A stretch of DNA of 64,000 nucleotides from a virus (taxonomy: Duplodnaviria > Caudoviricetes), in IMG/VR virus record IMGVR_UViG_3300035520_000607, positions 59,604 to 123,603 of that record; one strand, written 5' to 3'. The number at the start of each line of letters is the position of its first letter. Position 1 is the stretch's first letter. The position numbers were made by a program, and so were the translations under genes. Positions 1-64,000 of this stretch are shown one piece after another. The notes under the pieces are model-generated. The model was not told the origin of the DNA. It saw only the letters and a list, made by a program, of their open reading frames with translations, and searched no databases.

Positions 1-2
1 GC

Positions 3-164
3 GCCCCTGGTAAATATAAGAAAGTATCTAGACCTCAAAAGGTAATTTGTCAATACACTGATGAGAATGGCGAATTAAAAGAAATTGCAGAAGGCGGATG
101 GATGAGCGCAATAATTCAACATGAACTAGATCATTTTGAAGGAATATGCAAAGTATCAGAATAG
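3..164 (+). CDS. def: Peptide deformylase, C-terminal part (5' end outside window)
   Basis: Frame 3 reads APGKYKKVSRPQKVICQYTDENGELKEIAEGGWMSAIIQHELDHFEGICKVSE*, containing the PDF metal-binding QHExDHxxG motif. Confidence 0.9.
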   Translation, partial: APGKYKKVSRPQKVICQYTDENGELKEIAEGGWMSAIIQHELDHFEGICKVSE

Positions 165-174
165 GAGTATCTAA

Positions 175-474
175 ATGGCAGAATTTAAAGTTCATAGTTT
201 AAAAATAAAAACTGATGAAAATAATTTAAAAATAGAAGATTCTTATGTTATAAAAACAAAAGAAAAAATGACTTTAATATTAAATGATGCATTTAAAAAA
301 TTAGATTTATGGGACTTTAAAACGAAAAGAGATATGAATTCTTTAATAAGGCAATGGAGAACTTACAATAAGTTATATAAAATGCATTTATTTAGAAAGA
401 AAACAAGAAGTTGTAATTTCAAAATAAAAAATAATAAAATTATAGAAATTATTTATATGATATTAGGATTTTAA
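175..474 (+). CDS. Hypothetical basic protein
   Basis: 99-aa ORF with AGGAG RBS. Confidence 0.7.
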   Translation: MAEFKVHSLKIKTDENNLKIEDSYVIKTKEKMTLILNDAFKKLDLWDFKTKRDMNSLIRQWRTYNKLYKMHLFRKKTRSCNFKIKNNKIIEIIYMILGF

Positions 475-488
475 AAGGAGGCACCTAA

Positions 489-866
489 ATGAGCGAAGTA
501 ACAATGGGAACGCTATATGATTTAAATAAACAAGTTGTTCAAGCAGAGATATCTCTAACAGGAGAATATTTAGAAAAGAAAAAAGATATAATTAAAGATT
601 TTTTAAAAAATACTGATGGTATGTATTATATGCTATTATGTAATGAGAGAAAAGATTATACAGTATTTAGAAATGAATATAGACATGCGGGAGATCTAGA
701 TGCATTTGCTAATGTTTTAGTAGATGAATGTCTTCTTAACCGCGGATTAGTCAAAGGAATAGACAAAACAAAAGGTGAAACTGCTATCGAGATATGGCTA
801 TCAATAGATGGAGAAGCTTATGTATACTATTTCTTTAAATATGATGATGCAATTATAGAAATATAA
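489..866 (+). CDS. Hypothetical phage protein
   Basis: 125-aa ORF, AAGGAGG RBS, operon-like spacing. Confidence 0.8.
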   Translation: MSEVTMGTLYDLNKQVVQAEISLTGEYLEKKKDIIKDFLKNTDGMYYMLLCNERKDYTVFRNEYRHAGDLDAFANVLVDECLLNRGLVKGIDKTKGETAIEIWLSIDGEAYVYYFFKYDDAIIEI

Positions 867-878
867 GGAGGAAATACT

Positions 879-1148
879 ATGGGAAAAAGTATATTAGTAG
901 ATTGTAAAATGTTTACTAAACAACAAAAAGTTTTTGCCTTAGATGAAGAACATGGAATAACTGGAATTATAGATACTGAGATAGATAAAATCCCTGAAAC
1001 TGTTATGTCTTTATCAAGAGATATTGAATGTAATGTAGTTAATATAAAAGGTTTAAAAGCTTATACAAAAGGGATAGAGAAAAATATAAAAGAATATGAA
1101 TTAAGTAAATATAACGAAAATAAACTAGTTATTAACTTAATTAAATAA
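879..1148 (+). CDS. Hypothetical phage protein
   Basis: 89-aa ORF, AAGGAGG RBS. Confidence 0.8.
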   Translation: MGKSILVDCKMFTKQQKVFALDEEHGITGIIDTEIDKIPETVMSLSRDIECNVVNIKGLKAYTKGIEKNIKEYELSKYNENKLVINLIK

Positions 1149-1155
1149 AAGGAGA

Positions 1156-1419
1156 ATGAATATGAAATATTTAATTAGTACAACAGAAATATATAGAGCG
1201 GATTCAGAAGCTGAGGCTATAAAAATAATTGAAGATGCTAAAGCAGATACTCACTATGTTCTTTCAAAATATTCAAGTCAATATAAAGAAAGAAAACAAA
1301 AAGGTGAAGTAGTAGATTCTTGGTATAAAGTTTCTTTAACTAAGTCATTTACTGATGAGAAAGAGCCTCAATTTGAAACAAGAGTAGAATATACAAATAG
1401 TATGGAAAGTGCTTTTTAG
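1156..1419 (+). CDS. Hypothetical phage protein
   Basis: 87-aa ORF, AAGGAG RBS (start may be 1162). Confidence 0.8.
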   Translation: MNMKYLISTTEIYRADSEAEAIKIIEDAKADTHYVLSKYSSQYKERKQKGEVVDSWYKVSLTKSFTDEKEPQFETRVEYTNSMESAF

Positions 1420-1431
1420 AAAGAGGTTTAA

Positions 1432-1917
1432 ATGGAAAATACAGATATTATTATAAATGATGATGATAATTATATTAATACTATGATTAAATATAAAAAA
1501 TTAAATGAATTAGCAAAAGAACCTAAACATGGAAGTGCGGATGCTGCCGGTTACGATCTTTATGCGGCAACCGCAGAAGATATATCTATTCCCGCACATA
1601 CAACTGTTAAAATAGATACTGGTTTAGCTTTTGCTTTACCTAAATATACATTTGGAGCTATCTTTGCTAGAAGTGGTTTAGCTACTAAGCAAGGCCTTAG
1701 ACCAAGTAACTGTGTCGGTGTCGTAGACGCGGATTACCGAGGTCCAGTCATTGTGGCACTTCATAATGATACAGATCAAGAGCAAATAGTTTCCGCAGGT
1801 GACAGAATTGCACAACTAGTATTATTGCCATATTTACCAATGTCTTTTATTGAATCTGATAATTTAGATGAAACTGAACGTGGAGATGGTGGTTTCGGTT
1901 CTACAGGGCTTAATTAA
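1432..1917 (+). CDS. dut: Trimeric dUTPase
   Basis: Motifs AAGYDL, RSGLA, GVVDADYRG, RIAQL, RGDGGFGSTG. Confidence 0.97.
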   Translation: MENTDIIINDDDNYINTMIKYKKLNELAKEPKHGSADAAGYDLYAATAEDISIPAHTTVKIDTGLAFALPKYTFGAIFARSGLATKQGLRPSNCVGVVDADYRGPVIVALHNDTDQEQIVSAGDRIAQLVLLPYLPMSFIESDNLDETERGDGGFGSTGLN

Positions 1918-1964
1918 TAATTAGATGAAGTATTTATCTTCATCTTTTTTTATGTAAAAATTTC

Positions 1965-1994
1965 TTGACAAGGCTAGATAAAATATGATATAAT
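1965..1994 (+). promoter_or_regulatory. Sigma-70/sigma-A type promoter for ruvC
   Basis: TTGACA-N18-TATAAT with extended -10 TG. Confidence 0.7.
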
Positions 1995-2024
1995 AAACTT
2001 GGAAATAAATAAGGAGGTGTCCAT

Positions 2025-2531
2025 ATGAGTATATTGAGTCTCGATTTATCCACAAAGAGTTCGGGGTGAGCAATCTTTGAAGGTGATGAATTAAAAAATC
2101 ATGGATGCATAACATCTTCATCAACAGATTTAATTAAGCGTATTCATATAATGATAGATGCTATTGATGAGATATTAAAAAATAATGATATAAAAGAAAT
2201 CATAGTAGAGGAAGTCCGCCCTGAAGGAGGATATGGAGTTGGGAATATAAAAACAATGAAAGCCCTTATGTATCTTCAAGCGGGATTAGAATTTCTCATT
2301 CATGATAATTATAAAAATAAAGTAGAAATTAATTATATATATCCTAGTTCTTGGAGAGCTTCTTGCGGTATTAAAAACGGAAGAGGAATAAAAAGAACCT
2401 CATTAAAAGAGGCAGACATTGCTTTTGTTCAAGAGAAATATGGTATTACTGTAAATGATGATGAGGCGGATGCTATTTGCATTGGCTATGCTCAAAATCA
2501 TATTGAAAGTAACGAAATAAATTGGGGATAA
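2025..2531 (+). CDS. ruvC: RuvC-like Holliday junction resolvase (one in-frame TGA=Trp at 2067-2069)
   Basis: AAGGAGG RBS, then MSILSLDLSTKSSG*AIFE in frame with ORF 2151..2531 (IIVEE, PSSWR, DDEADAICIG); LDxSTxxxGW is the RuvC N-terminal motif. Confidence 0.9.
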
Positions 2532-2561
2532 AAAAAAGAAACTACCATCTAAGGTAGTTTT
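2531..2561. terminator. Bidirectional intrinsic terminator between convergent units
   Basis: A-tract, AAACTACC/GGTAGTTT stem, T-tract. Confidence 0.65.
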
Positions 2562-2588
2562 AATTTATGCATCTGTGCGTAAGATTAT

Positions 2589-2786
2589 TTAATCTTCATC
2601 TTGTTTTTTCATTTCGTTATGTTCTATTATATCAGATTTATGATGATAATAAATAGCTTCTTCAAGATCTTTTATCATATCAATAACTTCTCCTAATTCT
2701 GCAGTATTTATTTTTTGTAGTCCATTTGACATATATTCTTCAACAGAACAAATAAGAGTGTGTTCTATTTTATTTAATTTTTCCAT
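2589..2786 (-). CDS. Hypothetical protein (cassette gene 5)
   Basis: 65 aa, TAATG coupling with upstream gene. Confidence 0.75.
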   Translation of the reverse strand: MEKLNKIEHTLICSVEEYMSNGLQKINTAELGEVIDMIKDLEEAIYYHHKSDIIEHNEMKKQDED

Positions 2787-3205
2787 TAAGCAGTCCTTTC
2801 TACAATTAAAACTACATTTTGAGTATTAATTGTTTGAGTAGTTGTATTTCTTATACTTATTTGGGCGCAACATCCGCATGGAATATCTATAAAGATTGTC
2901 TTATCAACAGCATTATAAGGGCCTGCAGTTGCGGAAGTAGTTATTACTGTTGAACTAAGAATAGGTTCTCCATTTAGAGTAATTGCTAAAGATATTGGGC
3001 CTGCGGTTCCAGTCGTAGGAAGTGCGACGTTTCCACCAAAAGTTATCTTAAATCTAACGCGGCTTTGATTAGTAGCGCCTTTTAAAGTTATTATACCACT
3101 GCCATCGTCGTGGAATATGGAACTGCTCTTGTTGTGAGAAGAAGTTGTAAATAGAACATTTTGATTTGAGTCTATTGATTGAATAGCATTAGCTGTAAAT
3201 TCCAT
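2786..3205 (-). CDS. Beta-rich protein, BclA-C-terminal-like/TNF-fold candidate (cassette gene 4)
   Basis: Start at MEFTAN after GGAGG; Thr-rich beta-strand pattern with PCGCC motif. Confidence 0.6.
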   Translation of the reverse strand: MEFTANAIQSIDSNQNVLFTTSSHNKSSSIFHDDGSGIITLKGATNQSRVRFKITFGGNVALPTTGTAGPISLAITLNGEPILSSTVITTSATAGPYNAVDKTIFIDIPCGCCAQISIRNTTTQTINTQNVVLIVERTA

Positions 3206-3219
3206 GTTTGTTACCTCCA

Positions 3220-4068
3220 TTAGCATCCGCAGCTATTTCCATAAGGATATAAAGAAGAGGCTGGGAATGCAGGAACTGGTGTTGGTTTTAATGCGGAAAT
3301 AAGATAATTATTTTGTCTCTCTTGAGAAGCTGATAATCTTAATTGAGCATTTTCAGTTTCTAATGATGAAATCTTATCATTTACTAAGAAATCTAAAATA
3401 CTTCTTGTGTTACAATTTTGGTTATCAATGATGTCTCTAGTAGTATTTTGAATAGTGTTTACAATGCCGCAAGTGTCTGTTGACATATTATATTTAAGGT
3501 CAGCAATTGCCGCCTTATTATCGCAACAACAGCTTGCTATTTGAGATTGTAAAGCATTTGTATTTTGTAAGTTACCAACAGCTATACCATCAATACTTCT
3601 TTGAATTGCATTAGCATTTTGCATATTTTCAACATTCATTCCATTAATAGATTGTTGTAATGCAAATGTATTTTGCATATTATTAGTATTTACACTATTA
3701 ATTCCTTCTTGAGTATTATAACCTAGAGTACAGACTGCATTGTCGATTCCGCGGAATTCGCTAGTTAAATTATTTTGAAGTCCTGAGAAACCATTTAGCA
3801 TTCCAGTATTCATAGCATAGAATCCATCACATAATCCAGATTGAATTCCTCTTGTACTATTCTCTAATGATTGGAAATTCATATCTTGTGCTAATTCTCC
3901 ACGAGTTAATGCACCATTATTGCCTCCCCAACCATTTCCTCCCCATCCCATAAACATGAATAGGAATAATATGATGATCCACCAAGCGCCATTTCCGCTT
4001 CCGAATCCATCTTGACCTGTTGCCGCAGCTACATCGGCTAAGCTGTAACCATTACCTGAGCTAAACAT
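3220..4068 (-). CDS. Gly/Asn/Cys-rich protein with one TM segment and coiled coil (cassette gene 3)
   Basis: WWIIILFLFMFMGWGGNGWGG, ASCCCD, C-terminal SCGC. Confidence 0.8.
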   Translation of the reverse strand: MFSSGNGYSLADVAAATGQDGFGSGNGAWWIIILFLFMFMGWGGNGWGGNNGALTRGELAQDMNFQSLENSTRGIQSGLCDGFYAMNTGMLNGFSGLQNNLTSEFRGIDNAVCTLGYNTQEGINSVNTNNMQNTFALQQSINGMNVENMQNANAIQRSIDGIAVGNLQNTNALQSQIASCCCDNKAAIADLKYNMSTDTCGIVNTIQNTTRDIIDNQNCNTRSILDFLVNDKISSLETENAQLRLSASQERQNNYLISALKPTPVPAFPASSLYPYGNSCGC

Positions 4069-4102
4069 ATATTTGCTCCTTTCTATTTATTTTTTTTGAA
4101 TT

Positions 4103-4345
4103 TTACTTAATTCCAAACATTTGTTTAAAACTAGCAAATTCTTTATCAAAATCAATTCCTTTTTCTTTAGCTACATTACGAACAAATGTTTCTACCCCTT
4201 GGGTGTCCCCTTTTTGAACCATAGATAACAAGTTTTGTGCAGCGGGATTCTGACCAGCTTGTTGACTAAGCATATTCATAACAAAAGCCTGAGGATTGGA
4301 ATTGCTTTTAACCATATTAATAAATTGCATCATATTAGAAGGCAT
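4103..4345 (-). CDS. Met/Gln/Asn-rich small protein (cassette gene 2)
   Basis: 80-aa ORF overlapping upstream stop. Confidence 0.75.
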   Translation of the reverse strand: MPSNMMQFINMVKSNSNPQAFVMNMLSQQAGQNPAAQNLLSMVQKGDTQGVETFVRNVAKEKGIDFDKEFASFKQMFGIK

Positions 4346-4754
4346 TATTTATTTTCGCTCCTTCCTTTGCGGCGGGAGTGCTTTTTTTAGTATCTACTAA
4401 ACTATTTAATGTTGTTTCTATATTATTTATTTTTTCTAATAGCAATGCTTGAGTATCTACAACATTTTCTTTTGTATTAGTAGGTTTAAATGTTATGATT
4501 TGAGTTGTCCCATTGTTATTCCAACTCTTCATATAAATTTCACTAAGATCTGCTTTAGGGAAAATACCATATCCTCCAAAAGGCACTTCAGTTGCTTTTA
4601 CAACTTCCTCTCCGTCTACTACTTTACCATTAATACCTGCGGAAACCGAGGTAGTTGGCATCATGGGTTGCGATTGTCCTTGCATATAAGCAGGCATTGC
4701 CGCATTTGATTGTTGTGTATTATAATTATTGTAATATGGATAATAATTCATCAT
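4335..4754 (-). CDS. Hypothetical protein with Tyr/Gln/Pro-rich N-terminus (cassette gene 1)
   Basis: 139-aa ORF, AAGGAG RBS. Confidence 0.75.
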   Translation of the reverse strand: MMNYYPYYNNYNTQQSNAAMPAYMQGQSQPMMPTTSVSAGINGKVVDGEEVVKATEVPFGGYGIFPKADLSEIYMKSWNNNGTTQIITFKPTNTKENVVDTQALLLEKINNIETTLNSLVDTKKSTPAAKEGAKINNAF

Positions 4755-4964
4755 AATTTTAATACTCCTTCCTAAAAGTTTACTTTTCTTTTCCCTTTCA
4801 ATTTTAATAAAAATTTATCTAAATTCAATTTCAATGTTTTGAGAAAGTTTTTATTAAAATTTATAAATTTAACAGGTAGTTAAAAATTTTTTAAAATTAC
4901 AATGACTTAATCGTTTTTTAAAATAAATAGATTTTAAAATAGAAAATAAACTAAAATTTTAAGC

Positions 4965-5004
4965 AAAAAAAAAAGAAACACTCATTAAAAAATGAGTGTT
5001 TTTT
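4965..5004 (-). terminator. Intrinsic terminator at end of tail operon
   Basis: AAACACTCATT/AATGAGTGTTT stem flanked by long A/T tracts. Confidence 0.75.
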
Positions 5005-5007
5005 AAA

Positions 5008-7026
5008 TTATATTTTAACAGCAGTTTTACTTGCTGATATTGACATATTGCCATTCACAGTTAAGGGAATTGAAATTGAATCTATTAAATAATCTCCAGA
5101 GATTCCGCTTTCTACATCATTTACTGTTACTCTAGTGTTAGGTTCTAAATGATAAATAGGCAATGTAGTAAGTTGAATAGATTCATTATAACCAGTTTCC
5201 GTGTATAAAAGATTCTTAACTTCATTGAAACAACTATTATAATTAGTTCCAACAGCAAGAGATTCATAAATATTAGGATCTACTTGAATGTATGCTTGAC
5301 CGCGAGCTTCGCATTCCGCACGTCTTTCCGCAGTATCTTCTTGACCAGTTTCAATAATTACAAAATCAGGTATTTCAGATTCAAACACACAGTTATAATC
5401 ATCATTGTTTTCAACTTCAGATCTACGTCCTATATTAGATATTGAAAATTGAGATACAGACGCATCTGAATCTATAAAATCTAAGAAATAATCAATAGAT
5501 TGAGGATCTTTGATAACATCTTCATAGAATTCGCCAGTGTAATAAGTACCTTCCGCATCAGTATTTTCTTTAGCTTTAAAGTTATATATTTTTGGTCATT
5601 CGCTCTCTAATTCAGTATAATAATAATTAGTTTCTAATCCTAATGGCTCTGCGGCAACCCCTTGAAAGTATAACTCAGATCTTCAATCATTTGCCATTAC
5701 TCTATCAAAAGTAACATCAATTTGAGTGTAAGAGCCTTCAGACCAAATATAAACATTACCAGTACTTTCATCTAAATAGTATACCCCTTGCGCGCCATCA
5801 GTCTTGACCATTTCCGCATAACTACTATAACCAACTGGTATTTTTGCTTTTGTGATTCCATCATCTGAATCTTCATAGAAAAATACTTTATAAATATTTC
5901 CAGTTTTAGGTTTAGTATCAATAGCTAAATGATATCTGATAGGTAAAGATACCCCCTCTGCGGATTCTCTTATTCCCCATACTACATAATCATTTTTTAC
6001 ATTTAAGTATTGAGGAGAATTAGAACAAGATATTACTATTTTATTATCTTTAAAATTATAAACAGATTTTCCTTTACTCATATCTACTACATAATTTTCA
6101 TTCTTTAAATTTTCTAATTCTACTTTTGCTTGCGATGTATTTAAATAGTTTTTTATCTCTTGAAAAATAAAATTACCATAAACATCATAAAAGTATTCAT
6201 AGTTTCCGCCTAAGTAAGAAACTATTTTGTCTAAAATATCAGTAACATCGCTTCCTGCATCACCAATTAAATCATCACTATAAACAAAGTCAGAGTAGAT
6301 ATAACCAATATTATCTCCATATGAGAACATTTGATATGAATATTGAGAAGCTTTTGAATAATCAGTAGTAATAGAATAGCTACCATTATCATTAATTAGA
6401 TAAATAGGTACATTACCTATCCATTTCATAACAGTTTTTATTCTTTTATTTATATCACTAATAATTATTTTACTTAATTGCTCCCCACCAAAATGATTAA
6501 CCGCTTCTCTTATTATTTGATCTATTGTAGGTTGAGAAATGATTATCTCCCCATTTTCATCAATAGTTTCATAAGAATCGAATTGTGTTGATGCGGGAAT
6601 AGTACCGCCGCATGATCCATCTAATAAGCTCATTTTATCTTTTATTTGTAAAGATACTGTTGTTCCAGACGTAGAATGACTTAATGAGACAGAAGCAATA
6701 GTATAAACACCTTGCGGAAACCAGATAATTGGATAGTCTTCATATTTTTTAGTTTTATTAGTGTATCCTATTTCTAAGTATAGTTTTCTATTAATTGTAA
6801 ATATATTTGTATTATCTTTTAATAATGCAGTTATATTACATGTTCTTCTCATTGAAGAACTACCACTAACATTTATATTTCCGCCAGTAACTAGTCCTTC
6901 AACTTCTTGAACAGGATTTTCATTTCAGTCTAATAAAGTAAATTTAACATATTGTTCAGTATAATGCATTGTGTCAACAGTATATAAAAAGTCTGAATCA
7001 TTTGAATAAGGATAAGATTTTTTCAT
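5008..7026 (-). CDS. Tail/baseplate hub-like protein, 672 aa (3 TGA=Trp)
   Basis: ORFs 5008..5388 and 5683..6852 plus 5' extension to ATG 7026 form one frame through LLD*NENP, AND*RSEL, ESE*PKIY. Confidence 0.8.
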
Positions 7027-7031
7027 AGCTC

Positions 7032-8666
7032 TTAACTCCTTTCTTCAATTATATTGTATAATTCATAGTTATCAATAGTATCTTCATCTATTTCATAAGC
7101 TGTTGCAGAAAAGCTCCAGATCATTCTTCCTAAGCTATTCTCAGGGGTGAAAGATACATCCATTAATTTAACTAGGAAATTACCTTCAGTTGCAGATCTG
7201 AATAATTTAGCTTCTCCGTCATATAAGAAATCACTAACCGCATCTCTAAATAATTTTTCATAAGTATAATCATTATAAGTAGTTATCTTATTAGTTTCAT
7301 TATACTTTTCATATTTCTTTTTATTATTGCCATAGATTTCATCTTTTGATATAAAAGTTTCATCTTCATCAATAAGATAAGAGATTAAACCGCTGATAGG
7401 AAGTTGTATGTAATTAACCGCACCATTCCTACGAATGAATGGATATGCGGAACCTATAGTCTCGGTTTTTATTTCACTAATAGTTCTTTTTAATGATGAA
7501 ACACTAGGATTGAATTTAATTTTTAATTGTCTGTTTTTTGTTGTTAAAAACATATCATCTAATATAATCATCATTGGTTTCTTATTTATTTTAGCTAGTC
7601 CTCTGTTTTTCTTAGCGTCAATACCTTGAATATAATAATTATACCATACTCCGCTTTTTATAGTATTATCGTACCAAGTTTCTTTTACATTAGTAACTTT
7701 ATTAAAATCAATAGTATGAATATCTTCCCAGATAGTGAAATTACTTTCACTAGAAGTTCTTCTAATAATAATTTTTCCAGTATATTCAGTTTCACTTGTA
7801 CGTTTTAAACTAATTTGGAATCTACCATTTTCCGCATCCTCTTTTATTGTAAATGAGAAATCTAATTCTTCATTAGAGTCTTGAGCAACAGTAAAAGTTA
7901 TTTTATTACTTCCTTCATATAAATTTTGAGTTTGGTAATCAACAGTAAAATAATAAGAATTATCTACTTCAAAATTATATTTAAAAGTATAAATAAATGA
8001 ATTAGGATTATTATAATTATTTGAGTATAATATTCCGCTATCTGTTAGTAAAGTCCCATCTGCGGAATATAATCTTACTTGATATTGTCTTAATGTTTCA
8101 GTTTCATCTTCGTCAGCAAAAGTAAGATTTCCTATTAAGTTACTATTAGCTAATGACCAAGATACTTTTCCATCTATTATTTCAAATCCTGATATTGACA
8201 ATGCGGGAGTGCTTATACCGCGGATTAAGCATACTGTAGACCATTCAGAAAAGTTATTTAAATTTGCGGCAAGCCAGCTATCTAGAGCCTGAGGTGTCGA
8301 TAAAGATATATCAGCGGCATCCGCGCCAGTAAATCTAATTTGAACTTTATAATATGTATCAATTTCAAATTTTTCATTTTTTAAATCAGTATTTTTAATC
8401 TCAATATAATATTTATCATCAGATGTTTTAGTGTCATCAATTTTAATTTCTTTTAATGCAATTTCACTAGGATATTTAGTTGAATCTAAAACTGTCAAAT
8501 TAGTATTTTGATTTAAAACAGTTATTTGTGCATTTTTTATATCTCCTATTGAATTATAATCAGATATTGAAAAATACACTTTACATAAGCTATCATCTGC
8601 ATCCGCAATAAAAGCTGGCATATAAGTTGATAAAACAGGTGGATAAAAATTATTTATAATTGCCAT
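7032..8666 (-). CDS. Tail-associated structural protein, FN3/Ig-like, 544 aa
   Basis: Intact ORF, beta-rich, WYDNTIKSGVWYNYYI FN3-like stretch; position in tail module. Confidence 0.7.
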   Translation of the reverse strand: MAIINNFYPPVLSTYMPAFIADADDSLCKVYFSISDYNSIGDIKNAQITVLNQNTNLTVLDSTKYPSEIALKEIKIDDTKTSDDKYYIEIKNTDLKNEKFEIDTYYKVQIRFTGADAADISLSTPQALDSWLAANLNNFSEWSTVCLIRGISTPALSISGFEIIDGKVSWSLANSNLIGNLTFADEDETETLRQYQVRLYSADGTLLTDSGILYSNNYNNPNSFIYTFKYNFEVDNSYYFTVDYQTQNLYEGSNKITFTVAQDSNEELDFSFTIKEDAENGRFQISLKRTSETEYTGKIIIRRTSSESNFTIWEDIHTIDFNKVTNVKETWYDNTIKSGVWYNYYIQGIDAKKNRGLAKINKKPMMIILDDMFLTTKNRQLKIKFNPSVSSLKRTISEIKTETIGSAYPFIRRNGAVNYIQLPISGLISYLIDEDETFISKDEIYGNNKKKYEKYNETNKITTYNDYTYEKLFRDAVSDFLYDGEAKLFRSATEGNFLVKLMDVSFTPENSLGRMIWSFSATAYEIDEDTIDNYELYNIIEERS

Positions 8667-8698
8667 TCCACATCTCTCCTTTTTTCTCTCTTTCTTGT

Positions 8699-8739
8699 GT
8701 TTTAAAAATATTTAAAATAGTTTAAATAATTAAGACCAA
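8699..8739 (-). promoter_or_regulatory. Candidate late promoter GGNC-N9-TAA-N16-WTDAWAY (copy 1; others at GGNC 12068, 19424, 20600, 30843, 39122, 48801)
   Basis: Same three blocks at identical spacing upstream of RBS/ATG of several structural genes. Confidence 0.6.
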
Positions 8740-8763
8740 AAAAAAGATAGCTTAGTAAGATAT

Positions 8764-11523
8764 CTAAGCTGTTCTTTTTCACATATAAACTACTAAATAA
8801 GGTGGCATATTGTTGTGAGCTCCGCTCCCACCAGTGTATTGAGTATAATTTCCATAAGAGGCTGTTACGATAGCTCTATTATAGAATCCAGTATTTCCTT
8901 TATATAAAGAATATCCTGTAGCTTCACTAGCAGAATCATACATATATAATCTATGATTGTGAGATGGCATCTCTGATTCTGATAAGGTATGTGTTGCACT
9001 ACCGCCAGTAGATCCATTTGAATATGAACTACCAGCACCTAATAAGAACCTATTTTGTAATTGTTCTCATGTACCACCAAATAATGATGCAGGACTTGTA
9101 CTATTAACAGACATATATATACTTCCTACTGGATAAACTTGATTAAGTGTTATTATCTTATTTGATACTTCATCTATTTTGGCATCAAGAGTATTATCTC
9201 CTTCTTGTGCTATTGTTCTGTTCTCAGCAATCAACTCTCTAAGAGTATTATCTTCTTCTTCTAATTGATCTTGGAAGACTAATCTTTGAGTTAATGATGA
9301 ATCAGCTAAATAATTAATTGTATAAGTTCCTAAATAATTTTCTTCATAAATCGTTAGAGAACTGGTTTTATTTGATAGAACTATTGAATCATGTTCTAAA
9401 TCATATGTTTTTCAATTACTCGAGGTATAATAAATAACTACTGGATTACCACTTTCATATTTTTCTTTTAAGAAAGTTGAAAAATCTTCTTTATTAGTTA
9501 TAGTATCTGTATAAAATTGAATATATTTGCTGCCGTTTGAATTTATTATTGTGAATTGGTTATTTTCTGATACATTTTTTTCAGAGAATGTAAAATAGTT
9601 ACATATTCCACTTACAGTATACTCCATAGGATCAAAATCATCAGGATAGATTGTATAAATAGAATCATCATCAGCTTTTTCAATAGTCTCTTCTCCAGTT
9701 AAAATTACTTTACCTATTTTCTTAGTTAAAGTGCCATTAATATAAGTGTCATATACATTTCCTATTTTTGCTAATTCAAAATAATCTTGTAAAGGAATCG
9801 AACTTCCATCATATATTTCAAAATCTTCAGAATTAATATCTGACGTATCCAATGTATCGTCTTCATTTAAACAAGTTAGATACAAATAGCCATCTTGACT
9901 AGCTGTAATTGTTTTTAAATTTAAATCATCTTCATTATATAAATATTCTTTATCAGTTGCAGTTCCTGTTTGTGCCACATTAGTACTATATATACCAACT
10001 TCAACTTTTAAACTAAGACTCGTAACTGGATCATATTTAATTGTAAAAGTATCTCCTTCTTTAACTTCTTTCACAAAAGTTGAGACATAATGATTATCTA
10101 ATGTATTATCATCATCAAAATAACTATCAACATATCCATTAAAGAATGTGCTATTCCCAAAATATTGAGGCACTGACATATTAATTTTATTTGAATTAAG
10201 AAATAAAAATCATTTTGAGCGAGGAATCCAAAGTTGATAAGAACTTTTAACTATTTGAAGAGTATATCCTTGTAAAATAGTATCAACACTCGCTCAATAA
10301 GAAACTCTTATATATTTAGTATTTTCAGTCGTTGTAAAAGTATACTTATAAGTTGATGTCTTTTTAGATAATTCAATAAAAGTTTTATCTTTGTCATATT
10401 CACATACTCTAATTTCATTTAACATAGCATAGGTATTGCTCTTGTCGGGAACTGGATAAGTTATAGTGTAGGTCGTCTCTGGTTCTATTTTAATATATTC
10501 TTTTACTAAACAATATTGAGTATTACTAATAGACGTTATTGTTCCATTATCTGCATAATAATATCCTCTTGTTATTATATTTTTAGGATTATAATATTGT
10601 TTAAAACCAGTTACAGTTGTTATTGAAGCTGGAGAATCTATTGTTGGAGTTTTTGATGACGTTTTCATATTTCCATCAATCTCTATATCTAAAATCTCAC
10701 TACTTAAAGGGCTATCAAGCCTTAATCTATAATTAGAAGAACTGTCACCTTGACAAATTGTCTTTGCTGTATTTATTAAACTAGTTTCAGACCAGGTGCC
10801 ATCTTCTTTTAAAAACTTATTTCTATTATGAGTATATTGCAATGCTTCGTCTTTAGGAATGGTAGCAATCATAAAAAAATAATCATCATAAAAAAAGTCT
10901 TCTTCTGAAGAATCTTCCAATTTAGATCCAAACATACTAAATAATATGCTTTTCCCTATCTCATTATTTTTCTCTAAAGTATAGATTATTTGAAATTGCT
11001 CTGAACAAATTGAAGTTGATCGATATCCTGCCGCAGCTTTTATTTTAAGATCAAAATCAAGACCAAGCTCAGCAAGATTAGTCTCATCAGATAATCAATA
11101 ATTATTAAAAATTATATCTTTAAGAGAATCAGATTCATATTGCTCTGGATTTGAAAAATGAACATTTAAAATTTTAGAATTTTCTATTGAATCTCTTAAG
11201 GTTATAAAAGTCTCTGGATTAAGAACATTGCCTGGACATAAAAGAAGAGAACAAGAATCTGTTTTATAAGTTTTTGAAGAATCAATAGAAAAATCTATTC
11301 TTCCATCTGCATTATTCATTTCATCTAATTTAATCTTATCTTCCGCACTCATTAATCCATCAGAAGTTGTAGTAGCATTAGATATTTTATTAACTTCAAT
11401 TCTTTTTTTATCAGCGTCAAAATAAAGTTTTCCATCATCAGTTGTGATTATGAATTGCCCATTTTTTATAGGTAAATTATCCAATTTATCACTAGAACCG
11501 CTGTATGGTTTAAATATTGCCAT
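8764..11523 (-). CDS. Tail fibre/baseplate protein, 919 aa (6 TGA=Trp), C-terminal T4-gp10-like baseplate domain
   Basis: Four track ORFs join in frame; YPVGSIYMSVNSTSPASLFGGT*EQL...HNNMPPYLVVYM*KRTA*. Confidence 0.85.
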
Positions 11524-11537
11524 TTTTTATTCCTCCT

Positions 11538-12005
11538 TTATTTTTCGTTATCATTAGATAATGTAGATACTTTAGGTAATCTGCGGATATCCTCCATTAA
11601 ATCTTCTGCAAAGCTATTACCTTCTTCTTCTTTATAATATTTAAAACGTCTCTCTAGGACATCTAAACTATAGTCATCTATATAACCTTTTTGATAACAA
11701 AAATAATGATGCTTTTCTGTTATAAAAGCTTTTATATCTTCTTTATCAGAACCCTTTAATATTTCTATTGTTGAAGACATATCTTGTAATTGTTTAGTCA
11801 TTTCTTCTTGATTTGTTAAAATTTGACTAATTTGTTGTTCTATTGAAACCCTTCCCTTTTCTTCTTTAGATTTCTTTTTATAATTTTGAGAAATTTTATC
11901 TTTAACTCAATCTAAATATGTTACAACGCCTTTTGCGGCAATAGCCAATATTACTATAAAAATAAGGATTTCTGATAAATCATATCTTGTTAGTAATTCT
12001 TCCAT
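11538..12005 (-). CDS. Holin-like membrane protein, 155 aa (TGA=Trp at codon 33)
   Basis: AAGGAGG RBS; MEELLTRYDLSEILIFIVILAIAAKGVVTYLD*VKDK..., one TM, coiled coil, C-terminal Y..EGNSF...IRRLP as in Firmicute phage holin-like proteins. Confidence 0.65.
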
Positions 12006-12096
12006 ATTATATTACCTCCTTCTTCTCTGTTTATATAAAAAATCTTTTAAATAATTTAAATAGGTAAGCCCAAAATAAAAGATAATTTAATAAAAA

Positions 12097-13521
12097 TTAT
12101 CTTTTATAAAATACTCTTTTTCCATTAAAATAAACTTCTGTTAATTCATTATTGTTGAAATATACATTTCCTAATTTAGTATTGTTAAAATATATTATTG
12201 GATATCTTGAAAAGTATCCTGTTATTGGATTAGCAAACATGATATTTTGTCCAGTATAATAAGTATGTTCAATTACCCCTTTTAGTGAGTTACAATTATA
12301 GAATAATAGTATATTATTATAGTCTATAGGAACATGTTTTAATGATCAATTATCTTCACAAAATATATATTCTAATTTACTACAACCGTTAAACATCATA
12401 TAAAAATTAGTTACATTAGAAACATCAAAACTATTTAAATCTAATTCAGTTAAAGAGGAGCAACCACTGAACATCTTTTTCATATTTGTAATATTTGAAG
12501 TATCAAAGTCACTTAAATCTAAAGAAGTTAGACTAGAGCAAGAAGCAAATAAGCTATCCGCACTTCCATATCCCAATCCAGATAACACACTAGTAGTTAA
12601 AGTACTTTTATTTTCACTAATTCAACTTGCTAATGAAGAACAATTATCTTCACCTGAAAAACTGACTGTTCCAGAAGTATCATCACTTAAAGTATAATCA
12701 AAAGTTATAGTTGGTGAAGTAAAGTAACCAGCTGAGGGATTAGCATAGCTAATATCAGTTTTAGATTCATCATACTCAATTGCACCTTTTAAGGAAGAAC
12801 AGTAACCGAACATCTTATCACTATCTATAGTTTGTTCAGATGAAGATCAATCTTTGTTACAATATATTGTTTTTAGATTTTTATTATTTGCAAACATCCT
12901 ATCCATATCTGTTACATTAGAGGTATCAAAATTACTTAAATCTAAAGAGGCTAACTCGCTACACCAACTAAACATATAGCTTATATTAGTAACATTTGAT
13001 GTATCAAAATTACTTAAATCTAGAGAAGCCAAAGATCTACAACTACCAAACATATTATCCATATTGGTAACATTAGAAGTATTAAAACTCCTTAAATCTA
13101 GAGAAGATAATTTACGACAAGTCATAAACATAGAATTCATATTAATTACGTTAGAAGTATCGAAATTGCCTAAATCTAAAGAAGTTAACTTACTACAACC
13201 CTCAAACATAAATGACATGTCTGTTACTCCCCTTGTATCAAAATTACTTAAATCTAATTCAGTAAGTGATGAACAACCAGAGAACATATAACTCATATCT
13301 GTAATTTCTTCTGTTGGAATATAAGGACTTCATTTTATGGTAGTTAAACTACTACAACCATAAAACATTCTTTTTGTACTTATTAAAGTACCCATTCGTT
13401 CAGTTGTTGCTACCCCTGTACTTGAAACATTAGGATTCTTACTATCTGCAGCCGGTGATGATGATGAAACATCCTTAAATCTTTGAATATTAAGATCAAT
13501 ATATAATTTTACTGTTGTCAT
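12097..13521 (-). CDS. DUF285/BspA-like leucine-rich-repeat protein, 474 aa (4 TGA=Trp)
   Basis: Four track ORFs join in frame; tandem 26-aa repeats MFxGCSxLxxLDLSNFDTSNVTNMxx. Confidence 0.88.
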
Positions 13522-13850
13522 TAAATATTTCTCCCATCTCCTATAATTAAATCGCTTAAATCTACTTCAGTTAAAGAAGTGCATCCTTCGAACAAAGATT
13601 CTGCATTTTCTCATGTTGATCATAGTGTCCCACTTATTTTTGCAGTTAATAAGTTTTTTACTCCAATAGTATCTGTAATAAATTCTCTTAAATCGTCAAA
13701 AGAATTGTTAAAAGAGTCTTCAGAACTTTGTGAAGTACCAAATTTTTCATTCCCTGATTCATAGCCTTCCTTTTTTGAAGTATATATAAATTCATAAGAT
13801 GTAGAATACTTAAATCTTTGAATATTAAGATCGACGTATAATTTTATCAC
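13521..13850 (-). CDS. Short paralogue of the LRR protein, 109 aa (2 TGA=Trp)
   Basis: GTG start overlapping upstream TAG; reads through to TAA at 13521-13523 (TAATG overlap); LFEGCTSLTEVDLSD repeat; shares KLY.DLNIQRFK N-terminus. Confidence 0.75.
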
Positions 13851-14158
13851 TATGCGTCACTCCCATCATTAGTTATATATAAAGTAGTCCCAGCCAATCT
13901 AACTTTTAAACCTCCCACTGTAGAAGTATCTGCATTAGGTGTTGAAGTAAGAGCATTTTCTAATTTAATTTTATCTTCTGAGCTCATTAATCCATCAGAG
14001 GTCTCAGTAGCATTAGTTAATTTGTTTATTTCAATTCTATCTTGATTATCATCAAAATAAATTTTCCCATTATCAGTTGTAATTATAAATTGTCCATCTT
14101 TGATAGGTAAATTATCCAATTTATCACTAGAACCGCTGTATGGTTTAAATATTGCCAT
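13850..14158 (-). CDS. Small tail-fibre-related protein
   Basis: MAIFKPYSGSSDKLDNLPIKDGQFIITTD N-terminus and AT..SDGLMS.EDK.KL fibre repeat. Confidence 0.75.
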   Translation of the reverse strand: MAIFKPYSGSSDKLDNLPIKDGQFIITTDNGKIYFDDNQDRIEINKLTNATETSDGLMSSEDKIKLENALTSTPNADTSTVGGLKVRLAGTTLYITNDGSDA

Positions 14159-14181
14159 TTAATATCTCTCCTTTATTTTAA

Positions 14182-14212
14182 ATAAAAAGAGGGCGTATTT
14201 CTACGCCCTTTC
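14182..14212 (-). terminator. Intrinsic terminator
   Basis: AGGGCGTA/TACGCCCT stem with U-tract on minus strand. Confidence 0.75.
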
Positions 14213-14222
14213 ATTTTTATTA

Positions 14223-15593
14223 TTATTCTATTGTTCCCCAAGTTAATGCGCTATCAGTGTATGCTTTTGCACTAGTTAATGCATCATCAGCAGCACCGCT
14301 AGCATCATAATTACTTGCTAAACCATCTGCATATTCTTTTGCATTAGTCTCAGCTGTGCTTGCACTACCAGCAGCATCAAAATCGCCAGCTGTAGCATAA
14401 GCCGCACTACCTAATCCTTTAACTGCTACATCAGTACCATCAACAGAAATAGTTCCATTAGTAGAACCAGTTTCAACAGATTGAACAGCTGTATCTGCTA
14501 AAGCTCCTTGCTCTGCAGTTGCATAGTTATTTGCTAAACTATTAGCATAAGCTTTTGCGCTTTCAGCAACGTTATCTGCATATTTCTTAGCACCAGCTAT
14601 AGTTGCGCTATCTTTAGTATCAGTAGTAGAACCTTCTAATGCAGTTTTAACTTCACTAGCTGCTCCAGCTTTATCATAAGCTGTACTATCAGTATAAGCG
14701 GCAGATCCTAGACCATTAACTTCAACATCTGAACCAGATACTGAGATTGTACCCTTTTCAGAACCAGTTTTAATATCACTAGATTGTAAAGCACTATCAG
14801 CTTTATTTAAACTAGTTTTAATAGCATCTGCTAATTGATCTTTACCGATTGAACCATTTATAACATTTGCAGTTACTTTATGATCTGCATCAATAGCAAC
14901 ATGGACAGTTGAAGTATCTTCTCCTGCAGTTACATATTCAATTAAATCAGATACATTAATATAAACTTTATCATTTGTTGCATTAGCTAAAGTTAATACT
15001 AAGTAAGTTCCTGTATGATTACTATCTGGGTTAGTTTTTACTTCACCGCTTGATACTACCATATCTTTAGGAATATTAATAGTTGTGCTTAATCCAGTTG
15101 CTTGTTGAGCGATAGTGTATGCTTTTGCATATCCTTCTGGAGTACTTTCAGTTACTGTTACAGTATAGTCAGTTCCAGCAGGTACATTAACATATAATCC
15201 ATCTTCTTTTAATTCTAAATTGTTATTAGCTTCTTTAGAAATATTAGCTTTGATAGTTTTTGCAGTAGTAGTTCCACTTACGTCGATTGATTTATCTCCT
15301 GCGGCAATACTATTTACAACTTCTTTTTTAGCAGTTTCGATAGCTGAATCTATCATATTTGAGATTGAGTTATCTCCAGATCCAACTAATGTTTGTAATT
15401 GAGTATATAATGCTTCGTTACCTTTAGTTGAATCATTAACTAAATTAACGGCTGAAACAACTTCATCTTCAGTAGTTAATTCTTTTGAACCTAAATATAA
15501 TTTCTTTCCATCAATATAATAGAAAGTATCTTCATTAGGTGTCATTGCTGCATATTGACTTGCAGACCCTTTAATAAATTTTACATTCGCCAT
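14223..15593 (-). CDS. Tail fibre-like protein, 456 aa
   Basis: Internal repeats GTISVxGxDVxVxGLGSAAY and AKxYAD; Ala/Ser/Thr-rich. Confidence 0.75.
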   Translation of the reverse strand: MANVKFIKGSASQYAAMTPNEDTFYYIDGKKLYLGSKELTTEDEVVSAVNLVNDSTKGNEALYTQLQTLVGSGDNSISNMIDSAIETAKKEVVNSIAAGDKSIDVSGTTTAKTIKANISKEANNNLELKEDGLYVNVPAGTDYTVTVTESTPEGYAKAYTIAQQATGLSTTINIPKDMVVSSGEVKTNPDSNHTGTYLVLTLANATNDKVYINVSDLIEYVTAGEDTSTVHVAIDADHKVTANVINGSIGKDQLADAIKTSLNKADSALQSSDIKTGSEKGTISVSGSDVEVNGLGSAAYTDSTAYDKAGAASEVKTALEGSTTDTKDSATIAGAKKYADNVAESAKAYANSLANNYATAEQGALADTAVQSVETGSTNGTISVDGTDVAVKGLGSAAYATAGDFDAAGSASTAETNAKEYADGLASNYDASGAADDALTSAKAYTDSALTWGTIE

Positions 15594-15629
15594 ATTGTGT
15601 CTTTTTTCCTTTCTTACGAATCTTTGTTG

Positions 15630-16073
15630 TTATTCTTCTATATTTTCCCAATGAAGATCTGCACTTCCGTCATTCATTAGTAAATAAGAAGATGTTTTTG
15701 TATCATAACGATACATATCAGTTCCATCTACATATAATGCAAATGGGTTCCCTATTTCAGGGAAATCTTGTTTGTCTAAGAAAATTAAATTTGACTCAGA
15801 CCCTACCTGTAGTTGAGTTCATCTACCATCGAAGTAACTCCATATTATTGCAGTCTCTTTGACATAATAGAAACCTTCAACTGGAGATTTTAAATTTCTT
15901 CTTGTTTCTTCATCTACTACAACTATAATAGATACGTATGGAGTTCTTTTATCTGTATCTAAATAAATGACTCTTTCATCTTGAGAGAAAATTAGTTGTC
16001 CAGATACTATTTCAATATCAGATAATTTATCTTTTGTAGTTGCAATAAATTTTATTTTACTTTTATCTGCCAT
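15630..16073 (-). CDS. Tail-fibre-related protein, 147 aa (1 TGA=Trp)
   Basis: YFDGR*TQLQ reads on to LHWENIEE* (TAA 15630). Confidence 0.75.
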
Positions 16074-16089
16074 TTTTAAAATCCCCTTT

Positions 16090-16440
16090 CTAAATAATTT
16101 CTAATGTGTATGAATCTTCAACATTTTCAATAACAGATTGGATAATTTCTTCTTTATCTCCATCTGTAAAATAGTCTATTCCTTTTTTAGGAATATATGA
16201 AGGAACAATACCAGCATCAATAACCTCTCCATTAGACATAGTGCAAATTAAATGTTGGTTTTCATCAATTATTACTTGTTCAATAGAAATTCCATCTTCT
16301 GGAGTTGGAAAATTCATTGAAATTATTTGTCCATCATTGGTTTTGATTTTTAGAGTTGTATTTTCGACTTCTAGACTAGAAATTCCAGATACGGCTGCTT
16401 CAGCAATTTTTTTACAAAGACTATAAGTTATAACATCCAT
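16090..16440 (-). CDS. Hypothetical virion-associated protein
   Basis: 116 aa, PKKGIDYFT.GDK motif common in fibre/BppU-like proteins. Confidence 0.65.
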   Translation of the reverse strand: MDVITYSLCKKIAEAAVSGISSLEVENTTLKIKTNDGQIISMNFPTPEDGISIEQVIIDENQHLICTMSNGEVIDAGIVPSYIPKKGIDYFTDGDKEEIIQSVIENVEDSYTLEII

Positions 16441-16475
16441 ATTATTATATCCTTCCTATTGTATTTAAATTACTT

Positions 16476-16658
16476 TTATTGAGCAATCCACTTATATTGA
16501 GAATTTAGGATATAGACTGTACCTGTAGCAATTACATATGCCACACTACCTGGACATAGTGTTTTCGTGTCAATAGTAGATAATTCATCTTCAGTATCAA
16601 GATAAATTTCTTTGTAATTATAATCTACTCTGCTGCCTTGTTTTACTGTATAAGTCAT
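16476..16658 (-). CDS. Small hypothetical protein
   Basis: 60 aa, AGGAGG RBS, PGSVAYVIATG.VYILNS...W. Confidence 0.7.
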   Translation of the reverse strand: MTYTVKQGSRVDYNYKEIYLDTEDELSTIDTKTLCPGSVAYVIATGTVYILNSQYKWIAQ

Positions 16659-16746
16659 ATATAAACTCCTCCTTCTAAAACTATATCAAAAATTGCGGCA
16701 GATACTTTATATATCTCTATCCAATTTTTAATAAAGATTTTTAATT

Positions 16747-16798
16747 ATAACTGTGCGGCGTTCGCTATCCGATCTTTAACCGACAACCGCGCAGTTAT
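16747..16798 (-). repeat. Structured intergenic element, copy A
   Basis: ATAACTGTGCGG/CCGCGCAGTTAT stem; shares TATCCGATCTTT and an 18/22-nt block with 19713-19772. Confidence 0.6.
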
Positions 16799-19362
16799 TA
16801 AGCTATCTTCTTTACTTGAAGATATGTATACATTTCTCCACCTCGAATACTACATCAAGTACTATCTGGGCAAAGAACTGCTAATTTTATGACATCATCC
16901 TTTGAAACTTTGATTATTTTTGGAGGACATGCTACTGCTATCATATCTCCTGCACAAACTGTATAAAAAGCAGAAACAGCTTCATCATTGCGCATTATAT
17001 ATGCGAAGAATGATTCTCCTTGATTAAAACCAATTCCCTGTAAAAGACCAGAGCATTCAATAGTACTAACATCACTTCCAATTACTATTCCTGAATTCGA
17101 TAATTTAAAATCGTCACCATTTTTTAAAACTTCAGTATCCATAGGAATAATGTCTGCTGAATCTGTCGATTGAGGACTAATACCGCTACTAGAAGTAGCT
17201 ATCATATAGCTTGGGTCATTACTACCAGTTAAGTCTGAACTAGTAATATACCCACTATCATTTGTTAATTCACTTGTTTTAGTTGGAACTGTGATATTAG
17301 CAGTAACACTACCAGATCCATTGAATGTTTTAACATTCGTTCCATTTTTTTGAATAGTTAGAGTACCTGCCGTTTCAGATGCTTTTATTGCTGTTCCTTC
17401 AAGGTCTCCCGTTAATTTACCATCAGTTCTAAAATAATAATTTGTTCCATTGTAATAAACAAAATATGTACCAGCTGGTAGCGTATAATTGGAACTTGAT
17501 GAAGCTGATCCATTTATATAAATAGGCTTTGCACCTTTTCCATTAATATTTAAAGTTAATGCACTTGCTGAAGTATTAGCCGTAGTTAATAACACTTGTA
17601 GATGAGATTTAGACAATAAAGAATAATTTGTACACATACCTATTTTTGCGGCAGTTGCTGCAGCTGTATTACAATATACAGAAGGTATAATGTTAGTATC
17701 TCTATCATATCCATCAGATATTCATACCCAATAAGTACCATCATATACGTATATAGAAGTCCTATCTGCTAATCCGCAATATTGACTACCATTTCCTGTA
17801 TAAACACTTGTATTTGCATAAATACTCTTAGCGCCAGTATTCCCTACATTTAGAGTACACGATGATGCTGTATTTGAGACCGTGAATCTTATAATAGCTA
17901 TTGCACCTTTTTGAAGTGTAAAATTACTATTCCCATCAATAGTTGCTACTTTCGCCGATGTTCCTGCCGCTGTGCTACATGTGCAATATGCTATATTAGT
18001 ATAATCTAATTTTGATTTATCAGTTGAAGCCATAAAACCGGCTGTTGATTCAGTTGCACTAGAATGTGAATGAGTTGAAGCAGCTTTTTCTGTGTTTAGT
18101 GTGTTATAAGCGTTATAAAGAGCATTTTGAGATGCTCCTAGACCATTAGCTGCAGCTCCGCTTGATACTGAAGAAGTATATGTGTCACTTAATTTAATAT
18201 GACCATAATTACTAGCAGTACCAATACCATAAGTTGTAGCAGATGAAGCATGGGAAATTGGTGCATAACTATGAGTGTGCGAAGTCGCAGCCGCTCCTAT
18301 TTCATCTAATGTCCAAGAGACATTCTCAGAACCATCAAAAGTTTTTCCTGTACTACCTATTGTAACAGTTCTCGCTGTTGCTAATTTAGTTGCAGTAGCT
18401 GATTTTCCGCTAGAGGTAATGTATCCGCTATCATTAGTAAATGAAGATAGCTCAGTTGGAGTCCCACTTAAATCTGAATATTTTCCAGTCTTAGCAACAG
18501 TAGCTAAATCTCCATTTTTAACATAGTCAGATAAATCAACTTTAGTTGTCCCAATTAATTCTCATTTTCCAGAAACATAGATATATTCATCATAAATATT
18601 ATTTGTTTCTTCCGTTTCTTTAGGTAATAAATAAAAAGTTGATGCACTAATATCTGATGTAGGTAAATTATCAACTACTTGAATATCCAATGAGGAAATT
18701 CCATTTACCATATTATTAATTTCGCTTTTTGTATACACATTTGTTTTTGTGTAATAATTAGTTAAGTTATCAACAGTAGAAGTTATGAAACTACTATCGT
18801 TACTTAATTCAGATACCTTTGTAGGTACTGTGACATTTGCGGTGATATCTTCTGAACCATTAAATGTTTTAATATTTGAACCATTCTTTTGAATAGTTAA
18901 CGTTCCAGAAGTCTTTTTAGCGGTTGCCGCAGTTCCGCTTGTTGTGATGTATCCGCTATCATTATTGAAGCTAGATACGTTTGTAGGTTTTCCAGATAAA
19001 TCGTCATATTTACCAGTTTTTGCTACAGTAGCTAAATCCGCATCATTCGCTTTATTTGCAATAGTATCAGCATAATTATCATATGTAGATACTTTAGTTG
19101 CGGTAATGCCACTATTTGTTGCAGCTATTTGGTTAGTTGATAAAGCACTCTGTTTATTATTCCAGTTAGTAATATCATTTTCTGAAATAGCTTTTACATG
19201 TGATGGTACAGTGGGATCAGTCTCTATACCGGTCTTAACTCTTGTATTTCCGTTGTCAAAATAAATCTGGGCAGAATCAGTTGTAATAATAAATTGGCCA
19301 TCTTTTATAGGTAAATCATTTAGTTTGTTACTAGAAACCCTATAAGGTTTAAACATTGCCAT
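16798..19362 (-). CDS. Tail fibre protein, 854 aa (3 TGA=Trp)
   Basis: Three track ORFs join; YDEYIYVSGK*ELIG, PTKVSELSNDS repeats, SHTH motifs. Confidence 0.85.
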
Positions 19363-19453
19363 TTTATATTCTTCCTTTCTCTAAATCTATATCAAATCAG
19401 GTTCAGATGTCTTTTCTAGACTTGCCCAAAAAAAAGAATGCGGGAATCCGCAT

Positions 19454-19693
19454 TTATCTTTTCTTAACTAACTCTTTACGATATTCGTTGCCAATTTCAA
19501 CATCAATATCATCGCATAGCTCTTGTAAATCGTCTCTAAGTTGTTTTAACATTTGTATCTTATCTTCTATCAAATAAACTTCATCAATATTCACTTGATA
19601 AGACTTATAAACTTCTGGTGTTACTTCTTGAGTTATACCATCTTCTTTTATTTCTGTTTTTTGATACATGCTGTCTTTTATAATTGCTTGCAT
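19454..19693 (-). CDS. Hypothetical protein
   Basis: 79 aa, followed by GAATGCGG/CCGCATT terminator at 19428-19453. Confidence 0.65.
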   Translation of the reverse strand: MQAIIKDSMYQKTEIKEDGITQEVTPEVYKSYQVNIDEVYLIEDKIQMLKQLRDDLQELCDDIDVEIGNEYRKELVKKR

Positions 19694-19712
19694 TCTAATT
19701 ACCCTTTTCTAT

Positions 19713-19772
19713 CGCGGGAAGCCGGTATCCGATCTTTTCCCAAGATCTAAGATCTCTAATCGGCAGCCGCGC
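19713..19772 (-). repeat. Structured intergenic element, copy B
   Basis: GCGG..GCCG/CGGC..CCGC stem enclosing GATCTT-GGGAA-AAGATC hairpin; similar to 16747-16798. Confidence 0.6.
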
Positions 19773-20186
19773 CTAAGCTTCTCCTCATTCCATTAATTCT
19801 TTAACTTCTTCAGCAGTATAATAATCTTTAGCGTCTTCTAAATCACTAACTTTGCTAGGTATTTCCGCCTTAGTGCAGTATTCTTCCGCATCATCTAAAT
19901 CAGTAACCTTACTAGGAATAGTAGGAGTATTTATTAATTCATTATAATCTGTAGTTCCAGCAGGACCTTTAATATTTTTAGTTTCTGGATTTGGTCTATC
20001 TTGATCATTAGTCCAACTAATATTACCTTCATCATCTACATTAGGAATAAAAGTTGCGCCATCTGCGCCAAGGTTTTGAACCATTGCCCCACCATTAATT
20101 GCGATAGTTGGTGCTATTTCCGCATTTGTAGAATTATTAGGGGATAATGAACCAGATAAATTATTTTTTGTATTAAGAGATGCCAT
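19773..20186 (-). CDS. Fibre-like structural protein, 137 aa (1 TGA=Trp)
   Basis: GADGATFIPNVD..GNISWTN, IPSKVxDL repeats; ends LME*GEA* (TAG). Confidence 0.7.
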
Positions 20187-20188
20187 TA

Positions 20189-20539
20189 TTAATCAATACC
20201 TCCTGGATATAGATAAAATATTTTAGCTCCTGTTAATTCATCATAACAGAAAGGAGTTTGGTCTCCATTTAATTTTATTTCATACCAATAAGTTATTACT
20301 TCATTTGAAGGATCTCCTAATGTAGTATCCGCAGAAAGTAATTCAATTGAGACTGAATCTGAAGCTTCTTTTACATTAAATTCTTTTTTTAATACAGGTG
20401 AATTATCTAATCCTTCTTCTTCATATATTTTAAATTCAATAGTATCTCCTGCTTTAAAAGTATAATCATCTAATGTTAAATCAAAGCTACCTCTATCTCC
20501 GCGAGTAACATAAAAAGTGCTATTTTTTAATTTAAACAT
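20189..20539 (-). CDS. BppU-N-like/baseplate accessory protein
   Basis: VTRGD, Y.F..GD.I.F.I, YWYEI.L pattern. Confidence 0.55.
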   Translation of the reverse strand: MFKLKNSTFYVTRGDRGSFDLTLDDYTFKAGDTIEFKIYEEEGLDNSPVLKKEFNVKEASDSVSIELLSADTTLGDPSNEVITYWYEIKLNGDQTPFCYDELTGAKIFYLYPGGID

Positions 20540-20602
20540 ATCACATTTCCTCCAATCTATTTATTATTAAAAAGTTGGGCAGACTTATTAATATTATCTG
20601 CC

Positions 20603-21133
20603 CTACTCTATTTCTTCAGTAGATTTTTCTTCTGTTTCTCCACGAAGTATTCTAATTTGAACTCTATAACTCTCTCTTAAATTTTTCCAAGATTCATATT
20701 CTTCGTCTGTATAATATCCTTCAATATATTTTAAAGTATGATAATCAGATTCTGCTAATAAATTTTGATAGTATTTAATTTGTTCTTGTTTTTCTTCTTC
20801 TTGTTTTTGCTTTTCTATTTCCGCAAGTTCTTCTGCAGAATATTCATACAATCCTAATTCTTTAAGTTCATCATCAGTATAAGGGACATAAATATTAACT
20901 GTTTCAGTTTCTTCATGTGCAGGAGAATATTCAACTTTAGGGGTATCTATTACCCATTCAACATCTTTTCCGCCATTTTGATATTCCGCAATAACTTCAT
21001 AATGTCCTACTTCTTCTACTGCTTGAACTTCTTCTTTAAAAATCGTTTTTTGTGTTTCAACTAAATGACCTTTATTTAAATCTAACTCTTCCTCTTTTAA
21101 TTCTTGAGTAAGATCTTCGTTATATATTTTCAT
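20603..21133 (-). CDS. Acidic protein, possible tail fibre assembly chaperone
   Basis: Directly downstream of fibre gene; LAESDY..K...R..YR..IR.L C-terminus. Confidence 0.55.
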   Translation of the reverse strand: MKIYNEDLTQELKEEELDLNKGHLVETQKTIFKEEVQAVEEVGHYEVIAEYQNGGKDVEWVIDTPKVEYSPAHEETETVNIYVPYTDDELKELGLYEYSAEELAEIEKQKQEEEKQEQIKYYQNLLAESDYHTLKYIEGYYTDEEYESWKNLRESYRVQIRILRGETEEKSTEEIE

Positions 21134-21147
21134 ATTTTATTCCTCCT

Positions 21148-23748
21148 TTATGCTGTTCTTTTCCAAACATACATTGTGTAATATGGTGGCTCAATGCTGT
21201 GCGTATGACTTCCTAATCCATGTCTATGACCTTCTGAAGCATTCTTAGCTTCATTATTACTAATCGAAACACCAACAGATCCTTCAATACTAACTTTATC
21301 TGGCTTATGAGAATAACTTGAAGTTGAGAAACCATTTCCCCAAGTGTCTGAATATGCGTTTTGTGTAACACTAGTATTAGTTCCTGCTGCCACACTTTGG
21401 GTATTTGATGTAGTGCCATGTCTAATATAGAAATTCGCCTCAAAAGACCCTGATGCGCCATGGTTATGCGCAGGTAAGCCAGATTGAGCGGCTGACAATG
21501 TTGTATAGTCAGTATTTCCTGATGCGGCTCCAGATGTTGAACTACCACCAGTTGTGCCACCAGATGTTCCAGCATATAAATAATATCCGCTAATTTGAGT
21601 TCAAGATCCTCCAAACATACTAGCTGGGCTAGTACTCTCTACGGACATATATATACTTCCAACTGGATATGCCATTAACGCTCCCCCATCAGTAGATGTA
21701 ACAGTTGCAGTAGGTTCTGTCGTTTCAGGTATATTATTATTATCAAAATATGTAATTGGATAATAATTATTAGTAAATCCACCATCTATATCTGTATGAT
21801 ATAATTCATAAAAAGACAATCTTCCTCATTGTCTTTGACTTCTTTTAACATACATTGTTCAAGTCATTCCGGTAATTGAAATTCTTATCATATCTCTAGT
21901 TATATAAGTACAATCGCGTCTTGCTAATCATGAACAAGACCAACAACTAACGGTCGTATTGTGACATCTCATAACTATTTCAAGAATGCCAGTACCGCCA
22001 ATACCAGATGGGTGATTTTCTTTAACTAGATAAACTAAAGATATATTGCCATATCCCCCCATAGTAGACTCAGCCACTTTATATCATCCCGCAGTATCAG
22101 CTGTATCTGAACCTACATTAGCAACATTTTGATAATGAAATTGTCCACCTGGAACATATAATCCTTTACCTGTAGGATAGCTATTAATACCTACACCTTC
22201 AGTTGAGGTATCAAGGAAAACAATAGGTTGTCCAATTGATACTGTAGCAGAAACAGCTTTACTTTCATTACCAATAGCATCTACAACTTTTAAGTAATAA
22301 GTTTGAGATTTATCTATATCAAGAGTAGTTTCAACAGTACGAGTGCTACTATCAAGCTCAGTTCATTCTCCATCAGATCCAACTTTCCAATAATATGCGG
22401 AAATACTATTATAATTATCTAAAGAAGTATAACTTGCATTGCCAGTAATCTTAACTTCCTCTCCATAGCCATCAGTACGTACAGCACTAATTATAGCCGT
22501 AGGACTCGAATAACCTATACAAGAAATAGTAACTGTTGCAGTTGCAGTAAAACCACGACTATCTTTTACGGTTATTGTTCCCGCAGTTGATGTTGTATAA
22601 CTAAAAGTCATATCACTTTGGAAAGATGTCTCTGTTGATGTGACACTTTGACTTTTACCTCCAAAAGTAAAAGTTGTACTTGAAATTGTAGCTCCTTGAG
22701 AAGGGGTTCCAATATCTCCGCTACTATAAATTTTTAAATAGCTATAACCTTGAACTAATTTTTTTAATCCGCTTAATATATCTTTATTATGATAGATATT
22801 GTATTTAAAATTAGAAGATGTTATTTTTGGACCTGCATAAGATGAACTACCATAAACTGTTGCGGTTCCTGAAGCATTTAATCCTGTTGCGGTTGCTGTA
22901 TACGTGATGCTTTTGCTAGATGCTGTAGTCATTTGAGCATAACCGCTTGAGCTACTAAAGCTTAAAGTTGCACTTGTTCCTGTCGTAGTTCCGCTAGCAG
23001 AGTAATTCCCAAAAGTAAATTTGTAAGTGATAGATCTGCTTAATGGGTTATAAAATTTAAAAGTTAATGTTTTAGTCGCGGCATCCATGGTAAAGTTACC
23101 TGGCCACGAATTTACATATGGATATGAATAAGTAGTACAGCTCGAAGTGCTCGAATCTGTAGTTAATTGACTTGCTGTACTTCTTACTCTTATTTTACAA
23201 TTATAACTGGTTCCCGCACTTAGTCCAGAGGATATTGTATACACTCCTGATGTAGTATTATTAACAGACCCTCTTGCTGTCCATGAGGCTCCATTGTCTA
23301 ATGAATACCATAAATAATCAATAGGACCAGAAACTTCCCAGTTAATTGTTATACCAAGTTCTCCATTTGCAGTTGTTGTAAAACTATTAATAGTGACATA
23401 ACTAGCGACTGTAACTGTTGCACTTCCGCTTGAAGTTTTTCCTGACAATGTGGTATTACTAGGTCCAGTAATACTACCTGAGACAGTGACATTGCTAGTA
23501 CAAGTAGCGGAAGCTGAAGCCATTAAGACCCAGTCTTGCGCTACATATATCTGAGTAGATGAATTAATATTAACTTGAGTACTTCCTATTTTAACATACC
23601 CGCTCCATTTACCACTTGTTGTACCAGTTGTTGTACTTTTTTTCTTAGCATATAATTTTGCGGTTACCGTAGTTCCGCTAACTGTTCAATCAATTTTTCC
23701 TTCCAAATTACCACTTGTTGAAAGTGTTATCGTTCCACTTGTTGCCAT
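21148..23748 (-). CDS. Minor tail/receptor-binding protein, 866 aa (7 TGA=Trp); DUF859-like N-terminus, FN3, gp10-like C-terminus
   Basis: Starts MATSGTITLS; three track ORFs join; ITVKDSRG, YPVGSIYMSV...FGGS*TQI, PPYYTMYVWKRTA. Confidence 0.85.
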
Positions 23749-23764
23749 TTAATCCTTTTTCCTC

Positions 23765-26700
23765 CTAACCTTTATGAACAAAAGCAATACCATTATGAGA
23801 TCCTGATACTGCTTTAATTTCAACATTACCAATTACAAAAGAAGTAGATGCTGAACCTTTATCCATTGCAAATGTATCATCTTGAACTTCATAAATCGTT
23901 TTTTCGTTTCCTTCTACATCTCTTCTATAACCTTTGATTCCTTCTTCTCTTGTTATTTCTGTATGACAGAAGCCTTGTTCATTATAGAATTTTGTTCCTA
24001 TTGGAACTGTTATCGTTTCTTTAAAAATTCTTTCTCCAGTTTTTTCATCATACGCATAGACATCTACGTCCGTATCCTCTGGAGCTATAGATACCATTAT
24101 AATATCATTTCTATCTCTTAATATAAAAGTACCTGTATTTTGAGTATCTTCATAGTTTGCACCTATTACAATGCTATTGTTTGTTAATAAATCTGTTTGT
24201 AAATGTTGTGCAGTAATGTATTGTCCTGCGATAGTCCCTCCAATACTCCATGCTGTAGTATCTTTACCATTAACTCTAAATGAAATACCATTGGCATTAA
24301 TAACCATTTGTTGAGTATTATCATTATTTTTAACAACTATCTCGCCACCATTCATTGTGACAGTACCTTCTCCGCTTGTGAATCCACTTACTAAGTCACT
24401 TATATCATTTAATGCTGTATTTAAATCAGTAGTGGCTCCTCAATTAGTGTCTATATAAGGAGTACTATATACGGTATCTGTAACTCCTTCATAAATAGTT
24501 GCAGTTCTTACTCATAATGTATACTCAATAGTAGATTTTGAATCCCATTCAGGTTGTTTATTAGCCCATCTAGAGTCATTTTCCGCAGGCTCCTCTTTAC
24601 TAGTAGTTTTTAAAAATTGATTATATACTATTTTAACCTTTGGAATTCCTATCCAAGCTGGAGTTACATAAGATGTATCTGCGCCAGATATAACTTTAGT
24701 AGTTTGCCATAAAAAGCCTGAAGATTGAATATTAGTAGATTCTTGCCAATTTACTGTTATATTTCCTACATCACTGTTGCTATTGTCAGGTAATAAAGGA
24801 ATAGAAAATAGCGAATCAGTATAACAATATAAATTTTGAATTGTTGTTTTTAAATCGTCACTAGCTGGACTCCAGTCAGTAGTCATATTTCCTCTTTCAA
24901 CTTTTATATTGTATATCTTAGCTTTCCAATAAGAAGCTTCTTCTTCACAATTTGGTTGAATAAATAAGTTTAATTCATCTTCATTTATGCTTGATTTTCT
25001 GTTTTCAGTATCATGATAAGTAAATATAAATATAACATTATGAATATCTATTCCGTCATTTAATTCTACAGGAGTGTTGTAATCAAAATACTCTTCTCCA
25101 TCTACTGAATATTTAATCAATTCATAAAAATCTTCTGAAGCTTGTCCTCCTATTGTGATAATATTACCATCTAAAACTTCAAGTTTATAAGATAAAGAAT
25201 ATTGAGAGCCATCTTCAAATATATCATTATTTATTTCTAACCCTTCATTTTTTTCTGCTCCCCAAGAAGTCTCTGTAAAAATGAAATTTTCAAGTCTATG
25301 AGTACCTTTTTGATATGTTATTGAGCAGTTGATATCTGAACCTTCTTTATCAAAAGAAATATTATTAAATCCTTCGTATGGAATAGTAGTTCCCGCAGTT
25401 AATTGAATCTTTTGTTCTTCATCTAATATATAATATAATACAATAGGATTCCCTAATGCATACTTTTCCATTACAAGTTGTTTAAATTTATCTACATCTT
25501 CTGAACCATTATTATAATTAATACATAAAGAAGTATCATCAAATTTAATATCTTGATCAGTAAAATAATTACATATTATTTTAGTTCCTGATTTTTCTTC
25601 TATTTCTAATTCTTTCTTTGTTACTTTATATTCGTCAGAATCAAGAGTTCAATTCTCAAATCCATATAAAATAGTTTTACCTATTCTTTGAGTTAATATA
25701 CCAGAAGTAACATCATATTCATCATAAACATCATCTATTTTACATAATTCATAACTATCTATCAAATAATCATTATCTTTAGTTAAATCAATAGAGAAAT
25801 CTTTTCTTTCTCCTTGTTTATTAGTAAAAATTTGGAATAAAGATGTTTTTGTTGCGGAAATGCTTGAATGCTCTTCAACTCCCTTTATTAAATATAAACC
25901 TGTAAAAGAAATAGTTGTTTCCGCAGTCGTACACTTAAAACCTAAAGTTGTAGTATTAGTTGAATCTCCTCTTACTTGTGTAGACAAAGTATAAACTTGA
26001 TTCGCGGAAATAGTAAATACTAAATTTGTTTCACCATCTGCACCGCTAGTAATTTCTATTGTAGTATCTTTATCTGAAATTACATTAAAACCTAAAGTAT
26101 AAGTATCTGTTTGATTTATTAAAGAAGGTTTCCAATCAAAGGTTGCCCCTCCCATAGTTTCACTATCTGTTTTAAATTTTAAAGAATCATCAGATAGATA
26201 AAGAGAATTTTCTACAATATTCTTTTTTTCTGTTTCCGCAGCTTCTGATAGACTAATTAAATTTGTAATACCTTTTACATTTTTAACTTCTTGCGGAGTG
26301 TCAAATGTGATTCCACTCTCTTGCTCTGTATTTCCATAAAGCACATTTTGAATAAGAGCTACACTATCCATATCTTGAACTTCTGTTGTTTCTTTCAAAT
26401 TAATATTTTTTTCACTATCTAATGAACTATCTATTTCACTAACTGATAATAAATTTATCCCGCCAATAGAAATATCTCCGCTACTAACTAAAATAGGAAT
26501 AGATTGAAAATCTAGTGCTTTTTCTGGGTTAACCTCTTGTCCTGTTAATCCTAAATAAGCTCTTATAATTTTCATTTTTGCGGTAGGCGTTACTTCACAA
26601 TAACTTTCATTAATTTTGCTTTCATATAGAACTTTCCATTCTTCGCCATCTTCGGTATATTCTACTAACCATCTACCTAGATACTCTTCTCCATTGCTAT

Positions 26701-29700
26701 CTGCAGAAGTAAGAGTATAAGCTCCGAAAGATAATTTATTAGGGGTTAATATATTATCTGATTTAATAATACTTGCGGCAGATGGCATAATGTAATAACT
26801 AGCTGCAGCGTACGTCTTAGCTAGAGTATATCTTGCATAGCCGATGGTTTCCGCATCTCTAGTAATTACAAAATCTACAAACCCATTACTTGCTACTAAT
26901 TCAGTTACTTGATAAACATAACATTGATTTTCTTCATCTTTTTTAAATGTTCCTATTACTCCAGAAACAACTGGGCTAATACCAATTTCATCTAATAAAG
27001 TAAGATTTGTAGTACCTTGATATACTTGAATTGTAGTATTTGCAGAATCATAATTTGAAACATGTCCATTACTATCTGCTTGTAAAATTTGAGCTTCATT
27101 TGATACTAATATTGAATATCCACTATAACCAGTATCTCCTTTTGCTCCTGAAATACAAGTAGCTGCGCTTTCTTGGACATCTCCATTCAAATATGTAGTA
27201 ACAGTTTTTTGCCACATATATTTTCCATCAGTTCATTCAGGAGCTAGCATTGACCATCCATCAGTAGGCTCTTCAGTTTCACTATTTGATAATGCATAAA
27301 AAACTTTTACACTCTTAACTGCATTATCATTTATTTCATTCAAATCATTTACTGTTGCATATCCTATTGCTGATACATTTCCATCTTTATCTACTCTAAA
27401 TTTGCCAGAGCCAAAAGTAATATGAGGATCTGTTAAGTCTATTTCTAAACCAGAACCGCTTTCAACTATATTTCCTTCTTCATCAAGAGTAGGAGCAACA
27501 TAGTCTCCAGATCTTAATACTGCGGTATCATCTGTTGGATCTAAAATAATTTGTCCTTTACCAGCTTTACCAAATTTAGCTGAACCATCTTCTGCATTTA
27601 ATGCGATAGTTCTTTCACCTTCGTTATATCCAAATAAACCATATTCTGCATTGGATTTACCTGCTTCTTGAACTTGACCCATGAATACACCAGTAAAGCT
27701 ATTATCATCATTTTTCTTTCCTGCTCCAACTTGCGGTGCTAGTATGAATCCGCCATCTTCATCTATTTGGATATGGTTTCCATCCCAACCATTCATTGCG
27801 GAATTGCCATATTTATTTAGATATAAATGAATTGGAATATGAATATTTAATAATTCATCTCCGCCTCTAGTTATTGAACAATAAACTGCATTATTTACTG
27901 AATAACCATTAAAAACATCAATAGGTTTATAATTTTTCTCATTTACTTTTAATGAGTTAGTATAATCACGTTTTTCAATTAAATTTTCTTGAACATCCCA
28001 TTCTGAATTATAAACTTGACCTTTAACAGACCAATTATAATCAACTTGATATTGCGGTAACACTGTTGTACTAATATCTTCTGCTATACCATCAATAGTT
28101 TGAGTTATTTTTAATCTAAATGGATTTGCGCTATCGTATGCAGGCGTTTGTCCATCCGTTGTATACATAGCATATCTGAATCCTGTGTTCTTTTCCAATG
28201 ATGCCGTATAAGCTGCTTCCGCACTATTCTTAACTCTAACTAAAATAATAGGCATCGTCGCATAATAATCAACATCATCATAAGTTAAAGTACATTTAAG
28301 AATATTTGCTGGATAATCTATCTCAGTGCTATCAAAAGTAATCTTTCCAGTGGAAGCATCAACTTCAAAGTTAGAATAGTCGCATAAATTTCTTGTATAC
28401 GTATTGGCTAGCATTTCCCAATTTATTTTTACTTTTTTATCTTCTGTTGAGTTTCCTGAAGTCGTTCCATCGAATATTTGAACTCCATCATGCCATAATT
28501 CAGCCTTAAACCAGATGTCTGAACTTCTTGGTGTAAAATTCAAAGTTGGATTATCCGATCCTTCGACACTATTTTCATCATAAGTTACAGTTGGATAACT
28601 ATTAACTTCATTAATTGAATTTGGTGCTATTCTACAAACAAAATTAGTACCATTAGCTCCACTTTCGCCTTCTTTAATAAACAATAGGTCAGTATATGCG
28701 GAAATAATTTTATCTTTATAAGTTACTGTTAATTGAATTGTATTTCTAGTGCTTGCCGCATTATATTGGTTAGCAATAGTGAAGTATAGTTGTCTATACT
28801 CAGTATAAGTTGCGGTTTCATCTATTTCATTTGTAGATATTGGATTTCCATGAACTGCGGAAATAGTTATTAAACTATCATCAGTTGGAACAGTCCAATA
28901 AATATCTTTAGCTTTAATTGCATTTTCACTTATTTCTTGTCCTTGATCATCATATAATGTAAAAGATAGAGGATATAGTTCTTGCGGATTCTCTAGTGAT
29001 TTACTGGTTGGCGCAATACCTTTTTCATTATACTTAAATACTTGATTTCCGCCATTAATAACTAAAGTATAAGCCTTTTTGTCTGTATTTAAGTCATTTA
29101 CTATTGTAATACTTGACTTACCAATATATTCATCATTTCTATAAACTAAACAAGTATAAGTACTAAAATTTGTAATTGTATTTAATTTTAAATTATAAAT
29201 CTTATTTCCTTCTACTCTCATTACTGTTTTATATTGAGAAATTGTATAAGCTAATTCACTTAATTTAGTTTGATTAGCTTCTGTATTTAAAACTATTCCG
29301 CTAGCTATTTCCGCAGATAATTCAGTATATTCTTTAACTGCATTATTATATTCAGTATTTCTAGTTGAAGTTTCTTCTAAGACAGAAAAAATATTGTTAT
29401 TATCTGTGACTCCTCAATTAAATTCCCATTTAACATCATCTATATTATTAGGAGTCCCATTATTAACTAAACAAGTTAAAGTTGGATGACCTACATCATA
29501 AGAGAAATAGATCCCGCTATCTGAAACAATAGATATATCAAAAGTAGAAGAATAATTATAAATAGTTACATTCTTAGATAATACAAGACTATCATTGTAA
29601 ACGCATACACATTTATAAGTATTTTCTTTACCTTTATTATCGTCTTTCTTTATTACATAAGTTGAGTCTGCGGCAATCCATTCTATTACTTCATCATCTA

Positions 29701-30772
29701 TAATATTATAATCGTTTAAACATTCCCAGCCTAAGCCGCCATATCTATTATATTTTAAACTTGATGTATTAATTTTATTATTTTCTTTAAACCAATAATA
29801 TTTAGTAAGACCAATACTATCATCTATAACATCATTATTTATTCTAGTTTGGGCTTGAATTTTTCTAGTTGCGGAAATAGTATCATTATCATCAAAATAA
29901 ATACCTTGAGGAGTAATTAATGTTAATGCATTACCTGCAATCTCCTCATCAGAAAGAGCCTCTGCCGCTTCTAATATAATATCTCTAAAGAAAATATCTT
30001 TTTCAGTTATATTTTCATCACTATTAGGGAAGTTATAACCATAAGCATAAATTTTACTAATTTCTTTAAAATTCTCTCCATCAATTTCAAATACCACTTT
30101 TTGCTCTGTGAAGTTTGAAAAATTATATGGATTTCCTTTCATTTGATTAATATTTACTAAATAAGTTCTTAAAACGTCCTCTCCTGTGTTATTATCAGAA
30201 AAAATTAAGTCAAAAGCTAAACCATAATCTCCTTTATATTGTTGCTCTTGTTTTAAATTAGTTTTAAAACTAGCTCCGCAAATTAAATAATCAGATTGTT
30301 GTAAATATGCGGCAACCGCAAACTCGTTTATATTAATTAGTGCATTTTCTTTATCTTGTTGATCAAATAAAACTATGGCATCTCCACCTGGAGTATAAGA
30401 ACATAAACCAAACTCCGCATCTGATGTAATAGTATTATTTCCAATTACTTCATATCCATCTGAACTTTCAATAATATTAACATAATCAATACCTAATTTA
30501 TCAACAGTACCAATAATTGTTTTTGTCTGTGACATGTCATTTCCAGGTACAAGAACGTAAACCGACGTTCCCGCAGTATAAGTAACTGAAGTATCTGCTG
30601 CATAAGCATAGAATGAACTATCTTGATATTTTACTACATATTTACCAAGACTTTTATCTGAACATTTTGATATAACGCCTTTAATAGTCTTATCATAATT
30701 AGCTTTAGATACAGCATTCTCAACTATAGTTTGAATAGCATCTAATATTTTATTTTCATAGTTGTTACTCAT
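23765..30772 (-). CDS. Large tail tip/host-specificity protein, 2335 aa (5 TGA=Trp)
   Basis: Five track ORFs share one frame and gaps are open except TGA; e.g. APE*TDGKYMWQKT; follows tape measure. Confidence 0.85.
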
Positions 30773-30871
30773 TCCTTTTCATCTCCTTTTTTCTCTCATC
30801 TTATAGTATTTCATTTTTTACTTTTTCTAATTAAACATTTTAGACCAATAAAAAAAGAGAGATAGTTAATA

Positions 30872-33800
30872 CTATCTCTTTTGTTGCGCTCTTTGCGCAG
30901 CTACGTTTACTAAATTATTTAAAGCATCTTCGATTTCTTTTGCACTAGTTGCATTAGGGAATGTAGCTTCAATATGAACATCTTGTTCAAGAGTGTTTGT
31001 ATTATCTGCGGAAATACCTGATATAGAAGCAATAGATGAAATCTTATTAGATAAATTATTATTCATTGAGTTTGTAATTTGTCTTAAAATATTTACTGCA
31101 TCTAACATATTTTCAGTATCTTTTGCATTTAATACTAATTCTTTTTGATGTAATAATGCAAGTCTACCACTATTATCCCATGAACCAGTATAACCACCAG
31201 TATCATATCCTGTTAATTGACTTTGTTTTAATCATCCGTAAGCAGAATCTGTAGAATATACATGGACTGGATAAGGTTTTCCATTTGCAATTTGAGTAAC
31301 TTTAACTTGCTTTCCTACTCCACGTTTTCCTTTGGAGCCTCCTCCTGATGAAGTAGAATAATAATATCCTCCAGTATAAGTAACAGTTTCTCCTACTGAA
31401 AGAACTCCATCTCCTCCAGAAGAAGATGTTGTTGAGCTTGGTGTGCTAGTTGAACTAGAAGTATTTGCGGAGCTAGTTGTTGCAACAGGTTCACTTGCTG
31501 TACTTGTGCTAGCAGCCTCTAAAGAAGAACGATTTTGTTCTTCTCATAACTTATAAGCCTCAGTAGTAGCTGTCTTAGCAGCTTCAGCAACATTATTATA
31601 GTAATCTTGCAAAAGACCTAATTGATCTATTACCGCTTGAATTGCATCTACTTGGTCATAATAAGTATCAATTAAAGTCTTATTATCTTCAATTAAATCT
31701 TGAGTATCTGAAATAGTTTGGTCGATTTCCTCTCCAAGAGTACCAAATGTAGTATTAGCTACCTCTTGTAAATCAGTTAAGCTATTTTCATAATCTTCAG
31801 TTGCTTGATTTATATTATCTAGGGCTTCTTCCATAGTTTTCTCGAATCCGCCTTCTCTAGATATTTCATCAACCATTTGTTGTAATCCTGAAGTCCAACC
31901 ATATACCATATCTGCAATAGCTTCATCTTCATTATCTATAAAAGCATCTAATTCTTCAGAGCCTTTACCATACAAATCTTCAAGTTCTAAGAACACAGAT
32001 TCATGTAAATTACTTTGAATTTGTTGATTTTCCGCAACTACTCCATTAATTAATTCTCCATATTCTTGTTCTAATAATAATTCACGCTGTTTTCTTTCTT
32101 CTGGGTCATTGATTTGAGCGGCTTCCGCCATTTTTTCTTGGAACTCAGTCCAAATATCGTACATCTCATTTAAATTACTTTGATATTGATCAGTATCTAA
32201 ATTATATAGTTGATTATATAAATCAGATATTTCTTGTTGCAATGAAGATATTTGATCTTCATCTGAGACATATTGATAAGTATAATTACCTTGACTATCT
32301 CTTCTTAATCTCATAGTTGATTTATTTTGTTGAGCTTCTTCTAAAGCAATCTGTTTTAAAGCAATTTGATATTTTAATTCCGCTCTATCTAAATCATATT
32401 GAGTTAATTTATCTTTTTCTTTTAATGCAGCAACTTCTTCTTCCATTAACTGGTTAAGTTTCTTTTGTGCTGTTACATTATCCGTATCATCAATAGCTTC
32501 TAAATATTTATTTTGTAATTCTTGGATACCATAAGTGGCATTAATAGTATCTAAATATTTATCTGCTTTTGTATTAATTAATTCCCATTCTTGATTAATA
32601 TAGTCTAGACCAGCTCCGCTTGTTACCTTATTATTTAAAGCTTGAAATATTTCATTAATTGTATTTAAATATTTTTCTTGTAAATTATCAATAGCAGTTT
32701 CAACTGAAGATTGTCAGTCACTAACTGCGGACATCCATTCATCTCTAGCTGTTTCCCAGGCATCTGTACCTTCTTCTAAAGTATCCATTTGCTTTTTCCA
32801 AAATTCAACTTGTTGAGTTTGGAAGTCTATTTGCGCATTTAGATTTTGCTCTTGTTGACTATAATATAACGATAATCTACTATAGGCGTCTTCTCCATAG
32901 ACTAATTGAACTAATTTCATATTATGTTCAAGAGTATTAGATATTTGATCATAATAAGATAATTGATCTTCCATTTGATCTGCAATATCTTGCATTGTTT
33001 CATCTAATGCATCTTGGATTTCTTCAACTAAATCCGCAACGTCTTCTAAGTCAGACATTGATTGTTCATAATAAGTCTTTAATTTTTCTAATGCAGATTG
33101 CATGTCATTATTACTTGCGGAAATGCCATCTCCAAACCAATCAGATGCTTGACCTGCGGCCATTTTATTGATTTCCGCCATTAATTTATTTAGATATTTA
33201 GTATTTTCTTGAATTTGACCAGTTTGATCTTGTTTATAATAAATACTAAACGATTCAAGATTTGCTTTTGCAGTTCCTAGAATATCATCATCTTTAATAC
33301 TATCAATAACTTTTTTCTTAAATTCTAACCAATCTTTTTCAGCTTCAGATAAATCTAATGCTATCTCGATTTCCATATCGAATTCTTGCATCTTTATTTC
33401 AATTTGTTGATCGATAGCATCTTGGATATCATCATAAAGACCTGGGATTGTACTAGTAGCTAATTCCTCATAGTTACTAATCCATTCTTTAAAGTTTTCC
33501 CATCTTTCTTTTGCGGCATCATCATCTGTTGTTGCACTTGTATATTTCTTTTGTTCTGACGCAAATATACTTTCATAGCTAGCTTGATTAATAGTTCCGT
33601 CTGAATTAAATAATAATCCATAAGTAGAACTCAATTTATTAGCCATTTCAGATTGTTCAGCTTCTGCAATTAATAATTTTTGTCTAGTTAAATCAATTTG
33701 ATCATTTAAAGTTGTTAATTGTTTATTTAAATTTTCAATTAATTTAGTTCCAACTAGTTTATCTTCTTGCTTTTGTAGTCTTGATAATGTAGTTGAAATA

Positions 33801-36800
33801 TTCTCTAATTTTTCATTAACTTCTTGATATCTATCTGCCGTTTCATCAGAAGTATTATAAGACTTACTTGATCCGCTAGAAGAAGATGAACTTTTTTTAC
33901 TAGAAGTTTTTGGTGTATAATTAAAATTATTAGCTTTTTTTAATGATGTAATTTGAGGAACGACCATGTCTGTAGAAGTTGTTCATTTTACATTTTCTGG
34001 TAAAACCTTTTTCCCAAGAACTTTATTAATAGAACTTGCTCCAGGAATTGCTATACTATGAGTTTCTGTTTGAGTAATTGGGGTCATAGTAACTTCTGCA
34101 TCATATCCAATACTATCAAAATAACTTTGAATTTCTTGAGCGCTTAATCCTGATTTTTGAACGAATTCATTAATTGCGCTTAAAGCTTCTGTATCATCAA
34201 AAGTTGCTCCAATTTCTAAATCTTTAGTTTGATCAATTATGTCTTCTATATCTGAATTAAATTTATTAATTAAATTAGTTTTTTCCTCATCTGTCAATTC
34301 AATATTTCATTCTAGATCTAAATCGTCTAATTGATCAGTGGCTAATATTTTTTGGAATTCTACTAAAGCATCTTTATCTCCATTAATTGCTGCTTGTATG
34401 GTTTTAAAATTTTCTTGCAATGTCTTAAGAGGAACATTAACTCCAAAAGTATCTTCAATGGTAGTTTGAAGTTTTTGAGCAGCTTGTCTAGCTTCTGAAG
34501 ACATTTTTGTATAATCGTCTCCAGCATTATACCATTCTTCTAAAGCATCTTCACTATCATTAATAGAATCTGCTAATGTGTCCATTTTATTAGAGAATTT
34601 TGCTGCTTCTACGGCATATTTCGCTAACTCTTTTTCAGATAACTTAGCCCCCTCTTCAGTTAATGAGAACATTCTTGCAATATCTTTTAATCCTGCTACT
34701 GTCTCACCTGTAGCTTCTGCGCCCTCAGAATAAATATTTTCTATTTCATCTTGAAGATTTTTTTCAGCTTTTTCAGTGTCATAATCTTGAATACCTTTTA
34801 TAAATTCTTCTGCACTACTTAATCCTAATTGATTAAAAACTTCTTTAATTTTATCTTCATCTAAATTTTGTAATTCTAAAATATCTTCTGAAGTAAAATC
34901 AGAAAGAACTAAATTACCTTTTTTGTCTATTTTAGTTGCTCCTATTTTATCAGCTAGATCTTTAGAGACTCCTAAAGTATTTTGAATTGAAGATACTATA
35001 CTTTCTGCTTCTGTTGTTATATCGTCAATAGATTTAGGAGTGGCTCCTTCTATCGCTTTATCTCATCTTTCATTGTGTTCATCATCAGAAAAATAACTAT
35101 ATTTTTTTAATGAATAAGTTCCTTGGGCAATTGCATTAGCGATTGTTTTGGACATTGCATCGGCATCAAAAGTTTCTCCATTATAAGTATATTTTCTATC
35201 TTTGTCATTACCACTTACTTTAGTGAATAACGATGCGTCTCAAGTTCCACCACTTGCTTCAACATAGTTTCTCATGAAAGTGATAGCGTCTACATCTTTT
35301 GTACTACTACTCCATTCAACTCCAGCCTTTTCTGCCTCTCTAATTGATTTAGCAATACTATCCTCATCAACTTCTTCATTTCATAATCTTGTCGCTGTTT
35401 CTCCACTTGCTGTTATAGCTGTAGGAGTTAAAAGTGTTTCAATATTATTAACTTCTGTTTCAAGTTCAGAAATATTTTCATCTGTTGAATCAAAAGTTCC
35501 TTGCATATCTTTAAAAGCAAATTTAAAATTACGAAGATATTCTTCATATGTATCAAATTGAGTATCATCATAATAGTTTTTAGCTATTCTTTCTAATTGT
35601 TGAGAATACTCGTCAGCAGTTAAATTAGCTAAAGATCTTTGATCATCTATACTTAATGAGAAAGTAACTTTATCATAGTTTTCTCCATTTCAAACTGTTA
35701 TTTGTTTTGTGTTATTATTATAAAGTTTCTTTTCTTGAGCTTCTAATAAAGATTTTTGAGCAACAAGAGCTGCAGATTCCTGCATTTCAGATTGTGCAGT
35801 CAATTTTTCTATGTATTCATTATAGATATTTTTATCTATAGATAATTGGCCAGAAGTCCTCTTAATTAAACCGTTTATTTTTAATAATTCTGGATTATTT
35901 TGAACTATTTCTAGAACAGATTGATTAACGTTTTGTAAAGCTTCATTCCATGCTTCTGTCCCTTTAATACAGCTATTTAAAGTTGTTAGATATTCTTCAT
36001 ATTGATCAAAAGAAGATTGTAATGTTGTTAAACTATCTTTTGTTTTCTCTGCTGCTTCACTTAAAGAGTCATAAGCATTTTGTAAACTCTCAATTTCTTT
36101 TTCTTCTTCTGATTTATAATTTTTCATTGCAGTAGTCGCTACCGCAATAACTCCAACTAAAGTGGTCAAAGCAACAATCATTGCGGTAATTGGATTAGAT
36201 AGCAAACTTGCTGTAAAAGCTTCATTAGCTGCGGTAGCCGCCTCTGTTGCTACAGTATCGGCTTCTGTTACAGCTATATCTGCAGTTTTTGTCGCTATAT
36301 CTGCTTTAATAACACCAGCTTCTGTTAAACGCGCAGTAATACTCTTCTCAGTAACTCCATAGCCAAGTTCTTTAGCAGCATTTATCGCTATCTCTGCAGC
36401 AGCTTCTTCAGTAGCTCCTTCTGCTAAAGCTTTTTTAGCTGTAGCTTCTGCATAATCTAAAACAATATTTTTAGCTTGCGATGCATTGTAAGCTTCACTT
36501 GAAACCTTTAAAGCATCAATAACACTTTTTATAGGATAATATAAAGAAACTAATGTTGTAAGAGTTTGAATTAGAGCTTCTCCTACAGTAACATCACCTT
36601 CAAGAAAATCACTTCAAATTGAAGATAAAGAACTCATTCCTGACCAAGCAGAAGATAATGCTGTAACTGACGTTGTTAAAGTATTAACAGCATTAATTAC
36701 TGGAGAAACTTTTTCTGCATCTCCTAAAATTTGATCAATATTTATATTCACTGTTTTTGCTTTAGATCTATTTTGCTCTGCTTTTTCAGTATTTGCTATA

Positions 36801-39028
36801 TATTCATTAGATTTTTTATTTAAAGTTTCAATCTGCTTTAATTCTTCTTTATAAGGCTTTTTTCGTTCTTCTAATTCCTCATTTGATTCTTTTAAAAGTT
36901 GTTTATTTTTTTCGTTTAATTCATTTTGCTCTTTAAGATTTTTTATTTCTTGTTCGTCTAATTCAATACCATCTTTTTTCTTACTAGTTATTGATTGTTC
37001 ATTTAATTTAATCTCTTTTAAAAGACTAGATATTTCTTTCTTATTTATTTTTATTTCTTCATCAAGCCCTGCAATAGCGTCTTCTCTAAGTTTTCCTATG
37101 TCACCAAGTGCTCCTGAAACATCTTCAGCAATAGTATTAGCTTCCCAGTCTAATTTTTCTCAAATCTCTAAATCTTCTTCATTAAAAACTGAATTAAAAT
37201 TTGTCTCTGCATATTTATTAAATGCTGTTTGAACGCCTTTTTTACCTTGATCTTCTAATAAAGCTGCTTGAGTTTCTAACTCAGTTACTTCATTTTGTAA
37301 ATCTATGACTCTTCTAGCATCTTGTTCATTTAATTGATTATAAACATTTTTTAATCTTTCTGCAGTATTAATTTGTTTTTCTAAATTCTCTCTTTCAGCT
37401 TTCTGAATAGTAGTTTCATCTTTGCTTTCTGAGCTTCCTACATTAATAAAATCTCTTTGGGTTTTTAAAACACTTAAATTTTGTTTCGCAAGATTAGTAT
37501 TATTAATTCATCTTGTTAAAGATTGATTTATTTGTTTTTGAAAAACATTTACAAACATTGCTGAAAAACCAGCTAATGATTTTAATCCCCCTCCAAAAGC
37601 ATCACTCATCTTTGTAATTCCTTCAATAACTTGAGTAATAGCATCTATCATAGGATTAATTTCTTTAGTATCAAATAAACTACTATATAAACTTTGAGCT
37701 GAGGCTTTTAGAGTATTCAAATGAGCTTCTGTACTTTCTAAATAAATTTCATTTTGTTCATTTAATTCTCCAGTAGCATTTGCAGCTACTTCTAAATTAT
37801 CTTTAAAAGTATCATAATTAGCCATTAAAGCTACTAATTGAGTATATTGACGAGTACCTGCGACCGCTTGAGCTAATGCAGTTTGTTGATCAGATGATAA
37901 GGTTTTCCACTTTTCACCCATCTCATCTAAGATATCATTCATATCTTTTAACTCGCCATTCTCATCTTTAATACTAATGCCAACTTTTTCAAGAGCTTGA
38001 GAATAAGTTCCTAAAGTTGTACCGTCGTCAAGAGTTTCTCCTAATTCTAGATCTTGTATACGAGCAAATAATGTCTTAAATGCTGTACCTACTGTATCTG
38101 CACTTTGACGAGTTTGAGCAACTACTGTCGCTAATGCGGCAGTTGCATAATCATAACTTAAACCAACTGTTTCTGCAACAGACGCGAATTTCTCAAGACC
38201 TTCAGCAATTTCTGAAGAACTAGATGCGGTTGCCGCACCTAATGCAGTAATAACATCTGCATAATGCTCCAATGTCTCAGATCCATCTGCAAAGTTATTC
38301 CAAATTGCTGTCATATAACTTGATACATCTTCTGCACTATCTTTAGTTACGTTTGCCATTTTAATTGTAATATCAGTCATTTGTTGAACCTTATCTGTAT
38401 CAAGACCTTGTTGATAATAAATTAACGCGGCATCTGTATAATCTAGAGTTGTCGCTCCTAAAGCTTTAGCTGCACTATTTGCGCTTTTAGCAAAAGCTTC
38501 CATTTGACTCGTATTTTGCTTAGATACTACTCTAATACTATTTAAAGATTCATCTAAATCTAATACATAATTATAAGCTTTTTGAACTGCTCCAGTAAGA
38601 TTATTAAAAACACTTGAAGAAATACCAAATCTTATAGTATTAGCCATTGTAATAGCCATCTTATCCATCAAGGTAGAAGTTTGCTTTAATTGAATATTAG
38701 CACTCATAACTGAAGAAGCTAACAAATTAAAAGCTTGACTATTCCCAGTGGCTTCTAAAGTTGATTTTAAACTATTAGCAGTTAATCCTGCTTCAGACAA
38801 ACCTCTCGTAAACTTTGTCATATCTAATTGATTTAATTTTGTATCATAACTTTGATTTAAAATATCTATTAGCTTTTCTGCCGCAGCTCCTGCTTGTTTT
38901 AATTCAGTAGTTGCATTGCTAAAAAGAGATTTATCTTGAATTGTATTTAATTCACGTTTTAATTGTTCAAGAGTATCTTTCTTGAGATCGAATTCAACGC
39001 CAATTTTTATAGTCTTATTCGTTGCCAT
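30872..39028 (-). CDS. Tail tape measure protein, about 2718 aa (about a dozen TGA=Trp)
   Basis: Seven track ORFs in one frame; TP901-like TMP domain at N-terminus (VGTAFKTLFARI, AGTRQ), long helical region, C-terminal YDTGGYTG...LLHQKELVLN; most but not every gap codon read by eye. Confidence 0.88.
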
Positions 39029-39069
39029 AAATATCCTTTTTCCTCCTTTTAAAATTTTCCAAAATAAAA

Positions 39070-39105
39070 ATTCCTTTATTATTGTTATTTCAATAATAAA
39101 GGAAT
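39070..39105 (-). terminator. Perfect 15-bp inverted repeat overlapping the candidate late promoter of the tape measure gene
   Basis: ATTCCTTTATTATTG-N6-CAATAATAAAGGAAT. Confidence 0.6.
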
Positions 39106-39133
39106 AAAATTAACTTGCTTTGGCCTAATTAAA

Positions 39134-39667
39134 TTAAATATCTCTGCCACCATTAGCAGCTTTAGCAAAATCTAATACTTCTTGAAATTTTTCTTTATCA
39201 AAACTATCTACTATTTTTTGCATTTCTCCAGCTTGTAAAGGTAAATTATCTATAACTTCTCTTATAATTCCGCTAATTGTATTTTTATAATTCAAAATAT
39301 CACTTTCTAATTCTTCCATGCAATCATATAAAATTTCATATTCAGAATCAGGAATATTATTTAAAACTTCTTCCATTATACCATTGCTAACTAAAGTATC
39401 ATATAATTTAGCTTCATCTTCTCTTTGTTTATCTGTAAAAGTTATATTAGTATATAAATATACTAAATTAAGATGAAAATATAAATCTTTCTTAACTGGA
39501 TTATAAATAGTTCCTTCTAAAGCTTTTTGTAAAGTAATATTTACTAAAGAATATTTTTCATCAATAGGTAAATATTGTAAAACCTCAATCTCGCTATCAT
39601 TATACTTAAAACTTTTAACTGATGTATCAGTTTTTAATTTTAAACTTGCATATGTAATTTTTGTCAT
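39134..39667 (-). CDS. Putative tail assembly chaperone
   Basis: 177-aa acidic helical protein just upstream of tape measure; own TTGACA-N17-TATAAT promoter at about 39700-39728. Confidence 0.55.
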   Translation of the reverse strand: MTKITYASLKLKTDTSVKSFKYNDSEIEVLQYLPIDEKYSLVNITLQKALEGTIYNPVKKDLYFHLNLVYLYTNITFTDKQREDEAKLYDTLVSNGIMEEVLNNIPDSEYEILYDCMEELESDILNYKNTISGIIREVIDNLPLQAGEMQKIVDSFDKEKFQEVLDFAKAANGGRDI

Positions 39668-39700
39668 ATATCATTTCTCCTTTTATTTCTCTTATTTATA

Positions 39701-40774
39701 TTATACCACAATTTCTATATTTGTCAAGTTTTCATTTCCGCTAAGTTTATCAAGGAAATTTTCTTGAACATAATCTAGCGCGTCATTTAATACTCTTTTG
39801 CTACCTTCTTCCATTCCAATAGTAGTATAAGTAGATAATAATTTTTCAATTTTCTCTCTATCAGTTTTTCCTTCAGTTAGAGCTTTTAAAGTGTCTTTCA
39901 TAAAATTCTTTAATTCTGATAATGGTACTAATTGTGCAGTAGATGTATTAAAAACAGCCTTTAATTGTGTCAATTCTGAGTCTCCTTGTTTCAATTGGGA
40001 GATATTTTCACCTTTAGCTTTTTTTAAAGAGTTGTATATTCTAAATTGCTCTTTTATTGTAAGAGGTGGAGTAAATTTATTTTTATATTTAGTATAAACC
40101 TCATAGACACGACCTCTGTTAGGTTTATCTGAAATAGGCTTAAGTTTTCCTTTACCTGGCGGGATTAGCTTTTGATCTGTATACATATATTCTATTGCAT
40201 AATATAGATTTAATTGATGCTCATCTAATGAGTTTGAATAAGTAGCCTTATCTTTTGCTATTCTTTTTATACTATTATTAATATATAAAGAAACATCATT
40301 CTCAGTTTTACCTGTCCTAACTTTTGACATGGAAAGAACATCTCACATAGATAAAGAAAGTTCTTGAACAGTTTCTTCACCAGTATTTTTATCTATTTCA
40401 TTAACCGCAATCCTATAAGTTATTTCTTGTCCTGTTAGCGCCTCTCTAAAAGAATGAATCAATAAATAACCTCATTTCATTAATGCTAGAACTTCATCAT
40501 TATGATCAAATACTCTATTCTTTATTTTTTCAGTTGCTATAGTAGGTAAGCTTTTATTTCCAATTTTTCAAAGATCTTCTTCTTTTTTTATTTCAGTTTT
40601 TAAAACTTGATACCTAACATCTTTTTCCTCAACCTCTTTTAGCCATGAATTCATTTGATTGGCTAATTGATTTAATTCAGAAAAACTACTAATAGCTTTT
40701 AAAGTTTCTTCACTAAAATAACTTCTAGATTCATTAACAATATCTTGGACAATACCATATTCATCTACTACCAT
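39701..40774 (-). CDS. Hypothetical protein, 357 aa (3 TGA=Trp)
   Basis: ORFs 40568..40783 and 39701..40330 join in frame. Confidence 0.7.
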
Positions 40775-40841
40775 TTTTATCAACTCCTTAAAAATAGTTA
40801 AATAAAAAGAAAGAGGGATATTAAATCCCCCTTATTTTATA

Positions 40842-41792
40842 TTAAGCTATTTCGTCTTCTTCACTTGTAGTTGATTCACCAGTTATTTCAGTTGAATCAT
40901 TTTTAGTTGCTTCAATGTCGATTCCAGCTTCATGAGTCATTACACTCTTACTAGTCTCAGAACCTGCAGTAGCATCTTCTACAACTTGGATAACACATAA
41001 TACTTGTTTAGTATTATCGAATAAAGTATATCCAGGGAATGCATCCATAGTGAATGTAAATGTAGAAGGATCTCCTGTAGAAGCCATTGAGAATGTAAAG
41101 TTAGATTGAATTTTTACCTTTGGTAATGTAATTTCAGCAGGCATATCTACGCCGTCTGATTCACGTCTAAATAATGTAGAAGCTTCAACATAATAATAAC
41201 CAGCAAAGTTATTAGCATCGATTTGAAGTTCAGATACATTTTTAGAAGCTTTAGTTACATAGAAATCAACAAATACTGATTTACCAGCAGCACTTGTTCC
41301 ACCAGTAATAGATTTACCATCTTCAGAAACAGTTAAACCATCAACTAATTCTCCTGTAATAGAACCATCTGTTTCAGTAATCATTACAAATACTGGAGCA
41401 GTTGCATCAATTTCTTCATTTGTTCCTAAACTATCTTTTAAATTAATTTTACCATTGTTATCTACAGATGCAGAAGCAGTAGTATGAACATGAACAGTTT
41501 CAGTTTCAGATTTAAATAATCCAGCTCCTGATAATACTGAGAATCCAATTGGAGATAATAGAGCATCTTCAACTGTGAAAGTTAAAGTTTTTTCACCTTC
41601 CCATGCGATTAATCTATTATTACCTTTACCACCTTGAGCATATACAGTTGTAGCTGCTCCTTCAATAGTAGAAGTTTTTGCACTATCAATATATAAAACT
41701 GGTTGTCCTTCTTTGAAAGTTGATGTTCCAATTTTAGTATCAGCTTTTGCTTTAAATACTACGTCACAAATTTCACGTACGCCAAATTTCAT
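40842..41792 (-). CDS. Major tail tube protein
   Basis: MKFGVREICDV, AQGGKGN.RLIAWEGEK, GDPSTFTFTMDA; position upstream of tape measure. Confidence 0.75.
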   Translation of the reverse strand: MKFGVREICDVVFKAKADTKIGTSTFKEGQPVLYIDSAKTSTIEGAATTVYAQGGKGNNRLIAWEGEKTLTFTVEDALLSPIGFSVLSGAGLFKSETETVHVHTTASASVDNNGKINLKDSLGTNEEIDATAPVFVMITETDGSITGELVDGLTVSEDGKSITGGTSAAGKSVFVDFYVTKASKNVSELQIDANNFAGYYYVEASTLFRRESDGVDMPAEITLPKVKIQSNFTFSMASTGDPSTFTFTMDAFPGYTLFDNTKQVLCVIQVVEDATAGSETSKSVMTHEAGIDIEATKNDSTEITGESTTSEEDEIA

Positions 41793-41819
41793 ATTATTTT
41801 TCCTCCTTTAAAAGTTTAA

Positions 41820-42572
41820 TTAAGAGTTAGAATGAATGTCTTTCATCCAGTCCTCTGGGTCCTTTATGTCTTTTGCACCAGCCATTTTAGCCTCAATATA
41901 AATCTCATAACTTGTTTTCAATTCATATCTTTTTATTTGATCAAATAATTGATAGACTGTATAGTCTAAAATTGTATTTAAATCAATTTTTGTTCCGATA
42001 GCTAAAATAGATACATATCTACTAATAATATCAACCTTTTGATTTTCATTACCTTTTACTTCAGCAAGTTTTTGATGTCTTTTCTTTAACTTATCCGCTA
42101 TGCGGGAAGCCATTGCACCATCAGGATTGAAATCTGTATTTTCATCTTTCTCTCCAAAAGTAAACATTGCTCTAATAATTTTTTTAAAAGCTTCAAAATT
42201 GTCTTTATTAATATAATGTATATCTTTATCATTATCTTCTTTTGTTAATTTTATACAATCTTTTCCAAGATCAATAGTATAACAAGGGAATAATAAGGCT
42301 AGCAACATCATTACGCAATTCCTATTTTTTTGCATTACCGCATTACGCTCTTTTAGTATTGCTATTAATATATCAAAATCCGCTAGCTCCTCTAAATTAA
42401 CTTTGTCCTCTTCTGTTAAAAGATTTTTAGAAAAGTTTAACATTTGATATCCCGCGAAGAAATTCTCTTCGCCAAGATATGCAATTTCTTTTATACGCGG
42501 ATGATGAATATTTAATTGAGCTTCCTCAAAAGGAATGTCATTTCCAGACAAGAGTAATAAATCACTAATCAT
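41820..42572 (-). CDS. Hypothetical tail-module protein
   Basis: 250-aa ORF; YTVYQLFDQIKR C-terminal motif. Confidence 0.65.
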   Translation of the reverse strand: MISDLLLLSGNDIPFEEAQLNIHHPRIKEIAYLGEENFFAGYQMLNFSKNLLTEEDKVNLEELADFDILIAILKERNAVMQKNRNCVMMLLALLFPCYTIDLGKDCIKLTKEDNDKDIHYINKDNFEAFKKIIRAMFTFGEKDENTDFNPDGAMASRIADKLKKRHQKLAEVKGNENQKVDIISRYVSILAIGTKIDLNTILDYTVYQLFDQIKRYELKTSYEIYIEAKMAGAKDIKDPEDWMKDIHSNS

Positions 42573-42573
42573 A

Positions 42574-43161
42574 TTACTCTATTGGCGGTAATTTATCATC
42601 ATTTCCATGAATAGCTCTATAAGAAAGAGTATAGCCAGATAGATCTTCATTTAAAACTAATTCGCTACATCCTAGAAAATCAAGAGTTCCAATACCTGAT
42701 AACTTTGCATGATTTAATAATCCATCAATATATCCTGCAATTTTAATAGGTCTAACTCTATAATTCCCGATATCCCAATAATCAGTATGGCAAATAATGT
42801 CAAATGTTATAGTACAATCGCGGTAATAGGGATTAGAATCATTTGTAGTAAAGTTATCCATTGTAACAATAATATAACTTTTTACTTCTTCATGTTCTGG
42901 AAAATTAATTTTTGGAATTAATTTAATATATCCCTCTTGAATTAGTTTTGCTAAACTTGTTTCTTCAATAATTTTATTTATTGTTTCGCTCTCTTCATTA
43001 TCTAAACAATCTTTTGTGTTGATTACCAATAATCTTTTTAGTAGATCGCTATAAGGCTTACTTTCTATAAATAACCTTCTTAATATTGTTTCAACATCTT
43101 TTTCGCAAGATAAGAAAGATGAACGAAAATCACTTGCTGGTAACAAAACATTACGTTTCAT
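42574..43161 (-). CDS. Putative tail terminator/neck protein
   Basis: ITFDIICH..W, RP..IAG.ID, GYTLSY; position. Confidence 0.55.
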   Translation of the reverse strand: MKRNVLLPASDFRSSFLSCEKDVETILRRLFIESKPYSDLLKRLLVINTKDCLDNEESETINKIIEETSLAKLIQEGYIKLIPKINFPEHEEVKSYIIVTMDNFTTNDSNPYYRDCTITFDIICHTDYWDIGNYRVRPIKIAGYIDGLLNHAKLSGIGTLDFLGCSELVLNEDLSGYTLSYRAIHGNDDKLPPIE

Positions 43162-43183
43162 ATTATCTATCTCCTTTTATTTC

Positions 43184-44149
43184 CTATAAAGAGCTAATAG
43201 TAACTGGAAGAATTATATCTTCTGAGCCACTTCTATAGATTAGATTAAATTTTCCGCTCTTTCCTGTATTTATATAAACTTTAACACTATCGCTATCTTG
43301 ACTAAGTATGTCTACTTTTTCATTATCTACTACCCAGAACCCATCAGTAGCATTAGCAATAGTATAAGTAATTGTATCATATGGATAAATAACAAAAGGT
43401 CCATCTATGTGTGCGGATTCCTCGTCTATAGGATCGGATATCGGCATCTCCGCAGCTACTTCTTCCTCTATTGTATTTTGATAATATTCTTTTAAACAAA
43501 CTACAATAATACCATCCGCACTTATTGAATCTGAAGTTTGGATTTCATAAGGTTTGTTATTTATTTTTATAATACTAAATCTATGAAAATATGCTAAAGT
43601 ATTTTCATCTTTTGTAATATACATTGTTAATGTATCATTTAAAGCATTCCAATCTATATTACTAACTTTTAACCAATCTATTTTATCCGTAGAATTTTTA
43701 TAGACTGGAACCGCATAACTCACACCATTTATTTCAACAGTATAATTACATCTGCGGATTTCCGCTCTAAAATAAGCGATTTCTTCTATTTTTTGTAAAT
43801 AGACTAATCATTGAGTATTATTTTCCTTCCAAGTAATTACATCTCCAGCTTTCACTCCAATTGTTTCAACATCTCTTGAAGTTTTATCTAAATTAATTCC
43901 TTCTTCTTTATTCACACGAATGTCCTCAAAAGGAATAGATAATATTTTATCTTCATTACTAATTTTTAATTTATCTGGATTGATTAAGCATAGAAATTCG
44001 CGGCCATCTGCCAAGACTGCGGTAGCCGCTTGATAGGAATATAATAATGCCTTTTTTAAACTCTTTAATTTACTACTATTCATTCGAGCAACTTGATTTT
44101 GTCCGCCCATATAATTTAAACGAGTTCTCATATTCTCTAGCCCTGACAT
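43184..44149 (-). CDS. Putative head-closure/neck protein, 321 aa (1 TGA=Trp)
   Basis: GDVITWKENNTQ*LVYLQ joins two track ORFs. Confidence 0.65.
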
Positions 44150-44151
44150 AA

Positions 44152-44478
44152 CTATTCCTCCGTCTCTTCTATTACTTTTTTAATATCTTGAATAAGATTT
44201 AAGCATTCAAATATTGTTCTTCGATATAAAAAGAAGTCTCCTTCTTCTGTTAGATCAAAAAGACCTTCTAATTTGCATATCAAAGAGAATAATTTTTCTT
44301 GGTAATTTCCTAATAATTTAGTCATTCCGCCTAATTCTTCAATAATAGTAGTTAATGGAGTTTGCCAATCTAAATTTTCTTCTCTATTTGGTAATAATTT
44401 ATAAGTTTGACTTATTAATCTCTTTAAATTATTAGAGATGGCGGAAACGCCTATTTCGATATTATTGTCTAGTAGCAT
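44152..44478 (-). CDS. Hypothetical protein
   Basis: Likely start MLLDNN after GGGAGG; track start 44583 overlaps upstream gene too far. Confidence 0.6.
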   Translation of the reverse strand: MLLDNNIEIGVSAISNNLKRLISQTYKLLPNREENLDWQTPLTTIIEELGGMTKLLGNYQEKLFSLICKLEGLFDLTEEGDFFLYRRTIFECLNLIQDIKKVIEETEE

Positions 44479-45025
44479 TGGAAGACCCTCCCATGATAGA
44501 CTCGAAAGTAGAGCGTTTAATTCCTTTCTCATCAGATATTCTACGTTTGTATAGTCTTTGTAAATGAAAACCTTCTCTTTCATAATCTTTTTTAAGTGAT
44601 AATAATTTTGACATATGATTAGCTTGAGATGTGAATTTAAAGTCAGATCCGCTATATTTCATTCTAGTATTTTCAACACTAGCTAATTGTTGACCTAACC
44701 ACTCAACTATCATGTATGTAGATAAAATATTTATTTCTTCTTGAGTAAGCGCAGTGTTAAAGCAACCTCCGCTATGATAATAAACTTTAACTTCTTCATT
44801 ATCGCTTTCAACGCCTTTATAAGTACCTTCATCCTCTATATAACTAAGTTCATAGTCTTCTATATCAAAACGCGGAAATTCAAACTTGTAGATTGCTGTT
44901 AATAATAATTCTTCAAGCATTCTATAAGTATCTAATTCAGTTAATTCCATATACATATCATCAGTTATTTTTGATAGAAAACTATCGTATATCACAGAAA
45001 AAGGTGTAGTAGTTATATTATCCAT
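44462..45025 (-). CDS. Putative head-tail adaptor
   Basis: TPFS.IYD.FL.KITD, L..EEINIL..YM..EW, DFKFTSQANH. Confidence 0.6.
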   Translation of the reverse strand: MDNITTTPFSVIYDSFLSKITDDMYMELTELDTYRMLEELLLTAIYKFEFPRFDIEDYELSYIEDEGTYKGVESDNEEVKVYYHSGGCFNTALTQEEINILSTYMIVEWLGQQLASVENTRMKYSGSDFKFTSQANHMSKLLSLKKDYEREGFHLQRLYKRRISDEKGIKRSTFESIMGGSSNATRQ

Positions 45026-45043
45026 CTTACACCTCCATTACTA

Positions 45044-45643
45044 TTATTTGTTTACAACTTTATATTTAGAATTAGTAATTGTTGTTGAAGTTCTTCTAGT
45101 TGAAGTATCATCTTTAGTAGAAGTGATTGCCGCAGCTCTTCTTTGTTGAGTTTGAGTTGTTTCTTCGCTTCCTTCTTCTTGAGATTCTTTTTCAATTGCT
45201 ATTGCAGAAGTGACATTAAATCCAGTTTTTTCTAATAATGCTTGTCTTTTACTTACATCATTTAATTGTAGTTCAACTGCAAGATCCTTAACAAGATTAA
45301 TAGTTCCTTCTGGAGCAAAATCTAAACAATCTTTAAATTGATCTAAAGTTCCTTCAGTTAATAATGTTCTTATATCTTCTTCAGTATAATAATATTCAGG
45401 TTCAACTTCTCCTATTAATTCTTGAATTAATTCAGGACAGTCTTCAATTACTAAATATTCTTTTAGTATTTTTTCTCCCCCTCTACCTGGAAGATAAACT
45501 AACTTTCTTAATTCTTCAACTGTAACTTCTTTTACTTCTCCGCTTTCAAAAGAACGGTGAAGATTTCCTAAATCTGGAATTGTATATCCAACAGTTCCAT
45601 TATCTCTATTTCTAACTTTTACTATTGTGTTTTTGTCTAACAT
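45044..45643 (-). CDS. Hypothetical head-module protein
   Basis: 199-aa ORF directly after major capsid. Confidence 0.7.
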   Translation of the reverse strand: MLDKNTIVKVRNRDNGTVGYTIPDLGNLHRSFESGEVKEVTVEELRKLVYLPGRGGEKILKEYLVIEDCPELIQELIGEVEPEYYYTEEDIRTLLTEGTLDQFKDCLDFAPEGTINLVKDLAVELQLNDVSKRQALLEKTGFNVTSAIAIEKESQEEGSEETTQTQQRRAAAITSTKDDTSTRRTSTTITNSKYKVVNK

Positions 45644-45770
45644 ATTTAAAACTCCTTTTCTCTCGATTTGATTGTATTAAAAAAATTGGGAGAAGACTTT
45701 CTTATATCGTCTTCATTTGATAAGATCAATATATTTTAATATCTTCTCCCTAAAATAAGTTTATCTAAAA

Positions 45771-46796
45771 TTATTTAGATAATTTAGTGTTTCTATATAC
45801 ACAAATGTTATTAGTAATTAATGTACCAACACCAAGTTTTTTATAAACTTGAACTTCTCTTGAACGATCTTTGTTAACATATTCGTCAACAATTGTTTGT
45901 CCTTCGAAAGCAATTTTAACTGGTTTATCAGCGCCAGTAGGAATAATCCATGCATATTCTGGATTAATAACTTTTTCAGTATTAGTTTCGTCTGTATAAG
46001 ATTGATTTAATACGATTACGTTATGTCCTTTGTAGCTAGCTAAGTAACCATGACTCCATTTTTGGTCTTTCATTGCTTCAGAAACCCATCCTTCACTTGG
46101 AACCATAGTTGCGGCAAATTCATAAGTACAATAAATTGTAGATCTTCCATAAGAATCTGCGATTGCAATTAATTTGTCCATTTCGTCTTCTGAGAATTGA
46201 GCATCAGTATATTTATTTGCTCCTTTTAAGTTATCTGCAGCAGCAATTAAAGATTTTTCAATTTCTAAATAAATAGCGTCATTTAATCCGTCCATAATTA
46301 CTTCTAATACATCAGCAAAATCTACTCTACCATCTAAGAATTCTTCGAATCCGATTTGAGCAGCTCCACCGAATGCTTCAGTAGGGATTTCATAAGTTCT
46401 ACCATCTAGTTTGAATACTTCATAAATACCAGCTAATCCAACTTTAGTAATGAATTGTTTAGCACGTCTTTTAGAAGCAGCAGTAATTCTTTGTGTAAAA
46501 ATAGGTTTGTCACCTTGAGCATAAGTTTTAATTTCAGCAAATTGTCCATATTGTTCTAAAACTCTTTGAGGTAGAACATCATCAACAACTTCTTCGATTA
46601 ATGAGAAAATAACATTTTTGTTTTCTCTATATAAACTATAAGTTCCTGCTAATTCTTTTAATTCACTTCTTAATGTTTCATTTAATTCAGAGTAACTAAA
46701 TTTATCGTCTCCGAAAGAGTAAGCAACTTGAGAAGTAGATTTTGCGTTAGCAGTTATTTTAGCTAATTTAACTAAATCAGTGTTATTTAATGCCAT
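45771..46796 (-). CDS. Major capsid protein
   Basis: 341 aa, canonical order portal-protease/scaffold-decoration-capsid, strongly biased codons, strong stem-loop downstream. Confidence 0.8.
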   Translation of the reverse strand: MALNNTDLVKLAKITANAKSTSQVAYSFGDDKFSYSELNETLRSELKELAGTYSLYRENKNVIFSLIEEVVDDVLPQRVLEQYGQFAEIKTYAQGDKPIFTQRITAASKRRAKQFITKVGLAGIYEVFKLDGRTYEIPTEAFGGAAQIGFEEFLDGRVDFADVLEVIMDGLNDAIYLEIEKSLIAAADNLKGANKYTDAQFSEDEMDKLIAIADSYGRSTIYCTYEFAATMVPSEGWVSEAMKDQKWSHGYLASYKGHNVIVLNQSYTDETNTEKVINPEYAWIIPTGADKPVKIAFEGQTIVDEYVNKDRSREVQVYKKLGVGTLITNNICVYRNTKLSK

Positions 46797-46815
46797 AATT
46801 TTTTTCCTCCTCTAA

Positions 46816-47304
46816 TTATTTAATTCTTTGGATTTTTACAGCAGCTTGTCCGTCAGCTAATGTATAAATTTTAGCTACTTGCCATAACATGTCAGCATCT
46901 TCTGTAGTTTTTGCTAAGATTCCATCTTCACCTGGAGTTAATTTGTCTCCTGCTACGATGTCTTCTTCTTTAATCATGTTAGTTGTGTAAATATCTCCTA
47001 TATTTGTTTTGAATACTCTTGGAACTATAACTCCATCAACAGAATCAGATGCTAACATAGCGAAATCACTATAAGTTTGTTTTCTGTCATCGTATAATTT
47101 GATTTCATTGAAAACTAACATCCATTCTCCTGCACCAGTTAAGTTTACTTCATTATTAGCATAGTCATATTTAACGAATTGACCATTTTCAAGGATTTTA
47201 ATATCACTATTAGCTGGTAATTGAGCATAGATTTGAGCAGTTCTTTGAGCAGATAAATGATTAGGTTCAACTTGTCCGTAACCTGTTCTTTTAATTTGAC
47301 TCAT
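46816..47304 (-). CDS. Capsid decoration/cement protein
   Basis: 162 aa between scaffold and capsid; GYGQVEPN, ENGQF, GDIYTTN. Confidence 0.65.
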   Translation of the reverse strand: MSQIKRTGYGQVEPNHLSAQRTAQIYAQLPANSDIKILENGQFVKYDYANNEVNLTGAGEWMLVFNEIKLYDDRKQTYSDFAMLASDSVDGVIVPRVFKTNIGDIYTTNMIKEEDIVAGDKLTPGEDGILAKTTEDADMLWQVAKIYTLADGQAAVKIQRIK

Positions 47305-47324
47305 ATTGAATATCCTCCTTATTA

Positions 47325-48719
47325 TTATTTTCTACTATCTCTAGTATGTCTTAATGCGGCAATATATCCAGGAACATCTGTTCCTTCATTAGTATTAATG
47401 TTATAAGTTACAACATCTGTATCCGCATTTTCTTCTTTTTTAGAAGTTTCATCTAAATTGAAGTTTACTTTCTTTCTTACACAAATAACAGAAAGTTTAG
47501 CTTCAATATCTTCTAATGAATAACTTGATTTATTTGCAATGACATCTGCTTTATCTTCATCAGACAACATATAGAAACTATTAATTAAAGTATCTTTCTT
47601 TTCATCTTCAATTTGATTTTTAAATTCAACTAAAGCTTGATACTTAGTTTCAAGATCTGAGTATTCTGCTTGCAACTTTTCATAATTAGTTTCTAATAAA
47701 GAATATTTATCTTCTTCTTCTTCTTTATCATCTTCTGAGTCTTCAGGATCTTCATTATCAGATTCTTTATCTTCGTCTTCTTCTTTTTTTGCAAAAGTTT
47801 CTTGACTAGATTCAACTTCTATAGAATTATCATTATCTGCTAAAGCAGATTGATCTTCATTGTCCACTTCATTAGAAATTTCTTCTTCTGTTTTTTCTTC
47901 TTCTTCAACTGTTTCAACAGCTTCAGTAGTTTCTTCTTCAACAGGAGTTTCTAATGTAGTTTCTTCTTCGACAACTTCAGTTTCTTGAATTGTTTCAGTT
48001 TGTTCTATATCCATTTTTTGTCCTCCTTCTAATGCAAATTTTAGATCTTGCATCATAGTGTACAATGTTCTTTTGAAATCATTATCTATTTTAGAGAATG
48101 TGTTGCTTACTTCTGGTGCGGTAATGCTTGAGCCTTCAAAGCAAGGTTCAACATCTTCACCTAAAATACATAATTTTGAAAATATCGCATCATTTATAAT
48201 GAAAAAATCCATACCTGTTTTGCTATCTGTTGACCAATGTCCATTTAAATTTTCTTCATCTAATTCCATAGATTGAGGTTTACCCTCTTCAATAACAGAT
48301 TTACACTCTTCGTATTGACCTGTCCACAAATAACCAGTAGTCATTAAATATTCTCTAGTAGTGACATTACCAAATTCGTCTGTATCATCAAATTTTTGAA
48401 ACCAAACTTTTGCATCTGGTGCAACGAATCCATAAGGTTTTGTCATACATTCAAACTTAACGCCTTCATCATCAAAAATGATTTTTTCTCCATGATCGGC
48501 AAAATCTTCTTTCTCTTCTTTGTAGTATCCAACAATTGGAGCTCCTCTAAGAGTTTTCGCCATCTCAGTAGCTACATCTTTTGTAATATAACTATGGTTT
48601 CTATTTTCACCTAGGTATAAGACTTTTATTTCACAGCTACTCATTAGCGGATTAATTTCTAGCGGTTGTAAATTAATAAACTCAGGAGAATCAATTGTCG
48701 CAATTGATTGATGCATCAT
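47325..48719 (-). CDS. Prohead protease/scaffold fusion
   Basis: N-terminal NRN.S.I, PIVG, H, QSME, LCILG..VEPCFE; long acidic coiled-coil C-terminus. Confidence 0.78.
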   Translation of the reverse strand: MMHQSIATIDSPEFINLQPLEINPLMSSCEIKVLYLGENRNHSYITKDVATEMAKTLRGAPIVGYYKEEKEDFADHGEKIIFDDEGVKFECMTKPYGFVAPDAKVWFQKFDDTDEFGNVTTREYLMTTGYLWTGQYEECKSVIEEGKPQSMELDEENLNGHWSTDSKTGMDFFIINDAIFSKLCILGEDVEPCFEGSSITAPEVSNTFSKIDNDFKRTLYTMMQDLKFALEGGQKMDIEQTETIQETEVVEEETTLETPVEEETTEAVETVEEEEKTEEEISNEVDNEDQSALADNDNSIEVESSQETFAKKEEDEDKESDNEDPEDSEDDKEEEEDKYSLLETNYEKLQAEYSDLETKYQALVEFKNQIEDEKKDTLINSFYMLSDEDKADVIANKSSYSLEDIEAKLSVICVRKKVNFNLDETSKKEENADTDVVTYNINTNEGTDVPGYIAALRHTRDSRK

Positions 48720-48812
48720 GTGTCATCTTTTCCTTTCTTTATAATTTTCTTCCACTTACATTATAATATAATAATTCGTGGTTTTCTATTATTTACTTTT
48801 GTCCTATTTTTA

Positions 48813-50426
48813 TTAACTTTGAGATTCTCTATTTTGCAAAGTTTTTTCTGAAACTGGTTCGCCTTGTGATTCATTAGTAGGTCTTCCTGCTTCAGAATCA
48901 TTTCCGCTTATTTCCCCATGTCTTTCCTTACGGTTTTGGTTAGCTTGTTCAATAGCTGCCGCATTCATTGTACTAGACATCATAGGTGGAATAAATACAT
49001 TAGCTAAGTCTAATATATCATTTTCAAAATATGCATTTGCAAGAATAGAATTTTGAGATTGACCAAGTGCAATTTGTGGTAACATTTTTGAGAAACCTAT
49101 TTGCATTTGTTCTTTATACAATTTAGCCATATCTTTATAATTATAGATAGTCGTTGTTAATATTTGCGCTCTATAATAATATTTTTTGGCTTGATTATTA
49201 AATTTATTTAATAAAAGATTTAAAAAATCTTGAAATTGAAGTAACAAATTATACATTGCCGCCTCATCATTTAAAATAGATTTCTCAAGAGCTATATTTC
49301 CATCAGTATTAAATTGCATTTGTGAAACACCGGCTTCATTATAGATAGCGCGTTCCACTCTTTCAAGATCATCTGAACTAGATGATGATCTATCATCTGA
49401 CATATCCGCAACTTGAACATCTGCAAAAGTAGTTAAGACGTCAATACCAATAGCTTTACCTAGCATATTTACCGCATTATTATGAAGAGCTTGCGCTTCA
49501 TCTACGTCAAATACTAAGTCGCCATTTTTATCAACTGGCATTTTTTGAATTATTATTTTTAATAATTCTTGTTGCATTTTTTTCTTATCTAAACCTTTTG
49601 CTTCATCTAAATCTATAATTGCGGGAATAACAGATATAAATGCTGGAAAGTCTTCTCCATTTAAATTAAATTTAATAACATTCTCAGTTTCTAGTAAATA
49701 CCAACCAGTAGTATCCCCCGCAAATTGAGCAGGTAATTTGCCTTCTTTGTAAAGGACATAACCTTTTTTAAATTCATTAGGGAATAAATTTAACATTTTT
49801 AATCTTTGAGTAGTATCTTTAAAATAGTCATCAAAGAATCTCATATTAAATTCAACAGCTGGACGATTATTTACTGTAAATCTTGAACGACAGTAATTAC
49901 ATGGTAATTCTTGAACTGTCATTTTGTTTGCCTTAGGAATAAGATAACCATAATAACATCCATTCCTAACAACTTTTAATGCAACCTCTCCAAAGAATTG
50001 TTTAGGTTCAAAATTGTCTAAGTAAAGTAACACATCATAAAATCTTTCTAAAGCTTTACTTTCTATCTTTTCAGTCTCGTCTAAGATATAGGGAGTTACC
50101 ATCCAGTCATATTTATATAAATATGCCATATATCTACATAGACGAGAATAAATTCCGCTAGTTTTGTAAAAGAAGTTAGATATTTCTCTCATTTGAGAAT
50201 AATTACAAGTGTTAATAGCTTTTAAAACTTCTTGTTTATCTCCTAACCTTGGATCAATTTTTTTATAAGAGCTTACATTAAGAGTAGCATCTTCCAAAGT
50301 TTTTGCACCAACTTTAATTTTACTAAAGTCAGCCTCTAAAGGACCTACCGTTCTTTCGGTGTCATTCATAGTTATAGAAAAACCTTTTTTCTTAATCTCT
50401 TCTTTTCTGTTTATCAAAATCGACAC
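48813..50426 (-). CDS. Portal protein
   Basis: 537 aa between terminase and protease; AGVSQ..FN, acidic GRP tail; TTGACA-N17-TATACT promoter at about 50451-50479. Confidence 0.78.
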   Translation of the reverse strand: MSILINRKEEIKKKGFSITMNDTERTVGPLEADFSKIKVGAKTLEDATLNVSSYKKIDPRLGDKQEVLKAINTCNYSQMREISNFFYKTSGIYSRLCRYMAYLYKYDWMVTPYILDETEKIESKALERFYDVLLYLDNFEPKQFFGEVALKVVRNGCYYGYLIPKANKMTVQELPCNYCRSRFTVNNRPAVEFNMRFFDDYFKDTTQRLKMLNLFPNEFKKGYVLYKEGKLPAQFAGDTTGWYLLETENVIKFNLNGEDFPAFISVIPAIIDLDEAKGLDKKKMQQELLKIIIQKMPVDKNGDLVFDVDEAQALHNNAVNMLGKAIGIDVLTTFADVQVADMSDDRSSSSSDDLERVERAIYNEAGVSQMQFNTDGNIALEKSILNDEAAMYNLLLQFQDFLNLLLNKFNNQAKKYYYRAQILTTTIYNYKDMAKLYKEQMQIGFSKMLPQIALGQSQNSILANAYFENDILDLANVFIPPMMSSTMNAAAIEQANQNRKERHGEISGNDSEAGRPTNESQGEPVSEKTLQNRESQS

Positions 50427-50493
50427 CTCACCTTTCTTCTTTACTCTTTAAGTATATCATAAAATTTTAGGTTTGTCAAATTTAATTAAATTA

Positions 50494-50862
50494 TTAATAA
50501 CCACCTAAAGCATAATATGCATTCATAATATAATCATAATTAACTCTTCCTTCATCTGTATAAGGAATCGCAATTAAAATAAGATTATGTCTTTTACAAT
50601 ATTCTCTCTTTTTCATATCATTAAATTGTTGTTTTCTCAATCCAGTGTATCCACCAAATTTACTTTTTGCTTCATAATGTTGAACTCCTTGGTATTCTAT
50701 TAAAAAACTCAGTTCTCCATCATCATCAAAAACAGCAAAATCAAATCTGAGCGGGCGCCCGCTAGAACTAACCAAATCAGGAAAACTGTATTCTTCTTGA
50801 AATTCAAAACCAGCTTGTTGAAGAATTTCTTCTATTTTTATTTCTCCACGACTTGCTCTCAT
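50494..50862 (-). CDS. PD-(D/E)XK/Vsr-like endonuclease domain protein
   Basis: SRGE..I...L, LRFDF, IEYQG.QHY, D..KREYC....L..IPY. Confidence 0.8.
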   Translation of the reverse strand: MRASRGEIKIEEILQQAGFEFQEEYSFPDLVSSSGRPLRFDFAVFDDDGELSFLIEYQGVQHYEAKSKFGGYTGLRKQQFNDMKKREYCKRHNLILIAIPYTDEGRVNYDYIMNAYYALGGY

Positions 50863-50969
50863 TCTTTCGCCTCCAATCAGCTAAGACATGATATTTTAAA
50901 ATATTTTTTAAATATTTCTATTGTTATTTTAAATTACTTTTAGCCAAATAAAACAGCTTTGGCCAAAGA

Positions 50970-52715
50970 CTAACTAAAAAACATCATGTCTGCGATACTA
51001 TGTTTCTTTCTCTTCTTTCTTCTATCATCTTCTTGTTTAATATAATATAATCCATATTCAAAAGCAGAAAATTTATCTTTTTTGATTGCTCTTGAAGATT
51101 GCTTTAAAATAATATTTACACCTTCATTTTCTTCTACTAAATTCATCATTTGCTCTTTTAAAATAGTAGTTAAAGTAAATGGAAGTAAATATTCTGCTCT
51201 CTTATCTGCAGTCATACTTTGCCCCATCTTAGTAGCCATTAATTTTACTTTAGCTTGATTTTCATCAATTAAGAATTTAATTTTTCCACTTGAAAGTTGA
51301 GATTGTGCATAAGTATGAGCCTCAGTATTTATTGGCGCATTAGCTTTTATTAAATACATAGCGTCTAATTCAGTATTAGCAGTTTTAAATTGTTTAAACT
51401 CTTGTTCCCAACCTTCATAAGTAGCGCCGCACACTCCAAAATTAGGTAAAACTTCTCCAGATTCAGGATCTATTTGATCAGTTACCATAAAATCTACTAA
51501 TCCACTACCTAAACCATTGGCATCTATAACAACAGCTTTAGCCTTGTATCTATAAAATAATTTTTTAATATTTAAAGCTTGAATACCAAAATGCTCAGCA
51601 TCTCAAGTATAAATATTAACAAGAGTCTTCAATGAGGATCCTTGAGCTTGCGGAGTTACTTTAAATACACAACACTCTGTAGTACAATCTTTACGTCCTA
51701 CATCGACTCCAAGAACATAATAAGCTCCTTGAGAGGATCTTCCGCTATATTCATATTCTGGTTGTAATAACACTCTATGTTTATCAAATTTTTCAGCTGA
51801 GAAGAAAGCGTTTTCCGCATCTCCGCTTCATTCAGATTCATACTCTCTTGAAAATGAAGCATCATTATAAGTACCATCTAATTTTAAATTAGTAATAAAG
51901 TTTTTAGGTTGTAAGCCTTCAAGAACTGGAATTCTCCAAGTTCCGCCTAATACAATAGCCTCATTAGGGTCTATTATTTGTTGAATAAGTATTTGAACTA
52001 ATTTACTGTATGCAAAACTATTTTTCCAACCTGCAGTAGTAATGTAAATTTGACTTTTATTAGCTACTTCTTCTTCATGTCTTGTTCCATCTGAAAGTCT
52101 TCTATCTACAACCATTGTTGGTATGATAACTTCGTTCAATAGTGTTTGATCTATTAAGATACACTCTTCCATTAAACCCCCAGTTGCACGTTTACCACGA
52201 GATGATTGTTGTGCGGCCATGATATCTAATTTACTACCATTCTTAAATAAATATTCAACTTCATTTTTTGAAGATTTAGAAGCACCTCTTGTTCAGTCAA
52301 TTTCATTTTTTAAACCAGGAATTAATTTACATAACTCTTCTGCTTTTTCTTTTGCTATTCCCGCAGCTTGCTCTTTTCCACCTGTTGTTACGAAGAAATG
52401 TGAACCTGGGTATAATATACATTTAAGCATTAAAACTAATACAGATAAGAATGATTTAGAATAACCACGAGGAAACGTAGCATAAATATATCTATGACGC
52501 ATTGCCGCCCTTAAAAATATTCTTTGATATGAATGTAAATGGAAATTCTCTGGATTATCTCCGCATAGAAATTCAACAAAAATATCTGGATATTCCCTTC
52601 AAAAAGCCACGTAATTTCTTAATACAGGTATTTGCGCCTTAATACGTTCTTCTGATAATCCAGTCTTCTTATTGGTTGAAGATAAAGACAATTCCATTAA
52701 ATTAGCTAAGGACAT
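50970..52715 (-). CDS. terL: Terminase large subunit, 581 aa (TGA=Trp at 52599, 52293, 51828, 51603)
   Basis: AF*REYPD, Walker A PRGYSKS, RGKRA..GLMEE, YITTAG, REYESE*, RNaseH-like VLGVDVGR, IDANGLG, KDKFSAF. Confidence 0.92.
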
Positions 52716-53910
52716 TTTCTTCATCCTCTTTTCTTTGCTCTTCTACACTAGCATAAAATTCTTCATAATCTTTATCTACAAGTTGATCCTCATCCATCTC
52801 TTCAAGAGACATATCATCTGTTTCACCCATCTCTTTTTGAATTTGAATCTTCTTTAAGGCATCTTCTATTTGTTGACCAAAACCTAAATCTTCTGTAACT
52901 AATTTATTAACATAAGTATTCATATCTTTTAAAGTTAAATCGATTTTATCTTGAGGAATATCTGTTGCATATCTAGGGATAAATCCTTCTCTCTCACACA
53001 TAGCAACTAATTCTCCAACAGAGTCTACAAAATCATTCTTTTGCTCTTTGTTTTGAGCGGCAGTAAACTTTGCGGATTTTCTTAGTGATTCAGACACTTT
53101 AGATAATTTTTGATAGCCTTCAATATCTCCATTGTCAAGACATTGATTCATTTTTAAATTAGTTTTACAAATTAATATTAAAGTATTAGTAGTATCCGCA
53201 TCTTGAATATCAAAAGAATTAGTCATATTAGTATAATCTTTCTCTAGCATAATCCATTCGTCAGGTTTATACATAGCTCCCCACTTCATAGCTAAAGAAA
53301 TTTTATCTTCTTGAGTAAGTTCGCTTATTAAATCATTCATTTGATTTTGAACAATTATTGTGCTCTCATTATAATATTTATCTTGCGGAAATGCTTGTCC
53401 TTGATTTAAAACTCTAGATATACCTATTTCCGCATTTTGCGTTTCCGCACTTATTAAAGTTTTATATTCAGCTTCGCCTATTTCTCCATTTTCATACTTT
53501 TGTTTAATCTCTTCTTCAAAAGCAACTCTCTCTTCAGTTTGAGCTACTTGAGTTTTCTTTCTTTGTTCATTTAGGCGATCAGTATCTGCCCAACCATATT
53601 GTTTTCCAGTAACTTTATCTCTAAACTGATTTAATTTCATTTTAGAAAGGTATTTTCCAAAGACAGAAGTTCCATTTAAATTAGGATTTTTAGCAAAAGC
53701 TTTATCTCTTATTGAGTTCCATTCTTCAGGAAGATAAGGGACATCCATTTTTTCTAATAACCATAAAAATGTATTAGGATCAAAATTATCAATGTGCATT
53801 GTCAAACAGTTTTTACACATCTCAGTTTTGTCTCCATTTTTATAAGTGTAAAATTTGGTATCCGCATCCATCATTCTTCCACATTTTTGACATAATTTTT
53901 GTTCTGCCAT
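52702..53910 (-). CDS. Zn-finger protein upstream of terL (terminase small subunit candidate)
   Basis: CQKC...CKNC N-terminus; overlaps terL start. Confidence 0.55.
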   Translation of the reverse strand: MAEQKLCQKCGRMMDADTKFYTYKNGDKTEMCKNCLTMHIDNFDPNTFLWLLEKMDVPYLPEEWNSIRDKAFAKNPNLNGTSVFGKYLSKMKLNQFRDKVTGKQYGWADTDRLNEQRKKTQVAQTEERVAFEEEIKQKYENGEIGEAEYKTLISAETQNAEIGISRVLNQGQAFPQDKYYNESTIIVQNQMNDLISELTQEDKISLAMKWGAMYKPDEWIMLEKDYTNMTNSFDIQDADTTNTLILICKTNLKMNQCLDNGDIEGYQKLSKVSESLRKSAKFTAAQNKEQKNDFVDSVGELVAMCEREGFIPRYATDIPQDKIDLTLKDMNTYVNKLVTEDLGFGQQIEDALKKIQIQKEMGETDDMSLEEMDEDQLVDKDYEEFYASVEEQRKEDEENVLS

Positions 53911-53927
53911 TTTCCGCTACCTCCTTA

Positions 53928-54998
53928 CTATTTTTTATTTCTACATTCTTTACAAATGCTATACCAGCCATCTTTTGATGTACTATTCTTTGAAAAGAAA
54001 CGATTAGTAGCCAATTTTACTTTTCCGCATCTAGAGCATTGTTTCCAATTTCCTTTTTCTTTATAAGTAAAATGCCAATCTAAATAATCTTCTTTTGCTT
54101 GTTCCGCAAGTAATTTAGGTATTTTATTTCTCCATAATGATGATAAATATTCAACAGAGTGTCTAACTCCAAATTCTCTATCTAATAGATCTTGGATTTC
54201 CGCATTAGAACGTCCATCAGTTTTATAAAGCAATAACTTATAATAAAGCGGATATGCTTCTTTTAAAGTCTCTTCAATTAAATTATCTAAATCTAACATT
54301 GTGTAATATAAATCACTGCTAAATTTTCCATAAGAGTCTTCTTTTAATGCCGCATAATTACGCAATAGCGCAGAAATATGAGTCCAATTAAAAAATGATA
54401 TAATGCCATCGCTAATTGGCTCACCAAATTCATTTATTTCTATATGTTCAGTTAAATCTACTTTTGATAATCCTTTAAAAGGATTTCCAGTAGGGTTAGA
54501 TGTTAAAGGTTGTTTTATTGTATTTTTTATAGTATATTGTTCTTGATGCATTTCTATTAGTTGTTTTTTTAATAAAAAACGCTTTTTACCTGTTGCTTTT
54601 TGTTCCATTTTCTCAACTGCGGAAATACTATCCTTTAAAGCGCGAAGGTCTGCCATTGCCGCCAAATCCGCATCTGTAATTGATACCTTAGGAGTTAAAA
54701 GTACATTTTTATCATTTATTATTAAATTATATATTCCATCTTCGCCATTCTCAAATTTACTTACTAATCCTTGATATGAAGTTTCTCTTTTATTTATTGT
54801 TATCATTCTATTGTCTGTAATAATCTCTTTTTTCTTTTTCTCTTCAGGAGTCATTGCAGTTACAATATAATTTGCTAGATATTCTAAATATTTTTTATTT
54901 TTAAATTGTTCTTGTGGTAAGTTAGATACAAAATCAGCTCTTTCTTTTGCTGTCTTTAATGTAAAATCTAATTTTATATTTATAGATTCTTGTTGCAT
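53928..54998 (-). CDS. Hypothetical protein with HTH-like segment and C-terminal CxxC Zn finger
   Basis: GRSNAEIQDLL HTH-like; CSRC...CKEC. Confidence 0.65.
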   Translation of the reverse strand: MQQESINIKLDFTLKTAKERADFVSNLPQEQFKNKKYLEYLANYIVTAMTPEEKKKKEIITDNRMITINKRETSYQGLVSKFENGEDGIYNLIINDKNVLLTPKVSITDADLAAMADLRALKDSISAVEKMEQKATGKKRFLLKKQLIEMHQEQYTIKNTIKQPLTSNPTGNPFKGLSKVDLTEHIEINEFGEPISDGIISFFNWTHISALLRNYAALKEDSYGKFSSDLYYTMLDLDNLIEETLKEAYPLYYKLLLYKTDGRSNAEIQDLLDREFGVRHSVEYLSSLWRNKIPKLLAEQAKEDYLDWHFTYKEKGNWKQCSRCGKVKLATNRFFSKNSTSKDGWYSICKECRNKK

Positions 54999-55040
54999 TC
55001 TGCTTACTCCTTTCTACTCTTTTTGTTTTTCTACATTTAC

Positions 55041-55119
55041 ATTATAGCACAAAAAATTTACAATGTCAAGGGTAGATTTGAAAAGTTTTATTGATTACTA
55101 TAAAAATTTTTTATATAAT
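55041..55119. promoter_or_regulatory. Divergent sigma-70 promoters at the strand switch
   Basis: Minus TTGACA-N17-TATAAT (55041-55069, with TG); plus TTGATT-N17-TATAAT (55091-55119). Confidence 0.7.
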
Positions 55120-55162
55120 ATTATTGTAATTAAAAAGAAAAAATATAAAAAAGAAAAAGTGA

Positions 55163-55978
55163 TTGAATATGGATATAATGAGAAGAGCAAAAGAACATTA
55201 TAATTACCTGATTTCCGCAGGTTATGACGTCATTTGCACTTGTCTGCAAGGAAGTCAAAACTATGGATTAGATGAATATAGTCAAGAGTATCAAAGTGAT
55301 GTAGATACTAAAAGTATTATTGCGCCATCTCTTGACGATATGATTAATGCATCGCCGCCTATTAGTACAGTTGAAATTTTAGAAAACAATGAGCATGCTG
55401 AAGTGAAGGATATCCGCATAATGTTTGAAATGTTTAAAAAAATGAATATTAGTTACATTGAGCTATTGTATTCGGATTATATTATTATTAATCCTAAATG
55501 GGAGGATTATATAATTGAGCTATTCGGCATGCGAGACCGCATTTCCGCATTAAATAAAAATCAACTTTTAAGATGTATTGCGGGAATGGCTTATGAAAAG
55601 GAGAAGGCGCTATGTCATCCGTATCCTGGGATTATTGATAAAATTGAAAAATATGGATATGATGGCAAACAATTAAGTCACATAATTAGATTATTTATTT
55701 TTATGAACAAATATGTTAATGGTTTACCTATTAAAGAATGTTATAAAATAAAAACTGAAGAAGCAAGAACTATGTTAATAAATTTAAAGAAACAATTAGA
55801 TTGGCTTAGTAAGGAAGATGCGGTTAAGCTCTCTAGAGGCTTTGTCGAGGGTATTAAGGTTTTAAAGGATGCTAATCTATTGCCGCACGATGAAGTAGAT
55901 AAAGAAGTTATTGAGATTTTAAATAAAATTAAATATGATATAATAAAAGAAAAAATGCGCAGAGCACTATCGTGCTAA
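55163..55978 (+). CDS. Pol-beta-superfamily nucleotidyltransferase (RlaP/Nuc-transf type)
   Basis: GSQNYGL...SDVD catalytic motif; YDGKQLSHIIRL. Confidence 0.8.
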   Translation: MNMDIMRRAKEHYNYLISAGYDVICTCLQGSQNYGLDEYSQEYQSDVDTKSIIAPSLDDMINASPPISTVEILENNEHAEVKDIRIMFEMFKKMNISYIELLYSDYIIINPKWEDYIIELFGMRDRISALNKNQLLRCIAGMAYEKEKALCHPYPGIIDKIEKYGYDGKQLSHIIRLFIFMNKYVNGLPIKECYKIKTEEARTMLINLKKQLDWLSKEDAVKLSRGFVEGIKVLKDANLLPHDEVDKEVIEILNKIKYDIIKEKMRRALSC

Positions 55979-55996
55979 AGAAAGAAGGAATTTAAT

Positions 55997-56152
55997 ATGG
56001 CAAGAAGAAAGTCGCTAAGAATAAGTACACATTTATTACCTACACCTAAAAAGATAGTTAAGAGAGGGATTTACGAAATGGTTTCCGCCGCAACAGGTGG
56101 AAATACTAAACCTAGAGATTATGGGAAAAGAATAAGAGAAGGGAAATATTAG
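55997..56152 (+). CDS. Small basic protein, 51 aa (not in track)
   Basis: AAGGA RBS, MARRKSLRISTH...EGKY*. Confidence 0.55.
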   Translation: MARRKSLRISTHLLPTPKKIVKRGIYEMVSAATGGNTKPRDYGKRIREGKY

Positions 56153-56153
56153 T

Positions 56154-56339
56154 ATGTTAAAAATTTTGATATTACTTTTTATTAGTATAAGTATGTTTCT
56201 TGGATCAAGAGCTGCAGCTATGGGAGATTTATCTTTTAAAGAATTAAAATGGTATGATAAAATAATTAGAGTCTGCTTTTATGCGGAAATGGGTTTAGAA
56301 ATGGTATTATTAATTCTTATTTGGTGGGAGATATTGTAA
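56154..56339 (+). CDS. Small membrane protein
   Basis: Two hydrophobic segments in 61 aa. Confidence 0.6.
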   Translation: MLKILILLFISISMFLGSRAAAMGDLSFKELKWYDKIIRVCFYAEMGLEMVLLILIWWEIL

Positions 56340-56576
56340 TTTGAAATTGAAAAATGATTTGGAAATTTCTGTAATTTAGATTTGAAAAATAACTTGGAGA
56401 TTTTTTTGTCGAGATCATACCATTTTTTAAAAAATTGTCAAAAATTTTCCCAAAAACCTACCCCCACCTTTACTTCCTATTCTATAAAAAATTTTTCTGG
56501 TACGCTATGTAGTAACCGCAAAGAGAATCCCTAAGCAAACGCTTCAGCACTCTCGTCTTCTATCAATGCTTTCCAC

Positions 56577-56600
56577 TTTACATGTAAATTTACATGTAAA
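56577..56600. repeat. Tandem palindrome TTTACATGTAAA x2
   Basis: Further copies at 57549 and 59859, TTGACATGTAAA variants at 57646, 57704, 57743. Confidence 0.8.
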
Positions 56601-56744
56601 CAATTTGACAATCAAAAGTTCAACTTTACACATCATTTACATTTTCCTAAATTAAAAAATAAAATGTAATTATTATTACTTTTCTATTGACTCTATTATT
56701 CTATTGTGCTATAATTAAAATGTAATAAGGAAGAAGATGTTAAA

Positions 56745-57236
56745 ATGAAAAAAAGATTATTCTTAGACATGGATGGTACAATAGCAAAATTTAATAGTAA
56801 AAGAAATGCACTTGCTAGATTTGATAATGAAGTAGGATTCTTTTCAAGTCTTAAACCTTTTGCTCATTTAGATAGTATCAATAGTATGATACAAAATAAT
56901 GAAGTAGAAGTGTATGTCATTTCCGCAAGTCCGAATGAACAAGCGGATAAAGATAAAATGACTTGGCTAAAAAAATATTTACCAACACTAAAAGAAAGTA
57001 ATGTTTGTTTTTGTAGATTAGGACAAAACAAAGCACAAGAAATAAAGAAACAATTAAACATTACTATTGATAGTAATTGTTATCTATTAGATGATTATAC
57101 TAAGAACCTAATCGAATGGAAAGATAATAAGGGCATTGGAATAAAAAGACTAACTTCTCTTGCTGATAACTCAACTAAGAGATGGACAGGATTAAACATT
57201 AAAGACTTAAATCAGTTGTCAACTTTACTAATTTAA
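56745..57236 (+). CDS. HAD-superfamily 5'(3')-deoxyribonucleotidase (NT5C-like)
   Basis: LFLDMDGT motif I, ISA motif II, K..WL..YLP, LLDDYTKNL. Confidence 0.85.
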   Translation: MKKRLFLDMDGTIAKFNSKRNALARFDNEVGFFSSLKPFAHLDSINSMIQNNEVEVYVISASPNEQADKDKMTWLKKYLPTLKESNVCFCRLGQNKAQEIKKQLNITIDSNCYLLDDYTKNLIEWKDNKGIGIKRLTSLADNSTKRWTGLNIKDLNQLSTLLI

Positions 57237-57318
57237 AATGCGGAAATGGGGTTGACAATGTTAAGTCTAGGTGCTATAATAAGTATGTAAGATAGATAAG
57301 AAAAGGAAGTTGATTTAA

Positions 57319-57525
57319 ATGAAAAAACAAAGAAAACATTATTTAAAAGAAAGTGTTGAAACAACATTAGTATTAATACAAACAATGATTATTATCTTTT
57401 GTGGTATGACAATAGATAACATAGGTAACAACTTGTATGATAAAATGCTTGTTGCTTGTATAATAATCTTTATACTAATTTATAAAATATTATTAAAATA
57501 TTCAAGAACTTTCAATGAGATGTAA
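57319..57525 (+). CDS. Small two-TM membrane protein
   Basis: 68 aa, own promoter and RBS. Confidence 0.7.
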   Translation: MKKQRKHYLKESVETTLVLIQTMIIIFCGMTIDNIGNNLYDKMLVACIIIFILIYKILLKYSRTFNEM

Positions 57526-58006
57526 AGTTCTTTTTCTCTTGACAGAAACTTTACATGTAAAGTAAAGGAATGCGGAAATAGCTTTCAGCGTCGCATCTGC
57601 GAACATGATGCGACGAATTTAGGAACAAAAATACTTTACGCTTTTTTGACATGTAAAATGTATGTCAATTTACATCTGCTTGACATCCTAAAATGACACC
57701 GACTTGACATGTAAAGGAAATGTAAAGAAGATGATCAGTCAATTGACATGTAAATAGATTGTAAAGCAAACAATTTGTTCGATTTCATTTTTATTTTTGT
57801 TTTTTATTAGAAGTCATGCAAGACCTTTTGACACACGGGGCGGCGTTGCCGCATCTGTCAACCTGATGTAAAAGAGTAGCGTAAACCTGATGTAAGCCGA
57901 ACAATTTGTTCGATAAAAATAAAATTAAAAATTTTTTTAAAAAAATGTTGACATTTCTAGTTAGATTTGGTAGTATATAATTGTAATAAGAAAGGAATTG
58001 ATAGTT

Positions 58007-58156
58007 ATGTGGACTATAAAATATTTAAATAAAAATACTGGAAAGGTTATGGTAGAACAACTTGTAGCAAAGAAAGAAAGCACTGCTAAACAATGGGCAA
58101 AACAATTTGTTTTACATCATAATGAGTTTGAAATATTAGCAATTTTACCTTGCTAA
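58007..58156 (+). CDS. Small protein, 49 aa (not in track)
   Basis: MWTIKYLNKNTGK...; promoter plus AAAGGA RBS. Confidence 0.65.
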   Translation: MWTIKYLNKNTGKVMVEQLVAKKESTAKQWAKQFVLHHNEFEILAILPC

Positions 58157-58231
58157 TATTTCAAAAAAAGTATTGACATTTATAACTAATTTTGATAATA
58201 TATAATTGTAATAAGAAAGGAATTGATAGTT

Positions 58232-58489
58232 ATGTTAAATCAAGTAATTTTAGTAGGAAGAGTTGAGGACATCAACTTAGAAAGTAATTTAATAATGTTA
58301 AAAATATCTCAAAGGGGGACTGAAGATAGTTATGTTAATTGTATCTATCCTGATAGTATGTACGATACAGTTAATGAATACATCTATTTAGAACAAGTCT
58401 TAGGAATTAAAGGACGTCTTGAAACAATAGAAAATGAAACTATTGTAAAAATTGATAAAATTTCAATGCTTACATCAGGAGGTAATTAA
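58232..58489 (+). CDS. Short SSB-like OB-fold protein
   Basis: MLNQVILVGRV...LGIKGRLET; lacks acidic C-terminal tail. Confidence 0.7.
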   Translation: MLNQVILVGRVEDINLESNLIMLKISQRGTEDSYVNCIYPDSMYDTVNEYIYLEQVLGIKGRLETIENETIVKIDKISMLTSGGN

Positions 58490-58490
58490 A

Positions 58491-58640
58491 ATGAGATTAG
58501 TTGATAACATAGAAAATAAGAGTTATAAATCTTCTAAAATTGTAATCCGTATGTTATTAAAAAATTTATACGATACTTACAAAAAAGAAGGACTTCTAAC
58601 TGGAGTTATAAAAATAAAAGACACTTGGTACATCGGCTAA
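58491..58640 (+). CDS. Small hypothetical protein
   Basis: AGGAGG RBS before MRLVDN. Confidence 0.6.
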   Translation: MRLVDNIENKSYKSSKIVIRMLLKNLYDTYKKEGLLTGVIKIKDTWYIG

Positions 58641-58699
58641 GTGTCTTTTTGAGTACCATCATCTACCTTGACACGCCTGGCGGCGTTGCAGTCCGCAAT

Positions 58700-58729
58700 A
58701 TTATAACATAGTTAGGTTAGGTTTGTCAA
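58700..58729 (-). promoter_or_regulatory. Antisense sigma-70 promoter into GC-rich element (others: 59968-59997, 62231-62260, 63028-63056, 63966-63994)
   Basis: Perfect TTGACA-N17/18-TATAAT with extended -10 TG, no RBS/ORF downstream. Confidence 0.75.
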
Positions 58730-58883
58730 GAGAAAAAATATAAAAAATTGTAAATTTTACATTTTTCCTAAAATTAAAAAAATAAAAAAATTTTTTAAAA
58801 AAGTGTTGACATTAAAACCATAATTTGGTAGTATATAATTGTAATAAGAAAGGGATACCTGCTAAGGTATCAAGGTGTTAAAA

Positions 58884-59036
58884 ATGAATATTTATGTTGC
58901 TATGATTAAATTAGAAGATGGAGTTGTAGAAATGCCACAAACTAGATACTACTCACAAGCTAAAAAAGATATGGAATATCTAAATAAAGAATATAAAGAT
59001 GTTAAAGTTGGAGATGCTTATATTAGAATTTTCTAA
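58884..59036 (+). CDS. Small protein, 50 aa (not in track)
   Basis: MNIYVAMIKLEDG...; promoter and AAGGTG RBS. Confidence 0.6.
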   Translation: MNIYVAMIKLEDGVVEMPQTRYYSQAKKDMEYLNKEYKDVKVGDAYIRIF

Positions 59037-59121
59037 TATAAGCAACTTCTAATAAAAAAATGTTGACTTTTATAATAAATAATGATATTATATATATGTA
59101 ATAAGAAAGGAATTGATTATA

Positions 59122-59232
59122 ATGTTAGATTATTTAGAATTTTGTGAAAAATATGATTTAGAAAGTTGTGCTATATATGTAAATTATAGAGATACATATA
59201 TAGAAATTGAAAATAGAAAAGAGGTTATCTAA
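59122..59232 (+). CDS. Small protein, 36 aa (not in track)
   Basis: MLDYLEFCEKYDL...; same leader/RBS as neighbours. Confidence 0.5.
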   Translation: MLDYLEFCEKYDLESCAIYVNYRDTYIEIENRKEVI

Positions 59233-59233
59233 T

Positions 59234-59494
59234 ATGCTAAAAATAATATATAATGAAAAACCATATTATAGTAATGGTGGGGAATATAATGACCCTACAA
59301 CAAAAGACTTGACTATTACTTTTGATGATGAGGCAAGTACTCCTGAAATACTAGGACAAGTTATAAGATTGTTACAATTTATGACATATCCAGTCAATAG
59401 CAAAAAACAATTATATGATATAATTGATAGAATAGTTGATAGTAACTCTTTAATAGTTGATGACCTAGAAGAAGAAAATCAAGAACTTAATTAA
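59234..59494 (+). CDS. Acidic hypothetical protein
   Basis: Start MLKIIY after GAGG. Confidence 0.65.
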   Translation: MLKIIYNEKPYYSNGGEYNDPTTKDLTITFDDEASTPEILGQVIRLLQFMTYPVNSKKQLYDIIDRIVDSNSLIVDDLEEENQELN

Positions 59495-59584
59495 AAAAGT
59501 TCTTGATTTCTTGAATTAAATATAATATAATATAAATGTAATAAGGAAAGCCACCTTATAAAAATTAGAAAGTGAGTGATAAAA

Positions 59585-59749
59585 ATGGCAAATAAAAAAA
59601 GAAATACTAATATGAAGAAAGTTGTAGTTGATAAAAATGCTACTCAATTTATGAGAACAGCAGCAAACCTTGCAAGAAAAGGCAAAACTAATAAAAAACT
59701 ACATGGAAGAAATGCTAACCCAAAAGCAGCAAAATATGCTATCAACTAG
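59585..59749 (+). CDS. Highly basic 54-aa protein (not in track)
   Basis: MANKKRNTNMKKVVVDKNATQFMRTAANLARKGKTNKKLHGRNANPKAAKYAIN*; followed by hairpin/T-tract. Confidence 0.65.
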   Translation: MANKKRNTNMKKVVVDKNATQFMRTAANLARKGKTNKKLHGRNANPKAAKYAIN

Positions 59750-60216
59750 CATATTTTTTTATGGATGTCAAGTTTACATTTCCTTTACATTTAGATCTGA
59801 GTGTCGCGTAGTTGTAGGTCACGCGACGTTTTTGGGAGGATTAGATCTTTACAAAATATTTACATGTAAAACTGATGTCAATAGACAGATCCTTGACATC
59901 CCATAATTACACTGGACACACGCGGCGGCGTTGCTATTTCCGCCATCGACCAAGGGGACGCCGCAATATTATACCACATTGCTATTGAGTTTGTCAATAC
60001 TAAAAATGCAATTTTTTAATAAAATTTACATTTTCCTAAAATTAAAAATTTTTAAAAAAAGTGTTGACTTTTTTATGTAGATTTAGTAGTATATAATTGT
60101 ATTAAGAAAGAGACAACAAAATAAAAAAAATATTAAAAAAATTAAAAAAAAATGTTGACTTTTACTTAATAGTTTGTTATCATAATAATGTAATAAGAAA
60201 GAGAGAGATAAAATTT

Positions 60217-60960
60217 ATGATTAAAAAAATTGATTTAAAAAATGAGAGATATTTAATGTTTATAGACACTGAAACAATAGGTAGTCTATTCGTTAAGGAA
60301 AGTGTTCTACCTTTTGAAATAGGTATGAAAGTATATGACACTGAACAAAAGAAAGTTGTTAAAGAAAAAAGTTATCTAGTAAGAAAATTCTTTAATAATA
60401 AATATGTAATGTTATCTACATTTAGTGCTACAAAATATCCTAACTATTTTGAAAAACTAGACACTGATAAAAGATATAAAACATATAGTGTTAAAGATAT
60501 TGCTACTGATATTGAAAAAATAATATCAAGATATAATATAAAGGTTATGGTAGCACATAATGGAAACTTTGATAAAACTGCTATGGCAAGATTATTTGAA
60601 GAGTTTGGTACTGCTAACCCATTTGAAAATATAGATTTACTAGATACTATGGAATTATCAAAAGTAATAACATTTAGTAAAGATTATACTGATTATTGTA
60701 TAGCACATAAAGATAGATTAAATTCTATGAAAGAAAGTTGTTTTATCACTAATAGTGGTAGAGTAAGAACAACAGCACAGGCTATTTATTGCTATATCAC
60801 TGATAATGCTGATTTTGAGGAGGCACATACTGGACTTGAAGATATAGATATTGAAATATGTATATACCAAACAAGCATGGACTTATTAGGAAACACAATA
60901 GTAAATCTAAATACTAGTCCTAGTTGGAAAGATTACTCAAAAGTAATAGAAGAAGATTAA
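60217..60960 (+). CDS. DEDDh 3'-5' exonuclease
   Basis: FIDTET (ExoI), AHNGNFD (ExoII), AHTGLED (ExoIII). Confidence 0.88.
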   Translation: MIKKIDLKNERYLMFIDTETIGSLFVKESVLPFEIGMKVYDTEQKKVVKEKSYLVRKFFNNKYVMLSTFSATKYPNYFEKLDTDKRYKTYSVKDIATDIEKIISRYNIKVMVAHNGNFDKTAMARLFEEFGTANPFENIDLLDTMELSKVITFSKDYTDYCIAHKDRLNSMKESCFITNSGRVRTTAQAIYCYITDNADFEEAHTGLEDIDIEICIYQTSMDLLGNTIVNLNTSPSWKDYSKVIEED

Positions 60961-61088
60961 AAAATCTTCTTCTACATACTAAAAAAGTGTTGACAAAAAA
61001 TAATAAAAATGCTATCATAATAATGTAATAAAGGTTAAGCCAAAACCTTTATATATAAAATAAAAAATAAGAAATGGAGTTGATTAAA

Positions 61089-61472
61089 ATGGCACAAACA
61101 AAATTAACAAAGGTAAACAAAATTAATATGTTACTAGAAATGAGTGAGGTACAAGCAAATCTTGAATTAGTAGAATTTCTTGAAAATGAAAAAGCATTAA
61201 TTCAAAAGAAAAATGCTAACAAAACTGCTAAAAAATCTAATGAAGATACAATAGTATGTGATATGTTAGTTGAGGAGTTAGCAAAAGTTGGACATCCTTG
61301 CACTATTACTGAATTAATGACATCTAGTGAAGTTATTCAAAACTATGTATTAGAAAATGGCAAACCATTAACTAATCAAAAAATCACTGCAATGTTTAAA
61401 TCTATACTAGATATAAGAGTAGTAAAAATTCCTAAAGGAAAATCTAATCTATACAGTGTAAAAGAAGTGTAA
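61089..61472 (+). CDS. Winged-helix-like DNA-binding protein, paralogue A
   Basis: MAQTKLTK..., TITELM, LTNQKITA; similar to 63430..63810. Confidence 0.65.
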   Translation: MAQTKLTKVNKINMLLEMSEVQANLELVEFLENEKALIQKKNANKTAKKSNEDTIVCDMLVEELAKVGHPCTITELMTSSEVIQNYVLENGKPLTNQKITAMFKSILDIRVVKIPKGKSNLYSVKEV

Positions 61473-61537
61473 ATTAACACTTCTTTTTTTTATGTAAAAA
61501 AAGTATTGACAAGCACCCCTAAATGTGATATAATGGT

Positions 61538-61569
61538 CGTGTCGCATCTGACTGCTGCGACACGTTTTT
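61538..61569 (+). terminator. GC-rich hairpin plus T-tract immediately after a promoter
   Basis: CGTGTCGCA-N9-TGCGACACG-TTTTT starting 4 nt after TATAAT. Confidence 0.65.
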
Positions 61570-61857
61570 AGAATAACAATAGCCCTAAAAAATAATGCGG
61601 CAAGCAAAATGAGTTAAAAAAATTTTAGCAATTTTCCTAAAAATGAACACTTTATCGTAAAAAAGATATTTTAGCTTTAAAATAGAAAATAATCTACAAA
61701 ATCAATAGCAAAAAGAAAATGAGAGACTTAAAAACAATGCGGAAAGTGGCTTTAATGCCCGTTAACCGACACCGCCGCATCTATTAATTGCCTTTCCGCA
61801 AATTTTTTGTTATAATTATAATGTAATAAATAATAGAATAGAAAGGAAAATAGAACG

Positions 61858-62049
61858 ATGAAGATTTATGTCTTAGTTACTTCTTCAGTAATTACTGGCG
61901 TTTACTCTTCTCTTGACTTACTCACCGCTGACCTTACTACAAAATTTAAATCCGAGTCACTAGATAGAGTAGAAGAATGAGATTTAGATAAAGGTTTTGT
62001 AAAAAATGTTAATGTATCTAAACAAACTATTATTACTGTTGAAGATTAA
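61858..62049 (+). CDS. Small protein, 63 aa (TGA=Trp at 61978)
   Basis: AAAGGA RBS; MKIYVLV..GVYSS...RVEE*DLDKG...ED*. Confidence 0.6.
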
Positions 62050-62403
62050 TTAATGATACTTATTGACTACGGTCAAGAAGTATCGGTTCTATTTTCACTA
62101 GACCCATCAAGTATTCACTTGACAAAAAATGGGTAAAATATTTTTTAAAAAATTTTCCTAAAATTCCTTACCTTCCGCGGCTTTACCTAGAGCCGCATTT
62201 TTTTTGTCTAGCGTCATGAGACTCCGCAATATTATACCACATAGCCTTTAGTTTTGTCAAGAATAAATTTTTATTTTTTACACTTTTTTTGTAAAACTCC
62301 TAAAATTAAAAAAATTTAAAAAAAGTGTTGACATTTATAATTAATTTTGATAGTATATAATTGTAATAAGAAAGGGACACGAAAGTGTTAAAGGTAATTA
62401 ATT

Positions 62404-62586
62404 ATGGTACTATACTTACATTCAATTTATCACGGGGGAAACAAATATTTTTCATTAGATTATTGGGATAAAGAAGATAAATGCTTCCATACTGTTATGG
62501 ACTGTATTGGTGGAGTTATGCCAATGAAAACTCTTTATGGCATAGCAAGAATTTTAGGAGCAAGAAAAGTAGTGCTTGACATTTAA
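62404..62586 (+). CDS. Small hypothetical protein
   Basis: 60 aa, own promoter. Confidence 0.65.
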   Translation: MVLYLHSIYHGGNKYFSLDYWDKEDKCFHTVMDCIGGVMPMKTLYGIARILGARKVVLDI

Positions 62587-62634
62587 GCACTAACTTGCTA
62601 TAATAATAATGTAATAAGAAAGGAATTGGTAAAA

Positions 62635-62946
62635 ATGAAAGAAAAATTAAATGATATAGTATGTGAAAGTTCTAGTGACTATGATATTTTAAATGAAGTT
62701 TATAATTATATTGAAAAATTAGAAAGAGAAAATAAAAAATTAAAAAAAGTATTTATTGTAAGTCAAAATAGTGATGACTCTGATATGATAACAAATGTAT
62801 TAGTAGTTGCTGATAATTGGGAAAAAGCCAAAGAATTAGGAGTTAAAGCATTTCAAAGAGATATCTTTTACGATTATTTTAATACTTATCCTGTTATAGT
62901 AAAAAGACTTGATTTAACAAGGGAATACGTAGTCACAACCTATTAA
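62635..62946 (+). CDS. Hypothetical protein
   Basis: ATG after AAAGGA leader. Confidence 0.65.
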   Translation: MKEKLNDIVCESSSDYDILNEVYNYIEKLERENKKLKKVFIVSQNSDDSDMITNVLVVADNWEKAKELGVKAFQRDIFYDYFNTYPVIVKRLDLTREYVVTTY

Positions 62947-63429
62947 TAAAATAGAATGTAAACTAGACAATTAGTTTACATTTTTTCTTGCTCGGCCCGC
63001 GCACATTTGATGCGGGCCGAATTCATAATTATACCATAAGTTTGAAAATTTGTCAAGTATTTTTTGCAAAAATTTTCAAATTTTACATTTCCTGAAACGG
63101 ATCTGTCAAGGGAATGTAAACTTTACATTTTTATTTACACTCAAAAATTTTTAAAAAATTTTAAATTTTTTATTGACTTTTTAAATAAAATTTTATACAA
63201 TATAAATGTAATAAATAAGAAATATAAAAAAGCAAAAAATATTAAAAAAAATGTTGACTTTCTTAATTAAATTTTATATAATATAAATGTAATAAAGAAA
63301 GTGATTAAAAAGTATTTAAAAAAAATAAAAAAAAATGCTTGACAATAAAACTTATTTATTATATAATATAAATGTAATAAAGGAAAAGCCAAACCTATAT
63401 TACATAAATAAGAAATGGAGTTGATTATT

Positions 63430-63810
63430 ATGGCACAAACAAAATTAACAAAGAAAGACAAAATCAAAATGTTATTAGGACTAAATGAGGTTCAAGAAAA
63501 TCCTGAATTAGTATCATTCCTTGAAAACGAATATGCTTTACTTGAAAAGAAAGCAAGTTCAAAATCAAATAAGACTAATGTTGAAAATGAAAAGGTTGCT
63601 GAAATCTTAGTTGCTGAATTAGCAAAAATGGAAAAACCTGTAACTATCAGTGAACTAATGAACGGAAGTGAAGTTATCAAAAACTATGTATTAGAAAATG
63701 GTAAAACATTAACTAATCAAAAGATAACATCTATTTTCAAAACATTAGTTGAAAATAAAACAATAGTTCATGAAACTAAAGGCAAAAATTCTTTATATAT
63801 GGTTGCCTAG
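63430..63810 (+). CDS. Winged-helix-like DNA-binding protein, paralogue B
   Basis: MAQTKLTK..., TISELM, LTNQKITSIFKTLV; three tandem promoters upstream. Confidence 0.65.
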   Translation: MAQTKLTKKDKIKMLLGLNEVQENPELVSFLENEYALLEKKASSKSNKTNVENEKVAEILVAELAKMEKPVTISELMNGSEVIKNYVLENGKTLTNQKITSIFKTLVENKTIVHETKGKNSLYMVA

Positions 63811-64000
63811 TATAAAGTGTTTGACAACTACACAATAAATAAGTTGTAAAAAGAGTGTAAAGAAATTTACATTCTTTTTTTTTTTTTATAAAAAAGTATT
63901 GACAAACCTATTTAAATGTGATATAATGAGCGGCCGGCGTTCGTGCGCTTCAGGCCGAATCCGCAATTATACCATAGTTTTGACTTTTTGTCAAGCAAAA

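Follow-up and report, generated by a model that had tools for sequence, protein, structure and literature searches.

A ~124-kb phage of low-GC Gram-positive bacteria is the source of the window, a stretch of 64,000 nucleotides that forms its late arm with the virion and packaging genes. The phage genome has a GC content of 29.6%. Genes were called with TAA and TAG as sole stops (code 4). The features are listed in Table 1. In the late block on the minus strand (2786-54998), 14 of the 37 genes harbor a total of 54 in-frame TGAs. The plus strand adds one TGA in the RuvC-like gene, the sole plus-strand gene of the window with a well-supported TGA, and up to three more occur in the doubtful small ORFs 57551-57769, 59628-59906 and 63267-63680. 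The window total of 55-58 in-frame TGAs across 15-18 ORFs agrees with the original prediction, made from this DNA alone, of more than 50 TGAs in at least 16 genes on both strands. The motifs it quoted, namely SSG-TGA-AIF, AF-TGA-REYPD, REYESE-TGA, FGGT-TGA-EQ and VSGK-TGA-ELIG of the tail-fibre-like protein, were all found in place, as was its internal control: the baseplate protein has YM-TGA-KRTA (TGA at 8779-8781), and its paralogue, the 866-aa tail protein, has YVWKRTA at the C-terminus with TGG at 21163-21165.

Table 1. Features of the late arm and the phage tRNA(UCA), with numbers of in-frame TGA and TGG codons. Positions refer to the window unless stated otherwise.
Feature	Position	Strand	Evidence and likeness	TGA	TGG
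RuvC-like Holliday junction resolvase	2025-2531	+	PHROG 827/159, E 2e-19	1 (2067-2069, codon 15)	
Tail protein, 672 aa	5008-7026	-	PHROG 32343/1887	3	4
Baseplate protein with Gp10_C domain, 919 aa	8764-11523	-	Pfam PF21939, E 4e-22	6	2
Small late protein, 155 aa	11538-12005	-	G001 and G003 also have TGA at this column	1	0
DUF285/leucine-rich-repeat tail protein, 508 aa	12097-13623	-	Pfam PF03382, E 1e-54	5	2
Late protein, 147 aa	15630-16073	-		1	2
Tail-fibre-like protein, 854 aa	16798-19362	-	PHROG 26292	3	3
Late protein, 137 aa	19773-20186	-		1 (three codons ahead of TAG stop)	
Tail protein, 866 aa	21148-23748	-	PHROG 372	7	10
Giant tail/virion protein, 2349 aa	23765-30814	-	Syntenic with H1_55 of Enterococcus phage H1	6	25
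Giant tail (tape-measure-like) protein, 2718 aa	30872-39028	-	Syntenic with H1_60 ("tail protein") of Enterococcus phage H1	12	18
Late protein, 360 aa	39701-40783	-	No family match in PHROG or Pfam	3	1
Head module (virion structural protein; capsid-like, 45771-46796; portal, 48813-50426)	40842-50862	-	PHROG 2729, 4088, 3313, 2739	2	18
Large terminase, 584 aa	50970-52724	-	PHROG 2	4 (codons 42, 144, 299, 374)	3
402-aa protein and sigma-factor-like protein, head of minus-strand block	52702-54998	-	PHROG 3314, 5767	0	10
Phage tRNA(UCA), 95 nt	Genome 14765-14859, outside the window, 44,745 bases before its start	-	ARAGORN; Rfam tRNA, 48.2 bits		

Calling genes with TGA as sense rather than stop, a check proposed earlier, showed that the frames run through the TGAs, and the longest stop-to-stop ORF increased from 726 to 2745 aa. 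Genome-wide, 87 in-frame TGAs were counted, some of them within spurious or doubtful ORFs. All 123 code-4 calls of the genome end at TAA (91) or TAG (32), which bears out what had been claimed for the gene ends; such ends follow from the calling method, yet the stop was reached in every call without a long extension. Of about 30 genes in the replication block, at most one is terminated by TGA, the one credible case being a Mom-like gene. TGA terminators in cultured relatives amount to 8 of 77 in Enterococcus phage H1 and 9 of 41 in Geobacillus E3 (10-22% of long ORFs). In the 137-aa late protein the TGA lies so close to the TAG stop that it may be read as sense or act as a genuine stop.

To determine the amino acid meaning of TGA, codons were compared with those of about 80 related phage loci, of four whole genomes of relatives and of two cultured phages with the standard code; T4 gp10 was compared as well. 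Approximately two thirds of the aligned cells of relatives at TGA columns contain TGG or TGA. In 80 related loci of the large terminase, TGG and TGA occur 45 and 29 times at codon 42, 45 and 25 times at codon 144, and 53 and 27 times at codon 299, while codon 374 is mostly Tyr; three of these four columns are TGG in the cultured phages. Both TGA columns in the Gp10_C domain of the baseplate protein correspond to Trp in T4 gp10 (PDB 2FKK) and are likewise TGA in the relatives G001 and G004. For the 672-aa tail protein, relatives have either TGG or TGA in each of the three TGA columns, with TGG at codon 34 in a cultured standard-code phage, and codon 267 of the tail-fibre-like protein is TGG in G003. 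The RuvC column is more variable, with TGG in G001, TGA in G003 and G004, Phe in G005 and Tyr in cultured phages, and the TGA columns of the DUF285 tail protein align poorly with relatives.

Genome-wide, the 82 cells at TGA columns that are neither TGA, stop nor gap comprise 38 TGG, followed by Leu (7), Phe (6), Tyr (5), Gly (4) and Ser (1), without any Cys. Homologues at these columns, whose alignment had been suggested as a check, thus show mostly TGG or TGA and rarely Gly or Ser. As a control, the TGG columns of this phage read TGG in 467 of 682 aligned cells. In the cultured standard-code phages, 11 TGA columns could be aligned, of which 4 have TGG. Only the 40 of 87 genomic TGAs that are alignable to relatives were compared; the claim that Trp is conserved at the TGAs therefore stands for about half of the sites, the others lying in stretches too divergent for alignment. 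Together, these comparisons support the reading of TGA as a sense codon for Trp in this phage, and on this reading about one third of the Trp residues in late (tail, baseplate and packaging) genes are written TGA. In one ORF located within the DNA-ligase insertion, TGA is aligned with Leu of relatives; this ORF resembles an endonuclease gene in decay more than an instance of recoding.

The TGAs are unevenly distributed over the genome. Core replication genes (gyrase, DnaB, RecJ, PolIII alpha, NrdD and others) contain no TGA but 90 TGG in 8.4k codons, whereas the late block contains 52-54 TGA and 115 TGG (late block versus whole plus-strand block, Fisher p = 4e-7). Within the late genes, TGA is less frequent in head than in tail genes (Fisher p = 0.02). 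The TGA-free set consists of the core replication genes, the sigma-like gene and most head genes, and the TGA-rich set of tail, baseplate, terminase and nuclease genes. Lacking TGA, the 402-aa and sigma-like genes would be translatable while the code is still unchanged. The partition has a few exceptions: two homing endonucleases, an NrdG-like gene and RuvC are early-arm genes with TGA. A similar asymmetry is found in relatives: TGA/TGG counts in replication versus late genes are 0/96 versus 8/78 in G001, 13/81 versus 60/31 in G003 and 17/65 versus 50/56 in G004. In the relative G005, in which TAG is recoded, the replication genes contain 5 TAG and the late genes 76.

The original prediction also held that neither a suppressor tRNA nor a release factor lies in the window. 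This is correct for the window, in which no tRNA was found, but misleading for the genome as a whole, which encodes a tRNA(UCA) in a cluster that also contains tRNA-Trp(CCA) at genome position 15869-15943. The search of the remaining genome that it had called for was successful only in this respect: no match to the RF-1 family or to a class Ib synthetase (TrpRS) was obtained in this phage genome or in complete relatives, although, with a contig completeness of 83% (CheckV), either gene could sit in the missing part. The tRNA(UCA) possesses A1-U72, G73, an encoded CCA end, a cloverleaf with 7/5 acceptor/T arms and the anticodon loop CUUCAAA. Its body is of the Trp type and shows identity features of tRNA-Trp. 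At the position of the variable arm it carries a second 5-bp hairpin with the loop CUCCAAA, which is conserved and copies the CCA anticodon loop. Comparison of 11 distinct homologues showed 98.6% pairing over the five helices, with 14 pairs in which both sides have changed. In many relatives the gene contains a group I intron, placed between U34 and C35, that hides it from ARAGORN.

As no TrpRS was found in the phage or in complete relatives, the host TrpRS would have to accept tRNA(UCA). A tentative explanation, to which we give somewhat less than even odds, is that the two anticodon-type arms allow the phage to rely on the host enzyme: the real UCA arm would read UGA, and the second arm may be a decoy that restores the charging lost by the C34-to-U change. 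If this is true, the group I intron at U34/C35 in relatives would mean that the code switch is gated by splicing as well as by transcription.

The original prediction had offered a code-4 host and a code imposed by the phage as the two possibilities. The partition of the genes, the TAG-recoding relatives and the phage's own tRNA(UCA) make the latter most likely. As a whole, the data are best explained by a phage-imposed recoding of TGA to Trp in late genes within a host that uses the standard code (probability about 0.8). Early genes would be translated by the unmodified host system. Phage tRNA(UCA), charged by host TrpRS, would then accumulate and outcompete RF2 at UGA, so that the TGA-bearing late genes become translatable. 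Following the model of Borges et al., recoding may serve to time, or to lock, the synthesis of late, low-copy and DNA-cutting proteins.

UGA is read as Trp in Mycoplasmatales and some uncultivated Bacilli, which lack RF2. A host of this kind, with the phage simply following its code and the TGA-free replication genes reflecting recent recombination or codon-usage history, would fit the AT-rich genome, the near absence of TGA as a stop anywhere in it and the DUF285 of a tail protein, a domain first described in Mycoplasma. It would also fit the metagenome-assembled genomes (MAGs) with which related phage contigs are binned, namely small-genome low-GC Bacilli, Erysipelotrichaceae and Anaeroplasmatales. 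However, AT pressure under code 4 should favour TGA, and all 90 Trp codons of the core replication genes are TGG. The recurrence of the early/late asymmetry in relatives and the presence of a tRNA(UCA) on the phage itself also argue against a code-4 host, as do sister phages that recode TAG instead; no bacterial host with TAG as a sense codon is known to us. Moreover, a full-length, intact prfB is present in four of the five MAGs that hold related contigs, a link which is weak in that it depends on the binning of phage contigs. A spacer-type DNA search of 400 genomes yielded noisy short AT-rich matches only. Overall, a code-4 host appears improbable.

That TGA specifies another residue, i.e. 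Gly (code 25), Ser, Cys or selenocysteine, is very unlikely. ARAGORN in bacterial mode labels the tRNA(UCA) as tRNA-SeC, but its best Rfam match is an ordinary tRNA, not tRNA-Sec, and its acceptor/T arms are 7/5 instead of 8/5. Selenocysteine decoding was rejected on these grounds and on the number of sites, as 55 sites in 15 genes without selenoprotein context do not resemble the sparse, SECIS-dependent use of this residue. A long extra arm combined with G73, as in tRNA-Ser, would suit Ser, since the long extra arm is the main identity element for SerRS (PMC9976931). The 7/5 structure with A1-U72 and G73 counts against residues other than Trp. It also has to be considered that TGG and TGA differ by one transition, so that TGA would arise at Trp codons whatever its meaning. 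Nevertheless, TGA is found here at columns in which cultured phages and T4 gp10 invariably have Trp, and Gly, Ser and Cys account for only five of the 82 informative cells. Code 25, known from phages of Absconditabacteria/Gracilibacteria, was discarded at 4 Gly versus 38 TGG. Errors of assembly or sequencing, or pseudogenes of a defective phage, have a negligible chance of explaining the TGAs: TGA recurs in the same columns in independent assemblies of dozens of relatives (e.g. 27-29 loci at terminase columns 42 and 299), TGG to TGA is the only change seen, without any frameshift, and the sites are located in essential genes such as those for the terminase, baseplate and tape-measure-like protein.

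Phage-imposed recoding of this type resembles that of the Agate phages, which are TGA-recoded, ~127 kb in size and predicted to infect Firmicutes (Borges et al., bioRxiv 10.1101/2021.08.26.457843; Nat Microbiol 2022). Shared traits are the genome size, the use of TGA for Trp in structural genes with the DNA replication machinery spared, the almost complete loss of TGA as a terminator, close relatives with standard code, TGA or TAG recoding, standard-looking relatives that already carry tRNA(UCA), and a TGA-rich, intron-borne homing endonuclease within an early gene. This match rests on described traits and not on placement in a large-terminase tree. Among the points of difference, no TGA-rich lysis cassette was found in the 64-kb window, and the tRNA(UCA) of this phage bears an additional anticodon-like arm, its gene being split by a group I intron in many relatives. 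A suppressor tRNA was reported for only 35% of TGA-recoded genomes, and its structure was not described (bioRxiv 10.1101/2021.08.26.457843).

The ~136-kb gut phage phAss-1 of the proposed Phassvirus (OQ749652; Int J Mol Sci 2023, PMC10607447) belongs to the same broad assemblage (TerL 43% identical). It shares late-gene stop recoding, phage suppressor tRNAs and the absence of a phage aminoacyl-tRNA synthetase, but recodes TAG (code 15), is distant in sequence and has predicted hosts among Eubacteriales. The nearest cultured relatives, Enterococcus phage H1/EF1 and Geobacillus virus E3 (TerL 44% identical), have the same gene order, with PolIII alpha followed by the resolvase on one strand and the tail-to-terminase block on the other, but use the standard code without in-frame stops and with TGA as a normal terminator. 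In the code-4 Mycoplasmatales/Entomoplasmatales and their phages, UGA is likewise Trp and read by a tRNA-Trp with anticodon UCA; there, however, the code is cellular (RF2 lost) and applies to all genes, whereas here it concerns a subset of genes and the tRNA is phage-borne. The Jade phages and the AP1 TrpRS:tRNA pair (PMC12636597) also employ a phage tRNA(UCA) inserting Trp at UGA, and suppression in E. coli is limited by competition with RF2. Their "code-change" operons bring a TrpRS and sometimes RF1, unlike this phage and its complete relatives, in which neither was found. The phage is thus a clear fresh example of the late-gene recoding already described for gut and rumen phages and not a new phenomenon; its unusual part is the structure of the suppressor tRNA.

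Genes were called with TAA and TAG as the sole stop codons. The late block then contains 54 in-frame TGAs in 14 of its 37 genes, one more lies in the RuvC gene and at most three in doubtful small ORFs. When TGA is treated as a sense codon, the longest open frame increases from 726 to 2745 amino acids. The original prediction, that frames continue through TGA because it encodes tryptophan, proved accurate in its observations: every motif and coordinate quoted was recovered, including the paralogue control of YM-TGA-KRTA at window 8779-8781 versus YVWKRTA, with TGG, at 21163-21165. The bases at +4 and -1 of the in-frame TGAs were inspected for a special context and are the same as at TGG codons; thus nothing points to read-through that depends on context. 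Reassignment of the other stop codons was rejected. With TAG as sense, coverage by ORFs of at least 100 amino acids rises only from 79% to 83% and no long gene is lengthened. With TAA as sense it reaches 95%, which is no surprise once an AT-rich sequence loses its most frequent stop, but the longest ORF remains 726 amino acids under either reassignment. Table 11 splits the terminase, baseplate, fibre and 2,300-2,700-amino-acid tail proteins into about 70 fragments, and annotation pipelines need a mixed code for this phage.

The virus record is linear, has a length of 123,603 bp and a GC content of 29.6%, and is 83% complete according to CheckV. Among cultured phages, Enterococcus phage H1/EF1 and Geobacillus virus E3 are closest to it; they share the gene order and have a large terminase (TerL) of 44% identity. 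The GC skew changes sign where the minus-strand late block meets the plus-strand region, and this point may be a replication origin, a terminus or the boundary of the early region.

Features of the phage genome and of related loci (genome coordinates, C1, L001 and L002, refer to parts outside the window; L087 to L186 are fetched loci of relatives)
Feature	Position	Strand	Evidence or detail
Late module	window ~2786-54998	minus	PHROG and Pfam searches
Large terminase	window 50970-52724	minus	PHROG/Pfam
Portal	window 48813-50426	minus	PHROG/Pfam
Tail protein, DUF285 / BspA-type leucine-rich repeats	window 12097-13623	minus	PF03382, E 1e-54
Two giant tail proteins	late module	minus	2349 and 2718 aa
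Baseplate protein with Gp10_C domain	late module	minus	PHROG/Pfam
Head proteins and fibre-like proteins	late module	minus	PHROG/Pfam
Sigma-factor-like gene	upstream end of late module	minus	
RuvC-like resolvase	in window	plus	PHROG/Pfam
GC skew sign change	window ~54000-56000		
Small ORFs	window 55-64 kb	plus	low coding density
Gyrase B and A, NAD-dependent ligase, DnaB, RecJ, PolIII alpha, NrdD, RNA ligase, Mom-like protein	replication arm, before window		
tRNA cluster	genome 14.5-18.3 kb		includes tRNA-Trp(CCA)
tRNA(UCA)	genome 14765-14859		95 nt
OLE RNA match	genome C1:16697-16935 (L001:16697-16935)	minus	RF01071; 105.6 bits, E 9e-28; model positions 283-595 of 616
tmRNA	genome C1:17793-18232 (L001)	minus	51.8 bits (gathering score 47)
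tmRNA of relative G003	L087:2569-2925		96.1 bits
Split NAD-dependent DNA ligase gene	genome C1:35781-38832 (L002:15781-18832)		N-terminal ~75 codons 35781-36000; main ORF 36892-38832; ~0.9 kb insertion between
TGA stops rejected as gene ends	genome 35781-36023 and 36011-36262		inside ligase insertion
Candidate terminal TGA stops	genome 33804-34937 (Mom-like gene) and 20411-20944		
Interrupted tRNA(UCA) genes of relatives	L148:1898-2338; L162 (G004 C1:~106277-106980); L160 (G003); ~30 of L125-L186		

The amino acid inserted at TGA was assessed from aligned relatives. Via TerL, whose database homologues have 581 amino acids, 80 related loci were obtained from viral contigs and their codons were read under the alignment. 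At the first three TerL TGA columns the relatives carry TGG or TGA (45 and 29, 45 and 25, 53 and 27, respectively), and at the fourth they mostly have tyrosine. A genome-wide tally drew on four related genomes in full and two cultured genomes in part, after each TGA of the query had been replaced by X against bias. The 82 informative cells at TGA columns included TGG in 38, Leu in 7, Phe in 6, Tyr in 5, Gly in 4 and Ser in 1, and in a further 26 cells the relative has TGA as well; at control columns, where the query has TGG, 467 of 682 cells were TGG. Cultured phages with the standard code carry TGG at three TerL TGA columns and at one of a tail protein, and T4 gp10 (PDB 2FKK) has tryptophan at the two Gp10_C-domain columns that are TGA here. 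This evidence supports tryptophan as the meaning of TGA. Glycine, serine, cysteine and selenocysteine were rejected on the tally, the cultured phages and T4 gp10. Assembly error is ruled out because the same columns carry TGA in independent assemblies.

The distribution of TGA across gene classes is bimodal. The core replication genes contain no TGA and 90 TGG in 8.4k codons, whereas the late block has 52-54 TGA against 115 TGG (Fisher p = 4e-7 for the late block compared with the entire plus-strand block). The late block is itself uneven: in window 40842-54998, TGA is scarce in the head genes (2/18, TGA/TGG) and in the sigma-like gene with the one next to it (0/10), in contrast to the tail, baseplate and fibre genes (48/79; window 5008-40783) and TerL (4/3), with p = 0.0004 for the pooled comparison (Fisher). 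The few TGAs of the early arm are located in two homing-endonuclease genes, an NrdG-like gene and RuvC. As a terminator TGA is almost unused, whereas the cultured relatives end 10-22% of their long ORFs with it; the Mom-like gene and one further ORF may have a true terminal TGA stop. Two other TGA stops lie inside the insertion in the split DNA ligase gene and are no gene ends. The Vsr-like homing-endonuclease ORFs of this insertion contain several TGAs; one is positioned at a column of conserved leucine in relatives, and this endonuclease copy may therefore be decaying.

The early/late asymmetry recurs in relatives with varying intensity. Replication and late genes contain 13/81 and 60/31 TGA/TGG in the TGA-recoded genome G003, 17/65 and 50/56 in G004, and 0/96 and 8/78 in the lightly recoded G001. 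TerL of G001 lacks TGA, yet tRNA(UCA) is present along with the eight TGAs in other late genes, and recoding in this genome seems to be at an early stage. In the sister lineage G005 it is TAG that is recoded (5 in replication genes versus 76 in late genes), and a tRNA(CUA) is present. Among the 80 loci (L005-L084), TerL contains in-frame TGA in 48 and in-frame TAG in 10, and is free of both in the other 22. Thus one phage family occurs in three coding states, standard, TGA and TAG.

The window harbors no tRNA. The original prediction of no suppressor tRNA therefore stands for the window, but not for the genome, in which a tRNA(UCA) is part of the tRNA cluster. No RF-1 family protein or class Ib synthetase was found in this 83%-complete genome or in G001-G005, of which G001 and G004 are complete (terminally repeated). 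In the absence of a phage TrpRS, the suppressor tRNA must be charged by the host enzyme, and as the phage encodes no TrpRS and no release factor, the code switch appears to rest wholly on one odd tRNA. This tRNA(UCA) has A1-U72 and G73, which are bacterial Trp determinants (review PMC9976931), and its anticodon loop, CUUCAAA, is normal. An extra arm is placed between the anticodon and T arms: a 5-bp hairpin with the 7-nt loop CUCCAAA, identical to the loop that carries the anticodon in tRNA-Trp(CCA). By pattern scan this two-arm design was detected in many phage contigs of 95-175 kb. A comparison of 11 distinct intact copies showed 98.6% pairing over the five helices, two-sided changes at 14 pairs, four of the five extra-arm pairs among them, and an extra-arm loop, UCCAAA, that is invariant. 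No paper describing such a design was found in the literature searched.

The tRNA(UCA) gene of many relatives, G003 and G004 among them, is interrupted by 345-700 nt inserted between U34 and C35, and ARAGORN misses these genes. The insertions are either ORF-less (~345-360 nt) or ORF-bearing (~530-710 nt), and their 3' end is conserved. The ORF-less class shows a weak match to group I introns (RF00028, 18.5 bits, E 0.02) with the core motifs present; the ORF-bearing insertions of G003 and G004 gave no Rfam match to this intron at E <= 0.01. Suppressor tRNAs were detected in only 35% of TGA-recoded genomes (Borges et al., bioRxiv 10.1101/2021.08.26.457843), a rate which hidden interrupted genes may explain. 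The tRNA cluster also contains a tmRNA that is absent from the ARAGORN output, and, adjoining tRNA-Gly(TCC), a strong match to OLE RNA, whose partial presence in a phage is unexpected, its known carriers being anaerobic and extremophilic Firmicutes.

The original prediction left two options, a host using code 4 or a code imposed by the phage. The latter is favored here with a probability of roughly 80-85%, based on the partition between genes and the TAG-recoded sisters. A phage that merely follows the TGA=Trp code of its host is improbable, as this explains neither replication genes with TGG only in a genome of 30% GC nor sisters that recode TAG. Related phage contigs were binned in MAGs of Erysipelotrichaceae, Bacilli and Anaeroplasmatales, and four of five MAGs checked have an intact prfB; linked by contig binning, this is a weak hint toward a phage-imposed code. 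Window 36000-55999 was also searched for spacer-type DNA matches against 401 genomes from the order of one candidate-host MAG. Hundreds of short AT-rich matches were obtained among these genomes, none of them a convincing spacer match, the exceptions among the matches being the phage-like contigs G006, G162 and G190. The DUF285 tail protein is a possible receptor-binding protein and a weak hint to the host; such repeats are common in Mollicutes and other Firmicutes.

This lineage, a clean case whose near relatives keep the standard code or recode TGA or TAG, with 8 to 60 TGAs in aligned late genes, is suited to studying how a code change begins and spreads. The published phage phAss-1, another relative, recodes TAG. 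Likened by description and on traits only, the phage displays every one of the compared traits of the TGA-recoded Agate phages (Borges et al.). Recoding of late genes with TGA as tryptophan is itself an already known phenomenon, of which this phage is a well-supported further example. The non-ordinary part of the finding is the suppressor tRNA outside the window, its most testable and least understood component, and two-arm tRNAs are of possible interest for genetic-code-expansion work.

Follow-up and report, generated by a model that had tools for sequence, protein, structure and literature searches.

Phages with a recoded stop codon, in which the genetic code is presumed to switch in mid-infection, have been described by Borges et al. 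(bioRxiv 10.1101/2021.08.26.457843) and for the phAss-1 group (PMC10607447); among the recoded genes of the latter are those for the large terminase (TerL) and the tape measure protein (TMP), the major capsid protein (MCP) is not listed, and neither paper mentions an avoidance of the recoded codon by capsid genes. Outside the phages, in-frame reassigned stops of Blastocrithidia are depleted in highly expressed genes, which was read as a sign of translational burden (PMC12153298), and Lucks et al. 2008 (PMC2266997) place the strongest codon adaptation of phages in capsid and tail genes. So far, a literature search of incomplete coverage has yielded no report of recoded phages in which the capsid genes shun the reassigned stop.

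The DNA analysed here, a stretch of 64,000 nt referred to as the window, comprises the late arm of a ~124-kb phage contig, which is 83% complete. The phage is a member of the SPbeta/YonB-type family of gut Bacillota siphoviruses, which are large, and phAss-1 is a true relative of it (MCP identity 50%). Contigs of relatives were binned in MAGs of Lachnospiraceae, Bacilli, Erysipelotrichaceae and others, binning being unreliable host evidence; searches for a host through prophages or MAG bins matched phage contigs alone, in assorted Bacillota and other MAGs.

Reassignment of TGA

In this phage TGA encodes tryptophan and is read by the phage's own tRNA(UCA), the gene of which lies outside the window (genome positions 14765-14859) and has homologs in the relatives G005 and G001. 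With TGA as a sense codon (code 4) coding coverage is 90%, versus 81% with code 11; without it TerL splits in two, one half matching PHROG 15503 and the other PHROG 24618. When standard-code relatives are aligned, Trp is the majority residue at 27 of 48 TGA columns, Tyr and Phe come next and a Ser signal is absent; in the alignment of TerL homologs, one of the TGA columns is an invariant Trp, the rest being Trp, Phe or Tyr. Serine had been suspected from the aragorn drawing of the tRNA, where a long extra arm is reminiscent of a tRNA-Ser, and was dismissed because the TGA columns hold Trp, Tyr or Phe, never Ser; the “extra arm” of the drawing is a second anticodon-like hairpin. The 83%-complete contig encodes this tRNA but neither RF1 or RF2 nor a TrpRS, which makes competition with RF2 at TGA plausible.

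Tryptophan codons in the late arm

The genes discussed below are given with their TGA/TGG counts over code-4 ORFs; an NNR box is a pair of codons differing at the third position, A or G.

2025-2531: RuvC-like gene; 1 TGA / 2 TGG
5008..30814, minus strand: tail tip, fibre and LRR genes; mixed TGA/TGG
7032-8666, minus strand: tail-region gene; 0 TGA / 7 TGG
8764-11523, minus strand: tail-region gene; 6 TGA / 2 TGG
12097-13623, minus strand: LRR/DUF285 gene; 5 TGA / 2 TGG
21148-23748, minus strand: tail-region gene; 7 TGA / 10 TGG
30872..39028, minus strand: TMP (PF10145); 12 TGA / 18 TGG
40842..41792, minus strand: tail tube (major tail) protein; 0 TGA / 1 TGG; G-ending NNR codons 2%
45771..46796, minus strand: MCP (YonB family); 0 TGA / 3 TGG; G-ending NNR codons 0%
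46816..47304, minus strand: capsid decoration/cement protein; 0 TGA / 2 TGG; G-ending NNR codons 0%
47325..48719, minus strand: scaffold/prohead protein (phrog_3313; Glu/Lys-rich), true CDS; 0 TGA / 3 TGG
48813..50426, minus strand: portal (phrog_2739); 0 TGA / 2 TGG
50970..52724, minus strand: TerL; 4 TGA / 3 TGG, the TGA at Trp or aromatic columns
52702..54998, minus strand: two Zn-ribbon proteins (phrog_3314; phrog_5767, “sigma factor”-like); 0/5 and 0/5, together 0 TGA / 10 TGG
genome 32982-33716, outside the window: endolysin (CHAP + PG_binding_1), the sole recognisable one; 0 TGA / 5 TGG

Pfam is silent for most of the head genes, and MCP and tube match no PDB chain by sequence. The MCP is annotated as such in Bacillus phage relatives, and its Atlas clusters correspond to PF27364 YonB (score 0.99). 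For the tube, a structure model (pLDDT 62) has tail tube proteins as its top Foldseek matches (8xkn, 9jgi, 8ygm of SPR, and YSD1; E 3e-8); that of the decoration protein (pLDDT 77) comes closest to small accessory chains in the capsids of Sf11, T1, Pam3 and FCWL1, at TM 0.45-0.6 and a weak E of ~0.02. The scaffold ORF as called (47325-48755) counts 1/3, its TGA being codon 11 (48725-48723) in the 5′ leader. There, the order is RBS, TGA and then the conserved ATG start, and the N-terminus MHQSIATIDSPEF is found in all relatives; as the TGA precedes this start codon, the true CDS counts 0/3.

The initial annotation of this DNA had seen TGA partitioned, absent from high-copy virion genes and frequent in assembly and lysis genes. 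Its counts hold in the main: the genes it listed (portal, scaffold, decoration, MCP, tube, both Zn-finger genes and 7032..8666) have 28 Trp codons and no TGA if the true CDS of the scaffold is taken, and the values for TerL, TMP, 21148-23748 and the RuvC-like gene are as claimed. It erred in giving the LRR gene 12097-13623 TGA only, since two TGG are present, and TGA-rich lysis genes were not found; the one endolysin uses TGG alone, and a 1-TM ORF directly upstream of it has zero Trp codons; no gene could be firmly assigned as the holin. The large replication genes have 0 TGA and up to 18 TGG each; in the replication arm TGA is limited to small or endonuclease-like ORFs.

Within this genome the partition is modest. 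The 34 late genes contain 54 TGA and 111 TGG, and a single binomial rate per gene is rejected by a heterogeneity permutation test at p=0.013. The post-hoc class of the initial annotation gives 1/28 versus 53/83 (Fisher p=6e-5), a strict a-priori high-copy class of MCP, decoration, scaffold and tube 1/9 versus 53/102 (p=0.17). With 1-7 Trp codons per gene some TGA-free genes are expected, and there might be no true partition beyond post-hoc grouping; such a reading agrees with the a-priori test in this genome alone and is probably right for the Zn-finger genes, the portal and 7032-8666, the orthologs of which take TGA freely. As an account of the whole it is very improbable, and for MCP, decoration and tube it is refuted by the counts in relatives that follow, which are decisive for a partition limited to these three genes plus, in TGA lineages, the scaffold.

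Recoded codons in relatives

In 13 dereplicated TGA-recoded relatives, the window being left out, the MCP, decoration, tube and scaffold genes contain no TGA among 98 Trp codons (0/47, 0/16, 0/11 and 0/24, respectively); 31.8 +/- 4.0 would be expected from within-genome shuffling, and all 100,000 shuffles gave 16 or more, although the lineages share ancestry and pooled p-values overstate their independence. As each genome offers a single Trp codon in the tube gene, the case for this gene leans on the TAG-recoded relatives. Three further TGA contigs also have no TGA in the protected genes, versus 27/16, 16/28 and 19/44 (TGA/TGG) overall. Parsimony on the tree gives one change between TGG and TGA over five Trp sites in MCP, none over three in decoration and none over one in tube; for TerL there are 27 changes at 6 sites, for the two Zn genes 19 at 8 and 33 at 9, and for 43184-44149 28 at 8.

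Other genes that are TGA-free here are not so elsewhere. In the TGA relatives the portal has 7 TGA and 21 TGG (about 23% TGA), the Zn-ribbon orthologs 25/23 and 47/31 (about 47-60% TGA), and the orthologs of 7032-8666 contain TGA in four of four whole-genome relatives (2/6, 3/3, 6/2 and 2/4). The lack of TGA from the Zn-finger genes and 7032-8666 of this phage is lineage-specific; the idea that the Zn-finger genes are TGA-free early regulators was given up for the abundance of TGA in their orthologs. What remains of the proposed high-copy class is MCP, decoration and tube, and in TGA lineages the scaffold.

A second set consists of 24 relatives, phAss-1 among them, in which TAG encodes glutamine. 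TAG occupies 2 of 302 Gln-coding positions in MCP, 4 of 229 in decoration and 1 of 146 in tube, that is, 7 of 677 in sum, versus 1112 of 3682 (30%) in other late genes (Fisher p=4e-83, the lineages not being independent). Over this phage and about 50 recoded relatives, these three genes are all but devoid of the recoded codon. The portal is at 30% TAG. The scaffold, clean in TGA lineages, has 19%, and 45044-45643 is intermediate at 9%; the protected class has a fuzzy boundary.

Well-supported branches of the MCP tree require the TGA label to change at least three times and the TAG label at least five times, and depletion of the recoded codon recurs across independent recoding events. The family is mosaic, and standard-code and recoded members are interleaved on the tree, as might be expected if capsid and tube genes had repeatedly been swapped for standard-code copies, which would turn TGA into TGG without selection on codons. 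Such swapping is a far-fetched explanation: the protected genes are non-contiguous, with the TGA-bearing genes 41820-44149 between MCP and tube; portal and MCP share one coherent clade structure; the protected genes have an extreme codon bias of their own, tuned to the composition of each lineage; and the same three genes are clean in more than 40 recoded genomes. A recent import of TGA-free genes from standard-code phages was likewise discarded, the nearest relatives per gene being in part TGA-recoded and in part weakly recoded genomes, without a block pattern.

Copy number in the virion and codon bias served as proxies for expression. In the window and four whole-genome relatives, MCP, decoration and tube have 0-2% G-ending codons in NNR boxes versus 10-20% elsewhere; despite this preference for A in every other NNR box, Trp in the three is always TGG. 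Over 13 genes the G-ending share correlates with the TGA share (Spearman rho 0.76, p=0.002), and in TAG relatives of higher GC the protected genes are biased the opposite way (CAG). Codon bias is presumed to track expression. The view of TGA as a costly codon gains from its exclusion from the most codon-biased genes, the competition with RF2 that had been invoked for it being plausible. Ordinary late genes use TGA for 34% of Trp versus 88% A-ending codons in other NNR boxes, and T as the base after TGA is halved (11% versus 22% after TGG, p=0.001); the +4 context agrees with expectation only in part, C being depleted too.

Abundance and order of assembly

None of the genes for the procapsid (portal, scaffold, decoration, MCP) contains TGA in this phage, TerL, TMP and most tail genes carry it, the replication genes are free of it, and the tRNA(UCA) is encoded by the phage itself. 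These features would suit an adaptive temporal gate, an extension of the published framework of Borges et al. (bioRxiv 10.1101/2021.08.26.457843), by which TGA-free capsid genes accumulate product under the host code and packaging, tail and lysis await the suppressor tRNA. The gate is nevertheless unlikely, as portal (TGA and TAG) and scaffold (TAG), both essential for the procapsid, are ordinarily recoded in relatives, the tube is protected and TMP is not, and the endolysin is TGA-free. Further, TerL is without TGA in two near relatives and has up to 6 in others, TGA positions along genes are uniform (KS p=0.78), so that a 5′ bias as a sign of gating was ruled out, and the suppressor tRNA belongs to an early tRNA cluster and may precede late transcription. 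The proposal that capsids come first and the rest waits is poorly supported.

The pattern is probably due to expression-dependent purifying selection against a codon that is costly to decode, that is, to ordinary translational selection and not to a device that orders assembly. In ordinary late genes TGG and TGA would swap freely by drift under AT pressure. Decoding of TGA may be slower or leakier than that of TGG, owing to competition by host RF2 and a limited supply or charging of the suppressor, and each TGA would cost lost product and truncated subunits. Because this cost should grow with the amount of protein made, MCP, decoration and tube, at presumably ~500 or more copies per virion, would be kept strictly TGG, in TGA lineages the scaffold likewise, and low-copy proteins would tolerate TGA. 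The tube is protected though TMP, its partner in assembly, has 12 TGA, which argues that abundance and not the order of assembly explains the set. Completion of the virion would still depend on the suppressor, as TGA occurs in almost every essential late gene of low copy number; the dependence is apparently a by-product.

If selection scaled by expression acts in this way, it explains, together with drift, much of the gene-by-gene pattern, and regulation is not required; decoding of a recoded stop in an infected standard-code cell would be costly. As MCP, decoration and tube genes are predicted correctly even when the translation table is wrong, recoding is poorly indicated by them; they are also a natural site for a synonymous-substitution test of suppression efficiency. 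Whether a general and near-absolute rule holds for recoded tailed phages, whichever the stop, by which proteins needed in hundreds of copies stay in the standard code, is doubtful. Were it true, phage-imposed suppression would be substantially leaky throughout infection, the termination cost per codon could be estimated from sequence alone, and a real programme would remain conceivable, with major subunits that can be translated ahead of the code switch.

The phage resembles those of Borges et al. and the phAss-1 group in being a low-GC gut phage with replication genes that can be read in the standard code, structural genes with in-frame recoded stops and a phage-encoded suppressor tRNA. It differs in that its most abundant structural genes are exempt; further, “structural and lysis genes” form a single recoded block in the earlier papers, with lysis the most biased, whereas the endolysin here is TGA-free. 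The picture of late structural genes written in an alternative code is thereby refined, the bulk structural proteins being exempt in TGA and TAG recoders of the family. In contrast to the ordinary synonymous codons treated by Lucks et al. 2008 (PMC2266997), the codon avoided here is a recoded stop. The principle is already known from eukaryotes with reassigned stops: Blastocrithidia (PMC12153298) shows a non-random distribution of reassigned stops with the same logic and direction. There, however, a eukaryotic nuclear code is accompanied by a mutated eRF1, whereas here the code is imposed by a virus on a host whose release factor presumably works, and, unlike in Blastocrithidia, three genes show an almost all-or-none effect.

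The late operon and the reading of TGA

The window forms the final 64 kb of one 123.6-kb contig with 30% GC and a CheckV completeness of 83%; if TGA is read as sense, ORF coverage rises from 81% to 90% and long genes are restored. The minus-strand block at 5008-54998 forms a classical late operon of the siphovirus type, with the genes in this order:

52702-54998 (-), two Zn-ribbon proteins
50970-52724 (-), large terminase (TerL)
50494-50862 (-), HNH nuclease
48813-50426 (-), portal
47325-48719 (-), scaffold-like protein
46816-47304 (-), decoration protein
45771-46796 (-), major capsid protein (MCP)
then (-), connector genes
40842-41792 (-), tail tube
then (-), two small genes
30872-39028 (-), 2718-aa tape measure protein (TMP)
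then (-), tail-tip, fibre and LRR genes

The relatives are large siphoviruses of Bacillota near SPbeta, Enterococcus EF1/H1 and Geobacillus E3, as well as the TAG-recoded gut phage phAss-1. MCP was placed in the YonB capsid family; the predicted model of the tail tube matches tail-tube structures (Foldseek E 3e-8), and that of the decoration protein is most like the small accessory chains of the Sf11, T1 and Pam3 capsids, with weak E-values. The HNH nuclease gene, located between TerL and portal, is found in 78 of 80 IMG/VR relatives; it contains no Trp codon. The N-terminal half of TerL is matched by PHROG 15503 and the C-terminal half by PHROG 24618, both listed as "unknown function"; these families appear to have been built from terminase pieces that in-frame stops had cut apart in standard-code annotations.

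A tRNA with anticodon UCA adjoins tRNA-Trp(CCA) in the early tRNA cluster (14765-14859 of the whole contig, minus strand), which lies outside the window. The long extra arm in its aragorn drawing prompted the idea that TGA encodes serine, which is ruled out by the alignments: in five phages using the standard code, the residues opposite the four TGA codons of TerL are W or aromatic, one of these columns being invariant W, and for 13 head genes W is the majority residue at 27 of 48 TGA columns in standard-code relatives, with Y and F next. TGA is thus read as Trp, not as Ser. Neither a release factor gene nor a TrpRS gene is present in the 83%-complete contig.

Between its D and T arms, the tRNA(UCA), 95-97 nt long, carries two anticodon-like hairpins in tandem. 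Their loops are, in order, CUUCAAA (with UCA) and CUCCAAA (with CCA, the anticodon normally used for Trp). Three phages share both conserved loops, with compensatory changes in both stems (the homologues are at 8971-9066 of the related genome G005 and 1371-1467 of G001), and A1-U72 and G73 are present as in tRNA-Trp. One might speculate that the second arm shows TrpRS a CCA identity element. The phage tRNA cluster also holds an OLE-like RNA (16697-16935 of the contig, minus strand; Rfam RF01071, 105.6 bits, E 8e-28, model positions 283-595 of 616). A phage tmRNA is located at 17793-18232 (minus strand; 51.8 bits against the Rfam gathering threshold of 47), and aragorn found tmRNAs with tag peptides in G005 (987-1411) and G001 (714-1153).

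Suppressor content does not simply track the code, because G004, a complete terminal-repeat genome with heavy TGA recoding and 26 tRNAs, has no tRNA(UCA) detectable by aragorn, and the TGA-recoded G002 has a tRNA with anticodon CUA, that is, of the amber suppressor type. The near relative G005 has the tRNA(UCA) with its two arms, yet next to no TGA (TGA/TGG 0/6 in TerL and 0/20 in TMP, with few TGA in four genes); it represents either an early recoding stage or a reverting lineage.

Recoded stops are excluded from the MCP, decoration and tail-tube genes

The initial annotation had set TGA-free genes (portal, scaffold, decoration, MCP, tube, both Zn-ribbon genes and 7032-8666) against TGA-rich packaging, tail and lysis genes. 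Its counts were reproduced in the main: all 28 Trp codons of the former are TGG, and TGA/TGG is 4/3 in TerL, 12/18 in TMP and 7/10 in 21148-23748. The lone TGA of the scaffold ORF is non-coding, because it follows the ribosome-binding site but precedes the conserved start codon. The LRR gene, however, does not use only TGA (five TGA, two TGG), and the TGA-rich genes include none for lysis; the only recognisable endolysin (CHAP and PG_binding_1, in the other genome arm) has 0 TGA and 5 TGG. A 101-codon ORF at 1832-2137 of the contig (minus strand, outside the window), with two predicted TM segments and no family match, has 4 TGA and 0 TGG; if a real gene, it could be holin-like and could have the highest TGA density of any gene here. 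TGA usage is heterogeneous among the 34 late genes (permutation p=0.013), and the annotation's own grouping gives p=6e-5 but was chosen after inspection of the data; with a high-copy class defined strictly a priori, p is 0.17, so that the partition is only suggestive from this genome alone.

The relatives decide the matter. An MCP-anchored scan of IMG/VR yielded 80 loci, each taken with 10 kb of sequence to either side; judged by in-frame stops in orthologues, 18 are clearly TGA-recoded and 3 TAG-recoded, the remainder using the standard code. Orthologues were aligned at codon level, and dereplication left 13 TGA genomes, the window excluded. There, MCP, decoration, tube and scaffold together have no TGA among 98 Trp codons, versus 31.8 +/- 4.0 expected from within-genome label shuffling (fewer than 16 in 0 of 100,000 shuffles); three further TGA contigs show the same pattern. 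On the portal+MCP tree, TGG-TGA changes are nearly nil in MCP (1 over 5 Trp sites), decoration (0 over 3) and tube (0 over 1), while the neighbours change freely (TerL, 27 over 6; 43184-44149, 28 over 8; the Zn-ribbon genes, 19 over 8 and 33 over 9). On the evidence of the relatives, the partition holds for MCP, decoration and tube and, in TGA lineages, for scaffold; the Zn-ribbon genes, portal and 7032-8666 are unprotected: TGA/TGG in relatives is 25/23 and 47/31 in the Zn-ribbon genes and 7/21 in portal, and the orthologues of 7032-8666 contain TGA in all four whole genomes compared.

The family of this phage has been described as including TAG recoders (PMC10607447), and scanning GTDB genomes added 42 family members, as phage contigs inside MAG bins, many of them heavily TAG-recoded. 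In 24 relatives reading TAG as Gln, phAss-1 included, TAG occupies 2 of 302 Gln-coding positions in MCP, 4 of 229 in decoration and 1 of 146 in tube; its share in every other late gene is 19-49% (portal 30%, TerL 33%). The protected class has no sharp boundary, as scaffold is clean in TGA lineages but has 19% TAG in the TAG lineages, and 45044-45643 has 9%. For tube the evidence leans on the TAG lineages because Trp is rare. Well-supported branches of the MCP tree (122 sequences) force at least three TGA-label and at least five TAG-label changes; the exclusion was therefore re-established or maintained across several code transitions. The pooled tests ignore shared ancestry, which the tree-based counts and the multiple transitions address.

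Codon bias and a probable cost of TGA

In codon bias, too, MCP, decoration and tube are the most extreme genes of the genome. In codon pairs differing only by third-position A or G (NNR boxes), MCP and decoration of the window have no G-ending codon (AAA 27/27, GAA 28/28, CAA 13/13), and tube has 2% versus 10-22% in other late genes; four whole-genome relatives show the same bias, and the share of G-ending codons is correlated with that of TGA across 13 genes (rho 0.76, p=0.002). In TAG relatives of higher GC the same genes are biased oppositely, using almost exclusively CAG; what the bias tracks is therefore the translational optimum of each host, not composition. Trp is the exception, since genes insisting on A-ending codons in all other boxes insist on TGG, and thus TGA is specifically disfavoured.

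Even in ordinary late genes TGA makes up 34% of Trp codons, versus 88% A-ending codons in other NNR boxes. UGA-U is a strong stop among E. coli termination contexts; T at the base following in-frame TGA is halved, which fits a costly codon, and C is depleted as well, which does not. Positions of TGA within genes are uniform. The low share, the T depletion and the uniform positions fit a costly codon rather than a designed switch. The switch had been proposed as a capsid-first timing gate, with the TGA-rich genes awaiting a change of code; it is the main rival reading and would suit this one genome, where, as it happens, none of the procapsid genes contains TGA. It is nevertheless unlikely and fails as proposed, because portal and scaffold are recoded in relatives, tube is protected but not its partner TMP, the endolysin lacks TGA, and the TGA count of TerL varies from 0 to 6 between close relatives.

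With TGA as a costly codon, the cost would arise from competition by RF2 or from limited suppressor supply, and would consist of lost yield and truncated subunits, possibly poisoning assembly. Judged by virion stoichiometry, MCP, decoration and tube would be the most translated genes: a capsid that holds about 125 kb of DNA is assumed to need several hundred MCP and decoration subunits, and a tail whose length is set by the 2718-aa TMP several hundred tube subunits, as opposed to 12 portal subunits and few copies of the tail-tip proteins.

Late-gene recoding with phage suppressor tRNAs is established (bioRxiv 10.1101/2021.08.26.457843; PMC10607447); no statement that phage capsid genes avoid the recoded stop was found in the literature searched. 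The exclusion from capsid, decoration and tube genes is a solid, well-replicated refinement and not a new mechanism. It resembles the situation in Blastocrithidia, where reassigned stops are depleted in highly expressed genes (PMC12153298), as they are here in MCP, decoration and tube, which are presumably highly expressed.

Follow-up and report, generated by a model that had tools for sequence, protein, structure and literature searches.

A synthetic part joining a terminator to an antisense promoter was described by Brophy and Voigt in 2016 (PMC4731013), and natural antisense initiation near terminators by Harden et al. in 2020 (PMC6978322). The latter occurs close to about 20% of the intrinsic terminators of E. 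coli and similarly at those of B. subtilis, and after termination the polymerase can slide, flip and reinitiate (PMC6978322). The phage early region described here contains comparable modules, in which a constitutive promoter stands immediately past the putative terminator of a forward gene and is directed back into it; by analogy, interference, antisense RNA and possibly polymerase recapture would be expected. Unlike the described modules, the phage promoters match the consensus perfectly and in relatives usually lie 8–9 nt from the hairpin, there are one to five copies per early region, a forward orphan promoter faces some of them, and the stretch from promoter to ORF often holds an AT-rich terminator-like hairpin.

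In T4-like phages, PeSL cassettes are units of a stem-loop terminator and an early promoter (Arbiol et al. 2010, PMC2839356; Comeau et al. 2014, PMC4122927). Here, too, composite units recur among small orphan ORFs, and the early region that holds them is plastic, its gene content varying at cassette boundaries. PeSL units are forward-only and occur in phages of Gram-negative hosts, whereas the units of this phage include a 19-nt box as well as operator-like palindromic words, and a subset carries an inverted orphan promoter.

The OOP RNA of phage lambda is a 77-nt transcript from promoter pO, present in a single copy and overlapping the coding end of cII. The transcripts predicted here are likewise leftward and ORF-less, start at a strong promoter past the 3' end of a rightward early gene and would be complementary to the 3' end of its mRNA. 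No sequence similarity exists between the two, and unlike OOP the phage copies are several, their content varies and the overlap is often confined to the 3' UTR or terminators.

In coliphages P2 and 186, two convergent promoters both drive operons and decide lysis versus lysogeny. These face-to-face promoter switches were reportedly a subject of Callen and colleagues in 2004, as cited in PMC6978322. Some promoters of the present phage also converge, their starts separated by a few tens of bp, a distance at which occupancy and elongation would interfere, and a gene for a small putative DNA-binding protein is adjacent; unlike in P2 and 186, neither promoter has an ORF of its own and a terminator hairpin lies between them. 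The host-takeover module of SPO1, a large phage of Firmicutes, holds many small early genes with strong sigma-A consensus promoters. A similar cluster of small early genes with strong sigma-A-type promoters is found here, without protein homology to SPO1 genes, and we know of no report of antisense orphan promoters in the module of SPO1. Descriptions of that module are given in PMC6873191 and PMC7414437.

Genomic setting

The window (the whole stretch of 64,000 nucleotides that was analysed) includes, at 55–64 kb, the forward-strand early module of a 123.6-kb phage which reads TGA as Trp and whose portal is most like portals of large phages of Firmicutes. With its many small orphan ORFs, each having a strong sigma-A-type promoter, the region resembles a host-takeover module. 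A composite of terminator stem-loop and early promoter recurs between the small ORFs of this variable region. At the end of each early unit there would be an AT-rich terminator and, in most cases, a GC-rich hairpin behind it as second terminator; the 19-nt box (GAYACRCCWGGNNNCGTTG) would usually come next. The ORFs and putative AT-rich terminators referred to below are:

58616..58650, both directions, AT-rich terminator into which the end of ORF 58491-58640 runs; tails U-rich both ways
61858..62049, + strand, early ORF of 63 aa (TGA=W), to which antisense promoter 3 points back
62956..62987, both directions usable, AT-rich palindromic terminator directly 3' of ORF 62626-62946
63415..63810, + strand, early protein of 131 aa for which a long helix and a winged helix are predicted, with a paralogue at 61074-61472

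Orphan antisense promoters

The sequence-only reading had listed five minus-strand promoters of the form TTGACA-N17/18-TGnTATAAT, and all five are present at the positions given, each perfect (12/12, with the TG):

58700..58729, − strand, orphan antisense promoter 1, TTGACA-N18-TGTTATAAT, then ATTGCGG, without an ORF downstream
59968..59997, − strand, orphan antisense promoter 2, TTGACA-N18-TGGTATAAT, then ATTGCGG
62231..62260, − strand, orphan antisense promoter 3, behind the 63-aa ORF 61858-62049
63028..63056, − strand, orphan antisense promoter 4, with its −10 box 8 nt from terminator hairpin 62993-63019
63966..63994, − strand, orphan antisense promoter 5, facing the forward orphan promoter at 63899-63927

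Base composition predicts about 0.0005 perfect sites per strand in 7.5 kb by chance; five were found on the minus and four on the plus strand. That they lead into no ORF was borne out, since no credible ORF exists 3' of the five under either table 11 or table 4. The only nearby minus-strand ORFs of at least 25 aa have their start codons inside a promoter, as with the TTG of TTGACA. As had also been noticed, (AT)TGCGG directly follows four of the five; promoter 63028 has TATGAATTCGG instead. Unlike the promoters of forward genes, the antisense promoters lack a leader or RBS and form their own sequence class (TTGACAAA...TGTGGTATAAT); the consensus of the backward promoter, which is found at a subset of unit ends, is TTGACAA-N-TRTGGTATAAT. 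Across modules the −10 lies 60–185 nt from the upstream stop codon, and in this genome it is 8–30 nt from the GC hairpin or directly abuts the 19-nt box. The predicted transcript of promoter 58700-58729 contains the complement of the box at 58670-58688 and continues to the bidirectional AT-rich terminator 58616-58650, while promoter 59968-59997 faces the stem GCGGCGT...ACGCCGC (59924-59965) and the complement of the box at 59915-59933.

The first four promoters are indeed back-to-back with forward promoters (58806, 60064, 62328 and 63173), each divergent from its partner by about 75–115 bp with TCCTAAAAT or TCCTGAAAC words in between. Iteron-like 12-bp palindromes cluster in this antisense-promoter region. 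The fifth promoter belongs to a convergent arrangement, and a second forward orphan promoter was located at 61506:

61506..61569, + strand, forward orphan promoter 61506-61534, then putative terminator hairpin 61538-61564 and a T run
63899..63927, + strand, forward orphan promoter TTGACA-N17-TGATATAAT, opening straight onto hairpin 63931-63957
63931..63957, + strand, GC-rich terminator-class hairpin (model R1; 32.9 bits, E 8e-6) between the two facing promoters

A face-to-face pair around one hairpin is common to three genomes, those of the window, L011 (7998-8093) and L012 (4916-5008), with 34–38 nt between the two −10 boxes. This spacing would exclude simultaneous binding of two polymerases and, like the divergence of the first four promoters, could indicate a role at the level of DNA or polymerase: polymerase traps or roadblocks, supercoiling for divergent promoters, or R-loop priming of replication. 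Promoters with a perfect −35, an extended −10 of the TRTG type and GC-rich sequence at the start tend to bind polymerase very tightly and to release it slowly, which would suit such a role, as would the clustered palindromes. The origin of lactococcal phage c2, which requires a non-coding early transcript, offers a parallel. We nevertheless consider this quite unlikely, as at least five origins within 6 kb are implausible, no AT-rich unwinding element lies at a fixed position from the promoters, short transcripts would generate little supercoiling, and the sequence offers nothing that separates such a role from an RNA-producing promoter.

GC-rich hairpins and the 19-nt box

Several GC-rich islands following the promoters had been described as foldable, and the stems at 62177-62196 and 62993-63019 are real. 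Likewise GGCCGAAT, said to be shared by two islands, is present at 63015 and 63953. The putative terminator hairpins of the window include:

59803..59833, + strand, forward terminator past ORF 59585-59749, GTCGCGT...ACGCGAC, then GTTTTT
62177..62205, + strand, canonical forward terminator, GCGGCTTTACCTAGAGCCGC, then A and eight T
62993..63019, + strand, GC-rich terminator-class hairpin CGGCCCGC...GCGGGCCG (43.9 bits, E 3e-9), the second terminator past ORF 62626-62946

A covariance model returned 60 matches, equivalent to 48 distinct hairpins in the window and its relatives, and all had a single orientation, that of the forward genes. The stems pair in 78.5% of cells, compared with 31–40% in slid controls, and seven of nine stem pairs show compensatory change with both sides altered. 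A hairpin was termed promoter-linked when TTGAC[AT]-N16-18-TATAAT occurred on the opposite strand within 48 nt; 17 of the 48 qualified, the site usually being 8–9 nt from the stem, and 31 (about two thirds) had no antisense promoter. G·U pairs number 42 in the + reading versus 13 in the − reading (18 versus 2 among promoter-linked hairpins). Of the 48 hairpins, 36 are more stable in the + reading and nine in the − reading. For hairpin 63931-63957 the two values are −14.4 and −10.1 kcal/mol, respectively. The hairpins lie a median 54–64 nt past the stop of a forward ORF and 100–150 nt ahead of the next forward promoter, and the 8 nt 3' of the stem hold a mean of 4.4–4.5 T on the + strand. Many promoter-less copies possess a canonical + strand U tract (e.g. 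CGCGACGTTTTTTGA, TTTTTTGA); in promoter-linked hairpins the stem often leads into AAAATTTT, whose weakness as a U tract makes their efficiency as terminators uncertain. In the minus reading the hairpin stands at the RNA 5' end and is followed by UCAA or CUCG instead of a U tract. Given the single orientation, the often T-rich + strand tail and the better + strand pairing, the GC-rich hairpins are read as putative intrinsic terminators of forward early units.

Three islands had been noted to share GACAC(A)CG..GCGGCGTTG, and this motif was found at 57830, 58670 and 59915, in three copies of the box:

57830..57848, + strand, conserved intergenic box GACACACGGGGCGGCGTTG, here without an antisense promoter
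58670..58688, + strand, conserved intergenic box GACACGCCTGGCGGCGTTG
59915..59933, + strand, conserved intergenic box GACACACGCGGCGGCGTTG

A search for the box gave 36 matches, 30 of them on the + strand, and it usually precedes forward promoters by 40–50 nt. In relatives the antisense promoter is directed away from the box, which lies behind it, and for this reason the content copied by the antisense promoter is not conserved. Judged by strand and position, the box is a forward-oriented intergenic element independent of the antisense promoters and is read as an upstream control box of forward early genes. The islands are thus conserved in relatives, as had been anticipated, but as forward-strand elements that are also present without an antisense promoter.

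Minus-strand RNA

The sequence-only reading had offered, as one option, that promoters and islands represent a family of small RNAs. On this view the early RNAs would be discrete and abundant; from 5' to 3' each would comprise a GC hairpin, an A/U-rich linker containing GUAAA words and a terminator hairpin, and they would serve in trans as decoys, as sponges or against host defences. The modules are conserved, in relatives the −10 lies 8–9 nt from the stem, which would place the RNA start right at a stable hairpin and so shield the 5' end, and in 9 of the 17 promoter-linked modules a terminator-like AT hairpin within 130 nt predicts RNAs of about 50–110 nt. Minus-direction terminators are not commoner behind promoter-linked hairpins, however (9/17 versus 20/31 promoter-less; p = 0.54), and the orientation of the hairpins, their frequent occurrence without an antisense promoter and the G·U bias of even the promoter-linked stems place the constraint on the + reading. 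Covariance modelling across related phages did recover a conserved hairpin, but one in the forward-gene orientation throughout. Hairpin sequences vary freely between copies and between phages, and the content transcribed differs, two promoters here copying the complement of the box and those of relatives the complement of the terminator. When orthologous minus transcripts were compared only one hairpin was common to them, with nothing beyond the terminator complement.

Rfam 15 yielded nothing at gathering score in the window and under permissive filters over 9.7 kb only two chance-level matches (E 0.7–0.9). Complementarity of the minus transcripts to early leaders was not above that of shuffled controls. 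VIPR vrRNA arrays consist of alternating GGY/NN 5-nt repeats (bioRxiv 10.64898/2026.04.26.720920), and no run of at least three GGYNN units was found on either strand of the whole genome. The free variation among copies also argues against an RNA anti-CRISPR of the solitary repeat mimic kind. A trans-acting small-RNA family is, on these results, unlikely.

All minus-strand orphan promoters aim at a large minus-strand gene block beginning at 54998, and in relatives a stable hairpin would occupy the extreme RNA 5' end. Both features would fit long leftward transcripts in which an HK022 put-like 5' hairpin renders the polymerase terminator-resistant and carries it into this block, the read-through shutting the early region off. 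The block has its own perfect promoter (55069-55041), 3–9 kb of antisense transcription would be required, the stems are selected in the + reading and not in that of the transcript, and neither put-like stem-loops, including a two-stem structure, nor an Rfam match were found in the antisense transcripts. We regard this possibility as highly improbable.

Conservation in related phages

Of 17 genomes or contigs examined, 10 carry orphan antisense promoters, with 21 distinct copies in the window and relatives. Across these copies the −35 and the extended −10 are invariant and the spacers variable. In whole related genomes the TGGTATAAT promoter class is nearly limited to the early region. A module follows each member of the 63–72-aa ORF family represented in the window by ORF 61858-62049, the orthologues in L011, L012 and L015 (68–72 aa) each being followed by an antisense promoter, and orphan promoter modules follow members of the 115–132-aa winged-helix-like family, that of the 131-aa protein 63415-63810, in five genomes. 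The orphan antisense promoters are genuine and not chance matches; they lack ORFs, and related phages conserve them as a class.

Gene content between cassettes varies among relatives, whose genomes also arrange promoter and box differently from this one, as might be expected if the promoters were inverted promoter cassettes that recombination had left behind in a hyperplastic early region, with little or no selected function. Repeated terminator-promoter cassettes mediate shuffling in T4-like phages (PMC4122927), which provides a precedent. Against such an origin, the antisense promoters are a separate sequence class, their hexamers are all perfect despite diverging spacers, the 8–9 nt distance to the hairpin recurs in relatives, and modules have been kept behind orthologous genes at 45–55% protein identity. 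By-products of shuffling are accordingly a very unlikely explanation.

Proposed function

On balance we favour natural terminator/antisense-promoter modules that would act as a brake in a host-takeover-like early region, and prefer this to a small-RNA family because the GC-rich pieces are read as forward terminators and an upstream control box. Antisense brakes on upstream early ORFs were among the functions offered by the earlier reading; the retention of the promoters behind orthologous genes supports them, and we infer that the promoters fire and that their transcripts have effects. The anatomy of the modules, their conservation and the strand of the hairpins are direct observations.

The brake leaves the forward orphan promoters 61506 and 63899 unexplained, and a perfect consensus with a GC-rich start may escape slowly, which fits a polymerase-binding role equally well. 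In addition, about half of the modules have an AT-rich terminator-like hairpin between the GC hairpin and the upstream ORF that would end the antisense RNA before the ORF. A stop ahead of the ORF is predicted in some modules (58700, 63028) and none in others. Where transcription stops before the coding region, the antisense RNA could affect only the 3' UTR and terminator region.

According to the proposed brake, host RNA polymerase starting at an antisense promoter would transcribe the 3' end of the preceding early unit in the antisense direction, and the adjoining antisense promoter may directly recapture polymerase that the terminator has let go. Some transcripts would stop within about 50–110 nt at the terminator-like AT hairpin and others would reach the upstream ORF. 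These transcripts would be complementary to the mRNA 3' end, and the polymerase would collide with oncoming polymerases. Specific early genes would thereby be damped or limited in time, and neighbouring units of the early region insulated from one another.

Early region and its surroundings

The window spans bases 59604–123603 of a 123.6-kb IMG/VR phage contig. The last 232 or so bases of this contig recur at its start, so that the early region runs about 1.2 kb past the end of the window. The GC content of the genome is 25–35%. The nearest counterparts of the portal protein come from large Enterococcus, Bacillus and Lactococcus phages and from the gut phage Phass-1, and a DNA similarity search against 50,697 phage records gave a sole match, a 70-nt promoter/ribosome-binding site sequence of Staphylococcus and Mammaliicoccus phages. 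ORFs were called with table 4 alongside table 11; TGA is read through in the 63-aa ORF 61858–62049 and in its orthologues. Between 55 and 64 kb the window contains small forward-strand ORFs lacking family matches, save for three encoding nucleotidyltransferase-like, NT5C-like and DEDD-exonuclease-like proteins, and most early units possess their own strong promoter. The 106-aa early ORF 62626–62946 has a weak PHROG match to Gp5.9-like RecBCD inhibitors (E 0.004), in which no single stretch is significant alone. No tRNA or tmRNA was found on scanning the window, and no public sequencing run was listed for positions 57500–64000.

Just past the window end the early region trails off into 380 nt of non-coding DNA (C1 780–1160 of the contig) with several GC-rich hairpins, one of them a 43-nt element, ATGCGGGA...TCTCCGCAT, of which a second copy is at C1:9499–9541. 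Contig ends fall within a few kb of the early region in many of the related loci (L009–L023), which fits either assembly-breaking repeats or true genome termini nearby. Of all 4-mers in the genome, GCGG/CCGC shows the strongest over-representation (579 copies, about 274 expected), occurring in several codon phases and in the context T-GCGG-AAA (for example at window 1564, 19440, 30309 and 38226); mini-palindromes of the form GCGG-N3-5-CCGC number 22, versus one for the reverse arrangement CCGC-N3-5-GCGG.

Antisense promoters

Five promoters lie on the minus strand, opposite to the early genes:

58700–58729, minus strand, antisense promoter
59968–59997, minus strand, antisense promoter
62231–62260, minus strand, antisense promoter
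63028–63056, minus strand, antisense promoter
63966–63994, minus strand, antisense promoter

Each scores 12/12 and carries the TG extension; from base composition, about 0.0005 such perfect sites would be expected per strand in 7.5 kb. No credible ORF follows them under table 11 or table 4, and the few minus-strand ORFs of at least 25 aa nearby begin within the promoter hexamers. Antisense ORFs of 137 and 84 aa inside two paralogous genes (code 4) were rejected as real, being expected by composition since that frame acquires stops only opposite Tyr codons. The other details of the sequence-only reading were likewise found in the DNA: the (AT)TGCGG starts, the words GACAC..GCGGCGTTG and GGCCGAAT shared between GC-rich islands, the stems in those islands, the forward promoters diverging from them across TCCTAAAAT-type words, and a first GACAC..GCGGCGTTG island (57830) devoid of an antisense promoter. 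Its interpretation stood in part: the promoters are real, while the GC-rich islands, which it took for a family of small RNAs or promoter-coupled DNA elements, are better read as forward regulatory elements.

Relatives were retrieved using the 247-aa exonuclease-like gene (60217–60960), which gave 16 loci at 59–83% protein identity. Recurrence in relatives had been set beforehand as a check, absence counting against the elements. Perfect TTGACAAA...TGTGGTATAAT promoters opposite to the early-gene strand recur in 9 distinct related contigs, and the arrangement is thus conserved; downstream of most promoters come an A-rich stretch and, after it, a GC-rich hairpin. Among 21 distinct copies, TTGACAA and (T/G)(G/A)TG(G/T)TATAAT are invariant, the spacers are variable and the upstream tracts are A/T-rich. 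Forward gene promoters differ from these in having a conserved leader and ribosome-binding site. When related genomes are taken whole, the TGGTATAAT subclass hardly occurs outside the early region. Phass-1 and Enterococcus phage EF1 also carry perfect promoters; judged by strand alone, with 21/21 of the Phass-1 promoters on one strand, there was no sign of antisense orphans.

The orphan promoters are retained behind two families of orthologous genes. The 63–72-aa family occurs in the window and in three related loci (L011, L012 and L015), the L011 and L012 members being 53% identical. The 115–132-aa family is found in the window and in L009, L011, L012 (two copies) and L015; behind it three genomes keep a face-to-face pair of orphan promoters whose -10 boxes stand 34–38 nt apart, with a single GC hairpin in the gap. 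Its two members in the window (61074–61472 and 63415–63810) are paralogous early proteins of 131/132 aa, 59% identical, without Pfam or PHROG matches. The family is predicted to form a long helix followed by a winged helix (mean pLDDT 82.5), and Foldseek matches are weak but consistent: SmtB/ArsR, PadR, Pex and a viral winged-helix protein (E 0.005–0.06). The intergenic region upstream of the 247-aa gene is too rearranged in the alignment of relatives to show an antisense promoter as a simple insertion. Only the presence of the promoter and its orientation at the 3' end of a unit are kept between genomes.

GC-rich hairpins

A covariance model was built from 16 promoter-linked hairpins in the minus-strand reading. 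The pairing is supported, 78.5% of cells being paired versus 31–40% with slid partners, and changes on both sides occur in 7 of 9 base pairs of the stem. Searching the window and all loci returned 60 hits (48 distinct), all in a single orientation. An antisense promoter accompanies just 17 of these 48; for the remaining 31, the "A-rich leader" frequently reads on the forward strand as a textbook U tract (e.g. CGCGACGTTTTTTGA, GCGCGCCATTTTTTAT). The hairpins lie a median of 54–64 nt past a forward stop codon and 100–150 nt before the next forward promoter; an AT-rich forward terminator precedes 42/48, so that the hairpin is usually the second of a tandem pair. The structures of the window are as follows:

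62993–63019, forward strand, hairpin of this class (covariance hit)
63931–63957, forward strand, hairpin of this class (covariance hit)
59803–59833, forward strand, other terminator
61538–61569, forward strand, other terminator
62177–62205, forward strand, other terminator

G·U pairs in the stems number 42 in the forward reading versus 13 in the reverse, and 36 of the 48 hairpins fold more stably in the forward reading. For promoter-linked hairpins alone the G·U counts are 18 and 2; strand composition, as estimated from skews, would bias this ratio only about 1.1-fold. Since both the G·U counts and stability favour the forward reading, the hairpins evolve as forward-RNA structures. They are probably terminators, or at least 3'-end structures, of early units and not minus-strand RNA genes. 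U tracts are often weak in the promoter-linked hairpins. Before a small-RNA reading is adopted, GC-rich islands in AT-rich phage early regions should first be tested as forward terminators, with the help of their orientation and of G·U asymmetry.

The idea of a minus-strand small-RNA family, held unlikely, was also examined through its predicted transcripts. Orthologous minus transcripts behind the 63–72-aa gene share the terminator hairpin only. Terminator-like hairpins able to end a short minus RNA accompany 9/17 promoter-linked versus 20/31 promoter-less copies; being no commoner behind the former, they were rejected as dedicated sRNA terminators. The AT-rich terminators could stop antisense RNA early. 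A trans-acting, anti-leader role was rejected too, since the five predicted minus RNAs pair with 13 early leaders, at best, no better than shuffles do. Against Rfam the whole window had no hit at gathering score, and permissive E-value filters yielded no credible one in window 56000–64000 and the next 1.7 kb of contig. No GGY/NN (GGYNN) periodicity, as in VIPR guide arrays, was present anywhere in the genome.

A forward perfect promoter at 61506 is directly followed by a terminator and then by about 290 nt of non-coding DNA. This stretch (61506–61857) contains a long-range stem (61739–61746 with 61790–61797) and a T run overlapping the -35 of the ORF 61858 promoter; it may serve as an attenuator or encode a forward non-coding RNA.

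The 19-nt box and palindromes

The GACAC..GCGGCGTTG word belongs to an asymmetric 19-nt box (consensus GAYACRCCWGGNNNCGTTG), restricted to the early region. Its profile matches 36 copies across this genome and the related ones, of which 30 are on the forward strand:

57830–57848, box copy
58670–58688, box copy
59915–59933, box copy
33 more copies in relatives

GATC-containing words often precede the box, and downstream come a TCCYAAAAY word, an A/T tract and the -35 of a forward early promoter, usually at 40–50 nt. In relatives the box lies between the antisense and forward promoters, upstream of both; in this genome the antisense promoters at 58700 and 59968 sit across it and would copy its complement. 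Given this difference in placement, genomes do not conserve what lies downstream of the antisense promoters. We infer that the box is a candidate protein-binding site. A sigma-54 promoter (TGGC..TTGC) was rejected by inspection, the GG-to-GC spacing being 7 nt, not 10. In a few cases two box copies stand inverted on either side of a terminator (e.g. L009 7627 and 7740).

The 12-bp palindrome TTKACATGTMAA has 8 genome copies, all in the early region, and is present in 13/14 related loci:

window 56577, 56589, 57550, 57646, 57704, 57743 and 59859, and C1:779, palindrome TTKACATGTMAA

Copies are often in tandem at 12-bp phase, with one half-site identical to the -35 hexamer, and the palindrome looks like an operator. 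The promoter-less box is flanked by a direct repeat (57767–57790/57895–57918; GTAAAGCAAACAATTTGTTCGAT/GTAAGCCGAACAATTTGTTCGAT) and lies, with it, in a 400-nt non-coding stretch rich in these palindromes.

Proposed terminator/antisense-promoter modules

Among phages, the classical short countertranscript made at an early gene's 3' end is the lambda OOP RNA. Brophy and Voigt built a part consisting of a terminator and a back-pointing promoter; the stronger its antisense promoter, the more the upstream gene was repressed, both by colliding polymerases and by antisense RNA (PMC4731013). Harden and colleagues found that after intrinsic termination polymerase can remain bound to DNA, slide along it, flip and start again on the other strand; in E. 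coli and B. subtilis they also saw an enrichment of antisense starts close to terminators (PMC6978322). In T4-like phages, the PeSL terminator-promoter units are similar to the forward cassettes seen here (PMC4122927).

We infer that the five elements are natural modules, each a forward terminator with a perfect promoter pointing back at the unit just ended, that would act on particular early units. Because this combination matches the described device, they are read as damping, timing or insulating those units. This reading covers the minus-strand promoters and does not account for the forward orphan promoters at 61506 and 63899. A bolder and rather unlikely version is that of "U-turn" modules, in which a fixed promoter-terminator distance would let released polymerase be recaptured and sent back, giving early transcription its own antisense brake and, with the face-to-face pairs near the winged-helix gene, a timer or switch of host-takeover genes; if true, it would be the first natural, selected case of post-termination recycling, so far mainly seen in vitro.

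Should the promoters fire as predicted, this phage group would offer a natural case, conserved and present in several copies, of a layout met so far chiefly in synthetic biology and single-molecule studies: a terminator with an antisense promoter behind it that tunes the upstream gene. It would show how early genes that could be toxic are limited or timed in a lytic phage that uses no repressor protein for this, and it would make a clean system for asking if cells employ polymerase recycling at terminators.
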